Shown here: positions 1 to 64,000 of the stretch, piece after piece
Layout of the letters: each line of letters begins with the position of its first letter
Numbering within the stretch: the stretch's first letter is position 1
Virus record (IMG/VR): IMGVR_UViG_3300023278_002893
Coordinates: 233,726 to 297,725 of that record
Length of the DNA: 64,000 nucleotides
Strand: one strand, 5' to 3'
Position numbers and translations under genes: made by a program
Notes under the pieces: model-generated
The model's input: only the letters and a program-made list of their open reading frames with translations
What the model was told of the DNA's origin: nothing
Database searches by the model: none

Positions 1-643
1 TACTTTCAACATCTTCGCCTGAAAGATACTTTTGTAGAAGGGTGAGTCCGTCTCGAACACTTCCCTCAGCACGGATTGCAACATCATGAATCACCTCACT
101 CGATAGGCTAAGACCTTCCTTTTCAGATACCTGCTTGTAATACTCATTCAGGGTATCTGTATCTACATCCGTGAATTCATACAAAGCACATCGAGACCTT
201 ACGGTCGGGATAAGCTTGTGCGGTTCCGTGGTGGACAGAATGAAGGTTGTATTGGGCGGTGGTTCTTCCAGGGTCTTGAGTAGGGCATTGAACGCGTTCT
301 TAGAAAGCATGTGCGCTTCGTCAAGGATAATAACCTTGTGACCCTTACTGGAGTACCTAATTCCTTCAATCATCTCTCTCACGCTATCTACGCCTGTGTT
401 AGACGCAGCGTCGACCTCACTTACCACCATTGACATCTCAGCTTCAGATAGTTCTGGATTGAGAAGTCTGGCTACAATCCTGGCGGAGGTGGTCTTTCCA
501 CATCCTCTTGTACCGGCAAAGATAAGGGCGTGGCCAAGGGTACCCTTCGTCAGTGCGCTTTCTAATTGCTTTACTGTCCCATCCTGGCCAATGACCTCAG
601 AGAAATCCTGGGGTCTGTACTTAAGCGCTAATACATCGCTCAT
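1..643 (-). CDS. dnaX: DNA polymerase III gamma/tau (clamp loader AAA+), runs off the left edge of the window
   Basis: Manual translation MSDVLALKYRPQDFSEVIGQ...FAGTRGCGKTTSARI...EVDAASNTGVDSVRE...KVIILDEAHMLSKNAFNALLKTLEEPP...SRC; AAGGA RBS; missing from the ORF track because it is truncated. Confidence 0.95.
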   Translation of the reverse strand, partial: MSDVLALKYRPQDFSEVIGQDGTVKQLESALTKGTLGHALIFAGTRGCGKTTSARIVARLLNPELSEAEMSMVVSEVDAASNTGVDSVREMIEGIRYSSKGHKVIILDEAHMLSKNAFNALLKTLEEPPPNTTFILSTTEPHKLIPTVRSRCALYEFTDVDTDTLNEYYKQVSEKEGLSLSSEVIHDVAIRAEGSVRDGLTLLQKYLSGEDVES

Positions 644-665
644 AGTTAAATCCTTTCCTTATGTT

Positions 666-899
666 TTACTCCAACAGACCTAAAGCTGCCTTTACCTTGT
701 CGTTATGTGTGTAGTCCTCGGGATCAACCTTCCAGTTACCCTTCATCCGATGACGTCCCCAATGGGCGCCGCAATCATCACAGATGAACCAACGGGTGTC
801 GGGCATCATTCTTAAGAACCGATAATCTGAGGGCGCGTCCGTCATTGAGGCGTCGCAGCACTTTGAACGGATGTCCTCGTAACTTCTTTCCTCTGCCAT
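666..899 (-). CDS. hypothetical protein, possible Zn-ribbon
   Basis: GGAG RBS; CC...CDDC cysteines; in operon order upstream of dnaX. Confidence 0.65.
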   Translation of the reverse strand: MAEERSYEDIRSKCCDASMTDAPSDYRFLRMMPDTRWFICDDCGAHWGRHRMKGNWKVDPEDYTHNDKVKAALGLLE

Positions 900-1034
900 G
901 TTGTTCTCCTTAAAACGTAATTTTAGCTAGGTTTATTTGTAGCACACTTTGATGTAGGTACACCAATAGAGAAGAGTGTTATAGGTAACTCTGTAATGTA
1001 AACAGTGAGGGCCTCTAACGAGACCTTTATACTA

Positions 1035-1301
1035 TCACTGTCGATTGTGTCGCCCATTTATAATATTCCTCAATCTGCGAAGCTTGAAAGGCCATCTGTC
1101 TTTTAGTATCCGGGTACATTGTTCTCGACTAACGGCAGAATACACATCTCCGCCTAAGAGTCTAATAATTATCTTCAGTCGCTCTCGTACTATATAAACA
1201 CCAACTTCAGAAAGGTGCTTTTTATTTACGAGATTGATTACAACACTGATGGACTTATGCAGTCGCTTCTTCTCTACCGGTGTGAGAGTTTTGTAGAGCA
1301 T
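1035..1301 (-). CDS. hypothetical basic protein
   Basis: GGAG RBS before ATG; overlaps the 3' end of deoC by 47 nt. Confidence 0.5.
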   Translation of the reverse strand: MLYKTLTPVEKKRLHKSISVVINLVNKKHLSEVGVYIVRERLKIIIRLLGGDVYSAVSREQCTRILKDRWPFKLRRLRNIINGRHNRQ

Positions 1302-1974
1302 TAAACTCCTCCATTATCTTCACACCTGCACTAGTTCCTAGCCTGTCTGCTCCCGCTTCAATCATCGCCAGTGCGGTATCCAAATCACTTATACCCGCCG
1401 AGGCTTTGATCAGGGGGCGAGAAGCATTGCCCCTTAGTTCTGACCAACGCGCAACATCTTCTACCTGGGCTCCGGCACTGCCGAACCCGGTGGAAGTTTT
1501 AATGTAGTCTATGTGCGGCGCGTAGTCCTTGATATAATGGAAAATGGTATCCTTTTCTTTCTCGGTCAGATAGCAAGTCTCCACGATACATTTTAACGTT
1601 CCTCCAGCATTGGAAGCAGTTTTGCCCATCAACTGGAGTTCTTTAATTATAAGATCAAACTTCTTGTTTTTCAATTCACCATAGTTCAGAACAAAGTCAA
1701 TCTCGTCAATCCCACGCCCAAAGAAATAACGTGCCTCTTCCACCTTAAGTTGGAGAGGGATGTTGCCGTGGGGAAATCCTACAACTGTACATACTTTGAT
1801 GTGTGAATAACCTGTTGTATTTAACACCTGTCTAGCAGGCACTGCCATATATGGAGATAAACAGATTGCTGCGAATTCATATTCAATTGCTTCGTCCAGC
1901 AATTTCTCGAACTGTTCTTCAGTGGCATTCGGCTTGAGAAGCGAATGATCTATGTAAGTATTAAGAGGTCTCAT
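1255..1974 (-). CDS. deoC: deoxyribose-phosphate aldolase
   Basis: IDHSLLKP, VCTVVGFPHG, EIDFVLNYG, LKCIVET, YIKTSTGF, IKASAGI, GADRLGTS motifs; the second ATG (1974) is the likelier start. Confidence 0.95.
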   Translation of the reverse strand: MRPLNTYIDHSLLKPNATEEQFEKLLDEAIEYEFAAICLSPYMAVPARQVLNTTGYSHIKVCTVVGFPHGNIPLQLKVEEARYFFGRGIDEIDFVLNYGELKNKKFDLIIKELQLMGKTASNAGGTLKCIVETCYLTEKEKDTIFHYIKDYAPHIDYIKTSTGFGSAGAQVEDVARWSELRGNASRPLIKASAGISDLDTALAMIEAGADRLGTSAGVKIMEEFNALQNSHTGREEATA

Positions 1975-2242
1975 TACGTCTCTCTTTTTCTTTTTCAATG
2001 GCTTGATTGAATACCGTAGATGCTCTATCTAAATGTTCATCGGTCCAATACTGGAGAAAGAATACCTGGTTCCCAAATAAGAGAGCAGTGCCTGCCCCCT
2101 CGACGTCGTAAAAATCAAAACCAAGTTCCTCTCCCCGTTCCTGGGTAAAAGTAAAACCTTTCTCCGTAGTAGTAACCTTATTACCATCAGAATCAACATC
2201 ACCTACTACATAAGTGCCCTTGCTTTCTATAATGTGCGTCAT
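1961..2242 (-). CDS. hypothetical protein
   Basis: ORF tightly packed in the operon; overlaps the deoC start. Confidence 0.65.
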   Translation of the reverse strand: MTHIIESKGTYVVGDVDSDGNKVTTTEKGFTFTQERGEELGFDFYDVEGAGTALLFGNQVFFLQYWTDEHLDRASTVFNQAIEKEKERRNETS

Positions 2243-2257
2243 TTTTAATCCCTTTCA

Positions 2258-2629
2258 TTAAAATACTTCATGTCCCATTTCTCTTATGAAGTGTATGATA
2301 TCATCCTCTAAATCATCAAAGGCGGGTCCGTGATCCCATTCTTTCAAATGGGCCAGTTCGTGCGACAACGTTGATAATATAGTCTTACTCGATAGCGCTA
2401 TGCGCGGTTTGTTTAACTGGTGTAATCGAATATATAAAATCTTTTCGTTACAATTCCTTTCGTCAATATGTTTAGCACCAATACATTTTTTACAGGGCCA
2501 GCAAATACCGTAATACTGGGCTAATTTCTTAGTTTCTGGCACGATCTTTCCATAGGTCATTCCGAAATGTGCACATACCTTATCCGCAATTTCGTGCATG
2601 TCTTTCCATAGAATGATACTATTTGTCAT
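2258..2629 (-). CDS. zincin-like metalloprotease (WLM/SprT/YgjP-like)
   Basis: LSHELAHLKEWDHGPAF = HExxH plus a third His. Confidence 0.75.
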   Translation of the reverse strand: MTNSIILWKDMHEIADKVCAHFGMTYGKIVPETKKLAQYYGICWPCKKCIGAKHIDERNCNEKILYIRLHQLNKPRIALSSKTILSTLSHELAHLKEWDHGPAFDDLEDDIIHFIREMGHEVF

Positions 2630-2678
2630 TTAGGTAGATCACCTCCAGCGTATTTGTTTATCTCCTATAGGTAAATTC

Positions 2679-3155
2679 TCAGACTGCGAATTTTTCGTCA
2701 TTGGCTTGTTCCACGCGGCGGGCCATAGTAATCTCTCTATCAAAGAAGAATCTAATCTCTCTATCAACATCTACATCGTTAGCGCTGCCGTGTATTGCGT
2801 TTAGAGTAATGTTATTGTGATCCCCGAAGTCGTGTCGTATAGTCCCAGCCGTTGCCTCTGCGGGATGTGTCGCACCAATTAATTCCCGAAACTCACTAAT
2901 ACCGTCGTGTTTCATTATTACCATTGGCCATACCGGACCCGCACATATAGTGGTGATCAGGTTAGGAAAGAAATCCTTATCCTTGTGCTCTTCATAGAAG
3001 AACTCCGCGCCCTCCTTGTGAATCTGAACTGATTTGACAATCAATATTGCAAATCCAGCATCTTCGATTCTGGAAATAATCTCACCCACTTTTCTGGCTC
3101 TAACGGCGTGGGGCTTAATCATCCCCAATGTTATGTGATCTACGGTCTCATTCAT
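2679..3155 (-). CDS. ndk: nucleoside diphosphate kinase
   Basis: TLGMIKPHAV, GTIRHDFG, NAIHGS (catalytic His), EIRFFF. Confidence 0.95.
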   Translation of the reverse strand: MNETVDHITLGMIKPHAVRARKVGEIISRIEDAGFAILIVKSVQIHKEGAEFFYEEHKDKDFFPNLITTICAGPVWPMVIMKHDGISEFRELIGATHPAEATAGTIRHDFGDHNNITLNAIHGSANDVDVDREIRFFFDREITMARRVEQANDEKFAV

Positions 3156-3409
3156 TTTGTACGCACCCTAACTCTGACTTTCCACCCTTCATCCGAGGAG
3201 CCCCTCTCCCAGGTACTATCAGGATAGAATATTTTCATTACGTGGATAATATAGTTCCAGTTGTTCTCAGTGTTGGGCATACCACCATTGAGAAGTAATT
3301 CTTTCGCGCTCCAAGTCCCAGCACGCCATTGACCTGCGTTCTCTCCCTCCGTTGATAGGAGAGTATCAATTCCTCTTACTAAACTTTCATGTTCTTGGAC
3401 GGTAGGCAT
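3152..3409 (-). CDS. hypothetical protein
   Basis: ATGA/TAATG overlaps with both neighbours. Confidence 0.7.
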   Translation of the reverse strand: MPTVQEHESLVRGIDTLLSTEGENAGQWRAGTWSAKELLLNGGMPNTENNWNYIIHVMKIFYPDSTWERGSSDEGWKVRVRVRTK

Positions 3410-3921
3410 TAGTCCCAGGCCTCGTATATTAGTTTCTCGATCTTATCTCTGTAATTTCTCATTAAATACATCTCAAATAGCATTCTCTCCCAGAGATCGG
3501 GATTACTGATTCCCAGATACTTATCCCTTTCCAGGGCAAGTTTTATCTTGATCACGTTGGTTAGTTGATGTCGCCAGACAAAGAATTCTAGATATGCGGT
3601 ATCTAAAGTTGAGATTTGTGCCGCATTTCCTTCGTCCAGCGAAGAGCCTGCGGTCAATTCCCATAAGCGCTCACAGCGCGCGTTTCGATCTCTAAGCTCT
3701 TTTATATTGGATGCGTCACCCCCTTCCACTATGAAACGCATAAAAGCACTGTCCATCGCAATTACACAGCTTCTGGCGGACATTAGAGACGTGTGATAGG
3801 TAAATCTTTGTTCGTTCCGCGCCATTTCCTCAGTAAGGGTATCCACACCACTCCTGTACTCTAATCCCAAAGCTCCCAGTAAAACTACAAGCACGAGTAA
3901 TACAGAAAGCACTATTCGCAT
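3409..3921 (-). CDS. hypothetical protein with N-terminal membrane anchor
   Basis: MRIVLSVLLVLVVLLGALGL; coupled stop/start with neighbours. Confidence 0.7.
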   Translation of the reverse strand: MRIVLSVLLVLVVLLGALGLEYRSGVDTLTEEMARNEQRFTYHTSLMSARSCVIAMDSAFMRFIVEGGDASNIKELRDRNARCERLWELTAGSSLDEGNAAQISTLDTAYLEFFVWRHQLTNVIKIKLALERDKYLGISNPDLWERMLFEMYLMRNYRDKIEKLIYEAWD

Positions 3922-4229
3922 CAGAACCTCCCAATATTAAGCAGTTGTGGTTTCTCTTCCTCCATATCTTTTAATGTTCGATTAAGTCCCTCTACTAGTG
4001 TCTTGACTTCTTCCAAAGGTACAGAAACTATGGTAGTAAGTCTTGCGATTTCACTACCAAAATGATCTTTGATTCTCTTCTTATCGGCGGTCATGGTGTC
4101 AGGATCTTCCTTTTGAAATGACACATAGACCTCGCCCTCACCACTAATACCAATGAAATTACAACCAGGACATTCTACCTCTATGAAATCCCCCAAACGC
4201 TTCTGAACAGGATCATTTTTTGAGTTCAT
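3921..4229 (-). CDS. hypothetical protein
   Basis: GGGAGAG RBS; CPGC; coupled to the next gene. Confidence 0.65.
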   Translation of the reverse strand: MNSKNDPVQKRLGDFIEVECPGCNFIGISGEGEVYVSFQKEDPDTMTADKKRIKDHFGSEIARLTTIVSVPLEEVKTLVEGLNRTLKDMEEEKPQLLNIGRF

Positions 4230-4475
4230 CTAGCTCCCTCCATCTGAAATAGAAATCAGACATTGATGTGTGGATCCAAAGAGCCGCGCCCGGATTCTTC
4301 TCTACCGTAGATTTAACTAGTTCCAGCAGCATCATCTTTGTTATATAGTCGAGCATTGGGGGTTTATCTTTAGGAGCCATTATTATTATAAACTTCTTCT
4401 GTTTTATTTACCATGTGGATTAACCAAACAGCCTCTATCATGCAGGCGTTCATATCCTCAAGGGGAATTGAATGG

Positions 4476-5084
4476 TCATCTAGTACCTCTCGCATATATT
4501 TTAGCATTGGTAGTTGGGCCATAAGCTATCCTCCTCGCCTCTTCCAGATCGTATAGAAAATCCTCTTCGATCTTCGTATTTCGGTTACGTAATACGTAGG
4601 ACGGATGGTATATAATGGAAACTAAGATATCCTCATCAAACGGTAGGGGTTCTACCCTCCCGCGCTCCTTGGTGATCTTGATCTTGCGCCCAAGGAGATG
4701 GCTTGCTGATATTCTACCTAATGTTACTATAAGTTTAGGTTTCAGCACAGATACCTGGTCTTTCAACCAAGGCATACATGCCTCTACTTCTACTGGTAAG
4801 GGATCACGATTATCAGGAGGACGGCACTTGACGATATTAGTAATGAATACATCACTCCTATCTAATCCAACCTTCCTCAGAGATTCGGTCAGTATTTGAC
4901 CGGATCTCCCCACGAAAGGTTCCCCTTGGTTATCTTCATTTTCTCCAGGTGCTTCCCCCACTATCATTATTCCCCTCGAAAGGAGGTTGGTACCGGGAAT
5001 GGGACTCCTGCACGTTTTGTGCAGATCACATTTGGTACATAGTAGGATCTCAGAACTACAAATACTGACCATGTCCTTCACCAT
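4476..5084 (-). CDS. family-4 uracil-DNA glycosylase (4Fe-4S)
   Basis: CTKCDL, GEAPGENEDNQGEPFVGRSG, NIVKCRPPDNRDP, EACMPWL, YHPSY. Confidence 0.95.
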   Translation of the reverse strand: MVKDMVSICSSEILLCTKCDLHKTCRSPIPGTNLLSRGIMIVGEAPGENEDNQGEPFVGRSGQILTESLRKVGLDRSDVFITNIVKCRPPDNRDPLPVEVEACMPWLKDQVSVLKPKLIVTLGRISASHLLGRKIKITKERGRVEPLPFDEDILVSIIYHPSYVLRNRNTKIEEDFLYDLEEARRIAYGPTTNAKIYARGTR

Positions 5085-5370
5085 TTACTTCCTCTCCACT
5101 CACCGTAGTGGGTGTTCTCTTTCCTCCCATCATGGAAGGATCCATTTGCATCCCCATGGGCATCCCCTCCATTCCAGGCATTCTGTCGAACATCGAAGGA
5201 TCAACTTCTCCGCTGTCCATCATGTTCTTTAGATTTTCTTCATATTTTTTCTGGATTCGCCGGACATACCACGTGCCAAAAGTTACGCTTATCAATTGAA
5301 GCAAAATGTTGCCTAATACGAACGCAGCCAAAACCGACCAGAATATTTCCCAACTAAAACCAAAGAGCAT
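5056..5370 (-). CDS. membrane protein with Met/Gly/Pro-rich tail
   Basis: AGGAG RBS; N-terminal TM helix; MPGMEGMPMGMQMDPSMMGG. Confidence 0.75.
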   Translation of the reverse strand: MLFGFSWEIFWSVLAAFVLGNILLQLISVTFGTWYVRRIQKKYEENLKNMMDSGEVDPSMFDRMPGMEGMPMGMQMDPSMMGGKRTPTTVSGEEVNGEGHGQYL

Positions 5371-5391
5371 TTATGGTCTCCTTTATATTCA

Positions 5392-5420
5392 ATTATATTT
5401 ATTTTGGGGGGTGATGTCAA
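5392..5420 (-). promoter_or_regulatory. sigma70 consensus promoter
   Basis: Minus-strand TTGACA (5420-5415), 17 nt spacer, TATAAT (5397-5392). Confidence 0.9.
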
Positions 5421-5811
5421 GTCGTTGGTCCTTCCTGACTTAAGTATTGAATTTTTTTTTTAGCGTTTCGAAATCCGACTTCCCCTTTGTGTTATCTTAT
5501 CCGTCTGTATTCCCTCTTAAATACATTCAGTTTCAATAAGGTTTTCCGTGATACGCCTGCTCGCTGTCGATCGGAAAATTCTTCCCATAGTTTATCTTCC
5601 GATCTCGTCACCCCCGCATCCCCCACACCCAATTCCTCTCTCAGAGCTGCTCACTCTCTTGGTTTCTAAAGACTGGACTCTCTAACCCATATGGTATTCC
5701 CTCTTATGGAGAAGGTATAGATCAGTGGGTGATCCTCTCTCTAAAGGATCTACACTTGCCCCATCAGATTATTTGATACCCGCGCGATAATATTAGGTTT
5801 TTACACCCTTT

Positions 5812-6060
5812 TTACCGCCCACCTTGTCCGCAACCGAGATGCTTGTTTCTCCGGTTCCTAGCATGCGATGTTGTCCGGGGCGCTCCCGCATCATAGGGAC
5901 TCGCTACGCTTCGTCCCGGGGAGCCATTGGGAGGAGGATACACCTTCTCCCATTTCGCCTGATCTTCTCTGTCTCTCTTCTCCATCCTGAAAATTATATC
6001 CTCAAGAACCTCTACCCGTTGCTCCAGAATTTCCATTCTCGACTTCGATGATGCTGGCAT
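5812..6060 (-). CDS. hypothetical protein
   Basis: Co-directional ORF starting 3 nt after the stop of 6064..6363. Confidence 0.55.
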   Translation of the reverse strand: MPASSKSRMEILEQRVEVLEDIIFRMEKRDREDQAKWEKVYPPPNGSPGRSVASPYDAGAPRTTSHARNRRNKHLGCGQGGR

Positions 6061-6063
6061 ATT

Positions 6064-6363
6064 TTAATCCTCCGCCATTTTGTTCATGACTTCGTAGGCC
6101 ACTTCGGTACAAACCTCAGCTACGGTTTCCATCTCCTCATCAGTTAGGGGATGAAGCTCTTTCATGTTCTTCATCAAAACTCTCCTGACAACACCTGCGA
6201 TCTCGCCTGGGGTTAATTCAGAAACTGGCAAGTAGCCAATTTCTTCTCGGGCCAGGAGAATTTTCTCTTCTATTGTAATCTGCTCGAGGTCTTCCATTGA
6301 ATACTCATCTGGATTGTTTAATTCCGGTCTCATGCTCTTTGGTTCCTCTTCGTTGTTTAACAT
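6064..6363 (-). CDS. hypothetical acidic protein
   Basis: AAGGAAAAAGAA upstream of ATG; natural-looking composition. Confidence 0.7.
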   Translation of the reverse strand: MLNNEEEPKSMRPELNNPDEYSMEDLEQITIEEKILLAREEIGYLPVSELTPGEIAGVVRRVLMKNMKELHPLTDEEMETVAEVCTEVAYEVMNKMAED

Positions 6364-6435
6364 TTCTTTTCCTTTTCTCGTAAGCGGATAATTTTATTTG
6401 CCGCCTCCAAAAATTCTGCTAAGTGCGGGTAATTA

Positions 6436-6600
6436 CTAACTATCTCTACTTAGAAATTCCTCAATTGCCTTATGTACCCTCTCTTCTGCTTCTAAGATAA
6501 TACGATGGCGTTCTTCCTCAGCCTTCTTCAGTTTTTCTACAATTTCGAAACAAATGCTTCCATTGATTGGAGTATCATCCGTATTTATTCCGATGGACAT
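6436..6600 (-). CDS. small coiled-coil protein
   Basis: GGAG RBS before ATG at 6600 (shorter than the track ORF); KKAEEERHRIILEAEERVHKAIEE. Confidence 0.6.
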   Translation of the reverse strand: MSIGINTDDTPINGSICFEIVEKLKKAEEERHRIILEAEERVHKAIEEFLSRDS

Positions 6601-6640
6601 AGTATCTCCCTCTAACTGTTTATTTGTGCTGCGGGAATCA

Positions 6641-8407
6641 TCAAGGCTGATCTGTGACAACACTGTTAATACCCGTAGCTGTGGCCCCTGTACCCGCGGC
6701 AATATCTATAATACCGGCGTAGTCAGTTCCCACATTTGGAAAATCATCTCCGGGCTTCCAATAGTGTATCAAGCTCGCACTACTTGTATAAGTCCCAGAA
6801 TCTGTCGTGAGGTCGTAATCAAAACCTCCCGAAACTAGAGTCGGATACTGCCCCGGCTCTAGCGCTATATCCCATACCCCTATATGTCCTAAACTACCAG
6901 ACCAAGCCGCTAGCGATGGTGCTGTGTCCTCTAAGAGGTCTCCTACGCGGAGTTGACGTCCACCCGTTGGCTCGTTCATGTTGCCAGTTCCGGAAAATAA
7001 TAAGGTTTGGTCCGTGACAAGTAAGCCCTGATCGTATGCGATCAGGTTGGTCCCGTCCCAGACGCATGAGAAATTCCTCCACTGATTATGCTTCTGGATC
7101 TTATTGAAACGCGTTATACGTAATCTACGACCTAGAGAGTTTCCCAATTCTATGACAAGCTCTTCTTCATATTTGGAGTTTTCTAGTTTGGCCGCCCATA
7201 TCAATATCTCACTTCTAGGGGTGCTCCCCTTTAGGTGTAATAACGTTCTATGACTATCAATTGCTGCTTGTGGGACAAACAGGGTGGGTTTCAACCAAAA
7301 ACCAAACGTCCATGCATTCCCGATACCTATTTCTTGATTGGGGGAACTTTCTAATCTATCACTAGATCCCCCAAATTCTGTGGCTACTGAATTAGTTACC
7401 CCTACTCCCCCAGTAGTTAAACTAACCGCCCATTCTTGTGTCGCTGTCCCCGAAAGAGTAGAAGTTACAACAACTTTGAAATCCTGGCTCGGTTGTTGGC
7501 TTACATGTGGTATCCAAGCAACTGACCCTGTTGTGGGGGATATAGTCGCCCCCTCCGGATTAGTTTCGAATGTATAAGTCAAAGTCAGGTCTTCGTCGCT
7601 TCGTGCATCCACTTCATAGGTGTAAGACTGAGACGTTAGACCTGAAGTAGTTGGTATCCCTGAAATTGTTGGATCGTGGTCATTGTATTGTACTATTAGG
7701 CGGAAACCACCCCCCGCGCGATCTTCTGCATCAAAGAAAACCCGTTCTTCGTCCGACCCGTCCCCGCTACTGCTATTATACCAATCCAGGGCAAATGCGA
7801 TTCCTGAGATTGTCGGGTTTGTACCCCGCCACGCTTCTAAGTTCTCAGCAATGGCATTTGTAGGGGCGGCTGAAAGTTCAAAGTCTGGTGAATAGTCCGG
7901 ATCACCGATTGATCCTGAAGTACCCGTCAAGAAGTCACCACTGTCGTAAGTTATTGTACCTAATTCCGCCCCGCCGAAAACGCGTGATCCGCTAATAGTG
8001 TCTGATAACTCACCCGTAGGGAAAGGAAAATCAGTCGAACTTGTATAAGCCCCCCATCCTCCGGAAGTTCCTGAAAGGGGGACAGTCCAAACACCATCAT
8101 CTTCGAGCATAAACACACGGAAACTATTATCAGTATCTGTTATAACTGGATTCAGGAAGAACGTGGTCTTCCAATTAAGCTTTGCTTTAACATATGACGA
8201 CCTGTTGGGGATGATTGATAAATCATAATAAAGAAATACCGCATCCGTTGGCTCAAATCCCTTACCTCCAACAGCCCCTACCCAGAGCTGCTCGGGGGAT
8301 TCCGGGAGAGGCCAATGCGTCTCTTCATCGACATTGACGCGTACATCCCCCAAAAATCCATGACTATCACTTTCGGATACTGCGAAACTAGATTCCCGTA
8401 ATACCAT
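6641..8407 (-). CDS. putative virion/adhesion protein with Ig-like (cadherin/He_PIG-type) and LamG/concanavalin-like domains
   Basis: SYTYEVDARS...LTYTFETNPEGATISPTTGSVAW (Ig-like); WTFGFWLKP...FSCVWDGTNLIAY...WSGSLGHIGVWD (LamG-like); S/T/G-rich. Confidence 0.7.
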   Translation of the reverse strand: MVLRESSFAVSESDSHGFLGDVRVNVDEETHWPLPESPEQLWVGAVGGKGFEPTDAVFLYYDLSIIPNRSSYVKAKLNWKTTFFLNPVITDTDNSFRVFMLEDDGVWTVPLSGTSGGWGAYTSSTDFPFPTGELSDTISGSRVFGGAELGTITYDSGDFLTGTSGSIGDPDYSPDFELSAAPTNAIAENLEAWRGTNPTISGIAFALDWYNSSSGDGSDEERVFFDAEDRAGGGFRLIVQYNDHDPTISGIPTTSGLTSQSYTYEVDARSDEDLTLTYTFETNPEGATISPTTGSVAWIPHVSQQPSQDFKVVVTSTLSGTATQEWAVSLTTGGVGVTNSVATEFGGSSDRLESSPNQEIGIGNAWTFGFWLKPTLFVPQAAIDSHRTLLHLKGSTPRSEILIWAAKLENSKYEEELVIELGNSLGRRLRITRFNKIQKHNQWRNFSCVWDGTNLIAYDQGLLVTDQTLLFSGTGNMNEPTGGRQLRVGDLLEDTAPSLAAWSGSLGHIGVWDIALEPGQYPTLVSGGFDYDLTTDSGTYTSSASLIHYWKPGDDFPNVGTDYAGIIDIAAGTGATATGINSVVTDQP

Positions 8408-8411
8408 TTAG

Positions 8412-9008
8412 TTAAGGGTTGCGGCGGATAGATACGTGCGTGCCATCTCCTAATTTAGTATGTTGGAAATTTCCAACTAGTGGCGTAAGAATGTCAGATA
8501 CTCTGTCTGAACGCCATTGATGTCCAAACTCCGTAGGAAAATCCCACTGCATAAGTCTGAATATTTTATTTCCGCCCTTAAATTCTAGATCCGTCTCAAG
8601 AAATGCCTTCATTAGGAAAGCAAAGGATCTATTAGCGGTATGTCCTGGTATATTGCGAATACCCGGAGTTATCATAGCAGATACTTCCATTAAATTCCCA
8701 TCATCGGATTCTGTACGTACATTATAAAGATTACATGTACCCAGAAGCACATCTCGTTTATTGTTCTGATCTAAGGTATAGACTCCAAAATTGACTACAC
8801 CCAAGTCATCGTCATAAGTAGGGGAATCTCTTCTACAGAGGAAGACGTCAGGTTTATCTGCGAGTTCAATTGCTCGGAATATAACCCTTCTGAGAATTTT
8901 TATCGCCTGATGACGCCGATCTCTAGTCATATCCCTAAAATGAACGAGTCTTATATCCGCGCCGCGGGGATTAGTAATTGTAAAAGGCTTTATGGCAGGT
9001 AATTTCAT
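8412..9008 (-). CDS. hypothetical protein (weak GNAT-like appearance)
   Basis: Packed ORF; FGVY...LLGTCNLYNV is only loosely GNAT-like. Confidence 0.6.
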   Translation of the reverse strand: MKLPAIKPFTITNPRGADIRLVHFRDMTRDRRHQAIKILRRVIFRAIELADKPDVFLCRRDSPTYDDDLGVVNFGVYTLDQNNKRDVLLGTCNLYNVRTESDDGNLMEVSAMITPGIRNIPGHTANRSFAFLMKAFLETDLEFKGGNKIFRLMQWDFPTEFGHQWRSDRVSDILTPLVGNFQHTKLGDGTHVSIRRNP

Positions 9009-9012
9009 TTTA

Positions 9013-9327
9013 CTAACCTCTAGGGTTCCTCAGTTGATTGAGGTGGTGGATTGCCAATACGTCATCCGCCGCATCTGCTAAATTCTTTTCATCTAGGGGA
9101 TCAAGTACTAAACCCAAAAGAGACTCAACCTGACGAGGACCATATTCCTCATTCAGTAGAGCCTCTTCATTTGTTTCGTCAATGGAGATAGAAGTGTGGT
9201 GATGCATTTTATCTCGCCAATCTGCTTCTAGTAAATCCGCATCGTCACACTTTTCAGTTGGCGCAAAAATACTCTGTTTGCGACGCGTCTTCAGTTCCTC
9301 CTGAAATATATCATTGACCTTTGTCAT
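9013..9327 (-). CDS. hypothetical protein
   Basis: 4-nt gaps to both neighbours. Confidence 0.7.
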   Translation of the reverse strand: MTKVNDIFQEELKTRRKQSIFAPTEKCDDADLLEADWRDKMHHHTSISIDETNEEALLNEEYGPRQVESLLGLVLDPLDEKNLADAADDVLAIHHLNQLRNPRG

Positions 9328-9331
9328 TGTT

Positions 9332-9733
9332 TTATGTCCTATTTACCGTTATTCCTAGTGGTATTCTAAGCTCCATAACGTTTTCTTGGCTGTACTCCCG
9401 CATATTTGGCGAACTAGACTTACTTGACGCTCGCCTCTCAACCGACCGCTGCAATAGCTGTTCCTCTATTTCTTCAATGGTGAAAGGAAGATCAACAGTC
9501 TTGGCTTCTTTAATCAGACCCCACTTAGGTGTGAGTTTCTTTACGACCCAAGCAGTAAATCGTTCTTTTATGGAAACCGGTTCTGGCGTAAAGGTCACGT
9601 ACCACAATTCGTCTTGGATCGCATCCCGCATAATTTTCTTTTCTTCGGCGGGGAGATTTTCTTCTTCACGTTCCCCCACCTTAGCTACTAGTTGTCTTGG
9701 CATTACCTTCTCCTTCCTTAAATATCTGCCCAT
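9332..9733 (-). CDS. hypothetical protein
   Basis: Packed in the operon; phage-like composition. Confidence 0.65.
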   Translation of the reverse strand: MGRYLRKEKVMPRQLVAKVGEREEENLPAEEKKIMRDAIQDELWYVTFTPEPVSIKERFTAWVVKKLTPKWGLIKEAKTVDLPFTIEEIEEQLLQRSVERRASSKSSSPNMREYSQENVMELRIPLGITVNRT

Positions 9734-10061
9734 CCGCCATCATCTGACGCAGGGAAGAATAATATCCTACGAATCTCTGGAAGATCTCATTGTAAGTCTG
9801 AGTGAGTTCTTCTTTACTTCCCGTGACGGACAATACTCCTTCATTGGCCTCCTCGGCGGTGATGAGGCCCTTCTCGGTGAGAAGGTCTAGTGTCTTAAGG
9901 CTGACTGACATGTTCTCGGTCAGCAAATATAGGAGAGCATTGAAGTTTGCCTTCAGCTCGTCCTTGTCCATGTCCCCTCCTAGCAGGGGCACTACTACAT
10001 CGTCGGGTCTATCCTCTGGTGGGGTTTGGGTCAGATTAAGAGACCCCGTTACGTCAATCAT
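9681..10061 (-). CDS. hypothetical protein
   Basis: GAGGA RBS at 10061; alternative start at 9971 with AGGAGG. Confidence 0.65.
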   Translation of the reverse strand: MIDVTGSLNLTQTPPEDRPDDVVVPLLGGDMDKDELKANFNALLYLLTENMSVSLKTLDLLTEKGLITAEEANEGVLSVTGSKEELTQTYNEIFQRFVGYYSSLRQMMADGQIFKEGEGNAKTTSS

Positions 10062-10166
10062 GGTAATCCTCGTGTGTTAGCAAAGTGGCAGCTAAATGGT
10101 TGATATCGAAAGGTTTAGTGCGATATCCTTAGCAACATACTAACTATATCGCAGTATCCGCAAACA

Positions 10167-10195
10167 ATTATAAGTTCTGCCGCGCGTAATGTCAA
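10167..10195 (-). promoter_or_regulatory. sigma70 consensus promoter
   Basis: Minus-strand TTGACA (10195-10190), 17 nt, TATAAT (10172-10167). Confidence 0.9.
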
Positions 10196-10203
10196 TGTAA
10201 CCC

Positions 10204-10386
10204 CTATAATAGTAGGGTGTGGTAAAACCACTTATATAAGGCTAATAGTGAGGTAATACAGATACTTATACCTCCAAGCCAATAACCTAGGTTCCAGGAT
10301 TTCTCACATATATAACACTCCTCTCCGAGCCAATGGATAAGGATCAGCCAGAGCAGAGACACCGCTATGAGCGCCAGATAAATCAA
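10204..10386 (-). CDS. small two-TM protein
   Basis: Two hydrophobic segments around CYIC; overlaps the upstream stop. Confidence 0.55.
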   Translation of the reverse strand: MIYLALIAVSLLWLILIHWLGEECYICEKSWNLGYWLGGISICITSLLALYKWFYHTLLL

Positions 10387-10601
10387 TCTTCTATGTCCTC
10401 GTCCAGTTCGTCCGAGGTCACACCGACCAGGAGACGAATGGCCTCGAATAGATTTTTCAAATCGGTGGAAGAAACATATCCCTCCCAGATTTTATACTTG
10501 TTCCAGTAAAGACTGGATCTTCCCCTTCTGTCAGTATGTAGTTCGTACATTAACTGCTCCTTAATGGTCCAAGAACTTTCATGTTCTGTGCGATCAGCCA
10601 C
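10383..10601 (-). CDS. hypothetical protein
   Basis: Co-directional, overlapping neighbours. Confidence 0.55.
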   Translation of the reverse strand: MADRTEHESSWTIKEQLMYELHTDRRGRSSLYWNKYKIWEGYVSSTDLKNLFEAIRLLVGVTSDELDEDIED

Positions 10602-10858
10602 TCCCCGCCTTGGCTGTTCGGTCTCTTGAAACTAACGAAGTCGCGGATCTCAACTTTGTACCACACCCTACCTTTCGTCGAGAGGTGAGGGGCGCTCGGT
10701 TCGCGACCAGCGTGCCAACCGGGACGGTGCGCAAAGCCTTTTGTTGGAATGTCCTCAGCGGGGAGCCACACCCCGATCGGGATCCGTTGTCGTGTTCCGA
10801 TGAACAGAGGCCCGATGGTACCGTCCTTGCGTTGTTTAAACAATTTGTAAGCTTTCAT
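10550..10858 (-). CDS. hypothetical protein, phage-type
   Basis: GAGGAG RBS before ATG 10858; MKAYKLF...GFAHRPGWH...RPNSQGGEWLIA. Confidence 0.75.
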   Translation of the reverse strand: MKAYKLFKQRKDGTIGPLFIGTRQRIPIGVWLPAEDIPTKGFAHRPGWHAGREPSAPHLSTKGRVWYKVEIRDFVSFKRPNSQGGEWLIAQNMKVLGPLRSS

Positions 10859-10975
10859 CTTTCTCCTCAAACCAATAATACGAGAAGTGTTCCCCCGTGT
10901 CAAGCACTATCTTCCCCTTTTCACTCGGGGTGGTTTATGATCTATATAGTGGCAAAGAAAGTGATTCCAACGAGA

Positions 10976-11004
10976 ATAATAAGAGAGAATAGAGAGGATG
11001 TCAA
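10976..11004 (-). promoter_or_regulatory. sigma70 promoter at the strand switch
   Basis: Minus-strand TTGACA (11004-10999), 17 nt, TATTAT (10981-10976). Confidence 0.75.
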
Positions 11005-11085
11005 ATAAATGACTAGGAGGTCAATATACATCTTCCCCCTTGAGATATAATGGGAGATAATATTGCCTTAGGGACCCTAGCATAG

Positions 11086-11106
11086 TTACCTCACCTTGTG
11101 AGGTAA
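11086..11106. promoter_or_regulatory. 21-bp palindromic box TTACCTCAC-CTT-GTGAGGTAA
   Basis: Perfect 9-bp arms; near copies at 11180-11200 and 12490-12510. Confidence 0.8.
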
Positions 11107-11364
11107 TCATTGTTTATACCCCCCTCCTCCGTCGAGGGATATACACATTGATTAACTATGCTACACGCGCTACCACTTGTTACCTCACTGCGTGAGCTAA
11201 TAATTCTCGCTTCGCTCGAATTAGACATGTCGTCTACTTCCAGCAAGCTGAAAGGAGACACCATGTCACGACACGGAGGTCGCAAGCTCCCTCGTCACTG
11301 AGCTTGTCTAACGCAGCACTCATGCTGCACCGCACGGAGAGCTACGCTCTACCGTGCAGGAGGT

Positions 11365-11559
11365 ATGACTATGTCATCCCCCACGCTCGTGCTCCGTGTT
11401 CCGACCTGCGACGCTGTCGATTGCATCGACCCCAGCGCAGGGTGCTACCCCGCACTCGATGTCTTCGAAGATATCGAGCTGTGCGTACATCACGAGAGTG
11501 AGTACGCCACTGCGGGTCGCATCAATGAGAGCGATCGACTCGTCGATCACTCTTCCTGA
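11365..11559 (+). CDS. small Cys/His acidic protein (array module)
   Basis: AGGAGGT RBS; followed by hairpin 11566-11588. Confidence 0.7.
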   Translation: MTMSSPTLVLRVPTCDAVDCIDPSAGCYPALDVFEDIELCVHHESEYATAGRINESDRLVDHSS

Positions 11560-11670
11560 TGCTTGGGGACCCCCCTCTGGGGGGTCCCTGTGGTTACCTC
11601 TCCGAGGTACCCTTCTATCCCTCGCTTCGCTCGGGTACCCCATCACCACGTGGATCTCGCTGCGCGAGCC

Positions 11671-11723
11671 CTAGTTGCATCACTTCGTGATACAATCATT
11701 TCTCGCTTATCACTCGAAAGGAG
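11671..11723 (+). promoter_or_regulatory. promoter/RBS module, copy 1 (box + extended -10 TGaTACAAT + GAAAGGAG)
   Basis: Near-identical to 12174-12225. Confidence 0.8.
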
Positions 11724-11729
11724 TATGAC

Positions 11730-11903
11730 ATGCCCAGTCTCGTCTTCGACTTTGACTGTTCCTGTGAGGTCCTCCCTTCGGGGGACCTCTGGTGCTGCGA
11801 TGTGTGCAGCACCGAAGCTGACCCTTGGGGTCAGCTTGCTACCGAAGAATCCGATCGGATTCTCGGACACAACACCTTCCTCGATATCTCTCGAAAGGAG
11901 TAG
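11730..11903 (+). CDS. 57-aa Cys-rich micro-protein
   Basis: AAAGGAG RBS; MPSLVFDFDCSCEVLPSGDLWCCDVCSTE...; below the ORF-track cutoff. Confidence 0.65.
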   Translation: MPSLVFDFDCSCEVLPSGDLWCCDVCSTEADPWGQLATEESDRILGHNTFLDISRKE

Positions 11904-11906
11904 ATC

Positions 11907-12029
11907 ATGCTCGAACAATTCGCTATCGCTCTTGTCCCCACCATCGCGTTGCTCTTGGTGGGTCGCTTGATCTGGATCACCGATCCAGAGGTCAAGCGAC
12001 TGCGCAAAGCTGAGCAGAAGCTCAGCTAG
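11907..12029 (+). CDS. 40-aa single-TM peptide
   Basis: AAAGGAG RBS; MLEQFAIALVPTIALLLVGRLIWITDPEVKRLRKAEQKLS. Confidence 0.7.
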   Translation: MLEQFAIALVPTIALLLVGRLIWITDPEVKRLRKAEQKLS

Positions 12030-12035
12030 CGCATC

Positions 12036-12064
12036 GGACCCCCCTAACGGGGGGTCCTCTTTTT
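12036..12064 (+). terminator. intrinsic terminator
   Basis: GGACCCCCC-TAAC-GGGGGGTCC followed by TCTTTTT. Confidence 0.85.
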
Positions 12065-12173
12065 ACAGCACCGACCCGCTTCGCTAAGTCGGTCTTGTTC
12101 ATTTACTCGTGAGTACCCCCTTCGGGGGTACCAACGAGCACCGCTCGTTCCTCGCTCTCGTCGTTCCTCCTCA

Positions 12174-12225
12174 CTAGTTGCATCACTTTGTGATACAATC
12201 ATTTCTCGCTATCGCTCGAAAGGAG
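12174..12225 (+). promoter_or_regulatory. promoter/RBS module, copy 2
   Basis: ctagttgcatcactttgtgatacaatcatttctcgctatcgctcgaaaggag. Confidence 0.8.
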
Positions 12226-12229
12226 ATCC

Positions 12230-12460
12230 ATGTTTATCATTCTTCTCGATTCCTCGAAGAACGAACTCCGCGTCGTCCGTGCTGACTCTGTCAGCGACTC
12301 CGGGACGCGGGTCGTTGTGGTTCCTCACCACAACGGTCACTCGTACGACTTCGAACTCCCTCCGGGAGTCGAAGCCTTCGCAGACCTCGCTACCTTCGAC
12401 GATGTCGAAGCTGCGTGGTCGTCGGTTCGCACCGACTTCTGCCCCTCGCTCCACCCCTAG
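12230..12460 (+). CDS. hypothetical protein (array module)
   Basis: RBS from the module; C-ending codons. Confidence 0.75.
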   Translation: MFIILLDSSKNELRVVRADSVSDSGTRVVVVPHHNGHSYDFELPPGVEAFADLATFDDVEAAWSSVRTDFCPSLHP

Positions 12461-12579
12461 CGGGGTGGGGTGTCCCCCTTCGGGGGTAGTTACCTCACTC
12501 TGTGAGGTAATACTTCTCTGGGTACTAGCGTACCCTTTGAAGTATTATCTTTCTCGTTAATCTCTCGAAAGGAGACTCT

Positions 12580-13059
12580 ATGCGTTGCTCGTTCTGTAAC
12601 GATCCCCGTGGGATCATCATGGTTGATGGTATCCCCGAGCCCTGCTGTGATGAGATCATCACGCAGCAAGTCCGCGAAGTACGCGGCATCTGTGTCAATT
12701 GTGGGGAATCCCACACTCGCATGAACGAGGGTGTAGACACCCTCTCCGCCATGTGCTCCGATGAGTGCCTCACCGAAGCCATGGATCGCATCGAAGCAAT
12801 CGCGCTGCGCGACGATTGTGGCGGTGAGATGCCCGACCAGGAGGTCATGGACCTCCATGACTCCGTCGATCGTATCGACGCAGCCAACCTCGCGTGGTAC
12901 CGCCACGCGGGTCAGTACATCGACAACGGTGTCGATGACTGTCTCGGTACTCCTCCCTTCTGGTTGGAGTACTCGATAGAGCGCGACGCTCTGGAGAGCG
13001 ATGCACGCATCGCTAAGCTCCAGAACGACGAGCACAAGTACGGGTGTATCCCGTTCTAG
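12580..13059 (+). CDS. acidic Cys-rich protein ending in IPF
   Basis: GAAAGGAG RBS; CxxC/CC/CxxC/CxxxC; followed by hairpin 13066-13085. Confidence 0.8.
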   Translation: MRCSFCNDPRGIIMVDGIPEPCCDEIITQQVREVRGICVNCGESHTRMNEGVDTLSAMCSDECLTEAMDRIEAIALRDDCGGEMPDQEVMDLHDSVDRIDAANLAWYRHAGQYIDNGVDDCLGTPPFWLEYSIERDALESDARIAKLQNDEHKYGCIPF

Positions 13060-13144
13060 TGCTCTGGTCCCCCTAGCGGGGGACCTACCGCTCCGCTCTC
13101 GCTTCGCTCACTAGTTCCTCCACTTCGTGAAGGAGGTCACTCAC

Positions 13145-13219
13145 ATGACCAAGTTGATCCTGTGCACCTACGCTCCGCTGCTCTACTTGCTTGCGGAATT
13201 CGCTTCACTCATCCCTTAA
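13145..13219 (+). CDS. 24-aa hydrophobic peptide
   Basis: AAGGAGGT RBS; MTKLILCTYAPLLYLLAEFASLIP. Confidence 0.55.
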   Translation: MTKLILCTYAPLLYLLAEFASLIP

Positions 13220-13237
13220 CCAAGAAGGAGCTACGCT

Positions 13238-13291
13238 ATGGATGATCTCGACCGCGACATCCAGGACGTCATTGACGACCTGTGCGAATAG
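13238..13291 (+). CDS. 17-aa acidic peptide
   Basis: GAAGGAG RBS; MDDLDRDIQDVIDDLCE; followed by a 15-bp hairpin. Confidence 0.5.
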   Translation: MDDLDRDIQDVIDDLCE

Positions 13292-13799
13292 ACCCATGTG
13301 GGTAGGAGTGCGTTACCGCGCACTCCTGCCCACCCGCTTCGCTCGCTACGCTCGCTCGCTCCTCTAAGAGCAAGGGAGGACTCTGTTGAGTCCTACTCCA
13401 GTACCGCTCGTCCCTCGCTCTCGCTTCGCTCACTCCCCTTCGGGGATAGTCCCATCACTTCGTGATCGGTAGTACATTTTTTTCGCTCATCGCTCAAAAA
13501 GGAGTCCTCCATTGGATGGATGACACCCCACAGCTACCTGCCCGAGCACGGCTTGGTAGCACCACGGGGGCCGTAGTGCTCCCTCCGCTGCGAGACGCAG
13601 TACAAGCAGTGACCTGCTTGTGGCGGAGGTTGATCAGCTCGCTTCGCTCGCTAACGGATGCTCCGCATCCTTAGAGACCCGGAGCGTCCCCCCTACGGGG
13701 GGTAGTTTCACCGCTGCGCGATGAAGTATCGGTTCTTGCGAACCTCGTTGTTAGACCACAGTGGTCTGATGCAGGGTTCGCTTGATAGGAGGACATGAC

Positions 13800-14156
13800 A
13801 TGTCCAATGCAGTAAAGACCACGATCAAGAAGTTTTCGTTCACGAAGTGGATCAGTGAGATCGAAGGTTCGGGTGCTCGCGTACTCGGATTCTGTGAGAT
13901 GACGGTCTGCGTCGATGGTCTGGAGTTCACGTTCAGTGACCTGAAGGTTCGCGTGAATCAGAAGGGTGAGCATCACCTGTGCGCACCGAGTCGTCGCTAC
14001 AAGAACTCCGAAGGTGCCTGGAGGACGTCGAGCGCGTACAAGTTCGACAATTCGACGTATGCTGCTCTGCGCAGTTTCGTCTACGGTCGCGACGAAGTGA
14101 AGGTCGCGATCGACGAAGCCGCGGATCTCGAAAAGGAGATTCCGCTGAGCGCGTAG
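13800..14156 (+). CDS. SpoVG-like nucleic-acid-binding protein #1
   Basis: AGGAGG RBS; VLGFCEMTV...FSDLKV...HHLCAPSRRYKNSEGAWR resembles the SpoVG pattern DIRVI...LFVAMPSK...GEFRD. Confidence 0.7.
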   Translation: MSNAVKTTIKKFSFTKWISEIEGSGARVLGFCEMTVCVDGLEFTFSDLKVRVNQKGEHHLCAPSRRYKNSEGAWRTSSAYKFDNSTYAALRSFVYGRDEVKVAIDEAADLEKEIPLSA

Positions 14157-14771
14157 TACATAGCAGTACCTCTAAGTAGGGGTACTGCTAGTCCCACCCC
14201 ACCGCTTCCCGGGGGGTGGGACCTCGCTCTCTTTCTGCTATCACGCGTGCTCATTGAGAAATGAAGGACTCTGATGAGTCCTCCTTTATTGACGTTCGCT
14301 TCGCTCTCTCTCAGTTCCTCCGCTTCGCTCCCCCCTTCGCTATAGTCTCCGCATTCTCTGGATGCGGTTACTATTATAAGAGACCCTCTAACGAGGAGTC
14401 TCTTTTTTTATTGACGCGCGCTGTTGCTCGGTGGATTCGTTCGGTACTGTTCATTCGGTGGTTGATTCGTTTACTCTCATTTGTTAGGGCACCACCCCAG
14501 TAGACGAAACTAATTACGGAGATATCAATTCCTTACGGAAACGCTGATTTACTCGTCGTCGCTGTGCTCCTCGTTGTTCCTTCTTTTTTTGATCTTTCAT
14601 CTCGGTGCACCATTCGTAGAGATATCTATGGATGCACGCCCGTCGGATACGTAAGTACTTGCAATACTCCGACAGTGCTTTATCGATACGTCTAGGTAGT
14701 TCCTAGCGGACGAGATGGGAGATCTTTTTTCGCGGCCGCTCAAAAAAGCCTATTACAAGGAGATTAGAAAC

Positions 14772-14903
14772 ATGGAACACATCCTCAAGAAGATGGCTGT
14801 ACCCAACATCTTGCACTGCGCAGAACTAGTGGTTCTGACCATCGTCGTGCATTTGGCCTCAGGATTGGTATTCTTACCATTATTCATCCCGAGGCAAGAA
14901 TAA
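14772..14903 (+). CDS. 43-aa membrane peptide
   Basis: AAGGAG RBS; hydrophobic C-terminal half. Confidence 0.5.
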   Translation: MEHILKKMAVPNILHCAELVVLTIVVHLASGLVFLPLFIPRQE

Positions 14904-15818
14904 ACCCAACCCCGAAGAAGATAGGAGATCAAACCCATGTTCTACACAATACTACTAATGGTACTGAAAGAATACAAGGACAGCAACAATCCATTCACCT
15001 GAGAGACCCCTCAGTTGAGTTAGACCACCCAGGAGGGATGGGACACTGGTAGGTGGTGGTCAGCTTTTACCAGGCGGTGACATCATTTTGCTCGGCGGAC
15101 AAATCAATAGTAATTTCAAATAGATAGAGTAAATATGTAGGGCTCTGACGTTACTACAGTAGGGGGTTTCGCGCGTCCCTGTCCAGGTGACTCATTCATT
15201 AGGAGATCGATCTCTGGGTGAAACCCTTCTGTATTGCTTCTTACGAATTATTCACTATACTCAGAATTTTCACCCGCCGGATAAAACACCCAATATCACC
15301 CTGTACTCAAACTGAATAAGGCTAGAACCCCCCTAGACAAGAAGAACTCCAGTAGTGCCCTCTGTTAGAGCCAATTGTATTACTGCTTTAGCAGATTCAT
15401 TGCAAGCATGGTGATGATTTACCTGTTGTACTCCCAGTATGCCTCTGTATCGATCCATGCTCATCGATCGATGTAGTTGATTTCATTGAGGAATTTAGTG
15501 TAGTGAAATGGTAAATGCCAATAGGTCGATCAAGTGGGTGTGATCGAGTACCCCGTATTAGTTGAATAGGTCGGTCTGTGTTGGTGCTTTGGCACCCCAT
15601 GAGGGGTCTAGGTTGTTCCTTCATTTTGATGTTCTGTGCTCCCATGTGCTTGGTTTCGTTGATGATTGGAGCCGGGGGTGGAGTGTGAGGGGAACGTGTA
15701 GGAGAAGCGAAGTGTGAGCGTCTCAGGTACCACCTGTGAGAGCTAGTGAGTACAGAGGAGAGTTAATCCATTACCGGTTTCTACCGGGAACATGCCTATT
15801 AGAGGCGGGAGAACTATT

Positions 15819-16109
15819 ATGTTGGAGAAGAGACAGCCGAGAGGAAAGACAATAAGATGCTGGAGCAGGAACGGTGAGCCCCTCGATCCCGGTGCAGAAC
15901 TCCACATGGAGCTGTTAAAACTAGAACACGTGTACTGGCGCAATGAGCTGACAGCGTGCGACGATTGCGGCACAGCTATACCCAATCGCGATCTTCGACT
16001 TACTCCATATGGATTGGTATGTGAGGATTGCAGAGAGACCGTCAAGAAGACAAGAATCAACTTGGGTAGGTTTCTACGTAAATGGGAACCTAGCGGAGAG
16101 GCATGCTAG
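15819..16109 (+). CDS. hypothetical Zn-finger protein
   Basis: CDDC...CEDC; start chosen after GGGAG. Confidence 0.6.
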   Translation: MLEKRQPRGKTIRCWSRNGEPLDPGAELHMELLKLEHVYWRNELTACDDCGTAIPNRDLRLTPYGLVCEDCRETVKKTRINLGRFLRKWEPSGEAC

Positions 16110-16167
16110 ACTGTTTTATCCGCCGCTGAAAAATGCCAATAACCCTGGGAGGGGAAAGGAGAGAATC

Positions 16168-16356
16168 ATGGACAGAACACTACTGGAAGCATCTGGACTG
16201 GCCTGTCATCGTAGTACCTGTGAGGAGCAGGCTCAATGGGAAGGCTACGCTGACACCTACAGGCCTATTACAGGAGAGAAGATTGGCTTCATCCTGATAC
16301 GCGTCTGTAACGATCATAAGAAGCTCCTGAATGGAGCGAAGGGAGAATCCTCATGA
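16168..16356 (+). CDS. small Cys/His protein
   Basis: AAGGAG RBS; CHRSTC...CNDH. Confidence 0.6.
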   Translation: MDRTLLEASGLACHRSTCEEQAQWEGYADTYRPITGEKIGFILIRVCNDHKKLLNGAKGESS

Positions 16357-16558
16357 AGGACACCACTACAGGTGATCAGCCGCTGCGTGAGTTGTGCGAA
16401 AGGTTTCGAGCAGCAGTGTAAGGGGGCTCTACCAGATAGACTGTCTGGTATCCCCACTGTGGTCATCCCTAGTCAGGGTGAGCGCAGGATAAAGAACCCC
16501 TAAGCTCCCCTTGGGTTAAACGGGGAGCACCTTTTTACCTTTCACAGAGGAGATCCAA

Positions 16559-16732
16559 ATGAATGAGGAGTTCGTATTCATCGTGGTCGAGGATGTATCC
16601 CCGGCCCCAGATGACCCCAAGAGTGACGTTTCATACTTCGAGACGGAAGAAGAAGCGGACACATACGCTGAAAATGCAGCAGCATCGAACAATGCACGCG
16701 TCTTCGTAGATGCCAGCCTCCTCCGCGAGTAG
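16559..16732 (+). CDS. 57-aa acidic protein
   Basis: GAGGAG RBS; MNEEFVFIVVEDVSPAPDDPKSDVSYFETEEEADTYA... Confidence 0.6.
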   Translation: MNEEFVFIVVEDVSPAPDDPKSDVSYFETEEEADTYAENAAASNNARVFVDASLLRE

Positions 16733-17265
16733 CGGACGAGCTAAAAGAATCTTCGACACCGCGAAATGCGTCAAAGGGTAAGCCTTTCAACCTTACCCGC
16801 GCCACTCGCAAAGAGGTATTAGCACAATGCGTTAATCGTTAGAACCGCACGACCTTGAACAAACAACTGAATAGTACCAAGTGCTAGATGTCTCTGCCAT
16901 GGGACAGGTGGTAATGTCTAGGCAGGCGCGTAACGGAACAGCTGACCGCTAACCTTAAGGTTATGTTATGCCTGACGACTCGTCATACGGTTCATTGCCC
17001 CATTAGAGAGCAAGTTTAACGACGCACGGCAACTTCCTTTAAACAGGACAGTAGCTAGATGCCGGAACCTCTGCTCTCTCAATCTATTCGTAGGGATGGT
17101 TCTGTTTCCTTGCGTTGTTTCTTCGTTTTCTGAATTTTAATTGGGTCGGTTGCCAGCCGTTAAAGGTGTGATAAGGTGTGTATCACGTGGCGAAGATGGA
17201 AGCATCGCCTGATTGATTTTGATTTTGATTTGCGGCTGACAAAATCGGCCAGAGAGGACTAATCA

Positions 17266-17454
17266 ATGGAAAGCAGTAAGCCTCGTTGCACGAGGTGTAA
17301 GAAGCGAAGCAGATGGGGGAATAGCGAGAAATGCCTCATCTGCCTCTCCGACATTCAAGGACTGAGGGATAAACTCATTGGAAGATCCTGCGCGGAAACG
17401 CCGGAGCCTTCTGATACCCAACCCAAGTCTCGCCATTGGCCAGACAATCATTGA
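17266..17454 (+). CDS. small CxxC protein
   Basis: GAGGA RBS; CTRC...CLIC. Confidence 0.55.
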   Translation: MESSKPRCTRCKKRSRWGNSEKCLICLSDIQGLRDKLIGRSCAETPEPSDTQPKSRHWPDNH

Positions 17455-17465
17455 GGAGAATCATC

Positions 17466-18044
17466 ATGTCCAACCCCATCGTATCGAATATCACACTAGC
17501 AACACAAGCAGAGGTCGATGCTTTCAGGGGCACCTCGGTAACGGGGAACCTTACGATCAGCGGGGCTGACATCACGAACCTCGGCCCGCTGTCTTCGGTG
17601 ACCTCGGTCGGAGGAGACCTGTACATCGACAGCAACGACGCACTGACGAATCTCCTCGGGCTGGGCGGCATCACTTCGGTCGGAGGAGACCTGGACATCT
17701 CCGACAACGCCGCGCTGATGAATCTCGACGGGCTGAGCGGCATCACCTCGGTCGGAAGTGACCTGAGGATCGAAACCAACTTCTGGTTGACGAATCTCGA
17801 CGGGCTGGGCGGCATCACTTCGGTCGGAGAAAACCTGTATATCCTTGACAACGACGTGCTGACGAATCTCGACGGTCTGGGCGGCATCACTTCGGTCGGA
17901 GGAGGGCTGGACATCCGCTCCAACGCCGCGCTGATGAATCTCGACGGGCTGAGCGGCATCACTTCTTCGCTCGGAGGAAGCCTCAATATCTCGAATAATG
18001 CGGTCGGTGATAAGATAGCACGACTAAAGAAACTCATTCACTAA
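17466..18044 (+). CDS. receptor-L-domain-like leucine-rich repeat protein with 25-aa (75-bp) tandem repeats
   Basis: GAGGAG RBS; TLATQAEVDAF cap, then LxNLDGLxGITSVGGxLxIxxN repeated about 6 times. Confidence 0.8.
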   Translation: MSNPIVSNITLATQAEVDAFRGTSVTGNLTISGADITNLGPLSSVTSVGGDLYIDSNDALTNLLGLGGITSVGGDLDISDNAALMNLDGLSGITSVGSDLRIETNFWLTNLDGLGGITSVGENLYILDNDVLTNLDGLGGITSVGGGLDIRSNAALMNLDGLSGITSSLGGSLNISNNAVGDKIARLKKLIH

Positions 18045-18055
18045 GGAGAACCATC

Positions 18056-18274
18056 ATGTACGTATGGATCTGTTTTGTATCAACCATCGCCGCCCTCGGG
18101 CTGCTAGCCTTCGTCACAATCATGTGCTACCCGTTCAACCGATCAACTTCCATCCGAGTACTCGCCCGGGCAGAAGAGCCACCACACTGCACCCTCTGTG
18201 CCACCCGTCACTGGGAACTGGACGAAGGATGTCCAGTGAATGCAGAAGACGAGGTCGTCTTCGTTCTGAGTTAG
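18056..18274 (+). CDS. TM protein with small Cys/His motif
   Basis: AAGGAG RBS; N-terminal TM; HCTLCATRH. Confidence 0.65.
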   Translation: MYVWICFVSTIAALGLLAFVTIMCYPFNRSTSIRVLARAEEPPHCTLCATRHWELDEGCPVNAEDEVVFVLS

Positions 18275-18307
18275 ACAATCCCTAGAAGGAGAAATGAGGA
18301 GAGAGAC

Positions 18308-18679
18308 ATGAGTGGATGGCACGGAGACACCGAGCACTCGGGATTCAACCCCGACATAGCCAGCCATGAAGCCAGGTTTGGATCGGCGGTTGGCTGTACC
18401 TGCACCACTGGTAAGTGTGAGATCCACTGCGAGTGCGGCTCACACATCTCCAATCACCCCGAACACGTGCCTAACAGGCACGAGTTCAAGCCGTTGGGAC
18501 ACACTTCCAGCGAATCACTCGGCGAACCAGCAGAAATCACTACCCCACCCGATGAGGAAGTACCTCGCCGGTCAAATCATGCAGCACCTTTCTACTGTGT
18601 CGTGTGCCAAGAGCAACACGAACCAGGTCAGGTGCTGTGCAACAACGTACGTCGATTCGTGGAAGGAGAGTTGAAGTAA
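18308..18679 (+). CDS. Cys/His-rich protein
   Basis: AGGAG RBS; CTC...CEIHCECGSH; CVVC...C. Confidence 0.65.
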   Translation: MSGWHGDTEHSGFNPDIASHEARFGSAVGCTCTTGKCEIHCECGSHISNHPEHVPNRHEFKPLGHTSSESLGEPAEITTPPDEEVPRRSNHAAPFYCVVCQEQHEPGQVLCNNVRRFVEGELK

Positions 18680-19033
18680 CATGCACAGAGAAATACACTT
18701 GAGCACGAAGGAACTCGAATCCATCGTGATGGAACACTATGCTCGTGAAGGTCATGAGCCTCGATTGGTGCGTCTATTTCTGAATCAGCCGAGTTAGTAG
18801 GAGGGGAAGTACTTACCGGTAGGGGTGTAAGTAATCCTCACTGGTGCTTGGTAGTGCCTATCATTACGTTTGCTACCTGTCAGATATACACGAGGGGGGT
18901 TGTCCCCTCGTTTCTCGGGGATCGTCGCTAACGCTCCTCGTTGTTTCCTCACTTTGTGAGGAGCCTCGCTCTCGCTCGGTCGGTGTCACGAGCAAGAGCA
19001 TATATGTAATAGACACCAGGAGAACCATCAAAC

Positions 19034-19603
19034 ATGAGTGAGCAAACAGCCAAAGTTGATCGAACCACGGACAAGTACCGCCGGCAGTGCGAAGCCATCT
19101 GGGAGGATTACGCGCCCCATTCGGTCATCGAGGACTTCGTCGAGTGCATTCGATTCGACCCGAAGTCGACCCTCCTCGGTTTCGTCAATCTCACGATTGG
19201 AATCAAGACCGCATGTGGGCACATCGCGAAGTTCGGGGTGATTGGAATCAAGGTGAAGTGCCTCAATAGAAAGTTCATCCTCGACTTCCCGTCTCAGAAG
19301 TCGAAGACCGACGGCAACTACTACCCGGTCTGCTTTCCGTACACGCCGTGGGAGCGTGACGTGATCACCACCATGGTCATGAACACCGCCAGCGTGCAGG
19401 AAGCGGCGAAGCATGCAGAAGAACAGGCGAAGGCGAACGAAGTCGCGCAAGACACAGCCACACCCGTGGATGCCGTCCATGCCGAGGAGAACCTCTTCGG
19501 AGACGAACTCGATCTCGAACCCGCAACCGAGGTGCCCGCCGACCTGGATCTCTCCGAGGACACGGCAACCGCCGTCGCAAGTGAAAATCCGTTCGAAGCG
19601 TAA
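19034..19603 (+). CDS. SpoVG-like protein #2 with acidic tail
   Basis: LLGFVNLTI...GIKVK...FILDFPSQKSKTDGNYYPVCFP...RDVITTMVM; ends ENPFEA. Confidence 0.75.
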   Translation: MSEQTAKVDRTTDKYRRQCEAIWEDYAPHSVIEDFVECIRFDPKSTLLGFVNLTIGIKTACGHIAKFGVIGIKVKCLNRKFILDFPSQKSKTDGNYYPVCFPYTPWERDVITTMVMNTASVQEAAKHAEEQAKANEVAQDTATPVDAVHAEENLFGDELDLEPATEVPADLDLSEDTATAVASENPFEA

Positions 19604-19625
19604 GCACGACGCTCGGTAAGACTGG

Positions 19626-19655
19626 GGGGACCCCTAACGGGGTCCCCTTCTTTTT
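19626..19655 (+). terminator. intrinsic terminator
   Basis: GGGGACCCC-TAAC-GGGGTCCCC followed by TTCTTTTT. Confidence 0.85.
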
Positions 19656-19889
19656 GGCACCTAACTTTCAACCGGAAGAAGAAAGATGACTCGAAACATT
19701 TCTATCCGCACACTCCTGCTGAAATGGACGTGCGGGCTACACCAGTGGCCGTTTGATCCGCCGCTGAAAAATACCAATCACGAGGAGAACGAGATGAAGG
19801 ATGGGTACATGATTACGAATGGATTCATGAAGTATGGATTCACTTGACTGAGGCGGCCGCGAGAGCTGAAGCGGATAAGGAGTGACACC

Positions 19890-20117
19890 ATGAGTGTAGA
19901 AACGATCGAGTGGTGTCTTGTGATAGCTCTCATCGGCTTCATGGTGTGGGCGGTGTGGTATTGCATGGGCTATCCCAAGAAATGCCAGTATTGCGGAAGG
20001 GACATTCGCTGGTCGGAACGAAAGGATGTATCGGGACTTGCCAACATCATGAGACACAAGATGTGTGCTGATCGATATCGAGCAGAAATCGATATAAAAA
20101 TACGCAAACGATCGTAA
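19890..20117 (+). CDS. TM protein with CxxC motif
   Basis: AAGGAG RBS; TM; CQYC...HKMC. Confidence 0.65.
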   Translation: MSVETIEWCLVIALIGFMVWAVWYCMGYPKKCQYCGRDIRWSERKDVSGLANIMRHKMCADRYRAEIDIKIRKRS

Positions 20118-20131
20118 AGAGGAGGGTAGCC

Positions 20132-20500
20132 ATGAGTGAATGTCTCCGGTCATGTACCAGACTGTTGCGAGAACGAGATACCGTGGTAATACACAGTATT
20201 CTATGCCCCAATCGGGGACTGAAAGGATTCGACATGGTTGAGCCCTCCAGTAGGTGCCCAGAAGGTGTATGGACTATCATGATCTGGGTAGCAAGAGGTA
20301 TGCTTCGACCCGTACCTCTGGCCTTCATTCAAGAGCTGGGTGAGGGGAAATATCAAATAGCCACCAAAGGCATCGACGCCGAGGACATAGCCTTGGAGAT
20401 GCCGGAAGGATTCGAATCGCTAGCAGATCTACCGTCATTCGAAACTCCCGAAGCTGCCGCTGGTGCTCTTGAAGACTTCTACGAAAAGTATCCACCATGA
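20132..20500 (+). CDS. hypothetical protein
   Basis: GGAGG RBS. Confidence 0.6.
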   Translation: MSECLRSCTRLLRERDTVVIHSILCPNRGLKGFDMVEPSSRCPEGVWTIMIWVARGMLRPVPLAFIQELGEGKYQIATKGIDAEDIALEMPEGFESLADLPSFETPEAAAGALEDFYEKYPP

Positions 20501-20706
20501 TTGGAAAATCAACCCGACAACAAGTCAATACCGCCCTTCGAAAGGAAGCGTGGTATATCGTAGCCACGTTAGTAACGCTGTTAGTCGCACTACGCATCAT
20601 CTATTAGGGGATATCCCAGCGTGTGACTCATTCCTTGAATGCGCAAGGGTTGTTGCTTCATTTTGTGAGTTGTAATATTAACCTCCCAGAGTAAGGAGCT
20701 ACTACG

Positions 20707-20961
20707 ATGAATAACGGACAAAACTGTGAAGGAAAGAAGATGATCGCGGGATCTTTTGTTAGACCCCACGTGCTGGTCAAATTCGCCTTCACCTCGAAGC
20801 ACCCCAATGGCAGACCGAACGGGAAAACATTCATCCGGACATTCAAAGCTGACTTCCAACCTTCACGCGTTAGCGAGAAGCAGACGGTAAGTGAGCTGTG
20901 CGCGATGATCAGCGCCCAGCGTCCCGATGGCAAAGTGCTGGAAGTCGTTCGACGGGGATAG
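20707..20961 (+). CDS. hypothetical protein
   Basis: AAGGAG RBS. Confidence 0.65.
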   Translation: MNNGQNCEGKKMIAGSFVRPHVLVKFAFTSKHPNGRPNGKTFIRTFKADFQPSRVSEKQTVSELCAMISAQRPDGKVLEVVRRG

Positions 20962-20998
20962 ACATCCCAACCACACAAGTCAAATGAAGGAAGTCAGT

Positions 20999-21394
20999 AT
21001 GCACCATGTAATGGAGCAGTTCCAAGGTGAGATCTTTGTTGCGGGTATAATTCTCGCGTTCAGTCTCACAGGGGTCGTTGGTATTTACCGAGGACGGATC
21101 GAGCAACTCGTTGCCCGGAAACGACATCGGTATCTACCTCCCAACTCCCGAGTATTGGGGAACGATGGAGTTTATTACAGTCCCATCAACCGAGAGTTGG
21201 GAATACACATGACTATCCTGAGCTTCATGGCCCAAGTGGAGAACGGATTCATCGCTAACGGTGATGGCGAAGGTCGCTACGCCAACGTACTTGAGGAGAC
21301 CAACGTCGTTGTATTGCCATCGGACGTTACTACCTTCGGACGATTAGATCTGAGCTTCACCCACGTGGTGTGGTATCAGAAAGAAGGAAGCTAA
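20999..21394 (+). CDS. membrane-anchored hypothetical protein
   Basis: AAGGAAG RBS; one TM near the N-terminus. Confidence 0.6.
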   Translation: MHHVMEQFQGEIFVAGIILAFSLTGVVGIYRGRIEQLVARKRHRYLPPNSRVLGNDGVYYSPINRELGIHMTILSFMAQVENGFIANGDGEGRYANVLEETNVVVLPSDVTTFGRLDLSFTHVVWYQKEGS

Positions 21395-21397
21395 GAT

Positions 21398-21856
21398 ATG
21401 AATACCAACCCCGAGTATCTAGATCTGACGATCTTGGCAACCACCGCGTTGCTATTGGTTGTCATCTACATCTGGACAGCAGTCCTCAAGCCGGAAGCAG
21501 TGACCGACGCGACGCGAAGCATTACTCAGTGGTGGCGTGCCTGGAACTACAAGTGCGTCGACTGCGGCATCCAGCTGCCTTACGACAACGTAATCAGCCA
21601 GTGTACCGTTTGTTCAATCCAGTATGTGGGAGATACCGTCGAGTCCCTCTCAGTACCCTTCGATCTCGATACTCCCGTCTATCACGACCCTATTCCAGGA
21701 AGCGAATTCGTTCAGCTTCGCGACATACCGACCGGCGGGATTCCACTCCGAGCAGTGGTAGTTCCCAAGTGGGATGGGATCGAACGCCGACGGAATAGAC
21801 GGGTACCTTTCCGCGGGTCGATTGATATCCTCCGGCTTAACGATGGCAAAAAGTGA
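21398..21856 (+). CDS. TM + Zn-ribbon protein
   Basis: TM; CVDC...CTVC; C-terminal ERRRNRRVP. Confidence 0.65.
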   Translation: MNTNPEYLDLTILATTALLLVVIYIWTAVLKPEAVTDATRSITQWWRAWNYKCVDCGIQLPYDNVISQCTVCSIQYVGDTVESLSVPFDLDTPVYHDPIPGSEFVQLRDIPTGGIPLRAVVVPKWDGIERRRNRRVPFRGSIDILRLNDGKK

Positions 21857-22172
21857 TCGAATAGGTCGCAGCTGGGCCGCCTATGATGCATTCATGGGTA
21901 GGCCCAGCGCCGGTGCTCATAGAAAGGGCGCCGGCGGTGATACTAACGAATCGAGAGATCTAATCCACGAACATCGTGCCGAACAGGAAGAGGGCGGTAT
22001 CATCAAACACGAGCGCGTATCAATTACAACTCAGCCGATCGATATAGATGGAGAAGAAGGTATCACTACGGTGGTGGAGAATCATCTCGCCGCCAGTGGT
22101 ATCAACTACTCCGAAATTATCTCGATTAACGTTGAGGGTGGAGGCTGGGTACTCGTCGAATACAAGGAGTGA
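21843..22172 (+). CDS. hypothetical protein
   Basis: Overlaps the upstream stop; natural composition. Confidence 0.6.
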   Translation: MAKSDRIGRSWAAYDAFMGRPSAGAHRKGAGGDTNESRDLIHEHRAEQEEGGIIKHERVSITTQPIDIDGEEGITTVVENHLAASGINYSEIISINVEGGGWVLVEYKE

Positions 22173-22178
22173 GATGAA

Positions 22179-22391
22179 ATGAAGAAAACAATTCTGTTTG
22201 GACTGATGGTGGGGATGCTATTCCTCCTTACAACTCAAGTAAAGGTCAAAAGTATAGGACCTTGGACTTCGTACCGAGTGGTAAATACCATCGTGGATGG
22301 TGTCATCCGCGAAGCGGGAGCCTGGATCGCAGGTCCAAAGGTAAACGGAAAGGATGAGGAAGTGCCTGTTGACAGGCGAGCCGGGATATGA
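22179..22391 (+). CDS. small membrane/secreted protein
   Basis: AAGGAG RBS; MKKTILFGLMVGMLFLL. Confidence 0.65.
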   Translation: MKKTILFGLMVGMLFLLTTQVKVKSIGPWTSYRVVNTIVDGVIREAGAWIAGPKVNGKDEEVPVDRRAGI

Positions 22392-22434
22392 GTTCTTTGC
22401 CCAGCACAAAGAGGACGCAAAGGAGTAAGGTAGC

Positions 22435-22806
22435 GTGCAAACCGCCAAGAAGCATCTAGTCCGGTGGGTATGCTTGTGTGGGAACCTCATCAAGAAAGAA
22501 CCTCAGTTCGAATCACTGAAGCCCCAGACTCTACGAGCAGTAGGATCGTGTTGTCCCCATCTTATAACGAGACCGGGGATCGACTCTGTAATGCAAATCG
22601 TTGAGCTACCCATACGAGACGAACGACATCCGAAGGAGACAGTGATGGAAAATTCAAGGCGAGAGCCAGACCCGGGAGATTCTTTGGGTAAGGAGGAACC
22701 CGACATCGAGAGCCCCTTCTCTGATGATGACCTAGAAGGACTGACCGACGAGATTCTGCTCACCGAAGTGGTGAAGGAAGGAACCCCAGGAGTGGCGCTG
22801 CCATGA
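22435..22806 (+). CDS. hypothetical protein with acidic tail
   Basis: AAGGAG upstream; coupled to 22803..22985. Confidence 0.55.
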   Translation: MQTAKKHLVRWVCLCGNLIKKEPQFESLKPQTLRAVGSCCPHLITRPGIDSVMQIVELPIRDERHPKETVMENSRREPDPGDSLGKEEPDIESPFSDDDLEGLTDEILLTEVVKEGTPGVALP

Positions 22807-23037
22807 ATGGTGAAGCCCTGAATGACGTAGTTGGTGTCAAGTGTAGCCTCACGCGCTGCACCGATCTTACAGGGTGGAAAGGATGGGCCTACAAAACTGA
22901 TCCTTTCACTGGGGAAAAGAGCGGAATGCTGCGACAGGTCGTCGTATGTACCTACCACAGGTATATCTTGAGGGGTAAGGACTAAGATACCCTGAAAGAA
23001 ATGAAGAAGAAAGTCAAACTGAATAAAGGAGTGAAAA

Positions 23038-23235
23038 ATGAAACGTCTCTTAGTACTGGCGTTCATCACCAGTGTCACCATCGTGGCATACCAGAAGATT
23101 TATCCAACGGCGCCGGCCGAAAAGACTCCCGTGGTGGTGAAGGCTACGCCGAAACCACGTCCCTCCAGTCGCGCCGTGAGTATCTCACGGATCAACACGG
23201 ATGGAAGTGAGACCAAATTGTGGGACAAGAAGTAA
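23038..23235 (+). CDS. small secreted/lipoprotein-like protein
   Basis: AAGGAG RBS; MKRLLVLAFITSVTIVA. Confidence 0.65.
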   Translation: MKRLLVLAFITSVTIVAYQKIYPTAPAEKTPVVVKATPKPRPSSRAVSISRINTDGSETKLWDKK

Positions 23236-23489
23236 AACTAAGCAGTTGAGGTGCTCCACCTCTTGCACTTGAATCCCCAAGGTCGGGGTGGGTGTCCCAC
23301 TCGGGATACTCACCCCGATTAGTTTATACCACCGGTAGAAATATGAATCTCCTACAGGGATGAATTATTTCTACCCTCCATGGATTATATCAACTTAGTG
23401 GCCTAGTAATGCTTACTGGTGTGTATTGTTGCGCGATCCTGGTTGAACAGGTAGTTCCTTCTCGTTCCGACAGATAGGAGAGTATCATC

Positions 23490-23861
23490 ATGTGTAGTAC
23501 GTGTGACCTAGAATTACAAGAACCGTGCCCTCCAGAGGACAATCTGGGAGGCCACATACCCCTCAAGTGCGGACCCCAGAAAGATGGACACCCCGCCCAT
23601 TCCAACAGTGGCGCACACTGCCCCTTCTGCGAAGAAGAGATCTTGGCATGTGCTACATGTGGGGGCGCAGAAGGATCGCTTCCGAAACAGTGTCCGGGGG
23701 TCAAGATTTCCGAAGATGATCAGCAGTTGATCTACAAGGGAGTACTAGACTTCACCAGAGAGAGACGATGGCATGTTCGGGGGTGGAATTCTTGGGAGAC
23801 TCCCGATCTCCACAAGGAGTTCGAAGCCCGAGCAGCAGCCGAAAGGCTGAACAACGAGTAA
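23490..23861 (+). CDS. Cys-rich hypothetical protein
   Basis: AGGAG RBS; LACATCGGAEGSLPKQCPG; flanked by long hairpins. Confidence 0.7.
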   Translation: MCSTCDLELQEPCPPEDNLGGHIPLKCGPQKDGHPAHSNSGAHCPFCEEEILACATCGGAEGSLPKQCPGVKISEDDQQLIYKGVLDFTRERRWHVRGWNSWETPDLHKEFEARAAAERLNNE

Positions 23862-23968
23862 TCGCGAGGCACCCCGACTAATCAACTCAGTACATCTAAG
23901 TCGCCATGTTGGTAGCTTGGATGTGGTCGGGGTGTCTCCTGTTTTCGATAACGTATTGAGGAAACCAA

Positions 23969-25063
23969 ATGAATACCATCGCAGCTCTTTTGACCATACT
24001 TTGTATCGGTGATTCGATTACCGCGTGGGAGGATTCCTACTGCGATCAGTCGGTTCATCAGACCCTCAACGTAGGAGTCGATAGCACCCTCACAGAGACA
24101 TGGGCTGACCGTGCCTATTTCGATGAGTACGCTGGAACCGTGCTACTGGCTGAGAACATCGACGTTGTATCGATCCTGCTCTCGACCAATGACGCCTCTC
24201 GGGAGAAATCAGCAGAGAGCGTCGGCATGAACATGCAACTGATTATCGATTACCTGAAGGATTACGGTGTAGATAACATCGTGATCTCCCTTCCACCCTG
24301 GTTTCAGGATCCTACCAACTATTGGAGTAGCCTGTATAACCCATACTTGGTTGCGTCTCGTCCTGTTATTCTGGCAGTAATCGATGCCAATCCGGAGGTA
24401 AATCTCGGGGTAGATTGGACTGAGCTGGATTTACCCTTCCCCGAGATGTGGGAAGATCGAGTCCATCCCAACCCGGCAGGACATACGGTTGCGACGCCAT
24501 TCATGGACGCAGCGTTTGAGAGATACGTCCTGGAGCCTATCCCAGTTCCTGGGCTCAGTATAACGGCAATCAATAGCCTGACCATTATCCTCCTCGTGAT
24601 TGGGTATTACGGTTATTTGGAAAAGGCAAAAGCAGCGAGATCAAAACCTGACCGGAACTGGGTAGGAGTGCTTCCTCTTTTAGGCTCTACCATGTTGGGT
24701 CTGGTCGTCATCGCAGTTACGTTGTGGGGAAAACCCGCCCAAGGAAGGATCGACTATGCGCCTGTCTCAGCAGAACCTATCTGTCGTAATATGGCTTGGA
24801 TGTCGGGAGAAGGTATTTCCTGTGACTATGTCCCCAGTAAGGGTCAGGTACATTTGGTCTTCATCAGTTTTGAGTGGCATCTGGACTTCTGGTTAGAGCC
24901 CCTGGTGAGGCCGGTGTTGGATTCTCTTTGCGACGATCGTGCTGTTCACGAAATACGTGAAACAGTAGTGGATTTTGGATACACCCAAACTCGACTTGTT
25001 GCGTGTGATACCCGTTTGGGTGGAGCATGGAGCATCGTCGCAACAGGAGACGAAGATGAATAA
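23969..25063 (+). CDS. SGNH/GDSL hydrolase followed by an IPTL-CTERM-like segment and a second membrane-anchored domain
   Basis: ILCIGDSIT (block I), LSTNDA (block III), EDRVHPNPAGH (block V); PIPVPGLS-TM-KAKAAR. Confidence 0.8.
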   Translation: MNTIAALLTILCIGDSITAWEDSYCDQSVHQTLNVGVDSTLTETWADRAYFDEYAGTVLLAENIDVVSILLSTNDASREKSAESVGMNMQLIIDYLKDYGVDNIVISLPPWFQDPTNYWSSLYNPYLVASRPVILAVIDANPEVNLGVDWTELDLPFPEMWEDRVHPNPAGHTVATPFMDAAFERYVLEPIPVPGLSITAINSLTIILLVIGYYGYLEKAKAARSKPDRNWVGVLPLLGSTMLGLVVIAVTLWGKPAQGRIDYAPVSAEPICRNMAWMSGEGISCDYVPSKGQVHLVFISFEWHLDFWLEPLVRPVLDSLCDDRAVHEIRETVVDFGYTQTRLVACDTRLGGAWSIVATGDEDE

Positions 25064-25463
25064 GCGTAAGTTGAGTGAAATGGGAGTCTGGCTGGGACTC
25101 GTTGGTCTCCTTTGTTGGATCTGGTCGCCTGTATTTATGGCAAGAGGTGGTGAAATTGATCCGGCGGCCGAAAAAATCGTTACCCAGGTATCTGCCGAAC
25201 AGGGTACTGAGCTATCCGTTGAATCAGAACTCAACGATCGGATTACCGTGTTCTTCAGTAAAATCGGAGACCAACTCCAAGCTAACGTGGAGTTGAACCG
25301 ACGAGGAACACAGTTCCAGTGGGTCATTGATCGCCCACAGGACGGCACCAATACTCCCATCTACGTAGAGCTTGAAGGACCAGTCATCGCTCCTGCGAAG
25401 GGTGGCCGTAGCGGTGATCCCAAACACGTAAATACAGGAGCCGTCATAACTATCCGTTGGTGA
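25056..25463 (+). CDS. exported beta-rich protein, paralog A
   Basis: GGAG RBS; TM; shares DRITVFFS.IG.Q.QANVELNRRG with the next gene. Confidence 0.75.
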   Translation: MNKRKLSEMGVWLGLVGLLCWIWSPVFMARGGEIDPAAEKIVTQVSAEQGTELSVESELNDRITVFFSKIGDQLQANVELNRRGTQFQWVIDRPQDGTNTPIYVELEGPVIAPAKGGRSGDPKHVNTGAVITIRW

Positions 25464-25522
25464 TTGGTTGTTTCTTCGTTTCATGAATACCCAACTAGTG
25501 AGTAAATCGAAAGGATCGAATA

Positions 25523-25903
25523 ATGCAAGGTAAATACGTAATAATGTACACTCTGATGTTTCTCTTGGGGATCTTGCTGACCGCTCTGCATTCCCCGGCG
25601 CATCCGGAAGTAATCACCAACATCACCGCAGATGCGGGAGCTGAGATGGTTCTCGATGCGGATCCCGACGATCGAATCACTGTGTTCTTCAGCACGATCG
25701 GAGAACAGGTTCAAGCCAACGTGGAGTTGAATCGAAGAGGTGTGAGGTTCGGGTGGGTCATCGACCGCGCGCACGATGAAGCAGGTTTGCCTGTTTATAT
25801 CGACATCCAAGGCCCAATCATCGAGAAGGCCAAGGGTGGCCATTTAAGCAAGGGAGACCCCGCCAGAGTCAGGACAGGGGCTGTCGTAATTATCCACTGG
25901 TAA
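25523..25903 (+). CDS. exported beta-rich protein, paralog B
   Basis: Signal peptide-like N-terminus; homologous to 25056..25463. Confidence 0.75.
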   Translation: MQGKYVIMYTLMFLLGILLTALHSPAHPEVITNITADAGAEMVLDADPDDRITVFFSTIGEQVQANVELNRRGVRFGWVIDRAHDEAGLPVYIDIQGPIIEKAKGGHLSKGDPARVRTGAVVIIHW

Positions 25904-25918
25904 AGGAGCAGGAAAGAC

Positions 25919-26248
25919 GTGAGCGATGACGATATACCAGAGCAGCACCCGGTAGTGGAAACGATTGAGTCCTTCGAGATGGTATTTGACATCATCGCGG
26001 GGATTGGCGCAATTGGACAATTGAGTCCGTTAGAAGATCTGAAGCTGTCGAAGATTGCCAAACAGATCCACAATCTCCATGAGGAATTCGGTGATCGAGT
26101 TCGATGCGATGCGGGAGACGAGGATCCGGATTTGGTCAATCGAAGATTCGTCCGGCTGACTCACGATGTTGATGAAGGTGAGAGCGAAGTGGCCAGATTG
26201 GCACTCAAACAACTGGGAGGACTACCCTATCCAGGAAAACCCAACTGA
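25919..26248 (+). CDS. hypothetical protein
   Basis: AAGGAG/AGGA upstream of GTG. Confidence 0.65.
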   Translation: MSDDDIPEQHPVVETIESFEMVFDIIAGIGAIGQLSPLEDLKLSKIAKQIHNLHEEFGDRVRCDAGDEDPDLVNRRFVRLTHDVDEGESEVARLALKQLGGLPYPGKPN

Positions 26249-26286
26249 TCAGACCAACGAGTCTGACTATATCAAGTGAGAACATC

Positions 26287-26712
26287 ATGAAGAAAATAAG
26301 AGCAGCACTATTCGCCGGTTGGGATTCACTCACCGCATTGGCTCAGAATCCCGCCCTGAAGTCGGCGGAACCGTCGCAGGCGGACATCAAGATCCTGATC
26401 GAGAACCTGAACACTTTGGAGGAGATGATTCGCCAGGCGCGCTTCTTGGCCTCCAAACACGTCGAGACCATACGGTTCGCGCTCGGTGTGGAGACAGCCG
26501 CCAATGAGTATGAAGAGTTCAGTCACGGGCCTTGTTTGACTCGGGAAGAACTCCTCGCCTGCTGCGACTTGTCAAAACTCCCGAACGAAACGGCCCTGAT
26601 AAGGATCACTCGGAAGGGAAGGAGCGTCGTCTTCGATTCCGAGGCGATCCTCCTCAACAACGCGTGGAACAAGGTAGAAGGCGGCGCTCCCGCTCGAAGG
26701 ACAGCAGCATGA
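26287..26712 (+). CDS. hypothetical protein
   Basis: C-ending codon bias; ATGA overlap with the next gene. Confidence 0.65.
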   Translation: MKKIRAALFAGWDSLTALAQNPALKSAEPSQADIKILIENLNTLEEMIRQARFLASKHVETIRFALGVETAANEYEEFSHGPCLTREELLACCDLSKLPNETALIRITRKGRSVVFDSEAILLNNAWNKVEGGAPARRTAA

Positions 26713-27053
26713 AAAAGGTCGGGATAACCAAAGACTTTCCCGAACTGATGACCATCGCGGACGCGATCTTCGCCCACAAGGCGGAGTTCGTGCTCCCCGA
26801 TGGTAATCGGGTTCAAACTTGTATTTTCAAGAATACCCTCTACGCAGTAGATTACAAGGGTGTTCGTTACGTAGAGCAGAATCCAAAGACCAGTAGTGTT
26901 TTTGCTCAGCGGGTAAGAGAAGAAGGCGCTCGCATCCTTTGGGTTATTAGAACGCATAGGAAAATTATTGATGCGGCCGACAAAATTCAATACGTGCCTT
27001 GCGCGGATGAATGGTTGGGACGCGTTGAAGGTGATGTAATATTCATGAAATGA
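26709..27053 (+). CDS. hypothetical protein
   Basis: AAGGA RBS; start at the internal ATG of the track ORF. Confidence 0.7.
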   Translation: MKKVGITKDFPELMTIADAIFAHKAEFVLPDGNRVQTCIFKNTLYAVDYKGVRYVEQNPKTSSVFAQRVREEGARILWVIRTHRKIIDAADKIQYVPCADEWLGRVEGDVIFMK

Positions 27054-27252
27054 GAAGGAGAGCACATGAGTATTCGTAGCTTCCTCTCGGGATTCCTCCT
27101 GGGAGGAAGTCTTATTAGTGTTGGAAGCTATTGCTACTTCTACAGCTTAGGCTTCTTCGGGAAGATTAAGCTAGCATGGTGGATGTGGTCTGCCGAAATA
27201 CCGGGCTGGGAAAGAATGTTCGGATAACAAGAGTGAGTGAAAGGAGAGTGTT

Positions 27253-27555
27253 GTGTATAAAGCTAAACTGACCTATTTCACCTTTCATGGTAAATACAAG
27301 CATGAGGGGGAAACCGAAGTCGATAGCAAGGTGGAAGGAGGCCGGGGAGATAAGCTCGTGTGTGAGATCTTCACCGAGATCGAGAAATTGATCTGGGAGA
27401 AGAAAACTCCTCCCGGACTCGTGAGTGGAGGCGACTGCGAGTATATCGTTCTCCTCGAACTGCCCGACCATCCGATGGGATACCCCGCAATGCTTGTACC
27501 TCCCTACATGAGGGAGTTCATGGGTGCGGTGTCAAAAATGAGAGCGGAGAGATAG
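27253..27555 (+). CDS. hypothetical protein
   Basis: AAGGAG RBS; ELPDHPMGYPAML. Confidence 0.7.
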   Translation: MYKAKLTYFTFHGKYKHEGETEVDSKVEGGRGDKLVCEIFTEIEKLIWEKKTPPGLVSGGDCEYIVLLELPDHPMGYPAMLVPPYMREFMGAVSKMRAER

Positions 27556-27713
27556 ATGGCACACATCAATCTATCGAGTTGTTCAGAAAGCACCTCGAAT
27601 TTTCCGACGCACTACAAGAAGCACTCCCTGAGTTGAAAGGTAAAATCCTGGTGTGTTACTGCAAGCCTCAGGACTGCCACGGGGACGTACTAGCCGAGTT
27701 TGCCGATAGATAA
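27552..27713 (+). pseudogene. 5'-truncated DUF4326-family gene
   Basis: Frame reads IDGTHQSIELFRKHL...LPELKGKILVCYCKPQDCHGDVLAEFADR*, with no start and no N-terminal GNPF part. Confidence 0.65.
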
Positions 27714-27736
27714 ACCAACAAGGAGCTGAGAATAAC

Positions 27737-28021
27737 ATGCCAGGAATGTTGGACAACTTGAAGATCACCGGAGATATGGGGCCTGAACGTGCGGCGGTGC
27801 TGAACCACAGCATCGTCCATGGATTCTCTTTCTTGGCCGCGCAAATTCTGGAGAAGGAATATCTCCAGATTGTGTGCTCTGGTGTGAGTGGGTTTTACAT
27901 CGGGTGTGAAGAACCCGACGGTGTGCATGTCATTCGTGACTCTCAGGAGTTTTGGGCCACCAAGTTCGGTGCGGAGCAGGCACTGAAAGCAAGAAGTTGG
28001 ACTCAACGCCTGAACCCGTAA
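27737..28021 (+). CDS. hypothetical protein
   Basis: AAGGAG upstream. Confidence 0.6.
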   Translation: MPGMLDNLKITGDMGPERAAVLNHSIVHGFSFLAAQILEKEYLQIVCSGVSGFYIGCEEPDGVHVIRDSQEFWATKFGAEQALKARSWTQRLNP

Positions 28022-28047
28022 GCGACCTACTGAATGAGGAAAATCAT

Positions 28048-28485
28048 ATGACTATCATCGAATTATTGGAGCGGCCTAAAGGAAGTTCCGAAGTGAATAC
28101 CCTTTCGATTACAGGAGTATCCTCTCTCGATCTGAACTTCTTGCTCGAACTGAGTGGGGGGATGGTGAGTGAAATCTATCGGTCTTCTAACCGTAATGGT
28201 CTGACAAGACAGATACTGCGTATGGAAGATACAATCTTTTGCCGCGAAAGTTCTCGTACCATCAAAATCAACAATATCCTGCTGTTGCGCACCGTGCTTC
28301 AAGGACATGTGAGGCATCGTCCCGACCTGAAGATCTTGGTCAAAAGGCTGGAAGGTGAGAATACCCATCTCAGTGAGATATGGATTCGCGAGTTGAATAC
28401 CCAATCAACTCTCGAAGAAGAGGTTGGCCAAATGACTGACGCCTTCTTCGAGGAGTATCTGCCCCAGGGAGAGTGTAGTGTCTAA
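28048..28485 (+). CDS. hypothetical protein
   Basis: GAGGA RBS before ATG 28048. Confidence 0.65.
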   Translation: MTIIELLERPKGSSEVNTLSITGVSSLDLNFLLELSGGMVSEIYRSSNRNGLTRQILRMEDTIFCRESSRTIKINNILLLRTVLQGHVRHRPDLKILVKRLEGENTHLSEIWIRELNTQSTLEEEVGQMTDAFFEEYLPQGECSV

Positions 28486-29170
28486 CGTTCCCGGTACTTT
28501 TGAGGAAGCCGCAAGGCGGGTGGCTGCAATGGAAGCCACCATGGCAGGACAACTTAATGCTTACGAAGACGAAACATCGACGGCGAGTATAAAAGCTGCC
28601 GTCATCGAGAGCATCGCAGAGCACGAAGAGCCTGACCAGACCCTCGGCGCCGTGGAAAACATGCCGAGGATGAATGCTATAAAGAAGCAGGAAGATGACT
28701 TCTTCCGGGAGATGGGGCTTCCTCAGCCGGAGGACATGCCTCTCGATCCCAAGGAGTGTGAGAAAGACGGGATGTGGTGGGGTGACATGACCGCAATGGT
28801 CTTGATGCCGCAAGCCCCGAAGCCTATCGAAGAGGGCTACGAATGTAGAGGCACCGTCTATGCCCATCACGATCTTAAGGCAGTGTATCAAGCCTTCAAG
28901 TTCGCGAACGCCACGGGCGAAGCTCAGATGGTGGGATTGGACAATGGCTCGTTCTTGATGTCCGCGGAACTTGGTACGCATCAGGATCAGTGGATCTTGA
29001 GAGATACGGTCAGGGAACGTACCTATGTACAACAAGACCTTCGATTGATACCCAGTGGTGTTGGAGAGGAGATCGATCGAGACGAGGATATCGTCGTATG
29101 GGTTCTCCCGTTCGATGATGAACTCGAAGGACTTGGGTATATCCACAACCAGTGGGTATTCACCAGGTAG
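28478..29170 (+). CDS. hypothetical acidic protein
   Basis: GGGAGAG RBS before GTG; overlaps the upstream stop. Confidence 0.7.
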   Translation: MSNVPGTFEEAARRVAAMEATMAGQLNAYEDETSTASIKAAVIESIAEHEEPDQTLGAVENMPRMNAIKKQEDDFFREMGLPQPEDMPLDPKECEKDGMWWGDMTAMVLMPQAPKPIEEGYECRGTVYAHHDLKAVYQAFKFANATGEAQMVGLDNGSFLMSAELGTHQDQWILRDTVRERTYVQQDLRLIPSGVGEEIDRDEDIVVWVLPFDDELEGLGYIHNQWVFTR

Positions 29171-29458
29171 AGTTGTTTCTGCACTTAGTGAGTTCCATGG
29201 TATCCCGAAGGTGTTTGTCCTCACCTTCCGCGTTCAAGCCGCGATCATTAGATGGGATACCAACAAGGTGGCGTACGCCGGGAGTGCCTGCATTCACTCC
29301 TGGGGTGCGCCACTAGTAGGAATATCTTTTTTTGTAAGTGTGCTGAAGATCGCGCTTATAGTTCATGCAATTCGTTCGATGATTTACACTCTGTACCATC
29401 AAGTAGTGCTAACTAGTGAGTTTGCGCGTACCTGATTGGTCTTTACTGAGGTGCCAAC

Positions 29459-30028
29459 ATGTCAGATCCATTCGATCTAGTTGTACCAAGACGTCGTGAG
29501 GTAGCTCTGAATACCTTCCAACAAGCCTCAGAGAAGATCGCAAAACAAGAAAGATATCTTGCAAGAACCATCGCTGCGGTGCCTCCCAAGGAGCATCCAG
29601 ACCTCATCGTAGGTCATGAGTACGATCAACTAGAACCCGAATCAGAAGAGAAGTCGGAACAAGACCATCTCGATGCTGATCGATTCGCCACTACTCAACT
29701 GATCGGTCTGCGCTATCTGCAAACTCACGAGGAGCGGGTGCGGGCGGCGTATGCTATTGCCAGGCGCGAACGTAATGTTGATGAGTCCGCGGTGACTATG
29801 TTGGTAAGCGATGCCGAAGCGTTCATCAAAGAGCAGAAGATCAAGACTCGGTATTGGTGGGGAGTATCTCTAATCACGTTCTTCTTCTTCGCCGATGGAG
29901 TTAGTGAGGGTCGTGGCTTCGGTACAGCCCTTGGTTCTTCCTTGCTGGCATTTATCTCTGTCCTCCTGATATCCTGGGTGGCAGGTAATGTCTGGAGGAT
30001 GGGGGAATCATCAGGACGAGCGGTGTAG
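29459..30028 (+). CDS. membrane protein (two C-terminal TM helices)
   Basis: GAGGT RBS; YWWGVSLITFFFFA and LGSSLLAFISVLLISWVAG. Confidence 0.7.
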   Translation: MSDPFDLVVPRRREVALNTFQQASEKIAKQERYLARTIAAVPPKEHPDLIVGHEYDQLEPESEEKSEQDHLDADRFATTQLIGLRYLQTHEERVRAAYAIARRERNVDESAVTMLVSDAEAFIKEQKIKTRYWWGVSLITFFFFADGVSEGRGFGTALGSSLLAFISVLLISWVAGNVWRMGESSGRAV

Positions 30029-30133
30029 AAAGGAGCAGTAAGAGGAGGTAGACGCACAGGCCAGTTCGAAATCGAAGAACAAGCGAAATGTATCGCTGAC
30101 GCGCATCATAAAGAATAAGGAGCGAGGAAATCA

Positions 30134-30988
30134 TTGACACGGGATGTTGACGAGCAGGTTGTAGAAATGAGAACGGTTGGGACGGTAGATTACGTCGATG
30201 AGATCGCTATAAGAATCGTAAAGACATACGCCACTGCCCGTTTCATCCGCGACCGCTTGATGTTTAGAGTATCTTGGACAGAGGAGGACATAGCCCAGGA
30301 AATGATCTTGGGTCTCATGGCGCAAGCCGAAACGGGACACCTACCGGCTATGCTAGGTAAGACCACTCTTGAGAGAAGGTGGATTGATGCCTTCAGAAAG
30401 CTCACTACCGATTTAGAATACCGCCGGGATGGCAACACCAAGCACGACAGGGCAGTTAGAGCAGGAGACGCCCGGCGATATAGTCGAAGCGACTTGGACG
30501 TGATAAGTCCTCAAAAGTTTGATGTCGAGAAAAGCGACAGGCGTGAAACTGCAAACAGGGGGGTGAGTGTTTTGGAATTGCTAGAAGAACAAGAAATACC
30601 CCAGACTCCCGCTGAAGAATTGCGAAAGATGTATGAAGAGGCAGGTGGATGGACGAGAGCATTCCATGATAGCCTGGATATCATCCTCGCGAAGAAGATA
30701 CATGTTGCTGCTCTTAAGCTAGCCAAGGTAAGAAGTACTACGGAAAGAGCAGTTGATGCGGTATTCGAGTGGATCAAGAATCATCCGGGAGAAAATCCCA
30801 CCAGTGAATGGTTGGGTTACGAACTCAACCTTTCGCGTGAAACAGTTATCCGGAGGTTTGCCCGTCTACGTAAGGGAGAAAAGATTACACGCGAACTCGT
30901 CGAAGATAGAGAAAGCCAAACTGAGGATAACGGTCGGGTTCGTGGTCAGTATCGTTATTTTCCCGCCGAAGAAAAACAGGAGAGGTAA
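30134..30988 (+). CDS. divergent sigma70/ECF-like factor or HTH regulator
   Basis: EEDIAQEMILGL...RRWIDAFRK resembles ECF region 2; PTSEWLGYELNLSRETVIRRFARLRK resembles the region-4 HTH. Confidence 0.55.
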   Translation: MTRDVDEQVVEMRTVGTVDYVDEIAIRIVKTYATARFIRDRLMFRVSWTEEDIAQEMILGLMAQAETGHLPAMLGKTTLERRWIDAFRKLTTDLEYRRDGNTKHDRAVRAGDARRYSRSDLDVISPQKFDVEKSDRRETANRGVSVLELLEEQEIPQTPAEELRKMYEEAGGWTRAFHDSLDIILAKKIHVAALKLAKVRSTTERAVDAVFEWIKNHPGENPTSEWLGYELNLSRETVIRRFARLRKGEKITRELVEDRESQTEDNGRVRGQYRYFPAEEKQER

Positions 30989-31044
30989 TTAGTACCCAGC
31001 TAGTTGGGCCCCTTCCCCGTAAAAGAAGAAAGGAATGCCGTAAG

Positions 31045-31284
31045 ATGCGGAAGATCATAAGAGTAGGGTTGTTGCTTCTGGTTGTGCTGTCATCTACAGC
31101 CCAGAAGTGCGACGATGGAATGTCGGGAGAGTCCCGCCAAGGTAATGCTGTAGGGGTGAAAGATCACTACAAGCAGATAGATAGACCGGTAAGTGCTGTC
31201 CCTGAGCCCTCAGCTTGGATAATGTTTCTGGCCGGGGGAATCATCATCTACAAGTCAGTTGGGAAAAACAAGAAGAAGGAGTAG
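31045..31284 (+). CDS. minimal PEP-CTERM protein
   Basis: Signal-like N-terminus; AVPEPSAWIMFLAGGIIIY-KSVGKNKKKE. Confidence 0.75.
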   Translation: MRKIIRVGLLLLVVLSSTAQKCDDGMSGESRQGNAVGVKDHYKQIDRPVSAVPEPSAWIMFLAGGIIIYKSVGKNKKKE

Positions 31285-31357
31285 CTATGTCCTACTGTGT
31301 AGTAGGTGAAGAATTTCAGTAACAACTTCGCATTGATGACCATCGCGATCGGGGTTA

Positions 31358-31663
31358 TTGCCGCAGCGCAGATGGTCAGCTGTATGCGAGGGAATTGATA
31401 TGCCGGATCCAAAATCCGAAAGTGAGAAGAAACCCTTCAGAGTAGGTGATGTGTGTGAGTACGTGGGCAGTGATGGCCACTGGAGCAAACGTCACATTAT
31501 CGAAGAGTGCAAGGTTCGCGGCCCCGAATTCTTTGAGTATTGCACCTCGCAGGGTGCGTGGATTCCCCACGAGTGCTTGAAACTCACTGAGGAATCCTCG
31601 GTGGAATCCAGAGCAGAGCTTTGGAGATTGATGGTAGAAGAGTGTGAGGAACTTTCTGAGTGA
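31358..31663 (+). CDS. hypothetical protein
   Basis: KPFRVGDVCEY SH3-like start; true start may be ATG 31400. Confidence 0.55.
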   Translation: MPQRRWSAVCEGIDMPDPKSESEKKPFRVGDVCEYVGSDGHWSKRHIIEECKVRGPEFFEYCTSQGAWIPHECLKLTEESSVESRAELWRLMVEECEELSE

Positions 31664-31673
31664 GAGGAGTACC

Positions 31674-32246
31674 ATGAAAGAAATATTCGGGAATCTGTTC
31701 AAATGTGTGAAAGCCGAAGCCATCTGTATTACCACCAATGGATACGTGAAGAAGAACGGTGGTGTGGTAATGGGACGAGGATGTGCGTTGGAAGCAACCA
31801 AGCGTTGGCCCGGGGTTGAGGATCTGGTAGCACACAGCCTGAGTGGGGGTAAGAACGTCCCGACCCTGCTTACCCTGCCGCAGGAGGAGAATCCAAATAT
31901 CACTCTCCTGCCCACGCCAATGGCCAATTACATCGTTCCGTATCACGTCGTGACCTTCCCTGTGAAGCCAATCAGATGTGGTGGAGACCAGTTGTTGCCC
32001 CGTTTTCAGAACGACAACACCAGCAGGACCTCGGTTCATCCAGGGTGGATGAGCCAAGCCAAACCCTCCCTCATCCAGCACTCTGCGAAGCTCCTGGTTG
32101 AGCTGACAGACAAGCATGGGTGGAGTAGTGTCATCATACCCAAGCCGGGATGCGGAGCTGGTGGCCTCGATTGGAAGGATGTCAAGCCTTTGATAGCCGA
32201 CATTCTGGATGACAGGTTCTATCTGATCACTTTTCCAAAGAGGTAA
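31674..32246 (+). CDS. macrodomain (ADP-ribose processing, DarG/Poa1p-like)
   Basis: AICITTNG...MGRGCALEA...VVTFPVK...IPKPGCGAGGLDWKDVKPLI. Confidence 0.85.
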   Translation: MKEIFGNLFKCVKAEAICITTNGYVKKNGGVVMGRGCALEATKRWPGVEDLVAHSLSGGKNVPTLLTLPQEENPNITLLPTPMANYIVPYHVVTFPVKPIRCGGDQLLPRFQNDNTSRTSVHPGWMSQAKPSLIQHSAKLLVELTDKHGWSSVIIPKPGCGAGGLDWKDVKPLIADILDDRFYLITFPKR

Positions 32247-32342
32247 GTAGCAGGCGAGGGAAAATAAGACACACACCCCAGTTAGTAGCCACATAGGATA
32301 CGTGGTCTCAGGAGAGCCCACGTTCTACGAATAGGAGAGGTA

Positions 32343-33569
32343 ATGCCCCAGGTAAAGCTGAACTCAGAACAGAAAGCCGCGCTGGATATCGCGCTCAATA
32401 CCCGTGATCATCTGTTCATCACGGGAGGGCCAGGTACTGGTAAGTCTGTCTTGATGGAGCAAATCATCAGAGGTCTCCGGCGGCAGGGAAAGAGGGTGCG
32501 AGTAGCCGGTCCGACTGGGTTGGCGGCTCTTGCTCTGCGTGGTACTACTCTTGCCCGTTTGTTGGGCACTGGTATTGCTAAGAACACTTCGGAACTGGGT
32601 AGGATGGATATTTCTCGGGCCGAAGAAAATCTACATAAGGTCACTGATCTTATCGTAGATGAGATCAGCATGGTGTCCGGAGACTATCTGAACGTGATGG
32701 ATACCGTAATGAGAGAAGCCACTGGTGAGAAGGAACCCTTCGGAGGAATTCGAATCATCCTCTGCGGTGACTTCCTTCAGCTGCCTCCAGTACATCGACG
32801 TACCGAGCCTGATCCTGAATGGAGATGGGCATTCCAACATCCACTCTTTGCACTGACCAAGAAGATCTCTCTGGTCAAGTCAATGAGACAAGCAGACCCG
32901 CTGGACATCAAGATACTCACCGAGTTGCGTCATGGTATCATCTCCCCTCAGGGCGCTGATGTAATGGCAGACATGGTGGGGCGGCAGCTCAAACTCCCGA
33001 CCGAACTCTATCCCATCAACAAGACAGTGCATGAGATCAACGCCGAGCGATTGGCAGCACTGAAAGGGAAAGAGAAGGTGTATCGAACAGGGTATTCGCC
33101 TGGGAAATACAAGAACGTATTCGTAGATCAGGTTCCCATTGGAGAGAGGGTTGTTCTCAAGGTGGGTGTTCCGGTGATTATTCTAGCGAATAACCCCGCC
33201 CAGAGATACGCCAATGGTTCCCAAGGTGTTGTTGTTTCGATGGATTTTGATCGAGTTCGGGTGAAGCTTTCTGCTAACCGGATGGTCTCGGTTGAGAAGA
33301 AGGTATGGGAAATCACCGATGCGCGAGGTAATCGCATGGGTGAGGTGGAAGGTCTTCCGGTCCATCTCGGATGGGCTGCTACCATTCATCGTGCTCAGGG
33401 TATGACTTTGAACGAGGTGAAGACAGATATATCCAAGTGCTTTGAACCAGGTCAGGCATGTGTTGGTATGTCCAGGACGAGAAGTCTCAGCAACATCTCT
33501 CTCACCGCGCCGGTAACAGAGTTTCAAGTAGATTCAGATGCACTCAAGTTCATGATGAGCATGACATAA
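32343..33569 (+). CDS. PIF1-family SF1B DNA helicase
   Basis: FITGGPGTGKS, LIVDEISMV, FGGIRIILCGDFLQLPPV, MRQ, NGSQG, LGWAATIHRAQGMTL, VGMSRTR. Confidence 0.95.
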   Translation: MPQVKLNSEQKAALDIALNTRDHLFITGGPGTGKSVLMEQIIRGLRRQGKRVRVAGPTGLAALALRGTTLARLLGTGIAKNTSELGRMDISRAEENLHKVTDLIVDEISMVSGDYLNVMDTVMREATGEKEPFGGIRIILCGDFLQLPPVHRRTEPDPEWRWAFQHPLFALTKKISLVKSMRQADPLDIKILTELRHGIISPQGADVMADMVGRQLKLPTELYPINKTVHEINAERLAALKGKEKVYRTGYSPGKYKNVFVDQVPIGERVVLKVGVPVIILANNPAQRYANGSQGVVVSMDFDRVRVKLSANRMVSVEKKVWEITDARGNRMGEVEGLPVHLGWAATIHRAQGMTLNEVKTDISKCFEPGQACVGMSRTRSLSNISLTAPVTEFQVDSDALKFMMSMT

Positions 33570-33578
33570 AGGAGAACC

Positions 33579-33965
33579 ATGAGTATGAAAAGAAATGAAG
33601 GTATTGAGTTCCTGATCGCGCGCGGGCAGACTCGGGAAAATGCCGAGACCTTCATCGACAGCAAGGACATTCAGACCAAGGGTCTCCAACTCCCTCCCGA
33701 ATCAGCCATGGAGGTCATGACGGAACTTACCAAGATGGGCCTACTCGTAGGGCCGGTTCGTTTCTACGTGAAGATCCCCGTCGAACACGAACGTGCCCTG
33801 TTGGGCGCACTCGAAGCCGTCTCGGATGGACCTGTCGCAACCGAGGGTACATTCGATGTAGCGAACATCGGAGAGAATCCGATCGGTGATGAAGCGGCCA
33901 GGCTTGCGGCGGGTTATTCCGGTGATGCCGGATTGGCCGGACTTGACAAGTCGAAGGTGCATTAG
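33579..33965 (+). CDS. hypothetical protein
   Basis: AAGGAG RBS. Confidence 0.7.
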   Translation: MSMKRNEGIEFLIARGQTRENAETFIDSKDIQTKGLQLPPESAMEVMTELTKMGLLVGPVRFYVKIPVEHERALLGALEAVSDGPVATEGTFDVANIGENPIGDEAARLAAGYSGDAGLAGLDKSKVH

Positions 33966-33967
33966 CC

Positions 33968-34633
33968 ATGAGTGTGGTGATGAGACTACTAATCTATGTG
34001 TTCATCGCCATCGGTTTCATTATGAGGTTTCTACCGAAGCGACGAGGTAGAAGAAGGATACCCCAACCCCCTATGTTCGTCGCGGCGAGACATAGATCAA
34101 CACCGCTTCGGCCTATGCGAGTGCCATGGACTGGTTCGACTGCTACGCGAAGATCAGTAGGATACTGCGAACAGACGGATTGCGAAAACTATGCGAAGGG
34201 AGTATTCCTTCTCAACCACGGCCAGCACTTCTACTGCCCTCGATGTCGAGAACCGGGGCGCATGGTGAGGGAGAGGGGTCACTATGAAGGCAGCTCCAAC
34301 GTCTTCAAGGAAGTGCGCTGCGAGTTCAACTACGACCCACTGAATGACAAGTATCGGGAGATTGGAATCGTACGCGACGACAGCCTTTGGGGAGACCACA
34401 ACGTCTATACGTTGCAATCGCCCCTCATCAAGACCGAGAAGCGGGCGCTCAAAGTGGCCGAGGCGATCCTCGCCAACCTCAACCGAGGGGGCGGGGTTGT
34501 ACAGGGAGAAGTACCTCATACCAATGAAGTAATCCTCTCCTTCGACGATTCACCAGAAGATTTCTCTCGTAAGCTCGCTGTGTTGGCGAAAGAATGGGAG
34601 AACAGTTCAATATCACAAGGAAGAAGAGCATGA
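33968..34633 (+). CDS. membrane-anchored Zn-binding protein, paralog of 46438..47196
   Basis: VGYCEQTDC...KGVFL...CPRC...ERG; KTEKRALKVAE; ILSFD. Confidence 0.75.
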   Translation: MSVVMRLLIYVFIAIGFIMRFLPKRRGRRRIPQPPMFVAARHRSTPLRPMRVPWTGSTATRRSVGYCEQTDCENYAKGVFLLNHGQHFYCPRCREPGRMVRERGHYEGSSNVFKEVRCEFNYDPLNDKYREIGIVRDDSLWGDHNVYTLQSPLIKTEKRALKVAEAILANLNRGGGVVQGEVPHTNEVILSFDDSPEDFSRKLAVLAKEWENSSISQGRRA

Positions 34634-34842
34634 GTTTGGTGACCCGTGCCCTGATCTTTGCTGCCGCTCACCACGAGGAGCAGAGGGATCGGGGAGGCAA
34701 TCCCTACATCTGGCATCCAATCCGCGTCGCCCTCTTTCTCCAAAAGAAAGGATATGTAGAGACCTATCAAGCTGTGGCTCTCCTTAGAACTATTCGATCA
34801 GCATCAGAGGATGCGATTGGAAAACAGGTGGCTCCATCGTAG
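34630..34842 (+). pseudogene. truncated RelA/SpoT-type HD hydrolase (Mesh1/SAH-like)
   Basis: RALIFAAAHHEEQRDRGGNPYIWHPIRVA matches the HD_4 N-terminus, but the HDxxED motif is absent after AVALL. Confidence 0.65.
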
Positions 34843-35087
34843 CCAAAAGAGTCTGGCACGTCGAGTAGAAACACTACGCAGCAAAAGCAAACTAAAGCTG
34901 CGCAATCGCGCTACTCGTTGCAGGGCAATCTTCTATAGAAGGAAAAAGAATGGACATCGCCCGAGGTAGAGCATTCGCCTTTGGCCGACGGATGTACCAC
35001 GAGGAGAATACACCATGAGACTTATAGCCGCCTCCTACTCAAGCCTGTATGCTCCTCATCCACAAACTATAACCGAAGGATCGAAAG

Positions 35088-35279
35088 ATGAAAGAGGGAG
35101 ACAAGGTATGGTATTCCATACCGGGCGATGAACCAAGGCAGTGGTCGATCACGAAGATTTGGGATACGAACACCGCAGATGGAATGATTGCCTGCCTCTC
35201 AAGGACGGACAAAAGCAAGAGACTCAAAACAGATAGGTGCAATGCGCCATTAGGAGATATCAGTGTCGAAACGAATTGA
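35088..35279 (+). CDS. small SH3-like hypothetical protein
   Basis: MKEGDKVWY; AAGGA RBS. Confidence 0.55.
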   Translation: MKEGDKVWYSIPGDEPRQWSITKIWDTNTADGMIACLSRTDKSKRLKTDRCNAPLGDISVETN

Positions 35280-35424
35280 GAGAGTTGAGTTATCCAACGG
35301 GTGGTACTTCCTCGTGAAAGAGGAACTCCAGAGTAATCAAGTAAGATAATCCTACTAGAATCTCAAAAAAGAAGTGCTGCTGGGTAGTTTCGCGCGTCGG
35401 TAGCCATTCATTAGGAGGTGTCCT

Positions 35425-35868
35425 ATGATGTTCGTAAATGTCTATAACCAAGACCAGGCATGCGAGTTGGAACCTATCGAAGGCACCGCCATGGTATCCA
35501 TCACCTCACCAGGACAACCTGCCCCCTTGAAGGAGGGTTGGGACCCTCTCCTCCGGGTTGAGTTTCACGATATCGTGATACCCAGAGCTGAGATGCCTGT
35601 GCTAGTAGATCCCATCTCTGGTGGGGTTGTCCTCTTCGATGAAGAAATTGCTGAACAAATCGATGCCTTCTGTTGGAAGCACAAAAGGTTGAACTTCATC
35701 ATACATTGTGCAGCTGGTCAGAGTAGATCAGTAGCTGTTGCTATGTTCCTGAAAGATATTTACAAAGCAGAGGTTATACTCCACGCTGTGAAGACTACCG
35801 CGGGCGCCAATGCGCTAGTCCATCGCACACTGATGAGGAAATACTGGGAGGAAAGACTAACGACATGA
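35425..35868 (+). CDS. protein-tyrosine/dual-specificity phosphatase-like protein
   Basis: IIHCAAGQSRSVAVA (CX5R); MVSITSP...LRVEFHDI. Confidence 0.85.
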   Translation: MMFVNVYNQDQACELEPIEGTAMVSITSPGQPAPLKEGWDPLLRVEFHDIVIPRAEMPVLVDPISGGVVLFDEEIAEQIDAFCWKHKRLNFIIHCAAGQSRSVAVAMFLKDIYKAEVILHAVKTTAGANALVHRTLMRKYWEERLTT

Positions 35869-36251
35869 GAACACAACAAGTGCGACAAAATGCCACCAAT
35901 AACACGGTAAATATACAGGTTATCTCCCTAGATGAGCTAGATCCGGAGCTGATTGCGGTAGATGATCAACTGAACATTCTCATGGTTAATGATCGCGGGC
36001 AACTTGATTGGGAGACAATCGGGATCATGTTTGGTCCCATGGAGGAAGGAGAGATGATTATCCTCGCCGATCGTGATCTGAATTGGCCCAGATTACTTCC
36101 GCGGATCAACACGACCCTTACTCCCAACATCGTAGCTCGACGGCTGAGGGAGGCAAAAGTAGCTTTCGAAATTGAGGAGGGTTGGGACACTTTCAATCTG
36201 AGCCATCCAGAGGGCGCCATTGTAAATCTCTGGAAAAGCCGCAATCCATAA
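35865..36251 (+). CDS. hypothetical protein
   Basis: ATGA overlap with the phosphatase gene. Confidence 0.65.
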   Translation: MRTQQVRQNATNNTVNIQVISLDELDPELIAVDDQLNILMVNDRGQLDWETIGIMFGPMEEGEMIILADRDLNWPRLLPRINTTLTPNIVARRLREAKVAFEIEEGWDTFNLSHPEGAIVNLWKSRNP

Positions 36252-36267
36252 GAATAGGGGTATTATT

Positions 36268-36690
36268 TTGTCAGCTCGACGCGACGCCACCAGAGCGAAA
36301 TGGTACAAGAGAGATCGAATCCTCAACACCCGGGAGCATGTAACCAAGAAGGGACGTATCGCCTGCTTGAGGTGTGAGAAGAAGTTCAACTCCGAGCATA
36401 CGACTAACATTCGCCTCTGTCCAAGATGCAAGGGAAGTGATGATTGGGAAGGAAGTGATGCCTCCCATGCCCAGTTTGGAAGCACCAAATACGAAGGGTT
36501 CAAAATCCCCACTGACGCCGAGCACGCTAAGAAGTTGGGAGTGGAGGCACCGAAAAAGCCGGGTCTTGGAAGAGCAACCCGCAGCTTTCAATTGAAAGCG
36601 TCTAAAGCCCGAGCAGAGCTGAACGATAGGGAGAACTTCTGTCGAGAACAGGCGGGGCTGGATCAGATTTCGATGGATCCTTACGAGTAG
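36268..36690 (+). CDS. Zn-ribbon protein
   Basis: RIACLRCEKKFNSE...NIRLCPRCK. Confidence 0.65.
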   Translation: MSARRDATRAKWYKRDRILNTREHVTKKGRIACLRCEKKFNSEHTTNIRLCPRCKGSDDWEGSDASHAQFGSTKYEGFKIPTDAEHAKKLGVEAPKKPGLGRATRSFQLKASKARAELNDRENFCREQAGLDQISMDPYE

Positions 36691-36760
36691 CCAGGGTAGG
36701 GGGGTTTTTCCTTTGTGAAGGGTGGATTTTAGTTTTTCATCTGAAAAAGGAATCCCTATT

Positions 36761-37168
36761 ATGAGTACGAAGCCTTTTAGTAAAGAAATAGCCGGTCATC
36801 TCTGGGAACTGATGCAAGTGACCACAACGAACCGTCGCTTGCACCCCAAGATGCACGAAGGTAGTGTCTTATTCGTAGGATACGCCGATATGATCCTGTC
36901 AGTTGGAGGGATTGACGTTATTGCCCTTCCGGGGAGTAGCATCAAGTTGATCGGGGATCAGATTCATTTTGATCCTAAGCAGGAAAGGGCCAGAGATGGG
37001 AAGCGTTTCTTCCCAGTTTGGTGTCCTATCCTCGCCGAATCGAGAGCAGTCTTCACAGAGTGCCTCAAGAACGATCCGAAAATCATTGAAATGTGCGACC
37101 ATGCCGTTGCCCAGGTGACTCCCGGAACGGCGGCCGCAAACGAAAACCCAAACCCCTTTTTTGGATAA
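36761..37168 (+). CDS. SpoVG-like protein #3 (most divergent)
   Basis: FVGYADMIL...IALPGSSIKL...FDPKQERARDGKRFFPVWCPI..ESRAVFTECL; ends ENPNPFFG. Confidence 0.55.
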   Translation: MSTKPFSKEIAGHLWELMQVTTTNRRLHPKMHEGSVLFVGYADMILSVGGIDVIALPGSSIKLIGDQIHFDPKQERARDGKRFFPVWCPILAESRAVFTECLKNDPKIIEMCDHAVAQVTPGTAAANENPNPFFG

Positions 37169-37195
37169 AGGGTAGTAAGGAGAGTTGGTAATAAA

Positions 37196-37717
37196 ATGGG
37201 TACCAAAAACTTGGTTCTTGGCGTAGTTGTCTTCGCATACTTGGCGGCGATCGTGGTCCCACTCACCCTCTTTGCGACGTCGCACGCAAGGGCCGAAGAA
37301 ACACCTCAGACATACCATCATTACGTTTCGGAATCGGGAACCCTTTCCTTCACCAACAATGTGGATCGTATCCCCGCGGCGTATAAAGACGCTGCCGTGG
37401 TGAAAAAGTTCGATCCTACGGTTCCCAACCCCCGACACACTCCGGGCGAGGTTTATGAATTTGTGCCGGCGCGTGAACGGTTGAAAGCACGCCTTGATCT
37501 TCTTCAATCTGCGGCTTCGGATCAATCCACGTACAGGGCGGCAGATCCGTGTGCCGGATCAGTGACCGTGCGTCAAGAAAGACGTGATTACCGAGAAAGG
37601 GGGCAACAGCGCAACAGCCTCTTTTACGTTGTGGTCGACCACTGCGGGAACGAAAGATCCGCAACAAGATCAGATCCGAGAGCGCTTATCGTTCCGGGGC
37701 ATCCCGATATTAAGTAA
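37196..37717 (+). CDS. exported DUF4124-like protein
   Basis: Signal/TM, then YHHYVSESGTLSFTNNVDRIPAAYK. Confidence 0.65.
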   Translation: MGTKNLVLGVVVFAYLAAIVVPLTLFATSHARAEETPQTYHHYVSESGTLSFTNNVDRIPAAYKDAAVVKKFDPTVPNPRHTPGEVYEFVPARERLKARLDLLQSAASDQSTYRAADPCAGSVTVRQERRDYRERGQQRNSLFYVVVDHCGNERSATRSDPRALIVPGHPDIK

Positions 37718-37779
37718 ACGGATATCGGAGGCTGCCTCATCCGGGGCAGCTCGCCCGGTTCCCATTCCAGGAGTCATTC

Positions 37780-38280
37780 GTGTCCGGCGAAGATGAAGTT
37801 AGTGGTAAATTGATTCAGCTGAATGTCCATCCAAAGTATCGGGATCCCAGCGCTGATGAACCTCTCAACTTTGACCTCGCACTATCCGAAGAAGAACAGC
37901 GGGATCTCGATGACTTCATGTCGGGAGAGGTGGTGGACTTAGATCTACCCGAGCTGAATGAACCGAGCGCAGCCTGCTACCAAGGAATAGGGAACAGCGC
38001 CTGCTACCTTTGCGTACACTGCGAAGATACTCGGCGATGGTGGGAAAGAATACGCACCACTCTTACCAAAGACTTCGTCTGCACAGCAACCCGACTGGAG
38101 GCCACACGTCATCCCGTCAGCGGAGAAAAAAAATACCTGGAAAGAGTAAGGGGAGCACTCGGCTGGGTAGATGCATTGGTAGATGTCCCACATCAGCTTT
38201 GTCAGGCACTAAATCCGGATGGACATTGTCCTGAGTTTCTTTTGAGTCTCCCAAAGAGCAGGCGATCCGAGAAGGAATAA
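37780..38280 (+). CDS. Cys-rich hypothetical protein
   Basis: AGGAG RBS before GTG; CYLCVHC...C...CQALNPDGHCPEF. Confidence 0.7.
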   Translation: MSGEDEVSGKLIQLNVHPKYRDPSADEPLNFDLALSEEEQRDLDDFMSGEVVDLDLPELNEPSAACYQGIGNSACYLCVHCEDTRRWWERIRTTLTKDFVCTATRLEATRHPVSGEKKYLERVRGALGWVDALVDVPHQLCQALNPDGHCPEFLLSLPKSRRSEKE

Positions 38281-38415
38281 CTAAGGTTGTTTCTTCATTT
38301 GTTGATCACATTTCTGAGTGCGTTACATGGACGCACTGAGAAAGAATCCACTAGGGATTCTTTTCATACCGAGGATATCTTAGGATATTCTCTCAAGAGC
38401 ACGTAGGAGATATCA

Positions 38416-38919
38416 GTGAACACTGCTGACCGGAAGTTTGAATTGAGAACATCGTCCCGCAGAAATGGCATCACTGCCGTTCTCGCCGAGGGTTTGGAAA
38501 TGACAGTCACCGTCATTGGATTGACGGATCCCCGTCGGTTGACTCGGAACGAACATGCATATGCCGTTCTGGACATCAATACCGGTTTGGTTCCAATTCG
38601 TGTGCGAGACATCAAGCTCGTGTTCAGTCCGAACAAGAAACGGCTCATCGTCAAGTGGCGGAAGTGGAAGACGGGTTTCAGGCGGGGCGACTGCGACGAG
38701 TGGCTCGACATCGCCGGCCCGCCGAAGCAGGAAGACAGAGAGGCTCTCGATGAGATAATCATTGCGGTCTACAAGCAGATCGTTCAGGAGAGCGAGAACG
38801 GAACGTTGGGGCAGAACAACCTCGACAAGCTGGAAGAGCTGAGAGCCTCCCTGGAAGCGGATAGTTCGGACTCGGCGCCCGCCGGCGATCCCGATACCGA
38901 AGCGGAGCAGAGCGCGTAA
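38416..38919 (+). CDS. SpoVG-like protein #4 with acidic tail
   Basis: HAYAVLDI...IRVRDIKLV...LIVKW...EWLDIAGP.KQEDREALDEIIIAVYKQ. Confidence 0.7.
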   Translation: MNTADRKFELRTSSRRNGITAVLAEGLEMTVTVIGLTDPRRLTRNEHAYAVLDINTGLVPIRVRDIKLVFSPNKKRLIVKWRKWKTGFRRGDCDEWLDIAGPPKQEDREALDEIIIAVYKQIVQESENGTLGQNNLDKLEELRASLEADSSDSAPAGDPDTEAEQSA

Positions 38920-39008
38920 ACCTCGACGTAAGAGAAGATCGAGGATCAAGTGTCGGGTGAAGAGGAGGAGGCGCACGTCTCCTCTTCTTCCCCGACAAAG
39001 GAGTAGGC

Positions 39009-39458
39009 ATGGAAGCCAAAAGGTTCCAACGATTAGATCCCTACTGGCAGGGAATCTCCGCGAGTCGGAGAGAAGGAACTCTCTATGTGAAGATGTCAAG
39101 AGCGCTTGCACTATCCATTTGCTCTCAGTGGACGTTGTTAATCCATGAGCACAAGGAAATTCCACGCGGGGGTCTACCCAAACTATTCGCACTCCTCCAA
39201 GACGAAGAAGCCGGCAGTAGCGCCTACGGTATCAGATCTGTGTTCTACTCCTCTCCTGTAGATGAGTGTAAAGCAGACATCGAAGCAATTGATGCCTTCA
39301 CTTTATTCATGCGATCTGATAGTTATCTCGTCTTACTTAGAAGGACTCTTGAGCTGGGCTTGGAGTCTGATCCGTCTGTGGATTGGATTGCTCGTGTTGG
39401 CGGTGGCCCTGAGCCCGATACCGACCAAGTGGTCTGTAAAGAACGGTGTGGGACGTAA
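39009..39458 (+). CDS. hypothetical protein
   Basis: AAGGAG RBS. Confidence 0.65.
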   Translation: MEAKRFQRLDPYWQGISASRREGTLYVKMSRALALSICSQWTLLIHEHKEIPRGGLPKLFALLQDEEAGSSAYGIRSVFYSSPVDECKADIEAIDAFTLFMRSDSYLVLLRRTLELGLESDPSVDWIARVGGGPEPDTDQVVCKERCGT

Positions 39459-39667
39459 TTTGATCGCGCCGATAAAAATTCCATCTGAAAGCCCTTTGAA
39501 CTAAAGGGTGGAACCAGAAGGAAGTAATAGGTACTACCCGAAGGAATAACTAGGGTTGTTTCTTCACTTCGTGAAGTAGGAACCGACGAGTTGGAGGCAG
39601 TCTTCAAGTCGTCACCAAAACGCAACAAGTTGTCCCGGCTAAGCGCCGGGATGAGGAGACCAAGTAT

Positions 39668-40198
39668 ATGAACGCCAACAATTGCATCATTGTGGGACGC
39701 CTCGCGCGTGCCCCGGAACTGAATATGGGCTTCAAGACCAGCGCCGGCGAGCAAGGCTACCGCTGTTTCATGAGGATCGCGGTCACTCGGATGAGCGATC
39801 TCGCAAAGCCGCGGAAGGAGCAGCGCGCCAACTTCGTCCCCGTTGTTTGCTGGGGGAAGCTCGCGAAGAACAGCGCCGAGTATCTCGATGTGGGTACGGA
39901 GGTGACGGTCATCGGTGAGTTCATGGCCGACAGCCGCCCGAAGCTCAACGGCGCCGGGGAGCACATCGTCGTCGAGGGGAAGAAGCAGTATCACCCCGAG
40001 TCGCTCCACCTCAACGCCTCGTCGATCCAGTTCGGACAGCGCTCGCTGAAGAACAAGAACGGAGGTACCGAGGTTGGTGCCGATGTGAGCACGGAGACTC
40101 CCGCCGGAGAACCCGCCGCTGCCGAGGCTCCGACGCCTGCCGCAGCCGGAGCGAACGGAGACAACCCGTTCGGAGAAGCCGACGCCGCCACGGCGTAG
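39668..40198 (+). CDS. ssb: single-stranded DNA-binding protein
   Basis: NNCIIVGRLARAPEL...FVPVVCWGKLAKNSAEYLDVGTEVTVIG; acidic tail DNPFGE. Confidence 0.9.
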   Translation: MNANNCIIVGRLARAPELNMGFKTSAGEQGYRCFMRIAVTRMSDLAKPRKEQRANFVPVVCWGKLAKNSAEYLDVGTEVTVIGEFMADSRPKLNGAGEHIVVEGKKQYHPESLHLNASSIQFGQRSLKNKNGGTEVGADVSTETPAGEPAAAEAPTPAAAGANGDNPFGEADAATA

Positions 40199-40234
40199 CG
40201 GTCTCTCACAAGCAGTAAATTGCAGTAATAAATT

Positions 40235-40277
40235 GGGGGGTTCCCTGGGTGTATGCCTAGGGAGCCCCCTTTTTTTT
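40235..40277 (+). terminator. intrinsic terminator
   Basis: GGGGGTTCCCTGGG...CCTAGGGAGCCCCC followed by a T8 run. Confidence 0.85.
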
Positions 40278-40624
40278 CGTCAGGATAGCGACCGCGTGCT
40301 GGCATACAAGATCGCGACGGAATGCGCTGAAAAGATTATTCTGGATAATGCCCAACCCGAGCAAGAAGGAGGTTGAACGAAAATGTTTGATCCATTGGGA
40401 GTAATTCTGTATCTTCTGATAAGTATCGGCACTGTCGGTATTCTCTTGGAGAATCCGAATTTTCAAGCGTGGAATATCACATCATTTCAGTGAACTTCTG
40501 GGTAGAAGTAGAGAAGTTTCCAGAGAAGAGAGGTCGAGTAAGATGCGTGCCGGGAGAAAGAAACAATGAATGAAACCATTCGCACAATAGTCGCATCCAG
40601 CCATTATAAAGGGACAATAAGAAC

Positions 40625-40849
40625 ATGACCACACGTATGAGTTTCCCAGAAAGACGTGAGCTGCGTCGTAAAGAAGCAGAAGCGCGGCAGGTAGAGAAAG
40701 ACCAACGCGGAGACGCTGGTCAGCTCAGACACTTAGAAAGTAATGGCTTCGGAGATTGTAAGGAGGCACGTCGCCTTCGTATCGCACTCCTCGGAGGTGA
40801 GCCGGAAGCAATTGAAATTGCGCCGGACAAGGAGCGGAAAGTTGAGTAA
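40625..40849 (+). CDS. hypothetical protein
   Basis: Charged helical composition; overlaps the next ORF. Confidence 0.6.
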   Translation: MTTRMSFPERRELRRKEAEARQVEKDQRGDAGQLRHLESNGFGDCKEARRLRIALLGGEPEAIEIAPDKERKVE

Positions 40850-41047
40850 CGGAAACATCAGTGGTGGGAAGATCGCGCCGGTGATCGCCCTCGTCTTCTT
40901 CATGTTCGCAGGTTTCGCCGTCATGGGCGGTGTGAGTTTCTTCAACGAATCGACCCGGCAGATGAACGCCTATCAAGGCAAGCTCGATGCCAACAACGCC
41001 GACTTCGACAAGATGTGGAAGGTGGGCTTGGAGTTGATCTAAATTAT

Positions 41048-41123
41048 TCCGGAGTAGCTCAGCTGGTAGAGCATCTGACTCTGAATCAGAAGGTCGAAGG
41101 TTCGAATCCTTCCTCCGGATCCA
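41048..41123 (+). tRNA. tRNA-Gln(CTG)
   Basis: TCCGGAG/CTCCGGA acceptor; TCTGA-CTCTGAA-TCAGA; GGTTCGAATCC; T73, CCA encoded. Confidence 0.95.
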
Positions 41124-41169
41124 TAAAAAACAAATAGGTATCAGGGCAGAGGAAGAAAGGACTTTACAA

Positions 41170-41490
41170 ATGACTAATGCTGAAACTCTGATAAGTTTTC
41201 CCTGGGCTGTGATGGATATTGTAAGTAATTACACCATCCAAATAATTCACGACAGCTCTGATCTAGCCAATGATCTACTTCTAACTCCGCCCAATCGAAG
41301 TGCAATTCTGGAGGAGTGTTTTCTCCGCCTCCTTCCGGAATATGAATGGACGCAGGAAGAACACCTCCAAGGTATGTGGTGCAATACAGTGGAAGATTTG
41401 GTTGAATTCTTCGAGGACATCATTGTTGGTGAAAAGAAAGAAAAGCCGGCGGCGGGAGATTTCTTTTTCAACTTCGCCGGATGTAAATAG
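41170..41490 (+). CDS. hypothetical protein between the two tRNA-Gln genes
   Basis: AAGGA RBS. Confidence 0.65.
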   Translation: MTNAETLISFPWAVMDIVSNYTIQIIHDSSDLANDLLLTPPNRSAILEECFLRLLPEYEWTQEEHLQGMWCNTVEDLVEFFEDIIVGEKKEKPAAGDFFFNFAGCK

Positions 41491-41498
41491 TTCCCTAT

Positions 41499-41572
41499 TC
41501 CCCGGTCGTCTAACGGCAGGACAGTAGCCTTTGAAGCTGCGCATCGTGGTTCAAATCCACGTCGGGGATCCA
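41499..41572 (+). tRNA. tRNA-Gln(TTG)
   Basis: TCCCCGG/TCGGGGA; GTAGC-CTTTGAA-GCTGC; GGTTCAAATCC; CCA. Confidence 0.95.
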
Positions 41573-41597
41573 TAAGCCAGGAGACGGCTAGCAACCC

Positions 41598-42608
41598 ATG
41601 AAAGGAAAAATCGTGACTAACGAAAGAGAAGCGGAGCTTCGCAAATTTGAATCCCAAGCCATGCGCATGGTTAGGGCTTACTTACTAAAAGAAGTTTATC
41701 ACGATGCCGATCACGAAGAACTCGCCAAGACCTGGGGTGTAAAAATTCGCAAGGTCAGGCAGCTTTTACTCTTCGAGATCCCGAAGTTTCATGAAATAGT
41801 ACAACTTCTCGATCTCGCTGGTTTTGATCTTGGTATTGCTATCCACGATCCGGGTTCCGGCAAAGAAGTGACTCTTTACGCCGCAAATAATCTATCAGGG
41901 GAAGCGCCCATTGTTCCCAGAATCAAGGAACAAACTCCTAAGTATAAAACTCCAGACACGATCGCGACGGGTTCCGAGGAAGGATTGGATTTCCTCCCCG
42001 TCACGAACGAGAGAGCCGTAGATGGCTCCTTCGACATCGGCACGGAGCTAGGTCCCGATGCCATCGAGGGAGAATTCCAAGAAATCGACTCCAGAGACCT
42101 GCTAACTGTGATGATCGAAGAAGGTCAGCCTTGTGGTGGCTGCGGCCATCAGCCCCGGATGGCAGGTTCCACAATGTGTGAAAACTGTACTCGGGGTACA
42201 GATGTATCGGAGTCATCTCCCACAGAGGTTCAATTCTGCGAGAGATGTAAGTCCGCCGATCATCACGGTGAGGCGTTCTTCTGCGGTGAGTGCGGAACGA
42301 CCTTGGTTTGGAAAGCGACCAACCTCGTAGAGATGTATCTGAGAACGGGTCACCAAGCGGAGCTTGACCGCACTCGGGAATCGGATCTCTGCCATAACTG
42401 CCTGAATCATGCACCGATCCCTGATTCCGATCTTTGTCACTATTGCACCGTGATGGGAGTAGAGTGCGACATTCCAGAAGAGCCGGAAGAATCGGAATAT
42501 CCCCTCAGTTTGAACGCGAGGGTTGATCTGCACAAGGCAGACCAGTCGCGTTCGTCACATACAGAGAGACTCCTACGTCAGTCGGGTCTCATTGAAAGCG
42601 AGGAATAG
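41598..42608 (+). CDS. multi-Zn-ribbon protein with possible N-terminal HTH
   Basis: Six CxxC pairs; ELAKTWGVKIRKVRQLL. Confidence 0.7.
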   Translation: MKGKIVTNEREAELRKFESQAMRMVRAYLLKEVYHDADHEELAKTWGVKIRKVRQLLLFEIPKFHEIVQLLDLAGFDLGIAIHDPGSGKEVTLYAANNLSGEAPIVPRIKEQTPKYKTPDTIATGSEEGLDFLPVTNERAVDGSFDIGTELGPDAIEGEFQEIDSRDLLTVMIEEGQPCGGCGHQPRMAGSTMCENCTRGTDVSESSPTEVQFCERCKSADHHGEAFFCGECGTTLVWKATNLVEMYLRTGHQAELDRTRESDLCHNCLNHAPIPDSDLCHYCTVMGVECDIPEEPEESEYPLSLNARVDLHKADQSRSSHTERLLRQSGLIESEE

Positions 42609-42612
42609 AACC

Positions 42613-43038
42613 ATGAAATTGACCTTCGAACAGACCCAAGGCACTCGAACTTTTTATTTCCCCCTCGATCGTGACAAGGTCACTCCCCCGGAGTTCACCG
42701 TGGTCATCCGACCTCTCAACGGTGAGGACTTCGACTTTGATCCCAACGAAGACCAGTACGAAGCCGGAGTGGCTTTCTGCTCCAAGGACGACCAGTTCTC
42801 CAAGAGGAGAGGACGTCTTCTGGCGTACCACAGAATGTTCGGCAAGAATGCTTTCGTAGGCACCTCGACGGAAATCGCCCACGCAATCGAAGCCAAGCTA
42901 GATTTGTTGGTGTCCCGCCGGCCTTTCTCATTCAGTGCCCCTGCAATTCAGGACGTGCTGCACGTCATCGCGGCCGACGCTCTGGCCGGATACTTCAAGG
43001 CCAAGAAGGAGAATCGCGAAGCGGCGGCGAACGCCTAG
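42613..43038 (+). CDS. phage-type hypothetical protein
   Basis: AGGA RBS; GVAFCSKDDQFSKRRGRLLAY motif. Confidence 0.75.
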   Translation: MKLTFEQTQGTRTFYFPLDRDKVTPPEFTVVIRPLNGEDFDFDPNEDQYEAGVAFCSKDDQFSKRRGRLLAYHRMFGKNAFVGTSTEIAHAIEAKLDLLVSRRPFSFSAPAIQDVLHVIAADALAGYFKAKKENREAAANA

Positions 43039-43112
43039 AAGGAAACACAGTAGTTTCTTCAGGTAGTGAAGAAGTTTCTGTTTAGTGTGTTATAAAAAAC
43101 CTTTCAGAAGGA

Positions 43113-43565
43113 GTGGTGATACCCTTGAAAGATGGGATTACGGTAGGTGAGGCCAGGGAGCAAGTCTCTGGTTTCTTGAGCGAGACAGGCTGCTACGACA
43201 TCTGTGCCAGTTGTCCTGTCTATGGGGAAGATGGCTGTTGCGATGGGTGTGATCATTTGGTGAAGGGTAAAGGATGCGGCCAGCCAAATTTGTCCTGCCT
43301 TTCCTACACCTGTGGGGTGCTGAACATGCACCTAAGTCGCCAGGATGCGAGTGGGAGTCTGTTTCCTAATAGGTTGGATGAACTGACCGATCTGCTCTAC
43401 GGTCTCCCAAGGGAGGGATACCGAGGATGTGAGCGAAGGGACGAGATGGAGGTGCTGATCATCGAAGATCCTCTGAAAATCAATCGAGTTGGTCTCGTGG
43501 CCTTGATCGATGCAGGAATCGCAGACATGATCGAGTCGGACGCAGAGGAGAAAGACAAGCAATGA
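43113..43565 (+). CDS. Cys-rich protein
   Basis: AAGGAG RBS; CYDICASC...GCCDGC...C...CLSYTC. Confidence 0.7.
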   Translation: MVIPLKDGITVGEAREQVSGFLSETGCYDICASCPVYGEDGCCDGCDHLVKGKGCGQPNLSCLSYTCGVLNMHLSRQDASGSLFPNRLDELTDLLYGLPREGYRGCERRDEMEVLIIEDPLKINRVGLVALIDAGIADMIESDAEEKDKQ

Positions 43566-43927
43566 GCACCGAATTCGAACTCGGCGTCGAGGGAGTGGCC
43601 CAGCTCAGGCGGAAGATCCAGGGAGTCCGAAAAGAAAAGGACGGCGTTTATTCCGAACGTAATAGACTGGTAGCAGCTCTCTCCAAACTCTTTCCCTCTT
43701 GGTTGGAAGATCATCCAGCAGAAGATAAGGAGTGGGCAGAGCATTGGAGAACCATCGTGTTCATCGACGGGCCCGGCGGTCAGATGTCTTGGCACATTCA
43801 CTTCTCCGAGATCGAGATGTTCTCACATCTGGAACACCGCGGGGGCGATAGTTGGGACGGGCACACCACCGAACAGAAGTACGAGAGGCTGGCTAGCCTA
43901 ACCGTACTCGAAAGGGCGAGGGAATAA
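43562..43927 (+). CDS. WDGH-motif phage protein
   Basis: ERNRLVAAL...IDGPGGQMSWH...WDGHTTEQKYERL. Confidence 0.75.
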   Translation: MSTEFELGVEGVAQLRRKIQGVRKEKDGVYSERNRLVAALSKLFPSWLEDHPAEDKEWAEHWRTIVFIDGPGGQMSWHIHFSEIEMFSHLEHRGGDSWDGHTTEQKYERLASLTVLERARE

Positions 43928-44230
43928 ATGAGTGAGATGCGACTGCAGGAGGTGTCTCTGATCGGACGGATGAAGAGCGATCCGATCTCCACGGACAGCA
44001 AGGAATGTTATTTCAAGATCGATGCTGGGGGTAATCTTCCCTTCCCCTGCTTTTGTAACGGAAAGACTGCCGAGAACGCAACCAAGTTCCTGAAGGACGG
44101 GGATGAGGTTGCGATCGAGGGTAAGCTACACATGAAGCAGTTCAGGGGTGAAAAGCAACCCATACTGCTTGTATTTGCGAGGCACATTAGTTATGGCAGG
44201 AAGACGCACTCGTTGGTATCCAACTATTAG
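43928..44230 (+). CDS. short SSB/PriB-like OB-fold protein
   Basis: VSLIGRM..DP...PCFCNGKTAENATKFLKDGDEVAIEGKL; no acidic tail. Confidence 0.75.
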   Translation: MSEMRLQEVSLIGRMKSDPISTDSKECYFKIDAGGNLPFPCFCNGKTAENATKFLKDGDEVAIEGKLHMKQFRGEKQPILLVFARHISYGRKTHSLVSNY

Positions 44231-44346
44231 CGGAATCTTTGCGATCTATATAGGTGTGGATGCTCTAAATTATTCTGGAATAAAGGGTCTAATTCTTTGG
44301 CCCTTCTTATTATTAGCTTGGGCGGTATCGTACAAAGTATATTTAT

Positions 44347-44844
44347 TTGTCTGTGAAGGCGATGAGGAAATTATTTATGAAACCAAAGGTAATGGTGGAG
44401 GATCGGGAGAATCTGAGGCTGGTATCGCTCGTCCGAAAGATAGACGAATACCTTCTGCAGCGCCAAACAGCGGAAATCTTCGGACAGCAAGCCGAATCAC
44501 GAGCCGGATTATCGGAGAGGTTGCCCAACGGCAATCTCTTCGTACAAAAGAAGCTGAGTCACGGACTTCGGATTCGAGCCGAGATAGAGAACGACAAACA
44601 GACCGTGACTTTGCGGATTTTCTTAGATCCTCTTAGATTCAATAATTGGACTAAAGCCTTAGGGCCGGTGGAGTTCTTTTATATGGATCCTTTTGGAGTG
44701 GAAGTTTATTTTAAGGCTGGTAAATGGGCGATATCTATAGATAAGAAGGTAGTTCCTTTCAAGAACACCAACGAAATCTATGAAATGGCCCGCATTGAAG
44801 TCCAGACCAGAGGTAATGCACGGAAGCTAGTGCGTGTAGCCTAG
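44347..44844 (+). CDS. hypothetical protein
   Basis: Co-directional; start uncertain. Confidence 0.5.
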   Translation: MSVKAMRKLFMKPKVMVEDRENLRLVSLVRKIDEYLLQRQTAEIFGQQAESRAGLSERLPNGNLFVQKKLSHGLRIRAEIENDKQTVTLRIFLDPLRFNNWTKALGPVEFFYMDPFGVEVYFKAGKWAISIDKKVVPFKNTNEIYEMARIEVQTRGNARKLVRVA

Positions 44845-44853
44845 GAGGTCTCC

Positions 44854-45561
44854 GTGGAAAAATGCAGACCTATTATTTTCTTGATCTTATTAGGATCGTC
44901 TTTGTTTGCGCTCTATTCGAACAGAAGACAGCCTGAGATTATACCCCCATCCCTCATCGAAGAACCAAAACTCCGGTGGTCAGAGCTATCCTTTGAATAC
45001 CGGTTCGTGGTAATGAGTGAGCTTCGTGCAAACCACTTAGTGAAGATCTGCCATGCAGATCCTGAACTAGCATCCCGTATAGTAGCTGCGGTGGAAGAGG
45101 GCGCCGAACTATACAGCTTGGATATCGATCTCGTTCTGGGTCTTATCCTGGTGGAATCTCACTGCTCTCCCGAAGCCGTGAGTTTTATGGGAGCACTGGG
45201 GCTGATGCAGGTCATGCCCGCAACTGGGAAGTTCATCTCACACTCGTTGGGATTCAAATGGTCAGGTGATGGGGTTCTTCGGGCGATAGAAAGCAACATC
45301 GCTTATGGAACTTGGTATCTACATTACTTACGGACACGCTTTCCGAAAAACGAACATGCTGTTATCGCCTCCTATAATTGGGGGCCGGAACACATACAAG
45401 GAAGGATAAATCGATCCGAGCCTCTTCCCCAAGTTTATCCGGGGAAAGTGTATGAAGCCACAGAAAAACTCCGTCAATATATCTGGAGCGACGAATACAA
45501 TAAGATATATTGGCAAGGTGTGGATAAATACATCGAGAACGCTCGAAGAGAGGGAAGATAA
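44854..45561 (+). CDS. membrane-anchored SLT lytic transglycosylase
   Basis: LILVES (catalytic Glu), GALGLMQVMPATG, NIAYGTWYL, ASYNWGP; N-terminal TM. Confidence 0.9.
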   Translation: MEKCRPIIFLILLGSSLFALYSNRRQPEIIPPSLIEEPKLRWSELSFEYRFVVMSELRANHLVKICHADPELASRIVAAVEEGAELYSLDIDLVLGLILVESHCSPEAVSFMGALGLMQVMPATGKFISHSLGFKWSGDGVLRAIESNIAYGTWYLHYLRTRFPKNEHAVIASYNWGPEHIQGRINRSEPLPQVYPGKVYEATEKLRQYIWSDEYNKIYWQGVDKYIENARREGR

Positions 45562-45565
45562 TAAT

Positions 45566-46450
45566 ATGTTGGTAGCATTTTTTGGAGATACACATGGCAA
45601 TCTAAATATCATGTACGCCATGTCTTTGGCCTGGGAAAAAAGGACAGGCTTCGAGATAGATTTGATTGTACAAGTTGGAGACTTCGGATTCTGGCTCTCA
45701 GAAAATACTGTAGATAAGATGACCGCCAAGCACCGGAAAAGAAATAACGACCGAAGAACACAGGTAGGTGAAGAACAAAGAGCCATTTGCGGGGACTACC
45801 CCGAATACGTGCTGGGAGAACTTACTGCACCCAAGAAAACCCTGGTCATTCGTGGCAACCACGAAGATCAAGGATACCTGATGCTGAGAGAAAGGAAACA
45901 TCAGAAAGAGAATCCCGATGATTACATGAACCGGGCGATTGAAATGGTTCCCAACATCTACTATCTACCTGATGGGCATGTGGTTGATATAGAGGGTGTG
46001 AAATTCGGAGGCCTGGGAGGAAACTTCTCCTATAAGACCTTCCACACTTGGAACTACTGGGACGAACACCGAACGCTTCGTTCAAAGCGGCACGGGGGTG
46101 AGCAACGTCGCCTGAACCATTTTACACGAGATCGTTGGGAAATGCTGTCTCGTAGAAAGATGGATGTCCTGCTCCTCCATGATGCTCCCAGTGGTATCGG
46201 AGTTGTAGGTGCTTCGTCCTTGAAGGGTAAGATGCCTGAGGACGAGATGACCAGCCTTATATACGGGTCGTGTGGTAGCCCTCAGCTACTAGAGCTGATC
46301 GAAGCAATAGCCCCCAAGCATGTCTATTGCGGACATTGGCATCAGTTTCGAAAAGCGAAGTTCGGAGAAACTCACACCACTGTGTTGAATCTAACAGGTA
46401 ACCCTCCCACAGAAGATTGTATGGAGGTAATAGAACTATGCCCCGAGTAG
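45566..46450 (+). CDS. calcineurin-like metallophosphoesterase
   Basis: GDTHG, VGDFG, RGNHE, LLHDAP, YCGHWH. Confidence 0.9.
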   Translation: MLVAFFGDTHGNLNIMYAMSLAWEKRTGFEIDLIVQVGDFGFWLSENTVDKMTAKHRKRNNDRRTQVGEEQRAICGDYPEYVLGELTAPKKTLVIRGNHEDQGYLMLRERKHQKENPDDYMNRAIEMVPNIYYLPDGHVVDIEGVKFGGLGGNFSYKTFHTWNYWDEHRTLRSKRHGGEQRRLNHFTRDRWEMLSRRKMDVLLLHDAPSGIGVVGASSLKGKMPEDEMTSLIYGSCGSPQLLELIEAIAPKHVYCGHWHQFRKAKFGETHTTVLNLTGNPPTEDCMEVIELCPE

Positions 46451-47196
46451 ATTTGGGAGACGTCTTCGACTTCCCCACCATTTCCGATACCGAACTCGCG
46501 GCAGGTTTGTTGGATCCCATCGGCCTTCCGGAAATAAATCTTACGGAAGAAGATACAGTAAATCTGGACATCCCACTTTTAGAGTTGAGTGAGGATGAGT
46601 GGATAACTGAACTAGATGATGCGTTCCAAGATATATTTATCCCAACCACCGTGATAACCAGAGGGGTTGGATACTGCGAGAATGATAAGTGCTCTGATTA
46701 TGGTAAGGGTAGCTTCTTGTTCATGCATGAGGGTAACACTTTCACCTGTGTTACCTGTAATAAAACAAGCGACCATGTGTTATCGGAAAGAGGTATCCCG
46801 GAAAGGGAAGGTAACATCCCTTTTGCTACTGTTCGTATAGAATACGCATACGCGCCTGCTCGCCGTGAATACACAGAGATAGCTGTGCTCACCGACGAGG
46901 GATATAATGGACCGAGTGGTACTTATACAGTCCAAAATCCTTTATGTAAGACTTCCGAGCGCGCGTTCAAAATTGCCGAAACTCACCTATCCATAATAAA
47001 CCAAACGGGAGCATTCAGCGACGATGATTTGTCCGAAGTTCCGAAGTGTCATGAGATCCTCCTCAGTTTCGATAAACCGATCGTTGAACTAAGGAAAGAT
47101 CTGGAAAGACTAGAACGAAGATTAAGTAGTACACCTTTCCTCCAGAAAGAATTAGTAGTTTCAGATTTCATTGAAGTGGAATCTGACCCAAAATAA
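46438..47196 (+). CDS. Zn-binding protein, paralog of 33968..34633, with acidic N-terminus
   Basis: VGYCENDKC...KGSFL...CVTC...ERG; KTSERAFKIAE; LLSFD. Confidence 0.75.
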   Translation: MPRVDLGDVFDFPTISDTELAAGLLDPIGLPEINLTEEDTVNLDIPLLELSEDEWITELDDAFQDIFIPTTVITRGVGYCENDKCSDYGKGSFLFMHEGNTFTCVTCNKTSDHVLSERGIPEREGNIPFATVRIEYAYAPARREYTEIAVLTDEGYNGPSGTYTVQNPLCKTSERAFKIAETHLSIINQTGAFSDDDLSEVPKCHEILLSFDKPIVELRKDLERLERRLSSTPFLQKELVVSDFIEVESDPK

Positions 47197-47211
47197 GAAG
47201 AGGAGAAGCAC

Positions 47212-47613
47212 GTGGATCAAAATCGAGTAGTGCTGGCAGGACGATTGACGCGCGCGGCGGAGTTTCACCCCCCAGGACAAGTAGGACAAGCCCACTGCAC
47301 ATTCACACTTGCTATCAATAGAGTGGTAGTAGATAAGGGTGGTCCAAAAGCAGATTTCATTCCCTGTTCTTTGTGGGGTGACGCTGCCCAGAAATTCGTT
47401 GAGGAGCGTGCGAAGGGCGATTCGGTTGGTGTAATAGGAAGACTTAGGGCCAATTCCGTACTACAACCTGATGGGAAAAATCGCTGCTTCTTCGAAATCA
47501 GAGTAGAGGAATTTTCGAGTGGGTGCAAGTCCTTGAAGAATCTCCAGCCCGCCCCAAAGGCGACTACCGCAACTAAAGCAGTAAGTTTGCTTCAGAAAGA
47601 ATTCACCCCATGA
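47212..47613 (+). CDS. ssb: single-stranded DNA-binding protein (third OB-fold gene)
   Basis: NRVVLAGRLTR...FTLAINR...ADFIPCSLWG...KGDSVGVIGRL; basic tail. Confidence 0.85.
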   Translation: MDQNRVVLAGRLTRAAEFHPPGQVGQAHCTFTLAINRVVVDKGGPKADFIPCSLWGDAAQKFVEERAKGDSVGVIGRLRANSVLQPDGKNRCFFEIRVEEFSSGCKSLKNLQPAPKATTATKAVSLLQKEFTP

Positions 47614-48545
47614 GCAATAAATCTCAGTCGAAATCTGAACGCACGGAGGCGATTTCGCCCGAAGATCTTCTAGACGCCGCTTTTACAGAGGCCGATCTGA
47701 GAGAACTACACAGCATCAAACACGAGTTAGGTACCTGTGTGAGGTGGGGTACTCTGGTTGCACAAATTTTTACTTCCCTGCGAATTGGAGTAGATACTCT
47801 GGTTTTTCTGGAACATCCAGGTCAAAACCCGGCTGCAGTAAAAGTGAATCCCTATGAATCTTTATTTCCAATTGATCAGGAAAAGATCAACGGCCCCTCG
47901 AAGAAATCCAAGATGTGTAGAGAGTATGTACTGCTACATATAATAAAGAAGCTCCTCGGGGCACTGAAGACACACGTAAATCAAAAATTGGCTGAGTTCG
48001 ATGTAGTTGATGCGGAGACTGAAGGGCAACTTCGAGATCTCCTCGCCGAGAGCTACATCGCCAATGCCTACGACAGTGCTGATGAAGAGGAGATGGATCT
48101 CGTGGCCAGTACCGACGGCGAAATACCCATACCCAGTGAAGAATGCGTACACGACGACAGCAGTTTTCACGGAGTATCTGCCGAAGAGTCCGAATCGGGT
48201 AAAGACGAACTTCACAGGTTTTGTAGAACCTGCAACACTTGGCTTAGCAGACAGGTCTTGAAGAATAGGCTCAGTGATCAGTCTCGCTTCCGACAGAAAC
48301 GGAGAAAGCGGGAGTGTAGTCATCAAGGTGAGTGGGTAGAAGGTGGGGAGGGAAAAACAGCAATCTGCTCCAACTGCAAGGAGACAATCTCGAACCCTAG
48401 CGAATATAGTTGGGTGAAGGCGGGGTTGGAACCCTTTGGAGACGATCCTGATCAAGATGAGATTATGGAAATCCCGGTCGGACAATCGAGACGGGAGATC
48501 TCAGCAACAGTTAGAGCTAACGCTGCAACGAAGGAGTCGGTGTGA
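47610..48545 (+). CDS. hypothetical protein with C-terminal Cys/His motifs
   Basis: ATGA overlaps; CVH...FCRTC; CSH...CSNC. Confidence 0.7.
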   Translation: MSNKSQSKSERTEAISPEDLLDAAFTEADLRELHSIKHELGTCVRWGTLVAQIFTSLRIGVDTLVFLEHPGQNPAAVKVNPYESLFPIDQEKINGPSKKSKMCREYVLLHIIKKLLGALKTHVNQKLAEFDVVDAETEGQLRDLLAESYIANAYDSADEEEMDLVASTDGEIPIPSEECVHDDSSFHGVSAEESESGKDELHRFCRTCNTWLSRQVLKNRLSDQSRFRQKRRKRECSHQGEWVEGGEGKTAICSNCKETISNPSEYSWVKAGLEPFGDDPDQDEIMEIPVGQSRREISATVRANAATKESV

Positions 48546-48976
48546 GGGTACTAATCGTAGAGGATAACGTTGCGCTGATCCCTGAATATCTGAGAATCTT
48601 CAAGGAAATACTAGGAGATGGCGATACTTATACTCACGTTGCGTCCGTCCACGACGCCATCGAGTCGCTTTTCGAAGAAAATTGGGATGTCATCTTAGTC
48701 GATACTGATCTTGGAGTCGCTGGAAAATTCAAGAGTGGAATTGAGGGAGGGGACGAGTTAACTCTGAGGAATGGTTATGATTTGGTCAGATTCAGACGTC
48801 GGGTAGAACAATTGGAATCAGACCGCATCGTTCCTGCCAAGATTATTGGGTTAGCACCCAATCGGTCAGCTTTGCCTGCTTTTGACACAGTTGGAACCAA
48901 CCATCGACTCTTCAAGTTGGATATCCCTGGAATTGCCAAACAGATCCGCGCATACTCCGACGAAGTACAGGCCTAG
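48542..48976 (+). CDS. CheY-like receiver domain protein
   Basis: MRVLIVEDN...DVILVDTDL...NGYDLVR...AKIIGL. Confidence 0.75.
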   Translation: MRVLIVEDNVALIPEYLRIFKEILGDGDTYTHVASVHDAIESLFEENWDVILVDTDLGVAGKFKSGIEGGDELTLRNGYDLVRFRRRVEQLESDRIVPAKIIGLAPNRSALPAFDTVGTNHRLFKLDIPGIAKQIRAYSDEVQA

Positions 48977-48986
48977 GGAGAAGACC

Positions 48987-49271
48987 GTGAATGACGTGAT
49001 TGAGACTACAGGTATAGTCGTGGATGTCCTGGGTAGCAACAATTACCGGGTGGAAGTAGGTCCCGACGATGCTAGTAAGAGAACGATTCTCTGTTACCTG
49101 GGTGGCCGGATGCGCAGATATCGAATCAATATTCTTCCCGGTGATGAAGTAACAATCACGACATCCCCTCCGTTTGAACGAGGAAGGATCACCTACCGCG
49201 GAAAGAAGTTGGATCGGACAGAAAAGTCCGGGAAGCGTCCCAAGGGACGTGGTGCCCGGAGGAGAAGGTAA
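48987..49271 (+). CDS. infA: translation initiation factor IF-1
   Basis: DVIETTGIVVDVL...ILCYLGGRMRRYRINILPGDEV...RGRITYR; GTG start after GGGAG. Confidence 0.9.
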   Translation: MNDVIETTGIVVDVLGSNNYRVEVGPDDASKRTILCYLGGRMRRYRINILPGDEVTITTSPPFERGRITYRGKKLDRTEKSGKRPKGRGARRRR

Positions 49272-49282
49272 TACTTAGTTGC

Positions 49283-49367
49283 GGGGAAGTGGTGAAATTG
49301 GCAGACACGCGGGATTCAAGATGCCGTGCCTTCGGGCGTGAGGGTTCGACTCCCTCCTTCCCCACCA
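49283..49367 (+). tRNA. tRNA-Leu(CAA)
   Basis: GGGGAAG/CTTCCCC; TTCAAGA loop; variable arm GCC-TTCG-GGC; CCA; one G.G mismatch in the anticodon stem. Confidence 0.9.
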
Positions 49368-49607
49368 AGCAAAGGAGAAGACATGACAGTTGAAGAAATG
49401 CGAGAGAAAACAGTGGGCCTGAAGTCCGCCGACCGGCTCGCCGGGGCAGCTGATCTTTGGAATGTAACTGCCGAGATCTGTGAGAGATTGGAAGCCATTC
49501 AGAAACGCCTGGATGAACCCATGAACGTATATACGAAATCCGATCCGGGGATAACAGAGTAGAGGATTTTTTTTTGGGTAATCATTTACCCAGGAGAAAG
49601 AAAAGAA

Positions 49608-50033
49608 ATGCCGAAAGTATTCGTGTACGGAACCCTTCGTAAGGGTGATTGTCGAAACCGCATGCTCGTCGAGGCGACCTGCGTTGCCGCCGAAGCCTAT
49701 CTCGACGGATTTGATCTGCTCGACATGGGATCCTTTCCAGGAATCGTTCCCACCGAGTCCGCATCTGTCACTCGCGTGAGGGGGGAAGTCTATGATGTCT
49801 CCGACGATCTGCTCGCCGATCTCGATGTAGTGGAGGGTTTCCAGGAAGATCGACCAGATGATTCTTTGTACCTTCGACAAGAAGTGACTGTCAAGATCTT
49901 CGGCAGTGAGGATATCGAAGTCCTTACCTACATTTACAATGAAAGAAGATATCGACGACACGATCGTCACAACATCATCGAGTCGGGTGACTGGTTCGAT
50001 ACCAAAGCACAGCCGCCACCGCCCAACTTCTAG
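49608..50033 (+). CDS. gamma-glutamylcyclotransferase (AIG2-like)
   Basis: VFVYGTLRKG...FPGIV...VRGEVY...LDVVEG...LYLR. Confidence 0.9.
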   Translation: MPKVFVYGTLRKGDCRNRMLVEATCVAAEAYLDGFDLLDMGSFPGIVPTESASVTRVRGEVYDVSDDLLADLDVVEGFQEDRPDDSLYLRQEVTVKIFGSEDIEVLTYIYNERRYRRHDRHNIIESGDWFDTKAQPPPPNF

Positions 50034-50148
50034 AGGTAGATTTTATATACGAGGGCACCGTCGCGTTCGGGCTACCAGACTACGGGGGATCGTCTCACGT
50101 TAGAGTCTGGAAATACTTAGACCGTTAGTTGAAGGAGTAGTTTCCATT

Positions 50149-50952
50149 ATGGGTGCCAAAGTAAAGGACGAAACACCAAAGACCAAGTTCGGTGGTGATT
50201 ACAAGACAGCTCAGATCTACAGCATGGGGTATGAGTTCGCATTCATGTCTCAGAAGCGAAAGGGTGCGGTCTATGAACAGGCCACCCCCATGGTGTATTG
50301 CAAGGACTTCCTCCACGACGCTCTCTGGGCTTTCATCAACCAGACGAATTGGCAGATCCACAGCTTCAAGTACAACTACGGGAAGAACCCGCCCTTGATG
50401 CTCGACCATACCGCGCTCGCCTTCCAGAACACCCAGTTCAAGGGTAATGAAGACGAGTTCCATGGGAAGATGGACGCGTGTTTGGAATTCCTTCGTCTCT
50501 GTGAGCGTCAGTTGAACCTGCGCCCCTCGGAGATCCACCAGGTCGAAAACAAGAACGGTCCGTGTTGGTTGGTGCTTGGTGACGCGGGATGGCAGCATTC
50601 CCCCACCATGATTTCCCTCTACACGCTCTTCATCCGACTAGGCTGCTTCCACACGCCAGGAGCTAAGCTCGAAGATACGTTGAAGTTGGCAAAGTCAGGG
50701 AAGATCAAGATCGGTCAGTCCGGCTATGCAGGCAACAACGACGGGAGCTACGTCAAGCAGGGTTGGAAGGGGATCGAATTGATCTTGAAGCACGGGATGG
50801 GTATCTGGCATCCTAAGCAGGCGGACAACTACCCAATGTCTCTCAGGGATGCCGGGCTTCATGACAACTACGGGATCGTCAACTTCACCGCCAAACGTCC
50901 CCTGGAAACGATGCCACACTGGTACCGTAAGGAAATCTGGGGCAAAAAGTAA
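50149..50952 (+). CDS. unknown protein of the ligase cluster, paralog A
   Basis: Shares FAxxSxKxKG, C(K/R)D and GDxxWQxxPxxxSxYxLxIR with 53382..54284. Confidence 0.75.
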   Translation: MGAKVKDETPKTKFGGDYKTAQIYSMGYEFAFMSQKRKGAVYEQATPMVYCKDFLHDALWAFINQTNWQIHSFKYNYGKNPPLMLDHTALAFQNTQFKGNEDEFHGKMDACLEFLRLCERQLNLRPSEIHQVENKNGPCWLVLGDAGWQHSPTMISLYTLFIRLGCFHTPGAKLEDTLKLAKSGKIKIGQSGYAGNNDGSYVKQGWKGIELILKHGMGIWHPKQADNYPMSLRDAGLHDNYGIVNFTAKRPLETMPHWYRKEIWGKK

Positions 50953-50962
50953 GGAGAGATCG

Positions 50963-51859
50963 ATGGAAGGGTGTTTCGTCGCCGGGGCCGACCCCGAGCT
51001 GATGCTGGTAGATGCGCAGGGAGTTCTAGTTAGTGCCATTGGGATCGTCCCGGGAACCAAAGAAGATCCCCATCCCCTGACTTGTGGGGCGGTACAACAT
51101 GACAATGTCCTGGGCGAGTTCAATGTCAATCCTTCGGAAACCAGTGAAGAACTGGTACACAATTTTCGGGAAGTCCTACGGGAACTCTCGGAGATGATAG
51201 CTCCTCTGTCTTTGGTGGCCAGAGCCAGTGCCGAATACCCAAAGTCTGCATTGGAAGATGACGTGGCTAAGATCTTCGGATGCGATCCAGACTTCAATGC
51301 CTGGACCATGATGAGGAACTCCGTCGACGGCACTGCTGCCATGAAGAGATTCCGATCTGCCGGAGGTCACTTCCATGTGGGAATGGCCGACTCGACCAGG
51401 GAGATGCTCGCCGATCCTTACGGAAAAGTCGAGGTCGTGAAGATGATGGATATCTTCATGGGTATTCCCAGTGTCCTTATCGACGACGACCCGACCGCCC
51501 CTGCTCGAAGGAAGCTCTATGGAGGAGCGGGCGCCCACCGACCCAAGGACTACGGAGTGGAATACCGAGCCTTGGGCAACTTCTGGGTCAGATCGCCCGA
51601 TCTCGTGGAGCTGATGTACGAGCTAGCCAATGTAGCGGTGTCTCTGACTCTGGACGGAAAAAGCAGCGAGATTATCGAGGCAGTGAGTGAAGAAACCGCT
51701 CAGCAGGTAATCAACAAATCCGATCGCTCCGTGGCGGGAAAGATCGTTGAGAATCATCTGAAGAAATGGATCGATTCCACGATCTACCAATGTCTCGTCT
51801 CTAAGTCACCAATCGCTAACATAAAGGGACTAACCTTGAAAGAGGCCTGGGGAATCTAG
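50963..51859 (+). CDS. phiEco32-like COOH-NH2 ligase type 2 (glutamine-synthetase-like fold)
   Basis: GADPELM, QHDNVLGEFNV, FGCDPDFNAW, RSAGGHFHVG, YGGAGAHRPKDYGVEYRALGNFW. Confidence 0.9.
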   Translation: MEGCFVAGADPELMLVDAQGVLVSAIGIVPGTKEDPHPLTCGAVQHDNVLGEFNVNPSETSEELVHNFREVLRELSEMIAPLSLVARASAEYPKSALEDDVAKIFGCDPDFNAWTMMRNSVDGTAAMKRFRSAGGHFHVGMADSTREMLADPYGKVEVVKMMDIFMGIPSVLIDDDPTAPARRKLYGGAGAHRPKDYGVEYRALGNFWVRSPDLVELMYELANVAVSLTLDGKSSEIIEAVSEETAQQVINKSDRSVAGKIVENHLKKWIDSTIYQCLVSKSPIANIKGLTLKEAWGI

Positions 51860-52761
51860 TGCAACGTTTGTTACCGGGGAATAAAAAGGCTCGTCGCGGA
51901 TGGGATGTCGAGATTCCAGACCACCTTTCCTGCGAGATAGGCGACCACGTCGTATATCGCGCAGTTAATCGCCTCGGCGGTGAGCACACGTTCTCAGATA
52001 AAGAAACCGCTCCCGTCAGCACAAGAGTTTGTTACGCCGAGTGTCGGCCGAAATACAACAACTACGATATCGAATGTATGCCCCACAATATGAAGAAGAG
52101 AGGTGTTATCACAATCGACGATGTGATTACCTTCTTCAATTACTTCGATGCTCTGGAAATGCTTCCAGAAGGGATTGAAATGTGGGAGAAAGCTCCCGGA
52201 TCAGGAACTCACATCCTCATCAAGGCTGACTCGAAGACCAATCCCCACTACTATTACGTCGCCCTGACTTTGTATCGGTGGGTGGATTCCCATCCCGTAC
52301 TGGTTTGGAAATTCTTGAGACTTATGGAATCCAATCCCGAACTCCACCCCATGCAGGTGCTACCCCATCTGATCGAGAAGTATATCAACAATAGTAATCA
52401 CAGCTTCATCGAAGTAGGGCTAGCATATACAGCCGCTATCAATCCTCTATCGGGACTGTCGGCCAAATTATACTTCGATTCGTCCTCTAAGTTTGGTAAG
52501 AAAGCGCTGGCCGAACCAACGAAGTATGTCCTCGATGGCATCAAAGAGATATGTGAGAAGATAACTCCCATGATCAAGCTCAAGGTACCTGTGAGTAAAC
52601 ATCCCTGGTCTCCTACTTACACCACAGAACCGCTATACGTGTTAGAACAGGGTGTAGATTGTCTAAGCCCTGTACTGACCGAGTTGTACAATCTCACCAA
52701 CCCAAACAAGAAAACAATCGTGGAGTTTCTAGAAGAAAACTTCACCAAGGAGCGAAGGTAA
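51859..52761 (+). CDS. unknown protein of the ligase cluster
   Basis: TAGTG coupling to the ligase gene; 300 aa. Confidence 0.7.
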   Translation: MQRLLPGNKKARRGWDVEIPDHLSCEIGDHVVYRAVNRLGGEHTFSDKETAPVSTRVCYAECRPKYNNYDIECMPHNMKKRGVITIDDVITFFNYFDALEMLPEGIEMWEKAPGSGTHILIKADSKTNPHYYYVALTLYRWVDSHPVLVWKFLRLMESNPELHPMQVLPHLIEKYINNSNHSFIEVGLAYTAAINPLSGLSAKLYFDSSSKFGKKALAEPTKYVLDGIKEICEKITPMIKLKVPVSKHPWSPTYTTEPLYVLEQGVDCLSPVLTELYNLTNPNKKTIVEFLEENFTKERR

Positions 52762-52764
52762 GCA

Positions 52765-53469
52765 ATGCTGATTTACGTCGAGGATGATTACGATGGACAA
52801 TACGGAACTTTTTGGTCGGAACTCGGCGAAATCATTCGCGATCCCGCGATCTTCAAGGCCCGCCCTCAAGACTTCGGACTAGTCTGCTTCACGGGTGGTT
52901 CCGATGTGAGCCCCGAACTGTATGACCACCAGAATCTGGGCAGTCACAACAGCCTCTCCCGCGACAAGACGGAGATGCGAGTCTACGAGCTGGCGTTGGA
53001 ACATGGAATCCCCATGACCGGCATCTGCCGGGGCAGCCAGTTCCTGAATGTCCAGATGGGCGGAACCATGGTTCAGGATCTAGGCGCGAGCCACGGTGGT
53101 AGCCCGCACCTCGCACTGACCATCCAAGCCGACGATGACGTCCGGGACATGCAGGTTACCAGTTCTCATCATCAGATGAGTGTGTTGGGTGAAGGAGGAA
53201 TCCTGCTGGCCCACTCCGAGATCTCGATCCCTTGGGACGCTTGTGCGTACGACGGAGAATTCCCGGCTGGAGCAGAGTGCCTGCTCGACGAACGCGGTGA
53301 CGATCCGGAGAAGCGCATCTACATGACCGAAGCCTTCGCCTATCCCGAAGCCAGGATCTTTGCCGTCCAGCATCATCCCGAATGGCAGGATGTCAGTTGC
53401 AAAGCGGCTCAATGGACTCTTCGCAAGATTCGCGAGATTTGTCTGGGAGAAAAAGAAGCAGCGGTTTGA
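52765..53469 (+). CDS. class-I glutamine amidotransferase / peptidase C26-like
   Basis: FTGGSDVSP, GICRGSQFLNV (nucleophile Cys), SHHQ, AVQHHPE. Confidence 0.9.
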   Translation: MLIYVEDDYDGQYGTFWSELGEIIRDPAIFKARPQDFGLVCFTGGSDVSPELYDHQNLGSHNSLSRDKTEMRVYELALEHGIPMTGICRGSQFLNVQMGGTMVQDLGASHGGSPHLALTIQADDDVRDMQVTSSHHQMSVLGEGGILLAHSEISIPWDACAYDGEFPAGAECLLDERGDDPEKRIYMTEAFAYPEARIFAVQHHPEWQDVSCKAAQWTLRKIREICLGEKEAAV

Positions 53470-54284
53470 AGACCGTAATAATTCGTTGGTTCCAGCGAAT
53501 AGGTAAAAGACCCAGAACGAAGAGGTGCTACGTGACAGAAGAGACAGAAGTAGATTGGAACGCCGACGGGATTAACGAGTGCGATAGTTATTTCGAGGGG
53601 CCTGTGTTTGCTTGGCTATCCCCCAAGTCGAAAGGTAAGTTGAAACAGGCTCACCAATGGACAAGGTGCCGCGACATCGTCGGGTCGTATTTTTCAGGAG
53701 CCCTAAGAAGCACTTCCACAGAGTATGGGGGCATCGCGTGGAAAAAGAATTACCCGCTGCCCTCTTTTGATCAGACCGTTGTGGGAGTCAAGTTGAACTC
53801 CCAAGACAGCAAGACTTTGACTTACGACTCCAATAACATGGAGACGATCGTCTGGGCAATCGAAGATAAGCTCGGTCTCAAAAGGACTGAACTGATCCCG
53901 ATGGAGAACCCCCAGACCTATCCTGAGGGATGCCAACTCTGGGCATTTGTCGGGGACCCGTTCTGGCAGAAAGCACCTCCACTGCTCAGCATGTACCTTC
54001 TGCTAATCAGAACCACCCCATACCTCGATCCCGACGTCGGCAGCCTGACGAAGATCATCGGACAGAATCTCAGGGAGCGGAATGCTGGCGAAGATTGTCT
54101 CGCCGCTGCTAAGACCACCATCATGCGCATCGTTAAGGAAGGAACGGAAGTCTGGACTGGTGAGCAAGAAGAATACTACACAGGTAGGAAGTTCCAATAC
54201 CTCGGCTTGAAGTACTTCACCGCCCTAAGTCCGCGAGAAAGGAAACACTTCCTAGCCCACGGAAAGCCAGACACGATACTGTAA
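53382..54284 (+). CDS. unknown protein of the ligase cluster, paralog B (true start probably downstream, about 53466-53532)
   Basis: Homology to 50149..50952. Confidence 0.7.
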   Translation: MAGCQLQSGSMDSSQDSRDLSGRKRSSGLKTVIIRWFQRIGKRPRTKRCYVTEETEVDWNADGINECDSYFEGPVFAWLSPKSKGKLKQAHQWTRCRDIVGSYFSGALRSTSTEYGGIAWKKNYPLPSFDQTVVGVKLNSQDSKTLTYDSNNMETIVWAIEDKLGLKRTELIPMENPQTYPEGCQLWAFVGDPFWQKAPPLLSMYLLLIRTTPYLDPDVGSLTKIIGQNLRERNAGEDCLAAAKTTIMRIVKEGTEVWTGEQEEYYTGRKFQYLGLKYFTALSPRERKHFLAHGKPDTIL

Positions 54285-54289
54285 AGTTC

Positions 54290-54318
54290 TTGACATTCGA
54301 GGCCTAATAACGTATCAT
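54290..54318 (+). promoter_or_regulatory. sigma70 promoter heading the tRNA region
   Basis: TTGACA, 17 nt, TATCAT. Confidence 0.8.
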
Positions 54319-54388
54319 TGTATTTCAATCTCCCCCCTAAGGAGTCGGAAATTACCACCCTCCCGGACACGAGTAAAGGAAATAATAT

Positions 54389-54465
54389 GCCCCCTTCGTC
54401 TAATTGGATAAGGCCCTGGTTTTCTAAACCAGTTATTGCAGGTTCGAGTCCTGCAGGGGGTGCCA
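54389..54465 (+). tRNA. tRNA-Arg(TCT)
   Basis: CTGGT-TTTCTAA-ACCAG; GGTTCGAGTCC; CCA. Confidence 0.95.
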
Positions 54466-54493
54466 AATACAAATCCATCCAAAGGAGAAGTAG

Positions 54494-54745
54494 ATGCCGA
54501 AAAATATCAGTAAATGGCATTCTCGTGCGGTCTGCCCCTTCTGTGGTTGGCACACATACGCCCCCTTCGGAAATGTTTTCCACGTACACATCGATTGCTG
54601 CCCAGAATGTGGTCACAAGAAATACGATAGTTTTCTTCGCGACGGAAATAAAGTGTGGTACGTAAAGACCATGCGACGTGTGAATGGCGCGGAACTATGG
54701 AAGCCCAAGACTTGGGGTACCCATCACTGGGAGACAAGGGACTAA
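54494..54745 (+). CDS. Zn-ribbon protein
   Basis: AAGGAG RBS; CPFC...CPEC. Confidence 0.7.
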   Translation: MPKNISKWHSRAVCPFCGWHTYAPFGNVFHVHIDCCPECGHKKYDSFLRDGNKVWYVKTMRRVNGAELWKPKTWGTHHWETRD

Positions 54746-55011
54746 TGAATAAGATACAACGACCGACCGATATCGGAATGACTGGAGTCATGCTCCATCT
54801 GGCCGAATACTTTCTGTCTCAAGCCGTCGATATCCTGGCGCACATCATGATTGCGCCAAGCTCAGCATCCACCGATTGCATTCTCGAAAGAGCAGGGGAC
54901 GCAAACGAGGTATTCACTTTCACCTGGGAATGCTACATCAAACACACGAACTGTGCCTTAGAGACAACCAGCCTTACGTTGGGCGATCTCCACGAGGGAA
55001 AAACGACATGA
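54745..55011 (+). CDS. hypothetical protein
   Basis: TAATG coupling. Confidence 0.55.
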   Translation: MNKIQRPTDIGMTGVMLHLAEYFLSQAVDILAHIMIAPSSASTDCILERAGDANEVFTFTWECYIKHTNCALETTSLTLGDLHEGKTT

Positions 55012-55433
55012 GTGTAAGATGCGGACATATTATGCGCCTCGAGGACCTCCACGGAGTGAGTGGGACGGGCAAGATCGCCGATGTCTTCGAAGCCTCCAAT
55101 GGTAAGTGCATTGTGGTTTGGATCTCGGCTCATTCTAGCACCAATATTTACGACAATGTGAAGCACGTTGAATCCACCCATAGCCATGGAGGTAAGACTC
55201 TGGTGATCTGGGACTGGGAATCTCCGCCCGATCCAGATCCCATGGATGCGCTCAAGAAGGACGATATCGACAAGCCGGAATTCAGTGCCGCTGAGATCGA
55301 AGAAATCTCGAAAGACGAAGCAGAGGACGTCCAGAAGCGTATTGCGCATAAGATTGCGGAGAAGTTGAGTGATCCCGCCCCAATCGAAGAATCTCCCGAG
55401 AAAAAGGAAGAAGAGAGGGACGAAAAGACGTAA
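55008..55433 (+). CDS. hypothetical protein with acidic tail
   Basis: DLHGVSGTGKIADV...GKCIVVW...HSHGGKT. Confidence 0.7.
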   Translation: MSVRCGHIMRLEDLHGVSGTGKIADVFEASNGKCIVVWISAHSSTNIYDNVKHVESTHSHGGKTLVIWDWESPPDPDPMDALKKDDIDKPEFSAAEIEEISKDEAEDVQKRIAHKIAEKLSDPAPIEESPEKKEEERDEKT

Positions 55434-55520
55434 GGCGGTAGAGAAGTTGGTAATGACAGAGTAGAGGATAACACCCTCCACCCCGTCCGCCCCCGAACCC
55501 AAATTTAGAAGGAGAACACA

Positions 55521-55952
55521 ATGCCCGACCAAATCAACCCCGTAGATGCAATCGGAATGGCCCTAACCCCCGGAACAATCTTCAACCAGGGAGGTAACAT
55601 CTGGCGCTCAGCAAGTGCTCTCGGCCAGTTCGCCGCACTTGGCAGTCGAGAGGTTCTGGCATTGATCGTTGCCCACCTGTCGGATAAGGTGACCATCCGA
55701 CCCAGCGCCAAGAATCCCCAAAATGGACCCCTCATTGCTCTCACCGAGTTCATCCCCGACGATCTGGTCGATGGAGAAGGCGTGGTCCAGGTGAAGATAA
55801 TGGGAGGTAACGCAGTCGCACCAGACCCCGCTCCCGCAGCAGCGCTGTCCAAGATCGTAGAGAATGCGGGCCAAGTCGGCGGTGATCCGATCAAGGTGAA
55901 TGAAGTTGGTCCAGCACTGGCTGGGCTGGCAATACAAGGACCTCAGGAATAA
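55521..55952 (+). CDS. hypothetical protein
   Basis: AAGGAG RBS. Confidence 0.75.
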   Translation: MPDQINPVDAIGMALTPGTIFNQGGNIWRSASALGQFAALGSREVLALIVAHLSDKVTIRPSAKNPQNGPLIALTEFIPDDLVDGEGVVQVKIMGGNAVAPDPAPAAALSKIVENAGQVGGDPIKVNEVGPALAGLAIQGPQE

Positions 55953-56026
55953 TCGAACCACCTGGGTGATTAGATATCCGAACGAGGTGTGCGATGTAGC
56001 GCAATCCTAGTAAATCGGATAATCAC

Positions 56027-56281
56027 ATGCGAAGAATCTTAGAAATGCTCATTTCGAAGAAGAATCGCGATGATCTTTGGTACAATCTCGAACGAGTATG
56101 GGTGGAACACCTGTACTACGACGAACTCAGACGCCTTTGGGACCTAATCGGGTCAGGGGCGCTTGAAGACGCAGAAAAGTTGATGAAAATGCTTCACCAG
56201 GAGCACCATCACTTGGAACCAGAATTAGTGCGTGCCAGAGCATTGATACGACGCCAATGTAACTCAACTGGATTAGAGTAG
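56027..56281 (+). CDS. hypothetical protein ending inside tRNA-Thr
   Basis: EPELVRARALIRR; stop at 56279-56281 lies within the tRNA. Confidence 0.6.
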   Translation: MRRILEMLISKKNRDDLWYNLERVWVEHLYYDELRRLWDLIGSGALEDAEKLMKMLHQEHHHLEPELVRARALIRRQCNSTGLE

Positions 56282-56330
56282 CCGTCTCGTAAGCGGCAAG
56301 TTCTCGGTTCGAATCCGAGCATTGGCTCCA
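56253..56330 (+). tRNA. tRNA-Thr(CGT)
   Basis: GCCAATG/CATTGGC; GCCGT-CTCGTAA-GCGGC; CCA. Confidence 0.95.
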
Positions 56331-56345
56331 CATAAGGACTTGAGT

Positions 56346-56540
56346 ATGTTACCTGGAGATATCCGGAACGAGTTGGAGAAAACGCTCGCGGGTATGACCG
56401 CATTGGAAAGACATTTCGACGCAATGATCGGTAAAGGAGTAGATAAACTCCGACCTGTCCGATTGGAGTTGGAAGAAGCAGTTGATGCAATCGGTCGTGC
56501 CATAAACGAGCTGGATGACGCATTCAGTAAGATCAATTAG
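56346..56540 (+). CDS. small helical protein
   Basis: AAGGA RBS; the last base of the stop is tRNA-Arg nt 1. Confidence 0.65.
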   Translation: MLPGDIRNELEKTLAGMTALERHFDAMIGKGVDKLRPVRLELEEAVDAIGRAINELDDAFSKIN

Positions 56541-56616
56541 CGCCCGTAATTCAACTGGATAGAATGACAGACTTCGAATCTGTTCGTTGGAGGTTCGAAT
56601 CCTCCCGGGCGTGCCA
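56540..56616 (+). tRNA. tRNA-Arg(TCG)
   Basis: GCGCCCG/CGGGCGT; ACAGA-CTTCGAA-TCTGT; CCA. Confidence 0.95.
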
Positions 56617-56626
56617 GACAGGAGGC

Positions 56627-56866
56627 GTGATGAGAAAAGGGTATCGGAAAATCGTAGTCTGCGGAATGGATTTCGAATATAAGGTAGGCAAGACGATGGT
56701 AGATATTCGAGGTCTCGGACATGACTACCACGAAGCCGGGAATTTCCCCGAATTGACTGGAATGACCTGGAATGACATCGAACGTGCCCGGCACAAGGGT
56801 AATTTCTCCATCACACCGAAGATGATAGCCAAGATTATCGAATCAGAGATACCGACGGAGAATTAA
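56627..56866 (+). CDS. hypothetical protein
   Basis: AGGAGG RBS directly after the tRNA. Confidence 0.65.
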   Translation: MMRKGYRKIVVCGMDFEYKVGKTMVDIRGLGHDYHEAGNFPELTGMTWNDIERARHKGNFSITPKMIAKIIESEIPTEN

Positions 56867-56870
56867 CGTT

Positions 56871-57167
56871 ATGGGAAAAGTCATAATTGCCGTACCTTGC
56901 CACCGATGTAAAGGAAGTGGGTGGTTATTGTTTCGTGAAGGAACCAACGAATCACAACTCCAATTAGATCCAGGACACCGCAAACGTCAGAAAAGAGCGG
57001 GTAATTTCTTCATCCCCAGACCTGGTTGGTTTCGTCAATCCGATTGGGTCGCGCCTGGGTCATCGAAACGCTCGTATTACAGATTGGATGCGACCAAAGA
57101 ATGCTTTACCTGCAAGGGCCGGGGAGAGGTGCCTCAAAAAGCTAAGCTGTACGAAGAGGTATCTTGA
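56871..57167 (+). CDS. DnaJ-type Zn-finger small protein
   Basis: CHRCKGSG...CFTCKGRG. Confidence 0.7.
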   Translation: MGKVIIAVPCHRCKGSGWLLFREGTNESQLQLDPGHRKRQKRAGNFFIPRPGWFRQSDWVAPGSSKRSYYRLDATKECFTCKGRGEVPQKAKLYEEVS

Positions 57168-57355
57168 TGAATTGGATTAATCGGGCTGATGAAATACCTC
57201 CTGATATGGTGCGAATCTTGGTATTCAGCCCCGAGCATGAAGAAGGGCATTCGATGCGATACAGGGTCATGGATAGTCAGTTCTTCCACCTCTCAGGAGA
57301 CGGAACCCACTGGGCATTGCTTGAACCTCCTAGCTCCGATAGCTCAGTAGGATAG
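57164..57355 (+). CDS. DUF551-like small protein ending inside tRNA-Arg
   Basis: NWINRADEIP...ILVF...THWALL. Confidence 0.6.
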   Translation: MMNWINRADEIPPDMVRILVFSPEHEEGHSMRYRVMDSQFFHLSGDGTHWALLEPPSSDSSVG

Positions 57356-57406
57356 AGCGTCGGTTTCCTAAACCGTAGGCCGGGGGTTCGAATCCTCCTC
57401 GGAGCA
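57333..57406 (+). tRNA. tRNA-Arg(CCT), no encoded CCA
   Basis: GCTCCGA/TCGGAGC; CGGT-TTCCTAA-ACCG; GGTTCGAATCC. Confidence 0.9.
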
Positions 57407-57410
57407 CAAA

Positions 57411-58361
57411 ATGACACCAACCGAACAGGATGCTATAATACGCGCGACTGGTGTACCGCTGTCAAATGGCACCATTCTGCTCGTACTACTTGGACTTATA
57501 ATAAGCGTTCTTGTTGTTGGTATTCTAACCACTTGTTGGGAAGAATATCAAGACAGAAAAGGATACAGACGACATCCTCGCGGCCACCGCGGCGCACGGC
57601 CAACAAAACGGGCCCCTAGCTCAATAGGCTCAGAGCAGCTGGCTCTTAACCAGCAGGTTCCGGGTTCGAATCCCGGGGGGCTCACCAATTTGAATGGAGA
57701 AGGTGTGAGACGCCGAATAAAGTGGTATTTGGATCAACGTGTTGCGATCGCGAATGTGCCTGGAGGAGGTCAGCCGCAAAGATTCGAATGGAAAGACATC
57801 CCCCGGCCGCGAATCGATCCAAATGATGCAAGCAGGGGGTTTCGAGACTTCCGCAAAGGCGAGAATCGGGTATTTCTCCATTGGGGATCTGGCGATGGTG
57901 GAATTGGAACCGTGGACGATTTCTTGGATGAAGTAGAACTTCAAACGTACATTATCCGTTTAGTCTATGATATCCAAAGCAGGCACCTAATTCCTTCGGA
58001 AATCCTCGCAGATGCTAAGTTGGTCTACGAAAATCATTCTTGGGTGGATTCTTGGTCGCGTCGCCGTAATACAAATGGAAAGATTATCTATACGGATGCG
58101 ACGATTTGTCCCCCACCGAATCGCCATATCCAGTTTTCGGGGTACTGTAATAATCCGATCGGTAGGAATGTAAGATCATCAGTCCAAAGAGCGCAGAGGA
58201 GAACAAGAGTTATTGGAAAAATACACTCGGCGCAGAAAAAAGTAGAAATACCGGAAATTCCCGACGATGCGTGCTTTTTCGCCTTCAAAGCGGGTGCTTT
58301 TTATGAAAAAGATCAAAAACCTGGAAAATCTGCTTGCCGCGAAGAAGAAAAACAAGTATAA
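57411..58361 (+). CDS. ORF that reads through tRNA-Lys; probably two genes (TM protein at 57411 and a protein starting near 57704)
   Basis: N-terminal TM; codons spanning 57610-57687 are the tRNA sequence. Confidence 0.55.
   Translation: MTPTEQDAIIRATGVPLSNGTILLVLLGLIISVLVVGILTTCWEEYQDRKGYRRHPRGHRGARPTKRAPSSIGSEQLALNQQVPGSNPGGLTNLNGEGVRRRIKWYLDQRVAIANVPGGGQPQRFEWKDIPRPRIDPNDASRGFRDFRKGENRVFLHWGSGDGGIGTVDDFLDEVELQTYIIRLVYDIQSRHLIPSEILADAKLVYENHSWVDSWSRRRNTNGKIIYTDATICPPPNRHIQFSGYCNNPIGRNVRSSVQRAQRRTRVIGKIHSAQKKVEIPEIPDDACFFAFKAGAFYEKDQKPGKSACREEEKQV
57610..57687 (+). tRNA. tRNA-Lys(CTT)
   Basis: GGGCCCC/GGGGCTC; GCTGG-CTCTTAA-CCAGC; CCA. Confidence 0.95.
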
Positions 58362-58362
58362 T
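58334..58362 (+). promoter_or_regulatory. sigma70 promoter upstream of tRNA-Met
   Basis: TTGCCG, 17 nt, TATAAT; tRNA starts 10 nt downstream. Confidence 0.75.
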
Positions 58363-58372
58363 TGTTGTGCTT

Positions 58373-58446
58373 GGCGATGTAGCTCAGCTTGGAAGAGCGT
58401 CCCCTTCATATGGGGAAGGTCGGGATTTCGAAATTCCCCATCGCCA
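58373..58446 (+). tRNA. tRNA-Met(CAT), elongator-like (Ile2 not excluded), no CCA
   Basis: GGCGATG/CATCGCC; TCCCC-TTCATAT-GGGGA. Confidence 0.85.
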
Positions 58447-58471
58447 CAAGTAGAAGAAAAGGGAACTTATT

Positions 58472-58723
58472 ATGAGTTATTGCAGAAATAACGGAATCAA
58501 CAGTGACGTTTATGTCATCGCAACCAAAAACGGTGAAAAAGAGGTATGGGAGTGCGTAGGATGCACCCTAACGGAAAGAAGATACGGAAAGACCCTTGAT
58601 ACCCGATCGAAGATGCTGACCCACCTGGAGCATCACAGGGTTTTGGGCGATAAAGTTCCCATTTGTGCCACATCAAGGCTACAACGGGAAATACAAGAAA
58701 TGTTAAGCAACGACATAGAATGA
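58472..58723 (+). CDS. hypothetical protein
   Basis: MSYCR..SDVYV...ECVGC...HLEHHRVLGDKVP. Confidence 0.7.
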   Translation: MSYCRNNGINSDVYVIATKNGEKEVWECVGCTLTERRYGKTLDTRSKMLTHLEHHRVLGDKVPICATSRLQREIQEMLSNDIE

Positions 58724-58734
58724 ATACAATTTGA

Positions 58735-58809
58735 CGCGGAATAGAGAAGTCAGGTCATCTCATCAGGTTCATAACCTGAAAATCGGAGGTTCAAATCCTT
58801 CTTCCGCTA
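58735..58809 (+). tRNA. initiator-like tRNA-fMet(CAT), no CCA
   Basis: C1:T72 mismatch; GAGA/TCTC D stem; TCAGG-TTCATAA-CCTGA. Confidence 0.85.
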
Positions 58810-58973
58810 CAAGGTGAGAATTTGCTCAGGATTCGAGACTTTGCTGTTCCAGACCAAAAGGGATCTGGAAGGTTCCTATCGACATCCCGATCCAGAGGAA
58901 GAAGAGGATCATCCCCTAAGAGATTCCACGACTTAGAAAAAAAAGTAGGCTCCCACTACCAAGGATTAGTTTT

Positions 58974-59378
58974 ATGCGGATACCGACCCAACACGTGCCT
59001 AACTTGGCGCACCATGCGATTGTACACAAAGAAGGCATCGGCGTTATTCACTATAAGTGTAATGGGTTATTGATACGCGCGGGGGGTCGTACCCGGGATG
59101 AGACTTCCGGAATTCCGAGAAATGCGCCGGGAAAAATATTCTGCTCAACCTGTGGGTGTAAAGTAGGGCGTTCAGTAACCGCTCTACTCAAGAACGATTC
59201 TGAGCGTGAAAGTCTCTACGGTTTGGGGGGAGGATTAGAACTAAATGTAGGTGTCTACGTGACGGATCTGAAGGGGGGCGGGCAAGGTTTTTACCAATTC
59301 TGGTATTGGAGCAAGATTAAGAAGGTCAGTCGGTCTGAACATGATGCTCCAGTTTTGATCGGCCGAAAAAAAAGTTAG
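58974..59378 (+). CDS. hypothetical protein (start uncertain); stop abuts tRNA-Asp
   Basis: FCSTCGC; TAG ends on tRNA nt 1. Confidence 0.45.
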   Translation: MRIPTQHVPNLAHHAIVHKEGIGVIHYKCNGLLIRAGGRTRDETSGIPRNAPGKIFCSTCGCKVGRSVTALLKNDSERESLYGLGGGLELNVGVYVTDLKGGGQGFYQFWYWSKIKKVSRSEHDAPVLIGRKKS

Positions 59379-59455
59379 CCCCGGCGGTCCAGCATGGAGT
59401 GGACGCTGCCCTGTCACGGCGGAGATCGCGGGTTCAAATCCCGCTCGGGGCGCCA
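59378..59455 (+). tRNA. tRNA-Asp(GTC)
   Basis: GCCCCGG/TCGGGGC; CTGCC-CTGTCAC-GGCGG; CCA. Confidence 0.95.
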
Positions 59456-59482
59456 GATCGTCTATAAAAAGGAGAGCCAATT

Positions 59483-59734
59483 ATGAAAGAAGTATTATAC
59501 TTTTCAGCTAACTGGTGTGTGCCCTGTAAGCAGATGAAGCCAATCGTAAAGCAAGTCGAAGAAGCCACGGGTGTGTCTTTCAGATTACTGGATGCGGATA
59601 CCGAATCAGAGCTGTCATTCACACATAAGGTCAGAGCGGTACCAACTTTCGTCTATCTAGAAGACGGAGTAGAGATTTCCCGCGCCACTGGCGCGCAAAC
59701 AGCAAACGAGCTGACATCTGCCTTGTCGCTCTAA
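59483..59734 (+). CDS. trxA: thioredoxin
   Basis: YFSANWCVPCKQMKP...VRAVPTFV. Confidence 0.9.
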   Translation: MKEVLYFSANWCVPCKQMKPIVKQVEEATGVSFRLLDADTESELSFTHKVRAVPTFVYLEDGVEISRATGAQTANELTSALSL

Positions 59735-59738
59735 ACAT

Positions 59739-59815
59739 GCTCCTGTAGGCTAGTGGATAAGGCCGTCAGTCTTTCAAGCTGAAGATCGCGGGTTCAAATC
59801 CCGCCAGGAGCACCA
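59739..59815 (+). tRNA. tRNA-Glu(TTC)
   Basis: GCTCCTG/CAGGAGC; TCAGT-CTTTCAA-GCTGA; CCA. Confidence 0.95.
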
Positions 59816-59820
59816 ATTTC

Positions 59821-59883
59821 GGGGCATTACCCGGCGCACCTCATTCCTGCTAAGGATGGGCATGAGCCGGGTAACCCCCACCA
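59821..59883 (+). ncRNA. armless tRNA-like hairpin with CT-GCT-AA loop and 3' ACCA
   Basis: GGGG/CCCC plus TTACCCGGC/GCCGGGTAA stems; inner ATTC/GGAT closing a 7-nt loop; ends A-CCA. Confidence 0.55.
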
Positions 59884-59885
59884 AT

Positions 59886-60306
59886 TTGACGGGCTTCGCG
59901 CGAGGAAAACTGCAAACTTTTGCCTGTGAGAAGAAGCAGATACAGGTACTCTTCGGTCTGGTCAGGAGACTCAGCCAGACCCCGTCAATATTTACCACCC
60001 TGATTAGTTGGTGAGGCTTACCCTTGCATCCTGCTCGCAAATGGATGGCTAGTCAGACAATTATGACCGTGGAGCAGAGGAAGAGCTGCCCCTGACTATC
60101 AATGACGCGCCGGTTCATCCCAGGTATCATCAAAGACTCCCGTGCTTGGCTCGCGACTCGAACGGAAAGTCTGGTATCTGTAGTGGTGTAAAAGGCACCA
60201 TCCCTAAGGGGAGGGTACGGAGTCGTCCTGCGTGGGTTTGCGCTGTGCCCTAAACGGCGACAGGGATTTCGACGGGATAGCCGGGAGAGAAACCGGACAC
60301 GGGCAC
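59886..60306 (+). ncRNA. candidate structured ncRNA(s), class unknown
   Basis: No RBS-led ORF; stems TTGACGGG/CCCGTCAA, GGTCTGG/CCAGACC, TAGTCAG/CTGACTA, GACTCC/GGAGTC, GTGCCC/GGGCAC. Confidence 0.45.
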
Positions 60307-60353
60307 CCTAAAGCAAGAGGAGAAAAATCATGCACTATTTCAAAGGAGAGACC

Positions 60354-60431
60354 ATGAACACAATTCAGGACTAGGAATAAGTTAGGTCTGCACTGAAGCA
60401 GATCCCTCCTAGTCCAGGAGGTTGTGTTCAT
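60354..60431 (+). promoter_or_regulatory. leader hairpin sequestering the RBS and start codon of the next ORF
   Basis: ATGAACACAA/TTGTGTTCAT, GGACTAGGA/TCCTAGTCC, TCTGC/GCAGA. Confidence 0.7.
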
Positions 60432-60573
60432 GAACAAGAAGAACGAGAGCGTGCGCTGGGTTTATAACAAGAGCCGTGTCAATGAGCCCTTCAAGAAGAT
60501 CGCTGGTTTCGAGGCCTGGTTCTATACGGGCGGATCGCAGCACTTCGGACATTATCCCGGCAAGAAGCGCTAG
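60430..60573 (+). CDS. 47-aa basic/aromatic peptide
   Basis: AGGAGG RBS; MNKKNESVRWVYNKSRVNEPFKKIAGFEAWFYTGGSQHFGHYPGKKR; followed by a TTCG hairpin at 60580-60605. Confidence 0.65.
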   Translation: MNKKNESVRWVYNKSRVNEPFKKIAGFEAWFYTGGSQHFGHYPGKKR

Positions 60574-60624
60574 TACATCGAGGGAGATCCTTCGGGATCT
60601 CCCTCCCAAGGAAGGAAAAATCAG

Positions 60625-60954
60625 ATGGGAACTAAGAAGGAAGTAGAACCAGTTCCAAGAAGACAGGAAAAGGTTCTTGCCTATTGGGTAATCTTCAAGG
60701 GCAAGAAGAGGGACACCAATCGAAGATACTTCATGTCAAACAACTACGAGGGGTGGTACTGCACAGGCCCTCCCGTACTACGGAGCGTTCCCAGACCCCA
60801 CAACGCTGCCCACTACAAAACTGAAAGGGAAGCCATCGAGGTGATGGAGTCGGAATGGGAAGTTCCCGATGCGAGCGCAAACAGTCTGAAAGCTGCGGGA
60901 TTCGAGTTCGTCTGTGAGGTGACCCAGACAACTTGCTTGGAGACCTCCGCATAA
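60625..60954 (+). CDS. hypothetical protein
   Basis: AAGGAAGG RBS. Confidence 0.65.
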   Translation: MGTKKEVEPVPRRQEKVLAYWVIFKGKKRDTNRRYFMSNNYEGWYCTGPPVLRSVPRPHNAAHYKTEREAIEVMESEWEVPDASANSLKAAGFEFVCEVTQTTCLETSA

Positions 60955-61004
60955 GGGATTGAAGTGGTCAGAGCGTAGTGCTCCCTCTCCACGAAGAAGA
61001 CTAA

Positions 61005-61081
61005 GCTCCTGTCGTCTAACGGCTTAGGACACCGCCCTCTCAAGGCGGAGACTGCGGGTTCGAATCCCGCCAGGAGTACCA
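61005..61081 (+). tRNA. tRNA-Glu(CTC)
   Basis: GCTCCTG/CAGGAGT; CCGCC-CTCTCAA-GGCGG; CCA. Confidence 0.95.
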
Positions 61082-61091
61082 GGAGATAAAG

Positions 61092-61298
61092 ATGCCAAAA
61101 GTTCACGGTGTCCACATGAGATGGACGCACCAGGAAGGGTCTTGCTTCAAGTGTGGCAAGAAGAAAGATCCCAAACACTACATGGTGGAAGTAGAAAAGA
61201 CGATCATCTTGTGCTACGATTGCGTTCAAGCTTTTAGGGAGAGGTTCAGTAATGGAAACAGTAATTCTGGCCGGCGGACAAAGATTCCTCGCACATGA
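61092..61298 (+). CDS. small Zn-ribbon (ClpX-N-like) protein
   Basis: AGGAG RBS; CFKC...LCYDCV. Confidence 0.6.
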   Translation: MPKVHGVHMRWTHQEGSCFKCGKKKDPKHYMVEVEKTIILCYDCVQAFRERFSNGNSNSGRRTKIPRT

Positions 61299-61521
61299 CG
61301 AGGGTGATTGTATCGGAGAGTTTTGCTGCATCCACAATCCCAGCGACCACCACATGAAAGACTGGCCCCAGTTCTGGAGAGCAGATAAAGGAGTAATGGA
61401 GAGACTCTGTGAGCACGGAATAGGTCATCCAGATCCCGACGATCTTCTCATCAGCGGGCCAGTAGAAGGTAGATCCCAATGGGCTTCGATACATGGATGC
61501 GATGGGTGTTGCCGTGGATAA
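61252..61521 (+). CDS. Cys/His-rich phage-type protein
   Basis: CCIHNPSDHHM...MERLCEHGIGHPDPD...HGCDGCC. Confidence 0.7.
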   Translation: METVILAGGQRFLAHDEGDCIGEFCCIHNPSDHHMKDWPQFWRADKGVMERLCEHGIGHPDPDDLLISGPVEGRSQWASIHGCDGCCRG

Positions 61522-61882
61522 TCCTCTCTGGTGTGAAGTAGCAACCCAATACGACAAGGATTACAAGAAGCTGGACGCTGATGAACCTTTCGCCTCCTTT
61601 AGTTTCATCCGGCTGACCAATCTCTATGCTGTGGCGTGTGTTTGCTATTACGAATACGATTTCTCGCCGGTGGAAGATCATATCTTCGATGGCCTGTGTC
61701 ATTACCTCCTGGAATTCTACGATGAAGCCATGTCTGCGGGAGTGTGGGGAGGAGTCCTCGAAAAAGAAATGTTGAAGGCCGGTTCCGGATACCACTGCAA
61801 AGGATTCCGGCTCGCCATTCACAATATCGCCCACTACGTACGACAAATTACCGCAAGGAGAAAATATGTCGCCGCGACGTAA
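61493..61882 (+). CDS. stand-alone protein resembling NAD-dependent DNA ligase subdomain Ia
   Basis: YAVACVCYYEYDFSPVEDHIFDGLC resembles YY..D.P.ISD..YD.L. Confidence 0.55.
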   Translation: MDAMGVAVDNPLWCEVATQYDKDYKKLDADEPFASFSFIRLTNLYAVACVCYYEYDFSPVEDHIFDGLCHYLLEFYDEAMSAGVWGGVLEKEMLKAGSGYHCKGFRLAIHNIAHYVRQITARRKYVAAT

Positions 61883-62042
61883 AAGATGTGCATATTGTAA
61901 CATGCTCACGTATAAGTGGCAGAGCTACAACGGAAGCGTCACTCACTGCTACGATGGGTGCTATTCCACAACAGGAATCGATCACCGAACCGAAGACGGG
62001 AAACCTCTTTGGAAGGGTGGTAAAGCAAAAAAGGTAAGGTGA
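61866..62042 (+). CDS. 58-aa protein whose stop lies in tRNA-Ser
   Basis: AAGGAG RBS; CAYC...HCYDGC; TGA at 62040-62042. Confidence 0.6.
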   Translation: MSPRRKRCAYCNMLTYKWQSYNGSVTHCYDGCYSTTGIDHRTEDGKPLWKGGKAKKVR

Positions 62043-62124
62043 CCGAGAGGCCGATGGTAACGGTTTGCTAAACCGTCGTGGTCTGACAATGCCACCGTGG
62101 GTTCGAATCCCACCCTTACCGCCA
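62033..62124 (+). tRNA. tRNA-Ser(GCT)
   Basis: GGTAAGG/CCTTACC; ACGGT-TTGCTAA-ACCGT; long variable arm; G73, CCA. Confidence 0.95.
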
Positions 62125-62234
62125 AGGAGATAACATGAACAGACTTAGAGGCGCGTTAGACTCTTTCTTCGCGGGGATTATGATCCTCCTCATCACTGTG
62201 TCTGAACAGCTCGCACGTAGGAGACGGAAGAAGA

Positions 62235-62441
62235 ATGCCGATCTATGAATACCTGTGCGAGCACGGGCACAAGTTCGAAGAGGTTCAGTCCATCAAGGAC
62301 GAGCCGATCAAGACTTGTCCCGAGATCATACCTTTTTCCGGACCAGACTTCACAAAATGTGACGGCGCGGTCAAAAGACTCATCAGCCGCACCTCTTTCA
62401 TCCTCAAGGGTGATAGTTGGGCCAAGGACGGATACAAGTGA
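62235..62441 (+). CDS. FmdB-family Zn-ribbon protein
   Basis: [29 protein letters not shown]...[21 protein letters not shown]. Confidence 0.9.
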
Positions 62442-62692
62442 TCCTGGTAGATGGCGTGCTACGAATTCTCGACGGGGAAGAAGGAGAGGTTACTTCTTTC
62501 AAGGCAATACATGCGGACGCTCTACGGATCTGCAAAGAGACAGGTTCGGTACTAGATCTGGCCGTTTCTGATGTAGATCTGTATCTGGAAACTTCAGATC
62601 TGGATGTAGCAAAGAGGGTCGCTGTCTGCTACAGTCCTAGTCTGAAGGTCGAGCGGGTTGGTCCGAAAGAATACCGTATCTTTTGGCCCTGA
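62438..62692 (+). CDS. hypothetical protein
   Basis: GTGA overlap with the FmdB stop. Confidence 0.6.
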
Positions 62693-62718
62693 AATGGTCA
62701 ATTTAGGTAAGTAATTAT

Positions 62719-62744
62719 GCCCGTATGGCGGAATAGGAGTACGT
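62719..62744 (+). pseudogene. 5' fragment of a tRNA-Leu-like gene
   Basis: GCCCGTA-TG-GCGGAATAGG, complementary to TACGGGC-A-CCA at 63953-63963. Confidence 0.6.
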
Positions 62745-62747
62745 ATT

Positions 62748-62915
62748 ATGGAAATATTTATCTTTATAGCGGGTATGGTAATACCTGTAGCAATAAATTT
62801 ACTATGCTTCAGAACCTATAGCGGCCTCGGCGTCCTCGTGACCGTCTTTATGGAGTGGAAGATCATTAGAGTGGGTAAAGATTGGCGCTGGAAACCGTAC
62901 ATCAAGCCGGAATGA
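62748..62915 (+). CDS. 55-aa membrane protein
   Basis: AGGAG RBS embedded in the tRNA fragment; MEIFIFIAGMVIPVAINLLCF... Confidence 0.6.
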   Translation: MEIFIFIAGMVIPVAINLLCFRTYSGLGVLVTVFMEWKIIRVGKDWRWKPYIKPE

Positions 62916-62919
62916 CTTT

Positions 62920-63492
62920 ATGGTAAAGTATACAAGAGAACTACTACAGAAAGCAGCTAAGGAGAGTGAGTCCATAGCTGGAGTCATGCGTGCCCTCGGA
63001 ATAAAGAAGTAGGCAGGTGGAACCCATGCGTGGATCAAGAACAGGTTGCTGCACTTCGAAATAAATACTTCTCACTTTACCGGACAGGGACACAACAGGG
63101 GCAGCGAGGCTCCCAATCGATTGAATCCTGAGGACGTGTTTGTACTCAGGGAAGAGGGTGCTCGCCAGAAAAGGAATATCCTCTGGAGATGCCTGATTGA
63201 AGTAGGTCGAGGTGGTGTATGTGAAGAGTGTGGTCAGGGACCCATTTGGAAGGGTAAAGACCTCGTTCTTCAGATAGATCATATTGATGGAAATTTCTTG
63301 GACGACAGGGAGGAGAACCTCAGAATCCTGTGTCCTAATTGTCACACACAAACTCCTACGTTTGGTAGGAACAAAAACAGAGCAGGAGTGGCGGAATTGG
63401 TCTACGCAGCGGTTTTAGGGGCCGTACCCGAAAGGGCTGAGGGTTCGAGTCCCTCCTCCTGTACCAGTAATCAAAACAAATTATTTGAGTAA
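62920..63492 (+). pseudogene. HNH endonuclease interrupted by an in-frame TAG and reading through tRNA-Leu
   Basis: MVKYTRELLQKAAKESESIAGVMRALGIKK*AGGTHAWIKNRL...CEECG...LQIDHIDGN..DDREENLRILCPNCH; TAG at 63010-63012. Confidence 0.8.
63382..63466 (+). tRNA. tRNA-Leu(TAG)
   Basis: GCAGGAG/CTCCTGT; GCGGT-TTTAGGG-GCCGT; CCC-GAAA-GGG variable arm; CCA. Confidence 0.95.
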
Positions 63493-63515
63493 GTCAACCA
63501 GCACAGGAGATCATT

Positions 63516-63941
63516 ATGTTTTACTTCGTTAGTTGGTACAAAGATTCGATCGACGACGCAATGCAAAAAGGTAATTTTTTCACTGCTCTTGGCTGCGGCG
63601 CCAAAGCCTACCCTGTAGGTGCGCGAATGCGAGAAATGCCCCCCGGCAGTTTGGTCATATTGGCTTCCGCCAGGACACGTGATGATGGGGATGACGTGTA
63701 TAAAGGTTATGCGGTTGTGCGGGTAGAGAACCCAATCGAACGTGCACTTGGCCTGATACTTGCCAAAGTTATCTGGCCTAACTCAGGTTACCAAGCGACC
63801 AACGAATCAATCCCTCTGGTAGTGAGGCCTGAAGGAGTAGAGCTGGATAAGAACCTTTGGAAACCCTTAGGTAAAACTTTCAACCGCACCATATATGAGA
63901 TGGAACAGGGAGATTTTGAGGCAGCAATAACCTGCTTCTAA
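63516..63941 (+). CDS. hypothetical protein (possible EVE/PUA-like)
   Basis: AGGAG RBS; REMPPGSLVIL...YKGYAVV; the fold suggestion is weak. Confidence 0.7.
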   Translation: MFYFVSWYKDSIDDAMQKGNFFTALGCGAKAYPVGARMREMPPGSLVILASARTRDDGDDVYKGYAVVRVENPIERALGLILAKVIWPNSGYQATNESIPLVVRPEGVELDKNLWKPLGKTFNRTIYEMEQGDFEAAITCF

Positions 63942-63947
63942 TCCTCT

Positions 63948-63963
63948 CCCTCTACGGGCACCA
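63948..63963 (+). pseudogene. 3' fragment of a tRNA (T-stem strand + acceptor strand + CCA)
   Basis: CCCTC-TACGGGC-A-CCA immediately after the stop of 63516..63941. Confidence 0.6.
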
Positions 63964-64000
63964 GTAGTTAACATAAATTATTCGGGGATTAGAATAAAGG

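What the first reader, a model, noticed from the sequence alone, without database searches (positions are those of the whole stretch)
11085..43071. Directional 19-bp intergenic box TWGTT-N3-TC(AC)-N3-(GT)GA upstream of many plus-strand genes
Seen on the + strand at about 11085, 11179, 11674, 12177, 12489, 13114, 13449, 14573, 17114, 18940, 25467, 29172, 38286, 39555 and 43050. All but 25467 are clear of coding sequence, and that one starts just past a stop codon; most are ahead of an RBS. The copies at 38272-38297 and 39541-39566 share 25 of 26 bp. In the array the core expands to a 21-bp palindrome (TTACCTCAC-N3-GTGAGGTAA) or overlaps an extended -10. It precedes SpoVG #2, SpoVG #4 and the main SSB. 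Inference: a phage-specific promoter or operator defining a regulon.
Basis: partly seen in the sequence, partly recalled or inferred. Interest (0 to 1): 0.8.

Follow-up and report, generated by a model that had tools for sequence, protein, structure and literature searches.

The report
Phage-specific promoter-like box, jumbo phage
About nineteen copies of a 19-base one-directional sequence sit between rightward genes in a 32-kb stretch of an uncultivated 300-kb phage; relatives have it too, and it is most likely the start signal for a phage-directed class of transcripts, which is real but not a new kind of thing.

Summary
All 15 reported sites exist, within 1-2 nt. I add 15613 and 20650, and two weak sites at 13703 and 23452. 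At 12 bits or more the PWM finds 20 plus-strand and 1 minus-strand sites, against 0.7 per shuffle. Sixteen of 17 lie in the 23.5% non-coding DNA.

The window is the last 64 kb of a 297.7-kb metagenomic jumbo-phage contig. All exact copies of two sub-patterns on that contig fall at window 11-43 kb.

Leftward genes and the tRNA region carry near-perfect sigma-70 promoters. The box-bearing rightward region has none.

Relatives (46-67% helicase identity) carry the same kind of box (TAGTYnCYCC..CTT.YGA) in their intergenic gaps, partly at orthologous positions. There its 3' end abuts the ribosome-binding site, which rules out a -35 reading.

The TCAC-N3-GTGA hairpin covaries in this phage but is absent from relatives, so it is an add-on.

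Best reading (about 0.55): a promoter covering about -17 to +2 for a phage-specified polymerase or specificity factor. In the early array it is packaged in stem-loop/promoter cassettes like T4-type PeSLs. No transcript data and no cognate polymerase were found. Rivals are a transcribed RNA element and an operator.

The parts
11083..11101 (+). Class A box 1, perfect 9-bp-arm palindrome (TTACCTCAC-CTT-GTGAGGTAA). Followed by a structured 60-nt stretch with no ORF before the next box.
   Evidence: 24.1 bits; DNA hairpin -7.4 kcal/mol, z -4.9
11177..11195 (+). Class A box 2, upstream of small genes (11365-11559)
11672..11690 (+). Class A box 3 (GCA/TAC arms; TGaTACAAT), 39 nt before gene 11730-11903
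12175..12193 (+). Class A box 4, downstream of intrinsic terminator 12036-12057, 36 nt before gene 12230-12460
12487..12505 (+). Class A box 5, perfect palindrome, abutted on its 5' side by a CCCCC-TTCG-GGGGG hairpin. An RNA hairpin (z -4.7) begins exactly at box position 18.
13112..13130 (+). Class A box 6. The 3' arm contains the AAGGAGG ribosome-binding site of a 27-codon ORF (ATG 13135).
13447..13465 (+). Class A box 7 (TAGTC variant with compensating G at position 23), abutted by hairpin TCCCC-TTCG-GGGA
13703..13721 (+). Weak box (13.4 bits), abutted by hairpin CCCCCC-TACG-GGGGGG, 78 nt before gene 13800-14156
   Evidence: family D5
14574..14592 (+). Class B box in the 1.66-kb stretch without called genes
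15613..15630 (+). Class B box, one base shorter between core and TGA
17115..17133 (+). Class B box
18941..18959 (+). Class B box with 7-bp hairpin, 74 nt before SpoVG-like gene 19034-19603
20650..20668 (+).
23452..23470 (+). Weak box of the relatives' type (TAGTTCCTTC..CGA), 19 nt before gene 23490-23861. A second conserved motif lies directly upstream.
25468..25486 (+). Class B box, 4 nt after a stop codon and 36 nt before gene 25523-25903
29173..29191 (+). Class B box, 2 nt after a stop codon. Positional orthologues are L158:6249 and L159:1718.
29190..29338 (+). Strongly structured 149-nt stretch that starts at box position 18 and ends in a U7 run. Relatives have a hairpin plus U-run at the same place.
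   Evidence: -71.3 kcal/mol, z -7.1
38287..38305 (+). Class B box, 6 nt after a stop codon, before SpoVG-like gene 38416-38919. Positional orthologue is L277:19241.
39556..39574 (+). Class B box with 6-bp hairpin, before the SSB gene 39668-40198, which ends at strong terminator 40235-40270
43051..43069 (+). Last box (7-bp stem, 5-nt loop), at the head of an 11-kb gene block with few gaps
31069..31087 (+). PWM hit that is probably not a box: it lies inside the signal-peptide-like N-terminus of gene 31045-31284 and has the lowest leave-one-out score (14.6).
10875..11004 (-). Two sigma-70 promoters, TTGACA-17-TATTAT (11 of 12), for the leftward gene cluster. The same promoter is found in relative L280.
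10167..10195 (-). Perfect sigma-70 promoter TTGACA-17-TATAAT (12 of 12)
5392..5420 (-). Perfect sigma-70 promoter TTGACA-17-TATAAT (12 of 12)
54290..54318 (+). Sigma-70 promoter (11 of 12) ahead of tRNA-Arg. It marks the end of the box-served region.
12036..12057 (+). Intrinsic terminator between early cassettes

Best explanation
The box is the promoter of a phage-specific transcription class. It is a contiguous, asymmetric element of about 19 bp, TWGTTnCyTCAyTTyGTGA here and TAGTYnCYCCnnCTTyYGA across the clade. It is recognised as one unit by a phage-specified polymerase or promoter-specificity factor, not by the host sigma-70 holoenzyme. Transcription would start at or next to the invariant G-A at positions 18-19, so the box covers about -17 to +2, which is the geometry of T7-group and N4 promoters. 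About 19 such promoters serve the rightward genes from 11 to about 54 kb: small ORFan 'take-over' genes, SpoVG-like genes, SSB, helicase and others. The leftward replication and nucleotide-metabolism cluster and the tRNA block use host-type TTGACA/TATAAT promoters. In the seven-unit early array the promoter is part of a repeated cassette: G/C stem-loop, box, conserved leader, RBS, small gene. In this phage only, the box has been extended into a covarying stem-loop with a 3-nt loop. That stem-loop may help melting or extrusion on supercoiled DNA, or may add a regulatory layer. What is shown: existence, strand and intergenic bias, regional confinement, conservation in relatives, covariation of the arms, and the lack of sigma-70 promoters in that region. 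What is inferred: promoter function, the start point, and the nature of the polymerase.
For: (1) Strong enrichment with strand and intergenic bias. (2) All exact copies of two sub-patterns on the 297.7-kb contig lie in window 11-43 kb, and no other IMG/VR contig has more than one copy. (3) Leftward genes have four promoters at 11-12 of 12 in the window and three more in the next 21 kb, and the tRNA block has two. The plus strand from 11 to 54 kb has none at 10 of 12 or better, and no box occurs on the leftward gene strand. (4) In the early array genes are separated by terminators or G/C hairpins (for example 12036-12057 plus a T-run), so each unit needs its own start signal, and the box is the only recurring element. 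(5) Relatives L158, L159, L165, L277/L280 and L278 carry related boxes in intergenic gaps on the gene strand. With the window's PWM there are 7 hits at 11 bits or more against about 2.5 expected, and 6 of them are intergenic. Orthologous positions are 29173/L158:6249/L159:1718 and 38287/L277:19241. (6) In relatives, position 18 is only 14-19 nt from the start codon and the RBS follows at once. The start must therefore lie within or before the box, and a -35/-10 reading is impossible. (7) A pyrimidine-rich run is followed by the invariant G-A (Y at -1, R at +1). (8) Strong RNA structures begin 0-3 nt from position 18 at 12504, 11100, 29190, L158:6266 and L159:1735, as expected of 5'-terminal stem-loops. 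(9) The minimum distance from box to start codon in the window is a constant 36-39 nt at four sites.
Against: No transcript 5' ends are available, because no sequencing run was listed. No RNA polymerase or sigma gene was detected by Pfam in contig positions 214-297 kb, and the other 214 kb could not be read. A sigma-70-family gene sits next to the helicase in some relatives but is missing from that slot here and from the window. In L158 and L159, and probably at 29173, the box is followed almost at once by a hairpin plus U-run. A promoter there would yield only a short RNA or an attenuated leader. Covariation of both arms is hard to use if only the 3' arm is transcribed.
Confidence: 0.55

Rival explanations
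1. The box acts in RNA. It is transcribed as part of long rightward transcripts and serves as a processing site or as the binding site of an RNA-binding protein; the phage's several SpoVG-like proteins would be candidates. Cleavage or binding next to the upstream G/C hairpin would create stable upstream 3' ends and defined downstream 5' ends. The CU-rich half, which resembles an anti-Shine-Dalgarno sequence, can pair with nearby GGAG sequences.
For: Boxes often abut a stable G/C hairpin on their 5' side (family D5). Several start 2-12 nt after a stop codon with no terminator in between. Both arms covary, which is the usual signature of a transcribed stem-loop. In relatives the box lies directly before the RBS, its CTCC can pair with GGAG, and at 13112 the 3' arm is itself the RBS. 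In L158 and L159 the box lies between a stop codon and a terminator, like a 3'-UTR element.
Against: This would leave the rightward 43 kb without any recognisable promoter. After true terminators such as 12036-12057 a new start is needed, and nothing else is conserved there. The hairpin is missing in most class B copies and in all relatives, so a structure cannot be the common feature. No Rfam family matches. Nineteen nucleotides with two invariant blocks is long for a nuclease site.
Confidence: 0.2
2. The box is a DNA operator for a phage regulator. This could be a dimeric repressor on the palindromic early copies, or a directional roadblock of the 'stoperator' type of cluster A mycobacteriophages, used to shut off or time the rightward genes.
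For: Many oriented copies lie in short intergenic spaces, sometimes overlapping stop codons. There are 21-bp palindromes in the early array. Two copies overlap a plausible extended -10 (TGaTACAAT).
Against: The arm positions covary (A:T, G:C, C:G, T:A at 6:22 and 8:20) instead of keeping one half-site consensus. Most copies and all relatives are asymmetric. No sigma-70 promoter is present for such an operator to control. No repressor or integrase was seen in the window.
Confidence: 0.15
3. The boxes are weak host sigma-70 promoters, with TWGTTA as -35 and AATCAT or TACAAT as -10, and a conserved spacer.
For: Five class A copies have TAGTTA/G-16-AAT(C/A)(A/C)T. One was picked up by the consensus scan at 9 of 12. 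Site 20650 has TTGTTG-17-TAATAT.
Against: Class B has nothing like a -10 at the right distance. In relatives the start codon is 31-36 nt from the first base of the box, so a -35 reading would start transcription at or past the start codon, downstream of the ribosome-binding site. The invariant bases are in the would-be spacer. The same genome uses perfect consensus promoters elsewhere.
Confidence: 0.05

Closest known systems
T7-group single-subunit RNA polymerase promoters (T7, T3, SP6, K11)
   Same: A contiguous asymmetric element of about 19-23 bp, read in one direction and placed in short intergenic spaces, often right after a stop codon. There are one to two dozen copies per regulon. Host-type promoters are used for another gene class. 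An internal TCAC and a purine start after a pyrimidine-rich or AT stretch are also shared; the resemblance to ..CCCTCACT.. is recalled from memory and is only a lead.
   Different: No single-subunit polymerase gene was found in the 83 kb that could be read. The spacing between TCAC and the putative start is one base shorter. The motif is confined to 32 kb of a genome of about 300 kb. About half of the copies form a stem-loop.
Phage N4 virion RNA polymerase early promoters (PMC4496689)
   Same: The conserved region spans about -17 to +1 and contains an inverted repeat forming a short stem with a 3-nt loop. The stem mixes conserved and freely varying but complementary bases. The promoters are clustered at the head of the early genes. 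The loop centre on the template strand is a purine in 6 of 7 class A copies.
   Different: N4 has three such promoters with a G/C-rich heptamer. Here there are 7 hairpin copies plus about 12 copies with weak or no hairpin, and relatives have none. If the start is at position 18, it lies inside the 3' arm rather than 11 nt past the loop centre. No giant virion polymerase gene was seen in the region read.
PeSL cassettes (promoter-early stem-loop) of T4-type phages (PMC2839356, PMC4122927)
   Same: A composite stem-loop/terminator plus promoter, repeated between small ORFan genes in a plastic early region. G(n)-loop-C(n) hairpins lie next to the promoter. The repeats are well conserved and could drive cassette shuffling.
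   Different: PeSL promoters are host sigma-70 early promoters. The box here is not sigma-70-like and also occurs outside the ORFan array.
Stoperators of cluster A mycobacteriophages (L5 gp71 sites)
   Same: Many copies of an asymmetric site, oriented with transcription, in short intergenic spaces and at stop or start codons.
   Different: Stoperators are 13-14 bp, spread over the whole genome of a temperate phage, and bound by the immunity repressor. Here the element is 19 bp, regional, in an apparently lytic jumbo phage, and no repressor is known.
T4 middle promoters (MotA box plus sigma-70 -10)
   Same: A phage-specific upstream box replaces the -35 element, giving a distinct temporal class.
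   Different: T4 middle promoters need a TAnnnT -10 element 11-13 bp downstream. Class B and the relatives' boxes have none.

Membership tests
T7-type (single-subunit RNAP) promoter | Contiguous conserved element of about 17-23 bp, asymmetric, oriented with the downstream genes | tested here: met
   20-nt PWM of 19.5 bits; invariant T1, G3, T4, C7, C10, T17, G18, A19; all copies on the gene strand
T7-type (single-subunit RNAP) promoter | Transcription starts at a fixed base at the 3' end of the element | not testable with these tools
   No sequencing runs were listed. Indirect support only: the RBS follows position 19 at once in relatives, and RNA structures begin at position 18.
T7-type (single-subunit RNAP) promoter | Cognate phage-encoded single-subunit RNA polymerase gene | tested here: inconclusive
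   None was found by Pfam or PHROGs in contig positions 214-297 kb. The remaining 214 kb could not be fetched.
N4 virion-RNAP hairpin promoter | 5-7 bp stem with a 3-nt loop, complementarity kept by compensatory change | tested here: met
   Met for class A and for sites 18941 and 39556; site 43051 has a 7-bp stem but a 5-nt loop, so it does not meet the 3-nt criterion. Pairs 6:22 and 8:20 show 4-5 pair types, with 17 double-change cells against 5.8 in shuffles (0 of 500). DNA hairpins are -2.7 to -7.4 kcal/mol.
N4 virion-RNAP hairpin promoter | The hairpin is required in every promoter of the class | tested here: not met
   Sites 14574, 17115, 25468 and 38287 form no hairpin. The relatives' boxes have no inverted repeat at these positions.
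N4 virion-RNAP hairpin promoter | Giant virion-packaged RNAP gene; promoters at the genome end that is injected first | not testable with these tools
   The largest ORF in the window is 588 aa and is a LamG/Ig protein. Genome ends are unknown; the array is about 50 kb from the contig end.
Host sigma-70 promoter | -35 and -10 hexamers 16-18 bp apart, start about 7 nt after the -10 | tested here: not met
   Class B has no -10-like hexamer. In relatives the start codon is 31-36 nt from the first base of the box.
PeSL-type composite terminator/promoter cassette | Stem-loop plus promoter repeated between small ORFan genes in one region | tested here: met
   The hairpin-plus-box repeat occurs 3 times in register, the box family 5-7 times and the leader 5 times between genes of 40-159 codons.
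PeSL-type composite terminator/promoter cassette | The promoter is a host sigma-70 early promoter | tested here: not met
Stoperator (cluster A mycobacteriophage) | Cognate repressor and temperate life style; sites across the whole genome | tested here: not met
   Exact copies are confined to 32 kb of 298 kb. No repressor or integrase domain was found in the 83 kb read. Binding itself is not testable.
Known RNA family (Rfam) | Match to a curated covariance model | tested here: not met
   Only 15 tRNAs reach gathering scores in the window.

The most novel reading that the evidence does not exclude
An uncultivated clade of jumbo phages of about 300 kb runs two transcription regimes from one divergent junction. 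Host sigma-70 RNAP serves the leftward genes. A so-far unidentified phage polymerase, possibly injected with the DNA, serves the rightward genes and reads a 19-bp promoter. In this phage the earliest promoters have evolved N4-like extrudable stem-loops with a 3-nt loop. That would be a second, independent case of structure-assisted promoter recognition outside the N4-like phages.
Probability: 0.15. Interest if true: 0.75.

Novelty: new member of a known kind. Interest (0 to 1): 0.45.

Why it matters
If the box is a promoter, it gives a ready-made map of a temporal gene class (about 19 transcription units, 43 kb) in a jumbo-phage lineage known only from metagenomes. It would also predict that this lineage carries its own polymerase or specificity factor, which is still to be found. 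The side-by-side use of perfect host promoters on one strand and a non-host signal on the other is a clear, testable layout. The covarying stem-loop version offers a natural comparison with N4's hairpin promoters. The repeated stem-loop/box/leader cassettes extend the PeSL idea of shuffling small early genes beyond T4-type phages. It does not open a long-standing question, because phage-specific promoter motifs are common.

Tried and rejected
- DNA searches of the INPHARED phage collection found nothing, in near and distant modes. The helicase is at most 33% identical to any isolated phage.
The intended pattern is TCAC and GTGA.
A tighter pattern worked.
- No public sequencing run was listed for two stretches, so no read-level evidence was possible.
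- The idea that the box encodes a small leader peptide (TTG start, M-F-L-H-F-V) was rejected. There is no consistent Shine-Dalgarno sequence, ORF lengths vary from 7 to over 35 codons, and class A has no start codon.
- An intrinsic-terminator reading was rejected. Stems are A/T-rich and weak, there is no proper T-run, and most class B copies have no stem.
- The 217-aa protein in the slot where relatives have a sigma gene is not a sigma. It is a conserved zinc-ribbon protein with a paralogue at 46438-47196.
- The 588-aa leftward protein is a LamG/Ig protein, not a polymerase.
- Walking left along the contig reached position 214 kb and was then blocked by an incomplete 1571-aa gene; no polymerase was found.
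- GTDB genome scans found no close relative and gave no hint of the host.
- A literature search for jumbo phages with SpoVG genes or this motif found nothing specific.

Full report
**Where the window comes from.** The window is the last 64,000 bases of IMG/VR contig 3300023278_002893, which is JGI Ga0255981_100001 (297,725 bp). A 196.6-kb sister contig is identical over the region checked. Nothing in the isolated-phage collection matches at the DNA level, and the helicase is at most 33% identical to that of any isolated phage. This is an uncultivated jumbo phage. Genes at 1-10,858 run leftward. Everything from about 11,000 to 64,000 runs rightward, including 15 tRNA genes at 41-63.5 kb.

The minus-strand hits are only the reflections of the palindromic copies.
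- The sites fall into two sub-classes with the same frame.
  - Class A has seven copies at 11083-13447: TAGTT-nnn-TCAC-yty-GTGA-nnn-AAT, with 9-bp palindrome arms.
  - Class B has ten copies at 14574-43051: GTTGTTTCTTCAyTTnGTGAr.
- GTTGTTTCTTC at up to 1 mismatch occurs 11 times on the plus strand and twice on the minus strand, against 0.63 expected per strand.
- A 20-nt PWM (19.5 bits) gives leave-one-out scores of 14.6-28.6. At 12 bits or more there are 20 plus-strand hits, 1 minus-strand hit and 0.7 per shuffle.
- Sixteen of 17 sites lie in the 23.5% of the window that is non-coding (P about 1e-9).
- I add 15613, 20650 and two weak copies at 13703 and 23452.
- The 25-of-26 identity of the two extended copies is correct. 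So is the position of boxes ahead of two weak SpoVG-like genes and an SSB gene.

**The motif is regional and private to this phage.**
- The exact pattern TAGTT-N3-TCAC-N3-GTGA-N3-AAT gives 32 matching stretches in all of IMG/VR, about the number expected by chance. Only this phage's two contigs have more than one copy, and all four copies on the 297.7-kb contig are in the window.
- The pattern GTTGTTYCYTCRYTTNNTGA has five copies on the contig, all in the window. No other viral contig has two.
- This pattern catches 5 of the 11 class B-type sites in the window. A comparable density elsewhere on the contig would therefore have shown up.

**Two promoter regimes.**
- The leftward cluster carries TTGACA-17-TATTAT twice (11004, 10903) and perfect TTGACA-17-TATAAT twice (10195, 5420).
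- Three more promoters at 11 of 12 lie on the gene strand in the next 21 kb to the left, where no box occurs.
- The tRNA block has promoters at 11 of 12 at 54290 and 57411.
- Between 11 and 54 kb the plus strand has none at 10 of 12 or better. Weaker matches are no more frequent than in shuffles.
- The host enzyme's signal is therefore easy to see where it is used, and it is missing exactly where the boxes are.

**Anatomy of the early array.**
- From 11.0 to 14.6 kb the units repeat in this order: G/C stem-loop, box, conserved leader, ATG of a 12-159-codon ORFan.
- The stem-loops include CCCCC-TTCG-GGGGG directly abutting the first T of the box, and one full terminator at 12036-12057.
- The conserved leader is TTTCTCGCT.ATC.CTCGAAAGGAG, in five copies.
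- This is the layout of the PeSL composite terminator/promoter cassettes of T4-type phages (PMC4122927), except that the promoter part is not sigma-70-like.
- Further downstream, boxes sit in short gaps, four of them 2-12 nt after a stop codon. The closest they come to the next start codon is a constant 36-39 nt, seen at four sites.

**Relatives.**
- The helicase has relatives at 45-70% identity on large metagenomic contigs. I read their neighbourhoods as L158, L159, L164, L165, L277/L280 and L278. Gene order is collinear with window 22-39 kb.
- Their intergenic gaps hold the same kind of box on the gene strand:
  - L277/L280: ctaGG-TAGTTkCTCC..CTT.yGA
  - L278: TAGTCTCCyCC...CGA
  - L158: TAGTYnCCaC.CTTC.TGAT
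  - L159: TTTTCTCTCC...TGAT
  - L165: TATTCTCTCC..
- With the window's own PWM, three relatives (53 kb) give 7 plus-strand hits at 11 bits or more. About 2.5 are expected from the rate in 970 kb of unrelated loci. Six of the seven are intergenic.
- Two positions are orthologous. The box after the 230-aa gene and before the 189-aa gene is window 29173, L158:6249 and L159:1718. The box before a SpoVG-like gene is window 38287 and L277:19241.
- L280 shows that the divergent junction, the TTGACA-17-TATTAT leftward promoter and the CTCGCTTCGCTCG repeat are all conserved too.
- The clade-wide core is T-A/T-G-T-Y-n-C-Y-Y-C, then a pyrimidine-rich CTT stretch, then Y-G-A at positions 17-19.
- The TCAC/GTGA symmetry is not conserved outside this phage.

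**Geometry.**
- In relatives, position 18 of the box is only 14-19 nt from the start codon at four sites, and the GGAGG ribosome-binding site follows position 19 directly.
- The RNA must contain that site, so transcription must begin within or before the box. This rules out reading the box as a -35 element.
- A start at the invariant G18-A19, preceded by pyrimidines, would make the box span -17 to +2.
- The N4 review states that N4's early promoters are conserved from -17 to +1, around an inverted repeat whose stem holds both conserved and freely varying but complementary bases (PMC4496689). T7-group promoters have the same span; that point is my own recall.
- In line with a 5' end near position 18, strong RNA structures begin 0-3 nt from it:
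  - at 12504 (z -4.7) and at 11100;
  - at 29190, a 149-nt fold of -71 kcal/mol (z -7.1) followed by U7;
  - at the orthologous L158 and L159 sites, a hairpin plus U-run.
- The last group also shows that this particular box drives, or precedes, a short terminated RNA or attenuated leader.

**The hairpin.**
- On 16 aligned boxes, the stem pairing columns 4-12 with 16-24 is paired in 75.7% of cells against 67.5% in shuffles.
- There are 17 double-change cells against 5.8 in shuffles (0 of 500). The signal is lost when the partner columns are slid.
- Pairs 6:22 and 8:20 carry four to five different pair types.
- Hairpin stabilities are modest: -7.4 kcal/mol for the two perfect copies, -2.7 to -5.7 for the others, and none for several class B copies.
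- Complementarity is therefore selected in this phage, mainly in the early array, but it is not what defines the element. It argues against a plain dimeric-repressor operator, which would keep one half-site consensus.

**The missing factor.**
- Pfam and PHROGs searches and the pre-computed calls for contig positions 214-297 kb show no polymerase or sigma.
- Relatives L158, L159, L164 and L165 have a 204-aa sigma-70-family gene (regions 2 and 4) between a conserved 217-aa gene and an HD-domain gene. In the window those two genes overlap, and no sigma homologue exists anywhere in the 64 kb.
- Boxes occur with and without that nearby sigma, and the sigma gene lies inside the box-served region. 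It could also lie elsewhere in this genome.

**Verdict.** The element is real and directional. It is confined to one 32-kb region and conserved in a clade. The best explanation is a promoter for a phage-specified transcription class (confidence about 0.55). Rivals are a transcribed processing or binding element (0.2), an operator (0.15) and a host promoter (0.05). It is a new member of a known kind, so interest is moderate. The covarying N4-like stem-loop version and the strand-split use of host and non-host signals are the parts worth follow-up.

Noticed in passing
window 5392-5420, 10167-10195, 10875-10903, 10976-11004 (minus strand); 54290-54318, 57411-57439 (plus strand); L361 148, 4355, 12884: Near-perfect or perfect sigma-70 promoters (TTGACA-17-TATAAT/TATTAT) serve only the leftward cluster and the tRNA block. 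The split by strand and region is sharp.
   Followed up: partly
window 11208, 11623, 12077, 13100, 13335, 13422, 13640, 14297, 14321; L280 7281 and 7985: CGCTTCGCT(C) occurs 8-9 times, all on the plus strand and only in the early array, usually 2-100 nt upstream of a box. The same CTCGCTTCGCTCG occurs in the early region of a 46%-identity relative. Function unknown.
   Followed up: partly
window 11699-11723, 11876-11900, 12201-12225, 12550-12574, 13479-13503: Conserved 25-nt leader TTTCTCGCT.ATC.CTCGAAAGGAG directly before five early start codons. One copy (11876) has no box upstream.
   Followed up: no
window about 23430-23452, 29420-29445, 35400-35420; L158 gaps 1048-1267 and 6245-6438; L277 gaps 1964-2208 and 15870-15980; L278 gap 7439-7678; L164 7255-7335; L165 6072-6192: A second clade-wide intergenic motif, GTT(G/T)CGCG-n3-4-CTGGTYGAAC-like, lies shortly before ribosome-binding sites. 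It may be an RNA leader element or another promoter class.
   Followed up: no
window 29190-29338; L158 6266-6325; L159 1735-1800: After the orthologous box there is a very stable structure ending in a U-run (149 nt, -71 kcal/mol, z -7.1 in the window). It could be a small RNA gene or an attenuator ahead of the 189-aa gene.
   Followed up: partly
window 34630-34842 compared with L158 12786-13888: Relatives carry a sigma-70-family gene (204 aa) between the 217-aa gene and an HD_4 gene. Here the sigma gene is absent and the HD gene is cut to 70 codons, followed by a 245-nt gap.
   Followed up: yes
window 14157-15818: A 1.66-kb stretch without a called gene holds two boxes. Only short membrane-like ORFs are visible (for example 14772-14903).
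   Followed up: no
window 41048-63466: Fifteen tRNA genes, all on the plus strand, including two tRNA-Met, three tRNA-Arg, two tRNA-Gln and two tRNA-Glu.
   Followed up: no
window 33980-34633 and 46438-47196: Paralogous zinc-ribbon proteins are conserved next to the helicase in every relative. No family or fold match was found.
   Followed up: partly
window about 16120 and about 19770: A repeat, gatccgccgctgaaaaat(g/a)ccaat, sits in two intergenic gaps just before ribosome-binding sites.
   Followed up: no
window 31674-32246, 55008-55433, 50963-51859, 52765-53469; L279/L361: Gene content seen while annotating: a Macro-domain protein, an Acb5-family protein (anti-CBASS family name), a phiEco32-like COOH-NH2 ligase and a glutamine amidotransferase-like peptidase C26. 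To the left of the window there are clamp-loader subunits, an actin-like protein, an IMPDH-like protein, dCTP deaminase/dUTPase and a cold-shock protein.
   Followed up: no

What the first reader, a model, noticed from the sequence alone, without database searches (positions are those of the whole stretch)
13800..38919. Four highly divergent SpoVG-like paralogs in one phage
Seen: ORFs at 13800, 19034, 36761 and 38416 each show a SpoVG-like pattern (beta strands, then a P-S/Q-K-x-x-DG-x-(Y/F/W)-type loop, then a pre-helix P and a terminal helix). Most have acidic tails and GC-rich codons, and two follow the shared box. Established: SpoVG is a DNA/RNA-binding regulator of Firmicutes, spirochaetes and deltaproteobacteria, related in fold to PC4/Whirly ssDNA binders. 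Inference: an expanded family used as ssDNA/RNA chaperones, hetero-oligomers or dominant-negative decoys of host SpoVG. I know of no description of such an expansion, but could not search.
Basis: partly seen in the sequence, partly recalled or inferred. Interest (0 to 1): 0.8.

Follow-up and report, generated by a model that had tools for sequence, protein, structure and literature searches.

The report
Four SpoVG-fold genes, SSB-like tails
An uncultured jumbo phage carries four very different copies of the SpoVG nucleic-acid-binding fold in its DNA-replication region; two of them end in the same short tail motif as the phage's own single-strand DNA-binding protein, so they may be SSB-like helper proteins, not sporulation regulators.

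Summary
The ORFs at 13800 (A), 19034 (B), 36761 (C) and 38416 (D) are real genes with a SpoVG-like domain. None reaches Pfam's cut-off. Support comes from profile-profile comparison with true PF04026 proteins (B 98.6%, C 96.1%, D plus its orthologue 93.2%, A 73.8%, with A linked to B at 96.9%) and from predicted structures of A, C and D. No fifth copy was found in the window. Only the last 64 kb of a 298-kb contig was searched.

They are not a recent expansion. Each belongs to a separate, deeply diverged phage subfamily. Related metagenomic phages keep the same gene order: A-type just after the strand switch, B-type about 3 kb downstream of another SpoVG-like gene, and C–D–SSB after a PIF1 helicase.

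New here: B, C and 16 of 40 outside relatives carry a disordered tail ending in NPF, or in DEIPF, the canonical bacterial SSB tip. The phage's OB-fold SSB has the same NPF motif. B, D and that SSB also share an upstream box. A, B, D and the SSB have among the most GC3-rich codon usage in the window.

Best reading (moderate confidence): abundant single-strand nucleic-acid binders that dock on the SSB's partners. The PC4/Whirly link and the host-SpoVG decoy idea found no support.

The parts
13800..14156 (+). Paralog A, 118 aa (ATG 13800; an alternative TTG lies at 13782). A-type SpoVG-like protein and the first + strand gene after the strand switch. Short tail ending EIPLSA.
   Evidence: Outside-only HMM 4e-35. 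Five homologues at 54-62% identity. ESM Atlas model TM 0.64 to a PF04026 cluster. hhalign A-family vs B-family 96.9%, vs true SpoVG 73.8%. Its positional orthologue P0024 in L004 ends in DEIPF.
19034..19603 (+). Paralog B, 189 aa: N-terminal helix, SpoVG core (about residues 40-135) and a 54-residue acidic tail (19439-19600) ending NPFEA.
   Evidence: Pfam SpoVG E=0.0033. hhalign B-family vs true SpoVG 98.6%, E 9e-16. 15 relatives at 26-40% identity. Tail net charge -16. GC3 0.74, rank 3 of 87.
19586..19594 (+). Codons for the NPF tip of B
18940..18959 (+). Shared box upstream of B, perfect match to GTTGTTTCYTCAYTTKKTGA
   Evidence: 9 matches in the window, all on the + strand, 0.06 expected
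19624..19649 (+). Strong intrinsic-terminator-like hairpin (11 pairs, 8 G-C, T-run) just after B. Box, gene and terminator make B look like a one-gene transcription unit.
36761..37168 (+). Paralog C, 135 aa (ATG 36761; an alternative GTG lies at 36722). C-type SpoVG-like protein ending NPNPFFG.
   Evidence: Outside-only HMM 3e-29. ESM Atlas TM 0.52/0.72 to a PF04026 cluster. hhalign C vs B 99.5%, vs true SpoVG 96.1%. NPF codons at 37151-37159.
38416..38919 (+). Paralog D, 167 aa (GTG start after AGGAG). D-type SpoVG-like protein with a longer basic loop (WRKWKTGFRRGD) and an acidic tail without an NPF tip.
   Evidence: Pfam SpoVG 0.034 and NCBIfam SpoVG 0.031 are the sole hits. AF2 model pLDDT 73.5; the top 10 PDB Foldseek hits are all SpoVG chains. 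D plus its orthologue in L010 vs true SpoVG: 93.2%, E 2.8e-7. The N-terminus is conserved in the orthologue, which supports the GTG start.
38286..38305 (+). Shared box upstream of D, perfect match. With its left flank (38271-38305) it is nearly identical to the element upstream of the SSB gene.
39555..39574 (+). Shared box upstream of the OB-fold SSB gene (1 mismatch)
39668..40198 (+). OB-fold SSB (PF00436) with a disordered tail containing NPF (40163-40171), followed by a strong terminator at 40235-40270. It has the highest GC3 in the window (0.80).
   Evidence: Its orthologue in L010 also has NPF in the tail.
13747..13769 (+). Partial box upstream of A: GTTGTT followed by a 6-bp hairpin
   Evidence: Weak, because only the first six bases match the box.
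32343..33569 (+). PIF1-like helicase, a context gene. The order PIF1, C-type, D-type, SSB is conserved in L010.

Best explanation
Shown: A, B, C and D are four real genes for small proteins built on the SpoVG fold (a beta-sheet, a basic loop and a C-terminal helix). Bacterial proteins with this fold bind dsDNA, ssDNA and RNA. The four belong to four anciently separated phage subfamilies that travel together in a clade of large uncultured phages, inside the early/middle DNA-metabolism region (clamp loader, UDG, NDK, PIF1 helicase, two OB-fold SSBs, an Mre11/SbcD-like phosphoesterase). Inferred: they are abundant nucleic-acid-coating or chaperoning proteins, not catalytic or host-sporulation factors. 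B and C are built like an SSB: a binding core, a disordered and (in B) strongly acidic linker, and a conserved C-terminal NPF tip. The phage's own OB-fold SSB carries the same tip, and some relatives have the canonical bacterial SSB tip DEIPF instead. So B and C most likely bind single-stranded nucleic acid and dock on the same partner protein(s) as the SSB tail, either bringing those partners to particular substrates or competing with SSB for them. A and D share the core and the expression signature but have other tails, so they probably have other partners or substrates.
For: Fold and homology.
Real, conserved genes with conserved order: L004 has clamp loader/DeoC/NDK/UDG, then an A-type gene. 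L005 and L014 each have two SpoVG-like genes 3 kb apart. L010 has PIF1, then C-type, D-type and SSB.
Tail: 16 of 40 outside relatives end in NPF or DEIPF. Among 907 six-frame ORFs of the window and related loci, NPF within the last 15 residues occurs only in five SpoVG-like proteins, the SSB and one antisense ORF. The SSB orthologue in L010 keeps NPF in its tail.
Co-regulation and abundance signature: B, D and the SSB share the upstream box. B and the SSB each look like box-gene-terminator units. SSB, B, D and A rank 1, 3, 6 and 7 of 87 ORFs for GC3.
Known biochemistry: SpoVG binds DNA through two basic residues and the helix (PMC3688583) and binds RNA, ssDNA and dsDNA (PMC11086051). The last residues of the SSB tail are its partner-docking site (PMC7913777, abstract listed).
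SpoVG domains also occur fused to LPD26 polyvalent-protein modules in Bacillota proteins, and the Atlas structure search also returned a VirD4-family coupling protein (TM 0.53-0.54). These proteins may belong to conjugative elements, which handle transferred ssDNA; that link is my inference, not a tool result.
Against: No binding, expression or interaction data exist; no sequencing runs could be listed. None of the four passes Pfam's curated threshold. D's model was built from an alignment of family members, which may bias it towards the family fold. B has no usable structure model (single-sequence AF2 pLDDT 43). NPF is only three residues and no partner is identified. The C-type orthologue in L010 lacks the tip, so it is not essential to the subfamily. 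Canonical SpoVG proteins act as gene regulators, which would equally explain several paralogs with different helices. Treating high GC3 as a sign of high expression is an assumption.
Confidence: 0.45

Rival explanations
1. The four are sequence-specific gene regulators, like bacterial SpoVG. Each paralog uses its own recognition helix to bind particular phage DNA or mRNA sites (possibly the shared box) and so times the phage programme.
For: Canonical SpoVG proteins are site-specific DNA/RNA-binding regulators whose helix sets specificity. The helices of A-D differ strongly. A is the first gene of the + strand block. A 20-nt box recurs 9 times upstream of genes in the same block.
Against: A long acidic linker with an SSB-type tip is not a known feature of such regulators. 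The codon usage and the stand-alone promoter-terminator units resemble those of the SSB, not what I would expect of a low-copy regulator. Synteny is with replication and recombination genes.
Confidence: 0.25
2. They are decoys aimed at the host. Either they are tail mimics that soak up host proteins that normally dock on host SSB (nucleases, helicases, repair factors), or they are non-OB substitutes that let the phage avoid defence systems that sense phage SSB.
For: Two relatives carry the canonical bacterial tip DEIPF. A defence system triggered by phage SSB has been reported (DRT4 preprint listed).
Against: Most tips are NPF, which the phage's own SSB shares. That suggests a phage-encoded partner. 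The phage still encodes two OB-fold SSBs. Host and partner are unknown.
Confidence: 0.12
3. One reading: dominant-negative partners or hetero-oligomers of the host's SpoVG that reprogramme host physiology such as sporulation or septation.
For: The fold is shared. Phage-borne spoVG has been discussed as a possible sporulation-related post-transcriptional regulator (PMC10294663).
Against: Identity to true SpoVG is about 12-19%. The subfamilies are phage-specific and absent from PHROGs. The host is unknown. The conserved neighbours are replication genes, not host-takeover genes.
Confidence: 0.06
4. The resemblance is chance, or the ORFs are not genes.
For: All direct Pfam scores are below the gathering threshold.
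Against: Independent relatives in many metagenomes, conserved gene order, significant profile-profile matches, and structure searches that return only SpoVG.
Confidence: 0.02

Closest known systems
Bacterial SpoVG (Pfam PF04026; structures 2i9x, 2i9z, 2ia9)
   Same: Same fold and same motif order: strand, basic loop with DG, aromatic, Pro, then a helix starting near a conserved Arg. The size of the core domain is similar.
   Different: Only about 12-19% identity and below Pfam's threshold. B and C add an N-terminal helix with a conserved Trp. Long disordered tails with NPF tips are present. D has a 5-residue loop insertion. A lacks the pre-helix Pro. The genes sit in a phage replication module, not in a yabJ-spoVG-type host operon.
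Annotated single-copy phage SpoVG proteins (e.g. Clostridium phage phiCP7R I3PV27; uncultured Caudovirales A0A6J5NS67)
   Same: SpoVG fold encoded by a phage. They are the best BFVD structural matches of the D model. Their function is unknown.
   Different: Those phages are reported with one copy that Pfam recognises. Here four mutually unrecognisable subfamilies coexist, none is in PHROGs, and two carry SSB-type tips.
Bacterial and phage OB-fold SSBs (E. coli SSB with its ...DDDIPF tip; T7 gp2.5 with an acidic C-terminal tail)
   Same: The architecture: a nucleic-acid-binding core, a disordered acidic linker and a short conserved aromatic tip. The tip motif is shared with the phage's own PF00436 SSB. 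The promoter box and codon bias are also shared.
   Different: The core is not an OB fold, so these are not members of the SSB family. ssDNA binding is untested.
PC4/Whirly-type ssDNA binders (including the PC4-like protein of phage T5; recalled from memory, not tested here)
   Same: Small beta-sheet-plus-helix proteins that bind single strands. There is a possible functional analogy.
   Different: No structural or sequence link was detected here. No PC4 or Whirly entry appears among the 50 listed PDB matches.

Membership tests
SpoVG family (PF04026) | Score above Pfam's gathering threshold (29.6 bits) | tested here: not met
   B 18.0 bits, D 14.7 bits, A and C no hit. NCBIfam SpoVG gives only D, at 14.4 bits against a 108-bit cut-off.
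SpoVG family (PF04026) | Remote homology to proteins that do pass the threshold (P0045 at 55 bits, P0032 at 156 bits) | tested here: met
   hhalign: B 98.6% (E 9e-16), C 96.1% (4e-9), D plus its orthologue 93.2% (2.8e-7), A 73.8% (3e-5) with A-B at 96.9%. A profile of the four retrieved P0045 and P0032 at E<1e-3 among 1.84 billion proteins. The expanded profile hits only SpoVG structures in the PDB at E<=0.002; the next match has E=1.
SpoVG family (PF04026) | SpoVG fold, as in 2i9z and 2ia9 | tested here: met
   D: AF2 pLDDT 73.5; the top 10 PDB hits are all SpoVG, probability 0.89-1.0, TM by target 0.54-0.63. A: Atlas TM 0.64. C: Atlas TM 0.52/0.72. B was not modelled usefully and rests on sequence profiles.
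SpoVG family (PF04026) | Two adjacent basic residues needed for DNA binding (K50/R51 of S. aureus SpoVG; PMC3688583) | tested here: inconclusive
   Aligned positions: A has SRR (kept), D has RK in WRKWK (kept), B has SQK (one kept), and in C the register is ambiguous (PKQERAR). The true family member P0045 has SEK.
SpoVG family (PF04026) | Conserved Pro before the helix (Pro63 of B. subtilis SpoVG, as cited in PMC3362512) | tested here: inconclusive
   Present in B, C and D; absent in A and all A-type relatives, which have Y/F-x-F instead.
SpoVG family (PF04026) | Binding of DNA or RNA; dimer or oligomer formation | not testable with these tools
   Needs purified protein.
SSB family (PF00436, OB fold) | OB-fold core | tested here: not met
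   No PF00436 hit for A-D, and the cores are SpoVG-like. The window's true SSBs are at 39668 and 47212.
SSB family (PF00436, OB fold) | Disordered acidic linker plus a conserved C-terminal aromatic tip used for partner docking | tested here: met
   Met for B and C: an NPF tip, shared with the phage SSB and with 14 relatives, and DEIPF in 2 more. B's tail has net charge -16. A (EIPLSA) and D (acidic, no tip) meet this only partly.
PC4/Whirly superfamily | Structural similarity to PC4 or Whirly domains | tested here: not met
   None among the 50 listed PDB Foldseek matches of the D model. Only the D model was tested.

The most novel reading that the evidence does not exclude
SpoVG-fold proteins with SSB-type C-terminal tips form an unrecognised, non-OB class of phage single-strand-binding or mediator proteins. 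They plug into the same interaction hub as the phage SSB. Large phages keep a fixed set of several specialised versions (A, B, C and D types) in their replication module.
Probability: 0.3. Interest if true: 0.75.

Novelty: new variant of a known kind. Interest (0 to 1): 0.6.

Why it matters
What SpoVG does mechanistically is still debated (DNA or RNA binder). Phage spoVG genes have been read as 'sporulation' auxiliary genes. This locus suggests another reading: in a clade of large uncultured phages, the fold is a multi-copy, probably abundant component of the replication/recombination module, and two subfamilies carry the SSB's own docking motif. If confirmed, this would add a new structural class to the phage SSB-like proteins. 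It would give a testable partner-recruitment motif (NPF). It would also assign about 40 sequence clusters of viral 'dark matter', absent from PHROGs, to a fold and a likely role.

Tried and rejected
1. Single-sequence searches were uninformative. PHROGs gave nothing for the four proteins and one match among 45 relatives. phmmer against the PDB gave nothing relevant. tblastn and megablast against GenBank phages gave nothing. The word-indexed homologue search found only self for B and D.
2. AF2 of B without an alignment failed (pLDDT 43), so B has no structural test.
3. The small 9-sequence profile A2 did not reach the SpoVG structures in the PDB. Only the 45-sequence profile did, and that profile contains some true SpoVG-like members.
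With B or the A-type alignment it returned only the source contig, a sister contig and one 2.6-kb metagenome contig.
5. I tested whether the shared box is a conserved hairpin. Only 4 of 24 + strand GTTGTT sites are followed by a clean stem, so I treat it as a sequence box.
6. An internal ATG at 38500 as the start of D was rejected, because the upstream residues are conserved in the L010 orthologue and the GTG has the better ribosome-binding site.
7. A search for a fifth paralog in the window with four different HMMs found none.
8. No sequencing runs were listed for expression evidence.
9. The SSB's relatives in cultured phages are too distant to compare tails.
Full report
**What is there**

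The window is the last 64 kb of a 297,725-bp viral contig, IMGVR_UViG_3300023278_002893. A 196,567-bp sister contig from the same sample carries identical copies of A and B. No cultured phage is close at the DNA or protein level.

The four ORFs are on the + strand, and each follows a Shine-Dalgarno-like sequence:
- A: 13800-14156, 118 aa
- B: 19034-19603, 189 aa
- C: 36761-37168, 135 aa
- D: 38416-38919, 167 aa

**Is the SpoVG resemblance real?**

Direct searches are weak. Pfam gives SpoVG as the only hit for B (E=0.0033, 18 bits) and D (E=0.034), both below the 29.6-bit threshold. It gives nothing for A and C. PHROGs gives nothing relevant. Within the window only B and C recognise each other by BLAST (26% identity, E about 0.004).

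Deeper searches settle the question:
- A profile of the four cores plus A's five homologues, run against 1.84 billion representative proteins, found 45 proteins at E<1e-3. Ten of them match PF04026. Two are clear family members: P0045 at 55 bits and P0032, with two SpoVG domains, at 156 bits.
- The 45-sequence profile matches only the three solved SpoVG structures in the PDB at E<=0.002 (E 1.4e-4 to 2e-3); the next match has E=1.
- An HMM built only from outside sequences picks exactly the four genes out of 397 window ORFs: A 4e-35, B 1e-30, C 3e-29, D 0.007, next 1.5.
- Profile-profile comparison against the true SpoVG set gives B 98.6%, C 96.1%, A 73.8% (and A against B 96.9%), and D alone 72.6%.
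- D then gained an orthologue in a related phage (L010 12470-13093; phmmer 1.7e-22). The two together score 93.2%, E 2.8e-7, against true SpoVG. That orthologue independently gives PF04026 as its only Pfam hit (E=0.012).

Structure agrees with this:
- The ESM Atlas models of A and C superpose on PF04026 clusters (TM 0.64 and 0.52/0.72).
- An AF2 model of D (pLDDT 73.5) has SpoVG chains as its ten best PDB matches (probability 0.89-1.0). The next match drops to probability 0.15.
- D's best viral matches are annotated phage SpoVG proteins.
- B has no usable model.

Four different HMMs found no fifth copy in the window. The other 234 kb of the genome was not available.

**Not a recent expansion**

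The four fall into separate subfamilies, each with its own relatives in unrelated metagenomes. D is closer to canonical SpoVG than to A, B or C.

Related contigs keep the same layout:
- L004 (an 88-kb contig) has clamp loader, DeoC, NDK and UDG on one strand, then an A-type gene as the first gene on the other strand. The window has the same arrangement.
- L005/L006 and L014 each have two SpoVG-like genes about 3 kb apart, the downstream one B-type.
- L010 has PIF1 helicase, then C-type, D-type and SSB. This matches window positions 32343, 36761, 38416 and 39668.
- A small siphovirus-like contig, L013, has a single copy.

So the set is an old, conserved feature of a clade of large phages. The superfamily is essentially missing from PHROGs.

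**The tails**

- Of 40 outside relatives, 14 have NPF within their last 15 residues (at or within a few residues of the C-terminus), and 2 end in DEIPF, the canonical bacterial SSB tip.
- B ends ...ENPFEA after a 54-residue tail of net charge -16. C ends ...NPNPFFG.
- The window's OB-fold SSB (39668-40198, PF00436) has ...GDNPFGEADAATA. Its orthologue in L010 has ...GGNPFTPDG....
- Among 907 six-frame ORFs of the window and seven related loci, NPF within the last 15 residues occurs only in five SpoVG-like proteins, the SSB and one antisense ORF.
- The end of the SSB tail is the known docking site for SSB's partners (PMC7913777, abstract listed).
- A-type proteins instead end in an acidic-hydrophobic-x-hydrophobic-small-Ala pattern, and one of them (P0024) ends in DEIPF. 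D has an acidic tail without a tip.

**Expression signature**

A 20-nt box, GTTGTTTCYTCAYTTKKTGA, occurs 9 times, all on the + strand between 12.5 and 39.6 kb (0.06 expected). B and D have perfect copies upstream. The SSB has a one-mismatch copy. The D and SSB copies share about 15 further bases on the left.

B and the SSB are each followed directly by a strong terminator-like hairpin.

For third-position GC, the SSB, B, D and A rank 1, 3, 6 and 7 of 87 ORFs, at 0.80, 0.74, 0.70 and 0.69 against a median of 0.52. Two other box-preceded genes rank 4 and 5. C is ordinary at 0.55. I read this as one co-regulated, probably highly expressed class. That reading is an inference.

**Mechanism**

Bacterial SpoVG binds DNA through two adjacent basic residues and its helix (PMC3688583). 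It also binds RNA, ssDNA and dsDNA with limited dependence on sequence or structure (PMC11086051). The basic pair is kept in A and D and partly in B.

Four lines of evidence bear on function: the replication-module context, the SSB-like architecture, the shared tip, and the shared expression signature. From these, the best-supported model is that these are abundant single-strand nucleic-acid binders. B and C would use the SSB's docking motif to bring, or compete for, the same partners.

The rivals are:
- sequence-specific regulators of the phage programme;
- decoys of the host SSB interaction network, or a way to evade SSB-sensing defence;
- decoys of host SpoVG, which is the least supported.

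The fold assignment is secure (about 0.9). The functional model is moderate (about 0.45).

**Comparison with what is known**

Single phage spoVG homologues are annotated and have been discussed as possible sporulation-related genes, with no function shown. I found no description of several divergent SpoVG-fold genes in one phage, or of SSB-type tips on them. That search covers only the open-access library.

**Verdict**

This is a new variant of a known kind, of moderate to high interest because of the SSB-tail connection.

Noticed in passing
window 12486-39574 (+), nine sites listed: The box GTTGTTTCYTCAYTTKKTGA marks a class of + strand genes. The genes just downstream include five of the seven most GC3-rich ORFs in the window (12580, 17436, B, D, SSB). 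The D and SSB copies share an extended element, GAAGGAATAACTARGGTTGTTTCTTCA. It was not found in the related loci L004 and L005.
   Followed up: partly
window 41048-63466 (+): Fifteen tRNA genes (Gln x2, Leu x2, Arg x3, Thr, Lys, Met x2, Asp, Glu x2, Ser) lie scattered among small ORFs, as in many jumbo phages.
   Followed up: no
window 12580-13059 (+): A Cys-rich 159-aa ORF preceded by a box copy, with GC3 0.73, ends in ...GCIPF. This may be another SSB-tip-like ending. It has no Pfam hit.
   Followed up: partly
A-type relatives P0003-P0015, P0030, P0033, P0034; window 14100-14153: A-type proteins end in a recurring acidic-hydrophobic-x-hydrophobic-[S/A]-A pattern (EIPLSA, ELVLAS, IEIAA, AEVSA and others). 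This could be a partner-binding strand or a degradation signal. It is unexplained.
   Followed up: no
window 39668-40198 and 47212-47613 (+): There are two OB-fold SSB paralogs. The first has a long tail with NPF and extreme GC3. The second is tail-less with ordinary codon usage.
   Followed up: partly
window 17436-18044 (+): A 202-aa protein made of leucine-rich-type repeats (ITSVGGDL...) follows a box copy. A long antisense ORF (17375-18037) mirrors it and is probably spurious.
   Followed up: no
window 11000-13800: The strand-switch region between the minus-strand replication genes and the plus-strand block has raised GC (0.57) and many G+C-rich hairpins, with few convincing ORFs. It might hold an origin or non-coding RNAs.
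   Followed up: no
L013 5380-5718: A contig of about 30 kb with SPP1-type portal and terminase genes carries one SpoVG-like gene of the 'other' subtype just upstream of the packaging genes. So the superfamily is not confined to jumbo phages.
   Followed up: partly
L005 3687-4115: The public gene call there is on the minus strand (142 aa). The + strand ORF 3720-4061 is a clear SpoVG-like protein (E 2e-24), so the deposited call is probably on the wrong strand.
   Followed up: yes

What the first reader, a model, noticed from the sequence alone, without database searches (positions are those of the whole stretch)
30134..30988. Divergent sigma-like factor, candidate reader of the TWGTT box
Seen: region-2-like (EDIAQE...WIDAFRK) and region-4-like HTH segments separated by a long linker. 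Established: large phages encode sigma factors for middle/late transcription. Inference: it may recognise the repeated box, since genes behind the box lack canonical sigma70 promoters.
Basis: inference. Interest (0 to 1): 0.6.

Follow-up and report, generated by a model that had tools for sequence, protein, structure and literature searches.

The report
Sigma-like phage factor with winged helix
A jumbo-phage accessory gene encodes a rare two-domain protein whose front end looks like the RNA-polymerase-docking domain of sigma factors and whose back end is a winged-helix DNA binder, but a related phage keeps the nearby repeated DNA box without this gene, so it is probably not the box's required reader.

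Summary
The ORF is real: 30134-30988 (+), 284 aa, TTG start. It lies in a 297.7 kb uncultured jumbo phage. Both quoted motifs are present (EDIAQE 51-56, WIDAFRK 83-89), as are a disordered linker (95-145) and a C-terminal HTH.

No sequence profile calls it a sigma factor. An exhaustive search found only six relatives.

The N-terminal three-helix domain folds confidently. Its nearest shapes and language-model neighbours are overwhelmingly sigma region 2 domains. A docking test on the beta' clamp helices gave weak support (0.60; best control 0.00).

I read it as a sigma-like or RNAP-tethered transcription factor of a new variant type. The closest precedents in concept are sigma-I and AR9 gp226.

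The "TWGTT box" is real: about 17 plus-strand intergenic copies of TWGTT followed by a 7-bp/3-nt-loop hairpin, each 55-130 nt upstream of a gene. However, homologous boxes sit at orthologous positions in a syntenic, complete relative that has no homologue of this protein. The genome also encodes a canonical sigma factor and a single-chain beta-beta' RNAP. The box-reader claim is therefore not supported.

The parts
30117..30129 (+). Purine-rich ribosome-binding stretch (AAGGAG...GAGGAA) ahead of the TTG start
   Evidence: Read directly from the sequence. Spacing to the TTG at 30134 is 4-11 nt.
30134..30988 (+). Gene for the 284-aa protein P0001 (TTG start, TAA stop)
   Evidence: ORF list, translation, codon-usage score 35.8, homologues with a conserved N-terminus.
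30191..30433 (+). N-terminal three-helix sigma2-like domain (residues ~20-100). Includes EDIAQE (51-56, nt 30284-30301), the invariant G68/L70 loop and WIDAFRK (83-89, nt 30380-30400).
   Evidence: AF2 pLDDT is above 90 over 66 residues with pTM 0.72. Sigma2 domains dominate the nearest shapes and the feature neighbours. The only hhalign local alignment falls on sigma regions 1.2/2.1, but it is not significant. Docking on E. coli beta' 240-345 scored 0.60 against a best control of 0.00, which is weak support.
30416..30568 (+). Predicted disordered, charged linker (residues 95-145), variable in length among homologues
   Evidence: pLDDT below 50. This is the gap-rich part of alignment A1.
30569..30781 (+). 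Conserved acidic helical segment (residues 146-216). Contains the family block P-x-T-P-A-E-x-L-R-x-x-F-E-x-E-G-x-L-W-T-x-x-F-H and a long helix (175-216) that leads into the winged helix.
   Evidence: Invariant E148, E168, G171, W173, T174 and F177. Helices 146-152, 159-170 and 175-216. Crp/CooA-type alignments span 158-281. Its function was not tested.
30725..30976 (+). C-terminal winged helix-turn-helix (residues ~198-281): HTH helices 224-231 and 235-247 (nt 30803-30874), wing strands 251-255 and 273-277

Best explanation
P0001 is an accessory jumbo-phage transcription factor built like a sigma factor whose promoter-reading C-terminal domain has been replaced.

Proposed mechanism:
- The N-terminal three-helix domain is of the sigma region-2 type and docks on the clamp helices of an RNA polymerase beta' subunit. 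The polymerase could be the host enzyme or, possibly, the phage's own single-chain beta-beta' enzyme.
- A ~50-residue flexible linker and a conserved acidic helical segment follow.
- A C-terminal MarR/Crp-type winged helix binds duplex DNA upstream.
- Together these would direct or tether RNA polymerase to a small set of promoters, either as an alternative specificity subunit or as an RNAP-bound activator.

Shown: the gene, its small family, and the folds of both domains.
Inferred: RNAP docking (weak in-silico support only), DNA binding, and the target sites.

It is probably not the obligatory reader of the TWGTT box, because that box persists in a relative that lacks the gene.
For: - The ORF is real and conserved.
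- N-domain model: pLDDT 83, pTM 0.72.
- ESM-Atlas shape search: 8 of 10 nearest family sets are sigma70/ECF clusters, with 83-92 of 101 residues aligned and rmsd 3.2-4.2 A.
- Feature search of residues 12-112: 26 of 30 named neighbours carry Sigma70_r2, score 0.95. The whole-protein feature search also found viral Sigma70_r2 clusters.
- PDB-wide VIA-align: about 10-12 sigma2 domains in the top 50 (ShbA with 87 residues aligned, SigR-N, sigmaE r2, CnrH, SigC, sigma28, sigB). AR9 nvRNAP chain A, residues 132-266, also appears; this 463-residue chain is taken to be gp226 (464 aa) on length, and the matched range lies within the gp226 NTD, which holds its sigma2-like helices (PMC9209446).
- The Foldseek rows with the best TM and rmsd are sigmaE region 2.
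- Docking on E. coli beta' 240-345: 0.60 in three runs (0.57-0.62), best of 3 controls 0.00, verdict 'weak support'.
- C-terminal winged helix.
- Precedent for a sigma with a winged-HTH-like -35 reader: sigma-I (PMC10575876).
Against: - No sequence-profile evidence. There is no Sigma70_r2/r4/ECF hit in Pfam, NCBIfam or PHROGs for any of 7 members. No sigma factor appears in PDB profile searches. hhalign against a sigma alignment gives probability ~1%.
- All Foldseek E-values exceed 0.4.
- The complex verdict is explicitly weak, and it may reflect the model's memory of sigma2-beta' complexes.
- The gene is absent from a syntenic complete relative. It sits at a different locus in another relative. 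This is unlike a core stage-specific sigma factor.
- The long helix followed by a winged helix resembles dimeric Crp-type regulators.
Confidence: 0.5

Rival explanations
1. An ordinary phage winged-helix transcription regulator (repressor or activator). It would dimerise through the long helix 175-216 and bind a palindromic operator. The N-terminal three-helix domain would be an oligomerisation or partner-binding module whose resemblance to sigma2 is only a common helical arrangement.
Against: Sigma2 domains are strongly enriched among the nearest shapes and feature neighbours. Predicted docking on the beta' clamp helices scored 0.60 with controls at 0.00. The architecture (wHTH at the extreme C-terminus after a 50-residue disordered linker) matches neither MarR nor Crp.
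Confidence: 0.3
2. One reading: P0001 is the dedicated specificity factor that reads the TWGTT box and so drives the genes behind it.
For: - The gene lies in the middle of the box-bearing region (boxes at window 11083-43051).
- A weak box at 29173 precedes its operon.
- Full box-plus-hairpin copies are abundant in G000 (13 forward, 1 reverse; controls 0/0) and essentially absent from G003, which lacks the gene.
- The apical TCAC-N3-GTGA palindrome could suit a dimeric winged helix.
- Sigma70-type promoter matches are not enriched in the region (9 found, 16.5 expected).
Against: - Homologous boxes (GTAKTTTCTCC...TGA) stand 80-120 nt upstream of the G003 orthologues of three of the four box-preceded genes compared. 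The pattern occurs 4 forward, 0 reverse, with controls 0/0.
- G003 has no family member at E<=1 and no similar ORF in the syntenic gap.
- Conservation is one contiguous ~24-nt block with covarying stem positions, which points to a nucleic-acid hairpin rather than a bipartite sigma promoter.
- No comparable box occurs on contigs of other family members.
- Other candidate readers exist: a canonical sigma factor and a single-chain RNAP.
Confidence: 0.15
3. A sigma mimic used for host take-over. The sigma2-like domain would occupy the beta' clamp helices to displace host sigma factors (inhibition rather than redirection). The winged helix would play an auxiliary role.
For: The same fold and docking evidence as for the best explanation. 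The gene lies among small early-type accessory genes.
Against: The winged helix carries strongly conserved recognition-helix and wing residues (R235, E236, R240, G271, Y275). That argues for a DNA-reading function under selection. There is no direct evidence of inhibition.
Confidence: 0.1

Closest known systems
ECF (group 4) sigma70-family factors, e.g. E. coli sigmaE, S. coelicolor SigR and ShbA
   Different: No Sigma70_r2, r4 or ECF profile match. The C-terminal domain is a winged helix rather than sigma4. The linker is much longer and is followed by an extra conserved acidic helical block.
Sigma-I factors (SigI of Bacilli/Clostridia)
   Same: A sigma2 domain is combined with a non-sigma4 C-terminal domain whose major-groove reading resembles winged HTH domains (PMC10575876).
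   Different: No NCBIfam or Pfam match to sigma-I. SigI keeps a recognisable Sigma70_r2 and P0001 does not. Here the C-domain is detectably homologous to MarR/Crp winged helices.
AR9 gp226 / phiKZ gp68, promoter-specificity subunits of jumbo-phage non-virion RNAPs
   Different: gp226 is 464 aa with different NTD and CTD folds, and it serves a split multisubunit phage RNAP. This phage instead has a single-chain beta-beta' ORF plus a canonical sigma factor.
MarR / Crp-FNR winged-helix regulators
   Same: The C-terminal domain matches them by profile and by fold. A long helix precedes the wHTH, as in Crp.
   Different: There is no cNMP-binding beta-roll and no MarR-type dimer helices flanking the wHTH. 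The N-terminal sigma2-like domain and the disordered linker are foreign to both families.

Membership tests
Sigma70 family (including ECF group 4) | Region 2 detectable by family profile (Pfam Sigma70_r2 / Sigma70_ECF; NCBIfam sigma models) | tested here: not met
   There is no hit at E<=10 for P0001 and none at E<=1 in any of 7 members. A six-frame genome search with PF04542 finds only the canonical sigma factor elsewhere. hhalign against a sigma alignment gives P 0.04-0.1.
Sigma70 family (including ECF group 4) | Sigma2 domain fold | tested here: met
Sigma70 family (including ECF group 4) | Region 4 (wingless HTH; Sigma70_r4 / r4_2) reading the -35 element | tested here: not met
   The C-terminal domain matches HTH_Crp_2 and MarR and has a beta-hairpin wing. 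No r4 profile hit was found.
Sigma70 family (including ECF group 4) | Binding of sigma2 to the beta' clamp helices of core RNAP | tested here: inconclusive
   Complex prediction with E. coli beta' 240-345 scored 0.60 (three runs 0.57-0.62). The best of 3 controls was 0.00 and the verdict was 'weak support'. The host and its RNAP are unknown.
Sigma70 family (including ECF group 4) | Confers promoter-specific initiation on core RNAP | not testable with these tools
   This needs in vitro transcription. No sequencing run was listed for this phage.
Sigma-I subfamily | Match to sigma-I models (recognisable sigma2 plus SigI C-domain) | tested here: not met
   No NCBIfam or Pfam hit. The likeness is conceptual only.
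MarR family | Winged helix-turn-helix DNA-binding domain | tested here: met
MarR family | ~150-aa architecture with N- and C-terminal dimerisation helices flanking a central wHTH | tested here: not met
   The wHTH is at the extreme C-terminus of a 284-aa protein, after a separate N-domain and a disordered linker.
Crp/FNR family | N-terminal cyclic-nucleotide-binding beta-roll ahead of the dimer helix and wHTH | tested here: not met
   The N-terminal domain is all-helical. There is no cNMP_binding hit.
AR9 gp226 / phiKZ gp68 specificity subunits | Large NTD plus gp68-like CTD, partnered with a split multisubunit phage RNAP | tested here: not met

The most novel reading that the evidence does not exclude
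P0001 founds a previously undescribed class of initiation factor. In this class a sigma2-type core-docking domain is joined by a long flexible linker to a MarR/Crp-type winged helix in place of sigma4. Such a factor would give RNA polymerase (the host enzyme or the phage's single-chain beta-beta' enzyme) a new promoter-recognition geometry. It would be an accessory, horizontally mobile sigma module in jumbo phages.
Probability: 0.3. Interest if true: 0.7.

Novelty: new variant of a known kind. Interest (0 to 1): 0.45.

Why it matters
Sigma factors are defined by a conserved sigma2/sigma4 pair. Cases where one domain has been swapped (sigma-I, AR9 gp226) show how promoter recognition can be re-invented. 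If P0001 is a sigma2 domain fused to a bona fide MarR/Crp winged helix, it would be a clean natural example of modular exchange between the sigma and classical-regulator worlds. It would also be invisible to all current profile libraries.

There is a practical lesson as well. Standard profile-based annotation would see only a weak HTH match here, which suggests that phage genomes may hide more sigma-like factors than profiles reveal.

The negative result also matters. The conserved box-hairpin upstream of about 17 genes needs a different reader, and that makes the canonical phage sigma factor and the single-chain RNAP the candidates to test.

Tried and rejected
- Word-index protein search, with the single sequence and with a profile: only the protein itself and P0008 were found.
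- GenBank phage tblastn with P0001, and with the canonical sigma factor: no match.
- IMG/VR scan: only an identical copy on a 196.6 kb record of the same phage.
- PDB sequence and profile searches of the N-domain: nothing relevant.
- Foldseek against PDB and BFVD: no hit at E<0.1 for the N-domain.
- hhalign against a sigma alignment: not significant.
- P0007 (1195 aa) from the exhaustive search: rejected as a relative, because only a short repeated W..NHPG..P motif matches.
- A conserved partner gene downstream (the 128-aa ORFs after P0002 and P0008): these are unrelated to each other and absent from this genome.
- The box on contigs of other family members: none found. The 122-nt perfect repeat in L009 looks like a duplicated promoter/operator region and shows no demonstrable link.
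- Box as intrinsic terminator: rejected. It has no T-run, and the phage uses GC-rich hairpins with T-runs elsewhere.
- Rfam: no family over the box region apart from the tRNAs.
- Public sequencing runs: none was listed.
- T7-like RNAP search: uninformative, because the control did not ring.

Full report
**Setting.** The window is the last 64 kb (233,726-297,725) of a 297,725-bp IMG/VR virus record rated complete. It is an uncultured jumbo phage of about 50% GC with 15 tRNA genes in the window. An identical copy of the target lies on a 196.6 kb record that is evidently the same phage. Neither the target nor the phage's canonical sigma factor matches any GenBank phage.

**The observation.** The ORF is exactly as described: 30134-30988 on the plus strand, 284 aa, with a TTG start. 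A purine-rich ribosome-binding stretch lies at 30117-30129. The first residues are conserved in homologues, which supports the TTG start. EDIAQE is residues 51-56 and WIDAFRK is residues 83-89. The AlphaFold model shows four parts:
- three N-terminal helices (23-39, 50-67, 76-101; pLDDT 80-90);
- a disordered stretch (95-145);
- further helices (146-152, 159-170, 175-216);
- a C-terminal HTH (224-231, 235-247) followed by two strands (251-255, 273-277).

**Relatives.** The word-index search found nothing but the protein itself. The exhaustive HMMER scan of 1.84 billion representatives found six true relatives (E 4.5e-30 to 8.6e-6, 23-37% identity, 237-304 aa) and one spurious repeat protein. 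The family conserves three blocks:
- an N-terminal block: W-T-E-x-D-L-x-x-E-M-I-L ... G-T-L-P ... R-x-I-D-A-x-R-K;
- a central acidic block: P-x-T-P-A-E-x-L-R-x-x-F-E-x-E-G-x-L-W-T-x-x-F-H;
- a C-terminal block: W-I-x-x-N-P-G-x-x-P-T ... R-E-T-V-x-R ... G-x-W-x-Y.

Members sit on short metagenomic contigs. One (P0002) is flanked by genes whose homologues lie at 4.6-9.1 kb of this phage's genome, so the gene occupies a different locus in that relative. Another (P0008) follows a Rep_O/helicase module in a smaller phage. No conserved neighbouring partner gene exists.

**Is the N-terminal domain sigma region 2?** Sequence profiles say no.
- There is no Sigma70_r2 or ECF match in Pfam, NCBIfam or PHROGs.
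- No sigma factor appears in PDB profile searches.
- hhalign against an alignment of this phage's own canonical sigma family gives P 0.04-0.1. The single local alignment does fall in the expected register, with helix 1 plus WTEEDIAQEMIL against sigma 1.2/2.1.

Structure and language-model evidence say yes, consistently.
- Folded alone, the domain is confident (pLDDT 83, pTM 0.72).
- In the ESM-Atlas shape search, 8 of 10 nearest family sets are sigma70/ECF clusters (TM by query 0.54-0.61, 83-92 of 101 residues, rmsd 3.2-4.2 A).
- The Foldseek rows with the best TM and rmsd are sigmaE region 2, but they are not significant.
- Feature search of residues 12-112 returns Sigma70_r2 clusters in 26 of 30 named neighbours, at score 0.95.
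- The one complex job docked the N-domain on E. coli beta' 240-345 with a score of 0.60 in three runs (0.57-0.62), against 0.00 for the best of three controls. The tool calls this 'weak support' and warns that it may reflect memory of solved sigma2-beta' complexes.

I conclude that the N-domain is of the sigma2 structural type. Homology is plausible but unproven, and RNAP docking is an inference.

**What the protein most likely is.** It is a sigma-like or RNAP-tethered transcription factor: a sigma2-type domain, a long flexible linker, an acidic helical block and a MarR/Crp-type winged helix. It fails membership of the sigma70 family on two tested defining features, the region 2 profile and region 4. 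I therefore file it as working like a sigma factor, not as a member. The closest concepts are:
- sigma-I, whose C-domain reads DNA in a winged-HTH-like way (PMC10575876);
- AR9 gp226, in which the sigma core elements are kept and the periphery is replaced.

The main rival is an ordinary dimeric winged-helix regulator whose N-domain only happens to share the three-helix arrangement.

**The box.** The 'TWGTT box' is real and more specific than first described. It consists of T[AT]GTT followed at once by a 7-nt arm (..TCAC), a 3-nt loop (TTY) and the complementary arm (GTGA..).
- Clean copies lie at window 11083, 11177, 11672, 12175, 12487, 13112, 13447, 13703, 18941, 20650, 25468, 39556 and 43051.
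- Weaker copies lie at 14574, 17115, 29173 and 38287.
- All are on the plus strand and nearly all are intergenic.
- The structured pattern occurs 13 times forward and once in reverse, against 0/0 for the reversed control.
- The hairpin is supported: 79.5% of cells are paired against 20-45% for slid controls, and covariation is 0.36 against 0.17 in shuffles (0 of 500). Some sites were picked with a hairpin filter, which is a caveat.
- Conservation is one contiguous block of about 24 nt, with no second element at sigma70-like spacing.
- Each box lies 55-130 nt upstream of a Shine-Dalgarno sequence and start codon.
- No T-run follows. The phage's real terminators are GC-rich hairpins with T-runs (32 found, 15.3 expected). 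Sigma70-type promoter matches are not enriched (9 found, 16.5 expected).
- Rfam has nothing over the region except the tRNAs.

**Is P0001 the box's reader?** The gene lies inside the box region, and a weak box precedes its operon. The comparative test, however, goes against the idea.
- G003 is a complete 295.8 kb relative that shares 208 of 321 crude genes and is syntenic across this region. The 28478 ORF maps to 44.3-44.8 kb, the macro-domain gene to 46.1 kb and the PIF1 helicase to 48.4 kb.
- G003 has no family member at E<=1 and no comparable ORF in the syntenic gap.
- Yet homologous boxes stand upstream of the orthologues of three of the four box-preceded genes compared (19034, 38416, 39668). 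They share the consensus GTAKTTTCTCC...TGA, and that pattern occurs 4 times forward, 0 reverse, with controls 0/0. The hairpin's 3' arm is not kept there.
- A box that persists without the protein argues for a conserved reader.
- The genome offers two candidates: a canonical sigma70-family factor at G000 44073-44909, conserved across many large phage contigs, and a 1054-aa single-chain ORF with both beta- and beta'-type double-psi barrels.

Only one informative genome pair was available, so I rate the box-reader model at about 0.15 rather than zero.

**Limits.** The host is unknown. No sequencing run was listed, so there is no expression or 5'-end evidence. The family alignment has only seven sequences. 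Every piece of sigma2 evidence comes from predicted structure or a language model.

Noticed in passing
window 11083-43075 (+): box starts at 11083, 11177, 11672, 12175, 12487, 13112, 13447, 13703, 14574, 17115, 18941, 20650, 25468, 29173, 38287, 39556, 43051: A conserved ~24-nt element: TWGTT plus a 7-bp stem and 3-nt loop hairpin with covarying stem base. It lies 55-130 nt upstream of about 17 plus-strand genes. Diverged homologues, without the hairpin, sit at orthologous positions in the relative G003. A purine run upstream (GAAGGAA / GAGAGAA) could pair with the TTTCTYC arm as an alternative hairpin in both phages.
   Followed up: partly
G000:C1:26734-29895 (+), outside the window (L024:1235-4396): A single 1054-aa ORF carries both a beta-type (Rpb2_6, residues 357-467) and a beta'-type (Rpb1_2, residues 752-826) double-psi barrel. 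This is a compact single-chain RNA polymerase, like crAss gp66 or YonO in concept, but it is recognisable by cellular RNAP profiles. A box-like site (PWM 18.5) lies ~850 nt upstream at G000 25881.
   Followed up: partly
G000:C1:44073-44909 (+), outside the window (L002:1402-2238): A canonical sigma70-family factor (278 aa; Sigma70_r2 34 bits, r4 29.5 bits) lies directly after a RuvB-like AAA ORF. It has more than 140 relatives, many on contigs of 190-320 kb, so it is a core gene of an uncultured jumbo-phage clade.
   Followed up: partly
window 10875-11004 (-): Two near-consensus sigma70-type promoters (TTGACA-17-TATTAT, 11 of 12 matches) lie 101 bp apart on the minus strand. They sit at the point where gene orientation switches from minus to plus. 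They are candidate host-RNAP early promoters for the leftward genes.
   Followed up: no
window 12036-12057, 19624-19649 and the hairpins abutting the boxes at 12487, 13447, 13703: GC-rich C/G-tract hairpins act as terminator-like elements, and several end immediately before a box. The CCTAACGG form at 12036 and 19624 carries a T-run. The forms abutting the boxes at 12487, 13447 and 13703 (CCCCC-TTCG-GGGGG, TCCCC-TTCG-GGGA, CCCCCC-TAC-GGGGGG) have no T-run. The arrangement suggests repeated terminator-promoter cassettes.
   Followed up: no
window 41048-63466 (+): An array of 15 tRNA genes (Gln x2, Leu x2, Arg x3, Thr, Lys, Met x2, Asp, Glu x2, Ser) is interspersed with small ORFs.
   Followed up: no
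window 23969-25063, 31045-31284, 31644-32246, 32343-33569 (+): Neighbouring genes are a GDSL-type lipase/acylhydrolase, a 79-aa ORF with a weak PEP-CTERM-like motif (below Pfam's cut-off), a macro-domain protein and a PIF1-type helicase. The other neighbours have no family match.
   Followed up: partly
L009:2155-2276 and 7522-7643: The contig carrying family member P0008 has a 122-nt perfect direct repeat in two intergenic regions. The repeat contains a sigma70-like promoter with a 6-bp/3-nt-loop palindrome in its spacer. One copy lies ahead of the operon that includes P0008 and one lies just after it.
   Followed up: partly
P0007 (1195 aa): A helicase-like protein carries six or more tandem repeats of a motif (EQWCRNHPGQTP...) that resembles the W-I-x-N-H-P-G-x-x-P-T start of the winged helix in P0001. 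It could be a shared short module or a coincidence.
   Followed up: no
G001 (IMGVR_UViG_3300023278_003531, 196,567 bp): A second IMG/VR record carries the same phage sequence, with the identical protein and the same boxes at a constant offset. It is classed as a 'provirus' at 66% completeness, which is probably a classification artefact.
   Followed up: no
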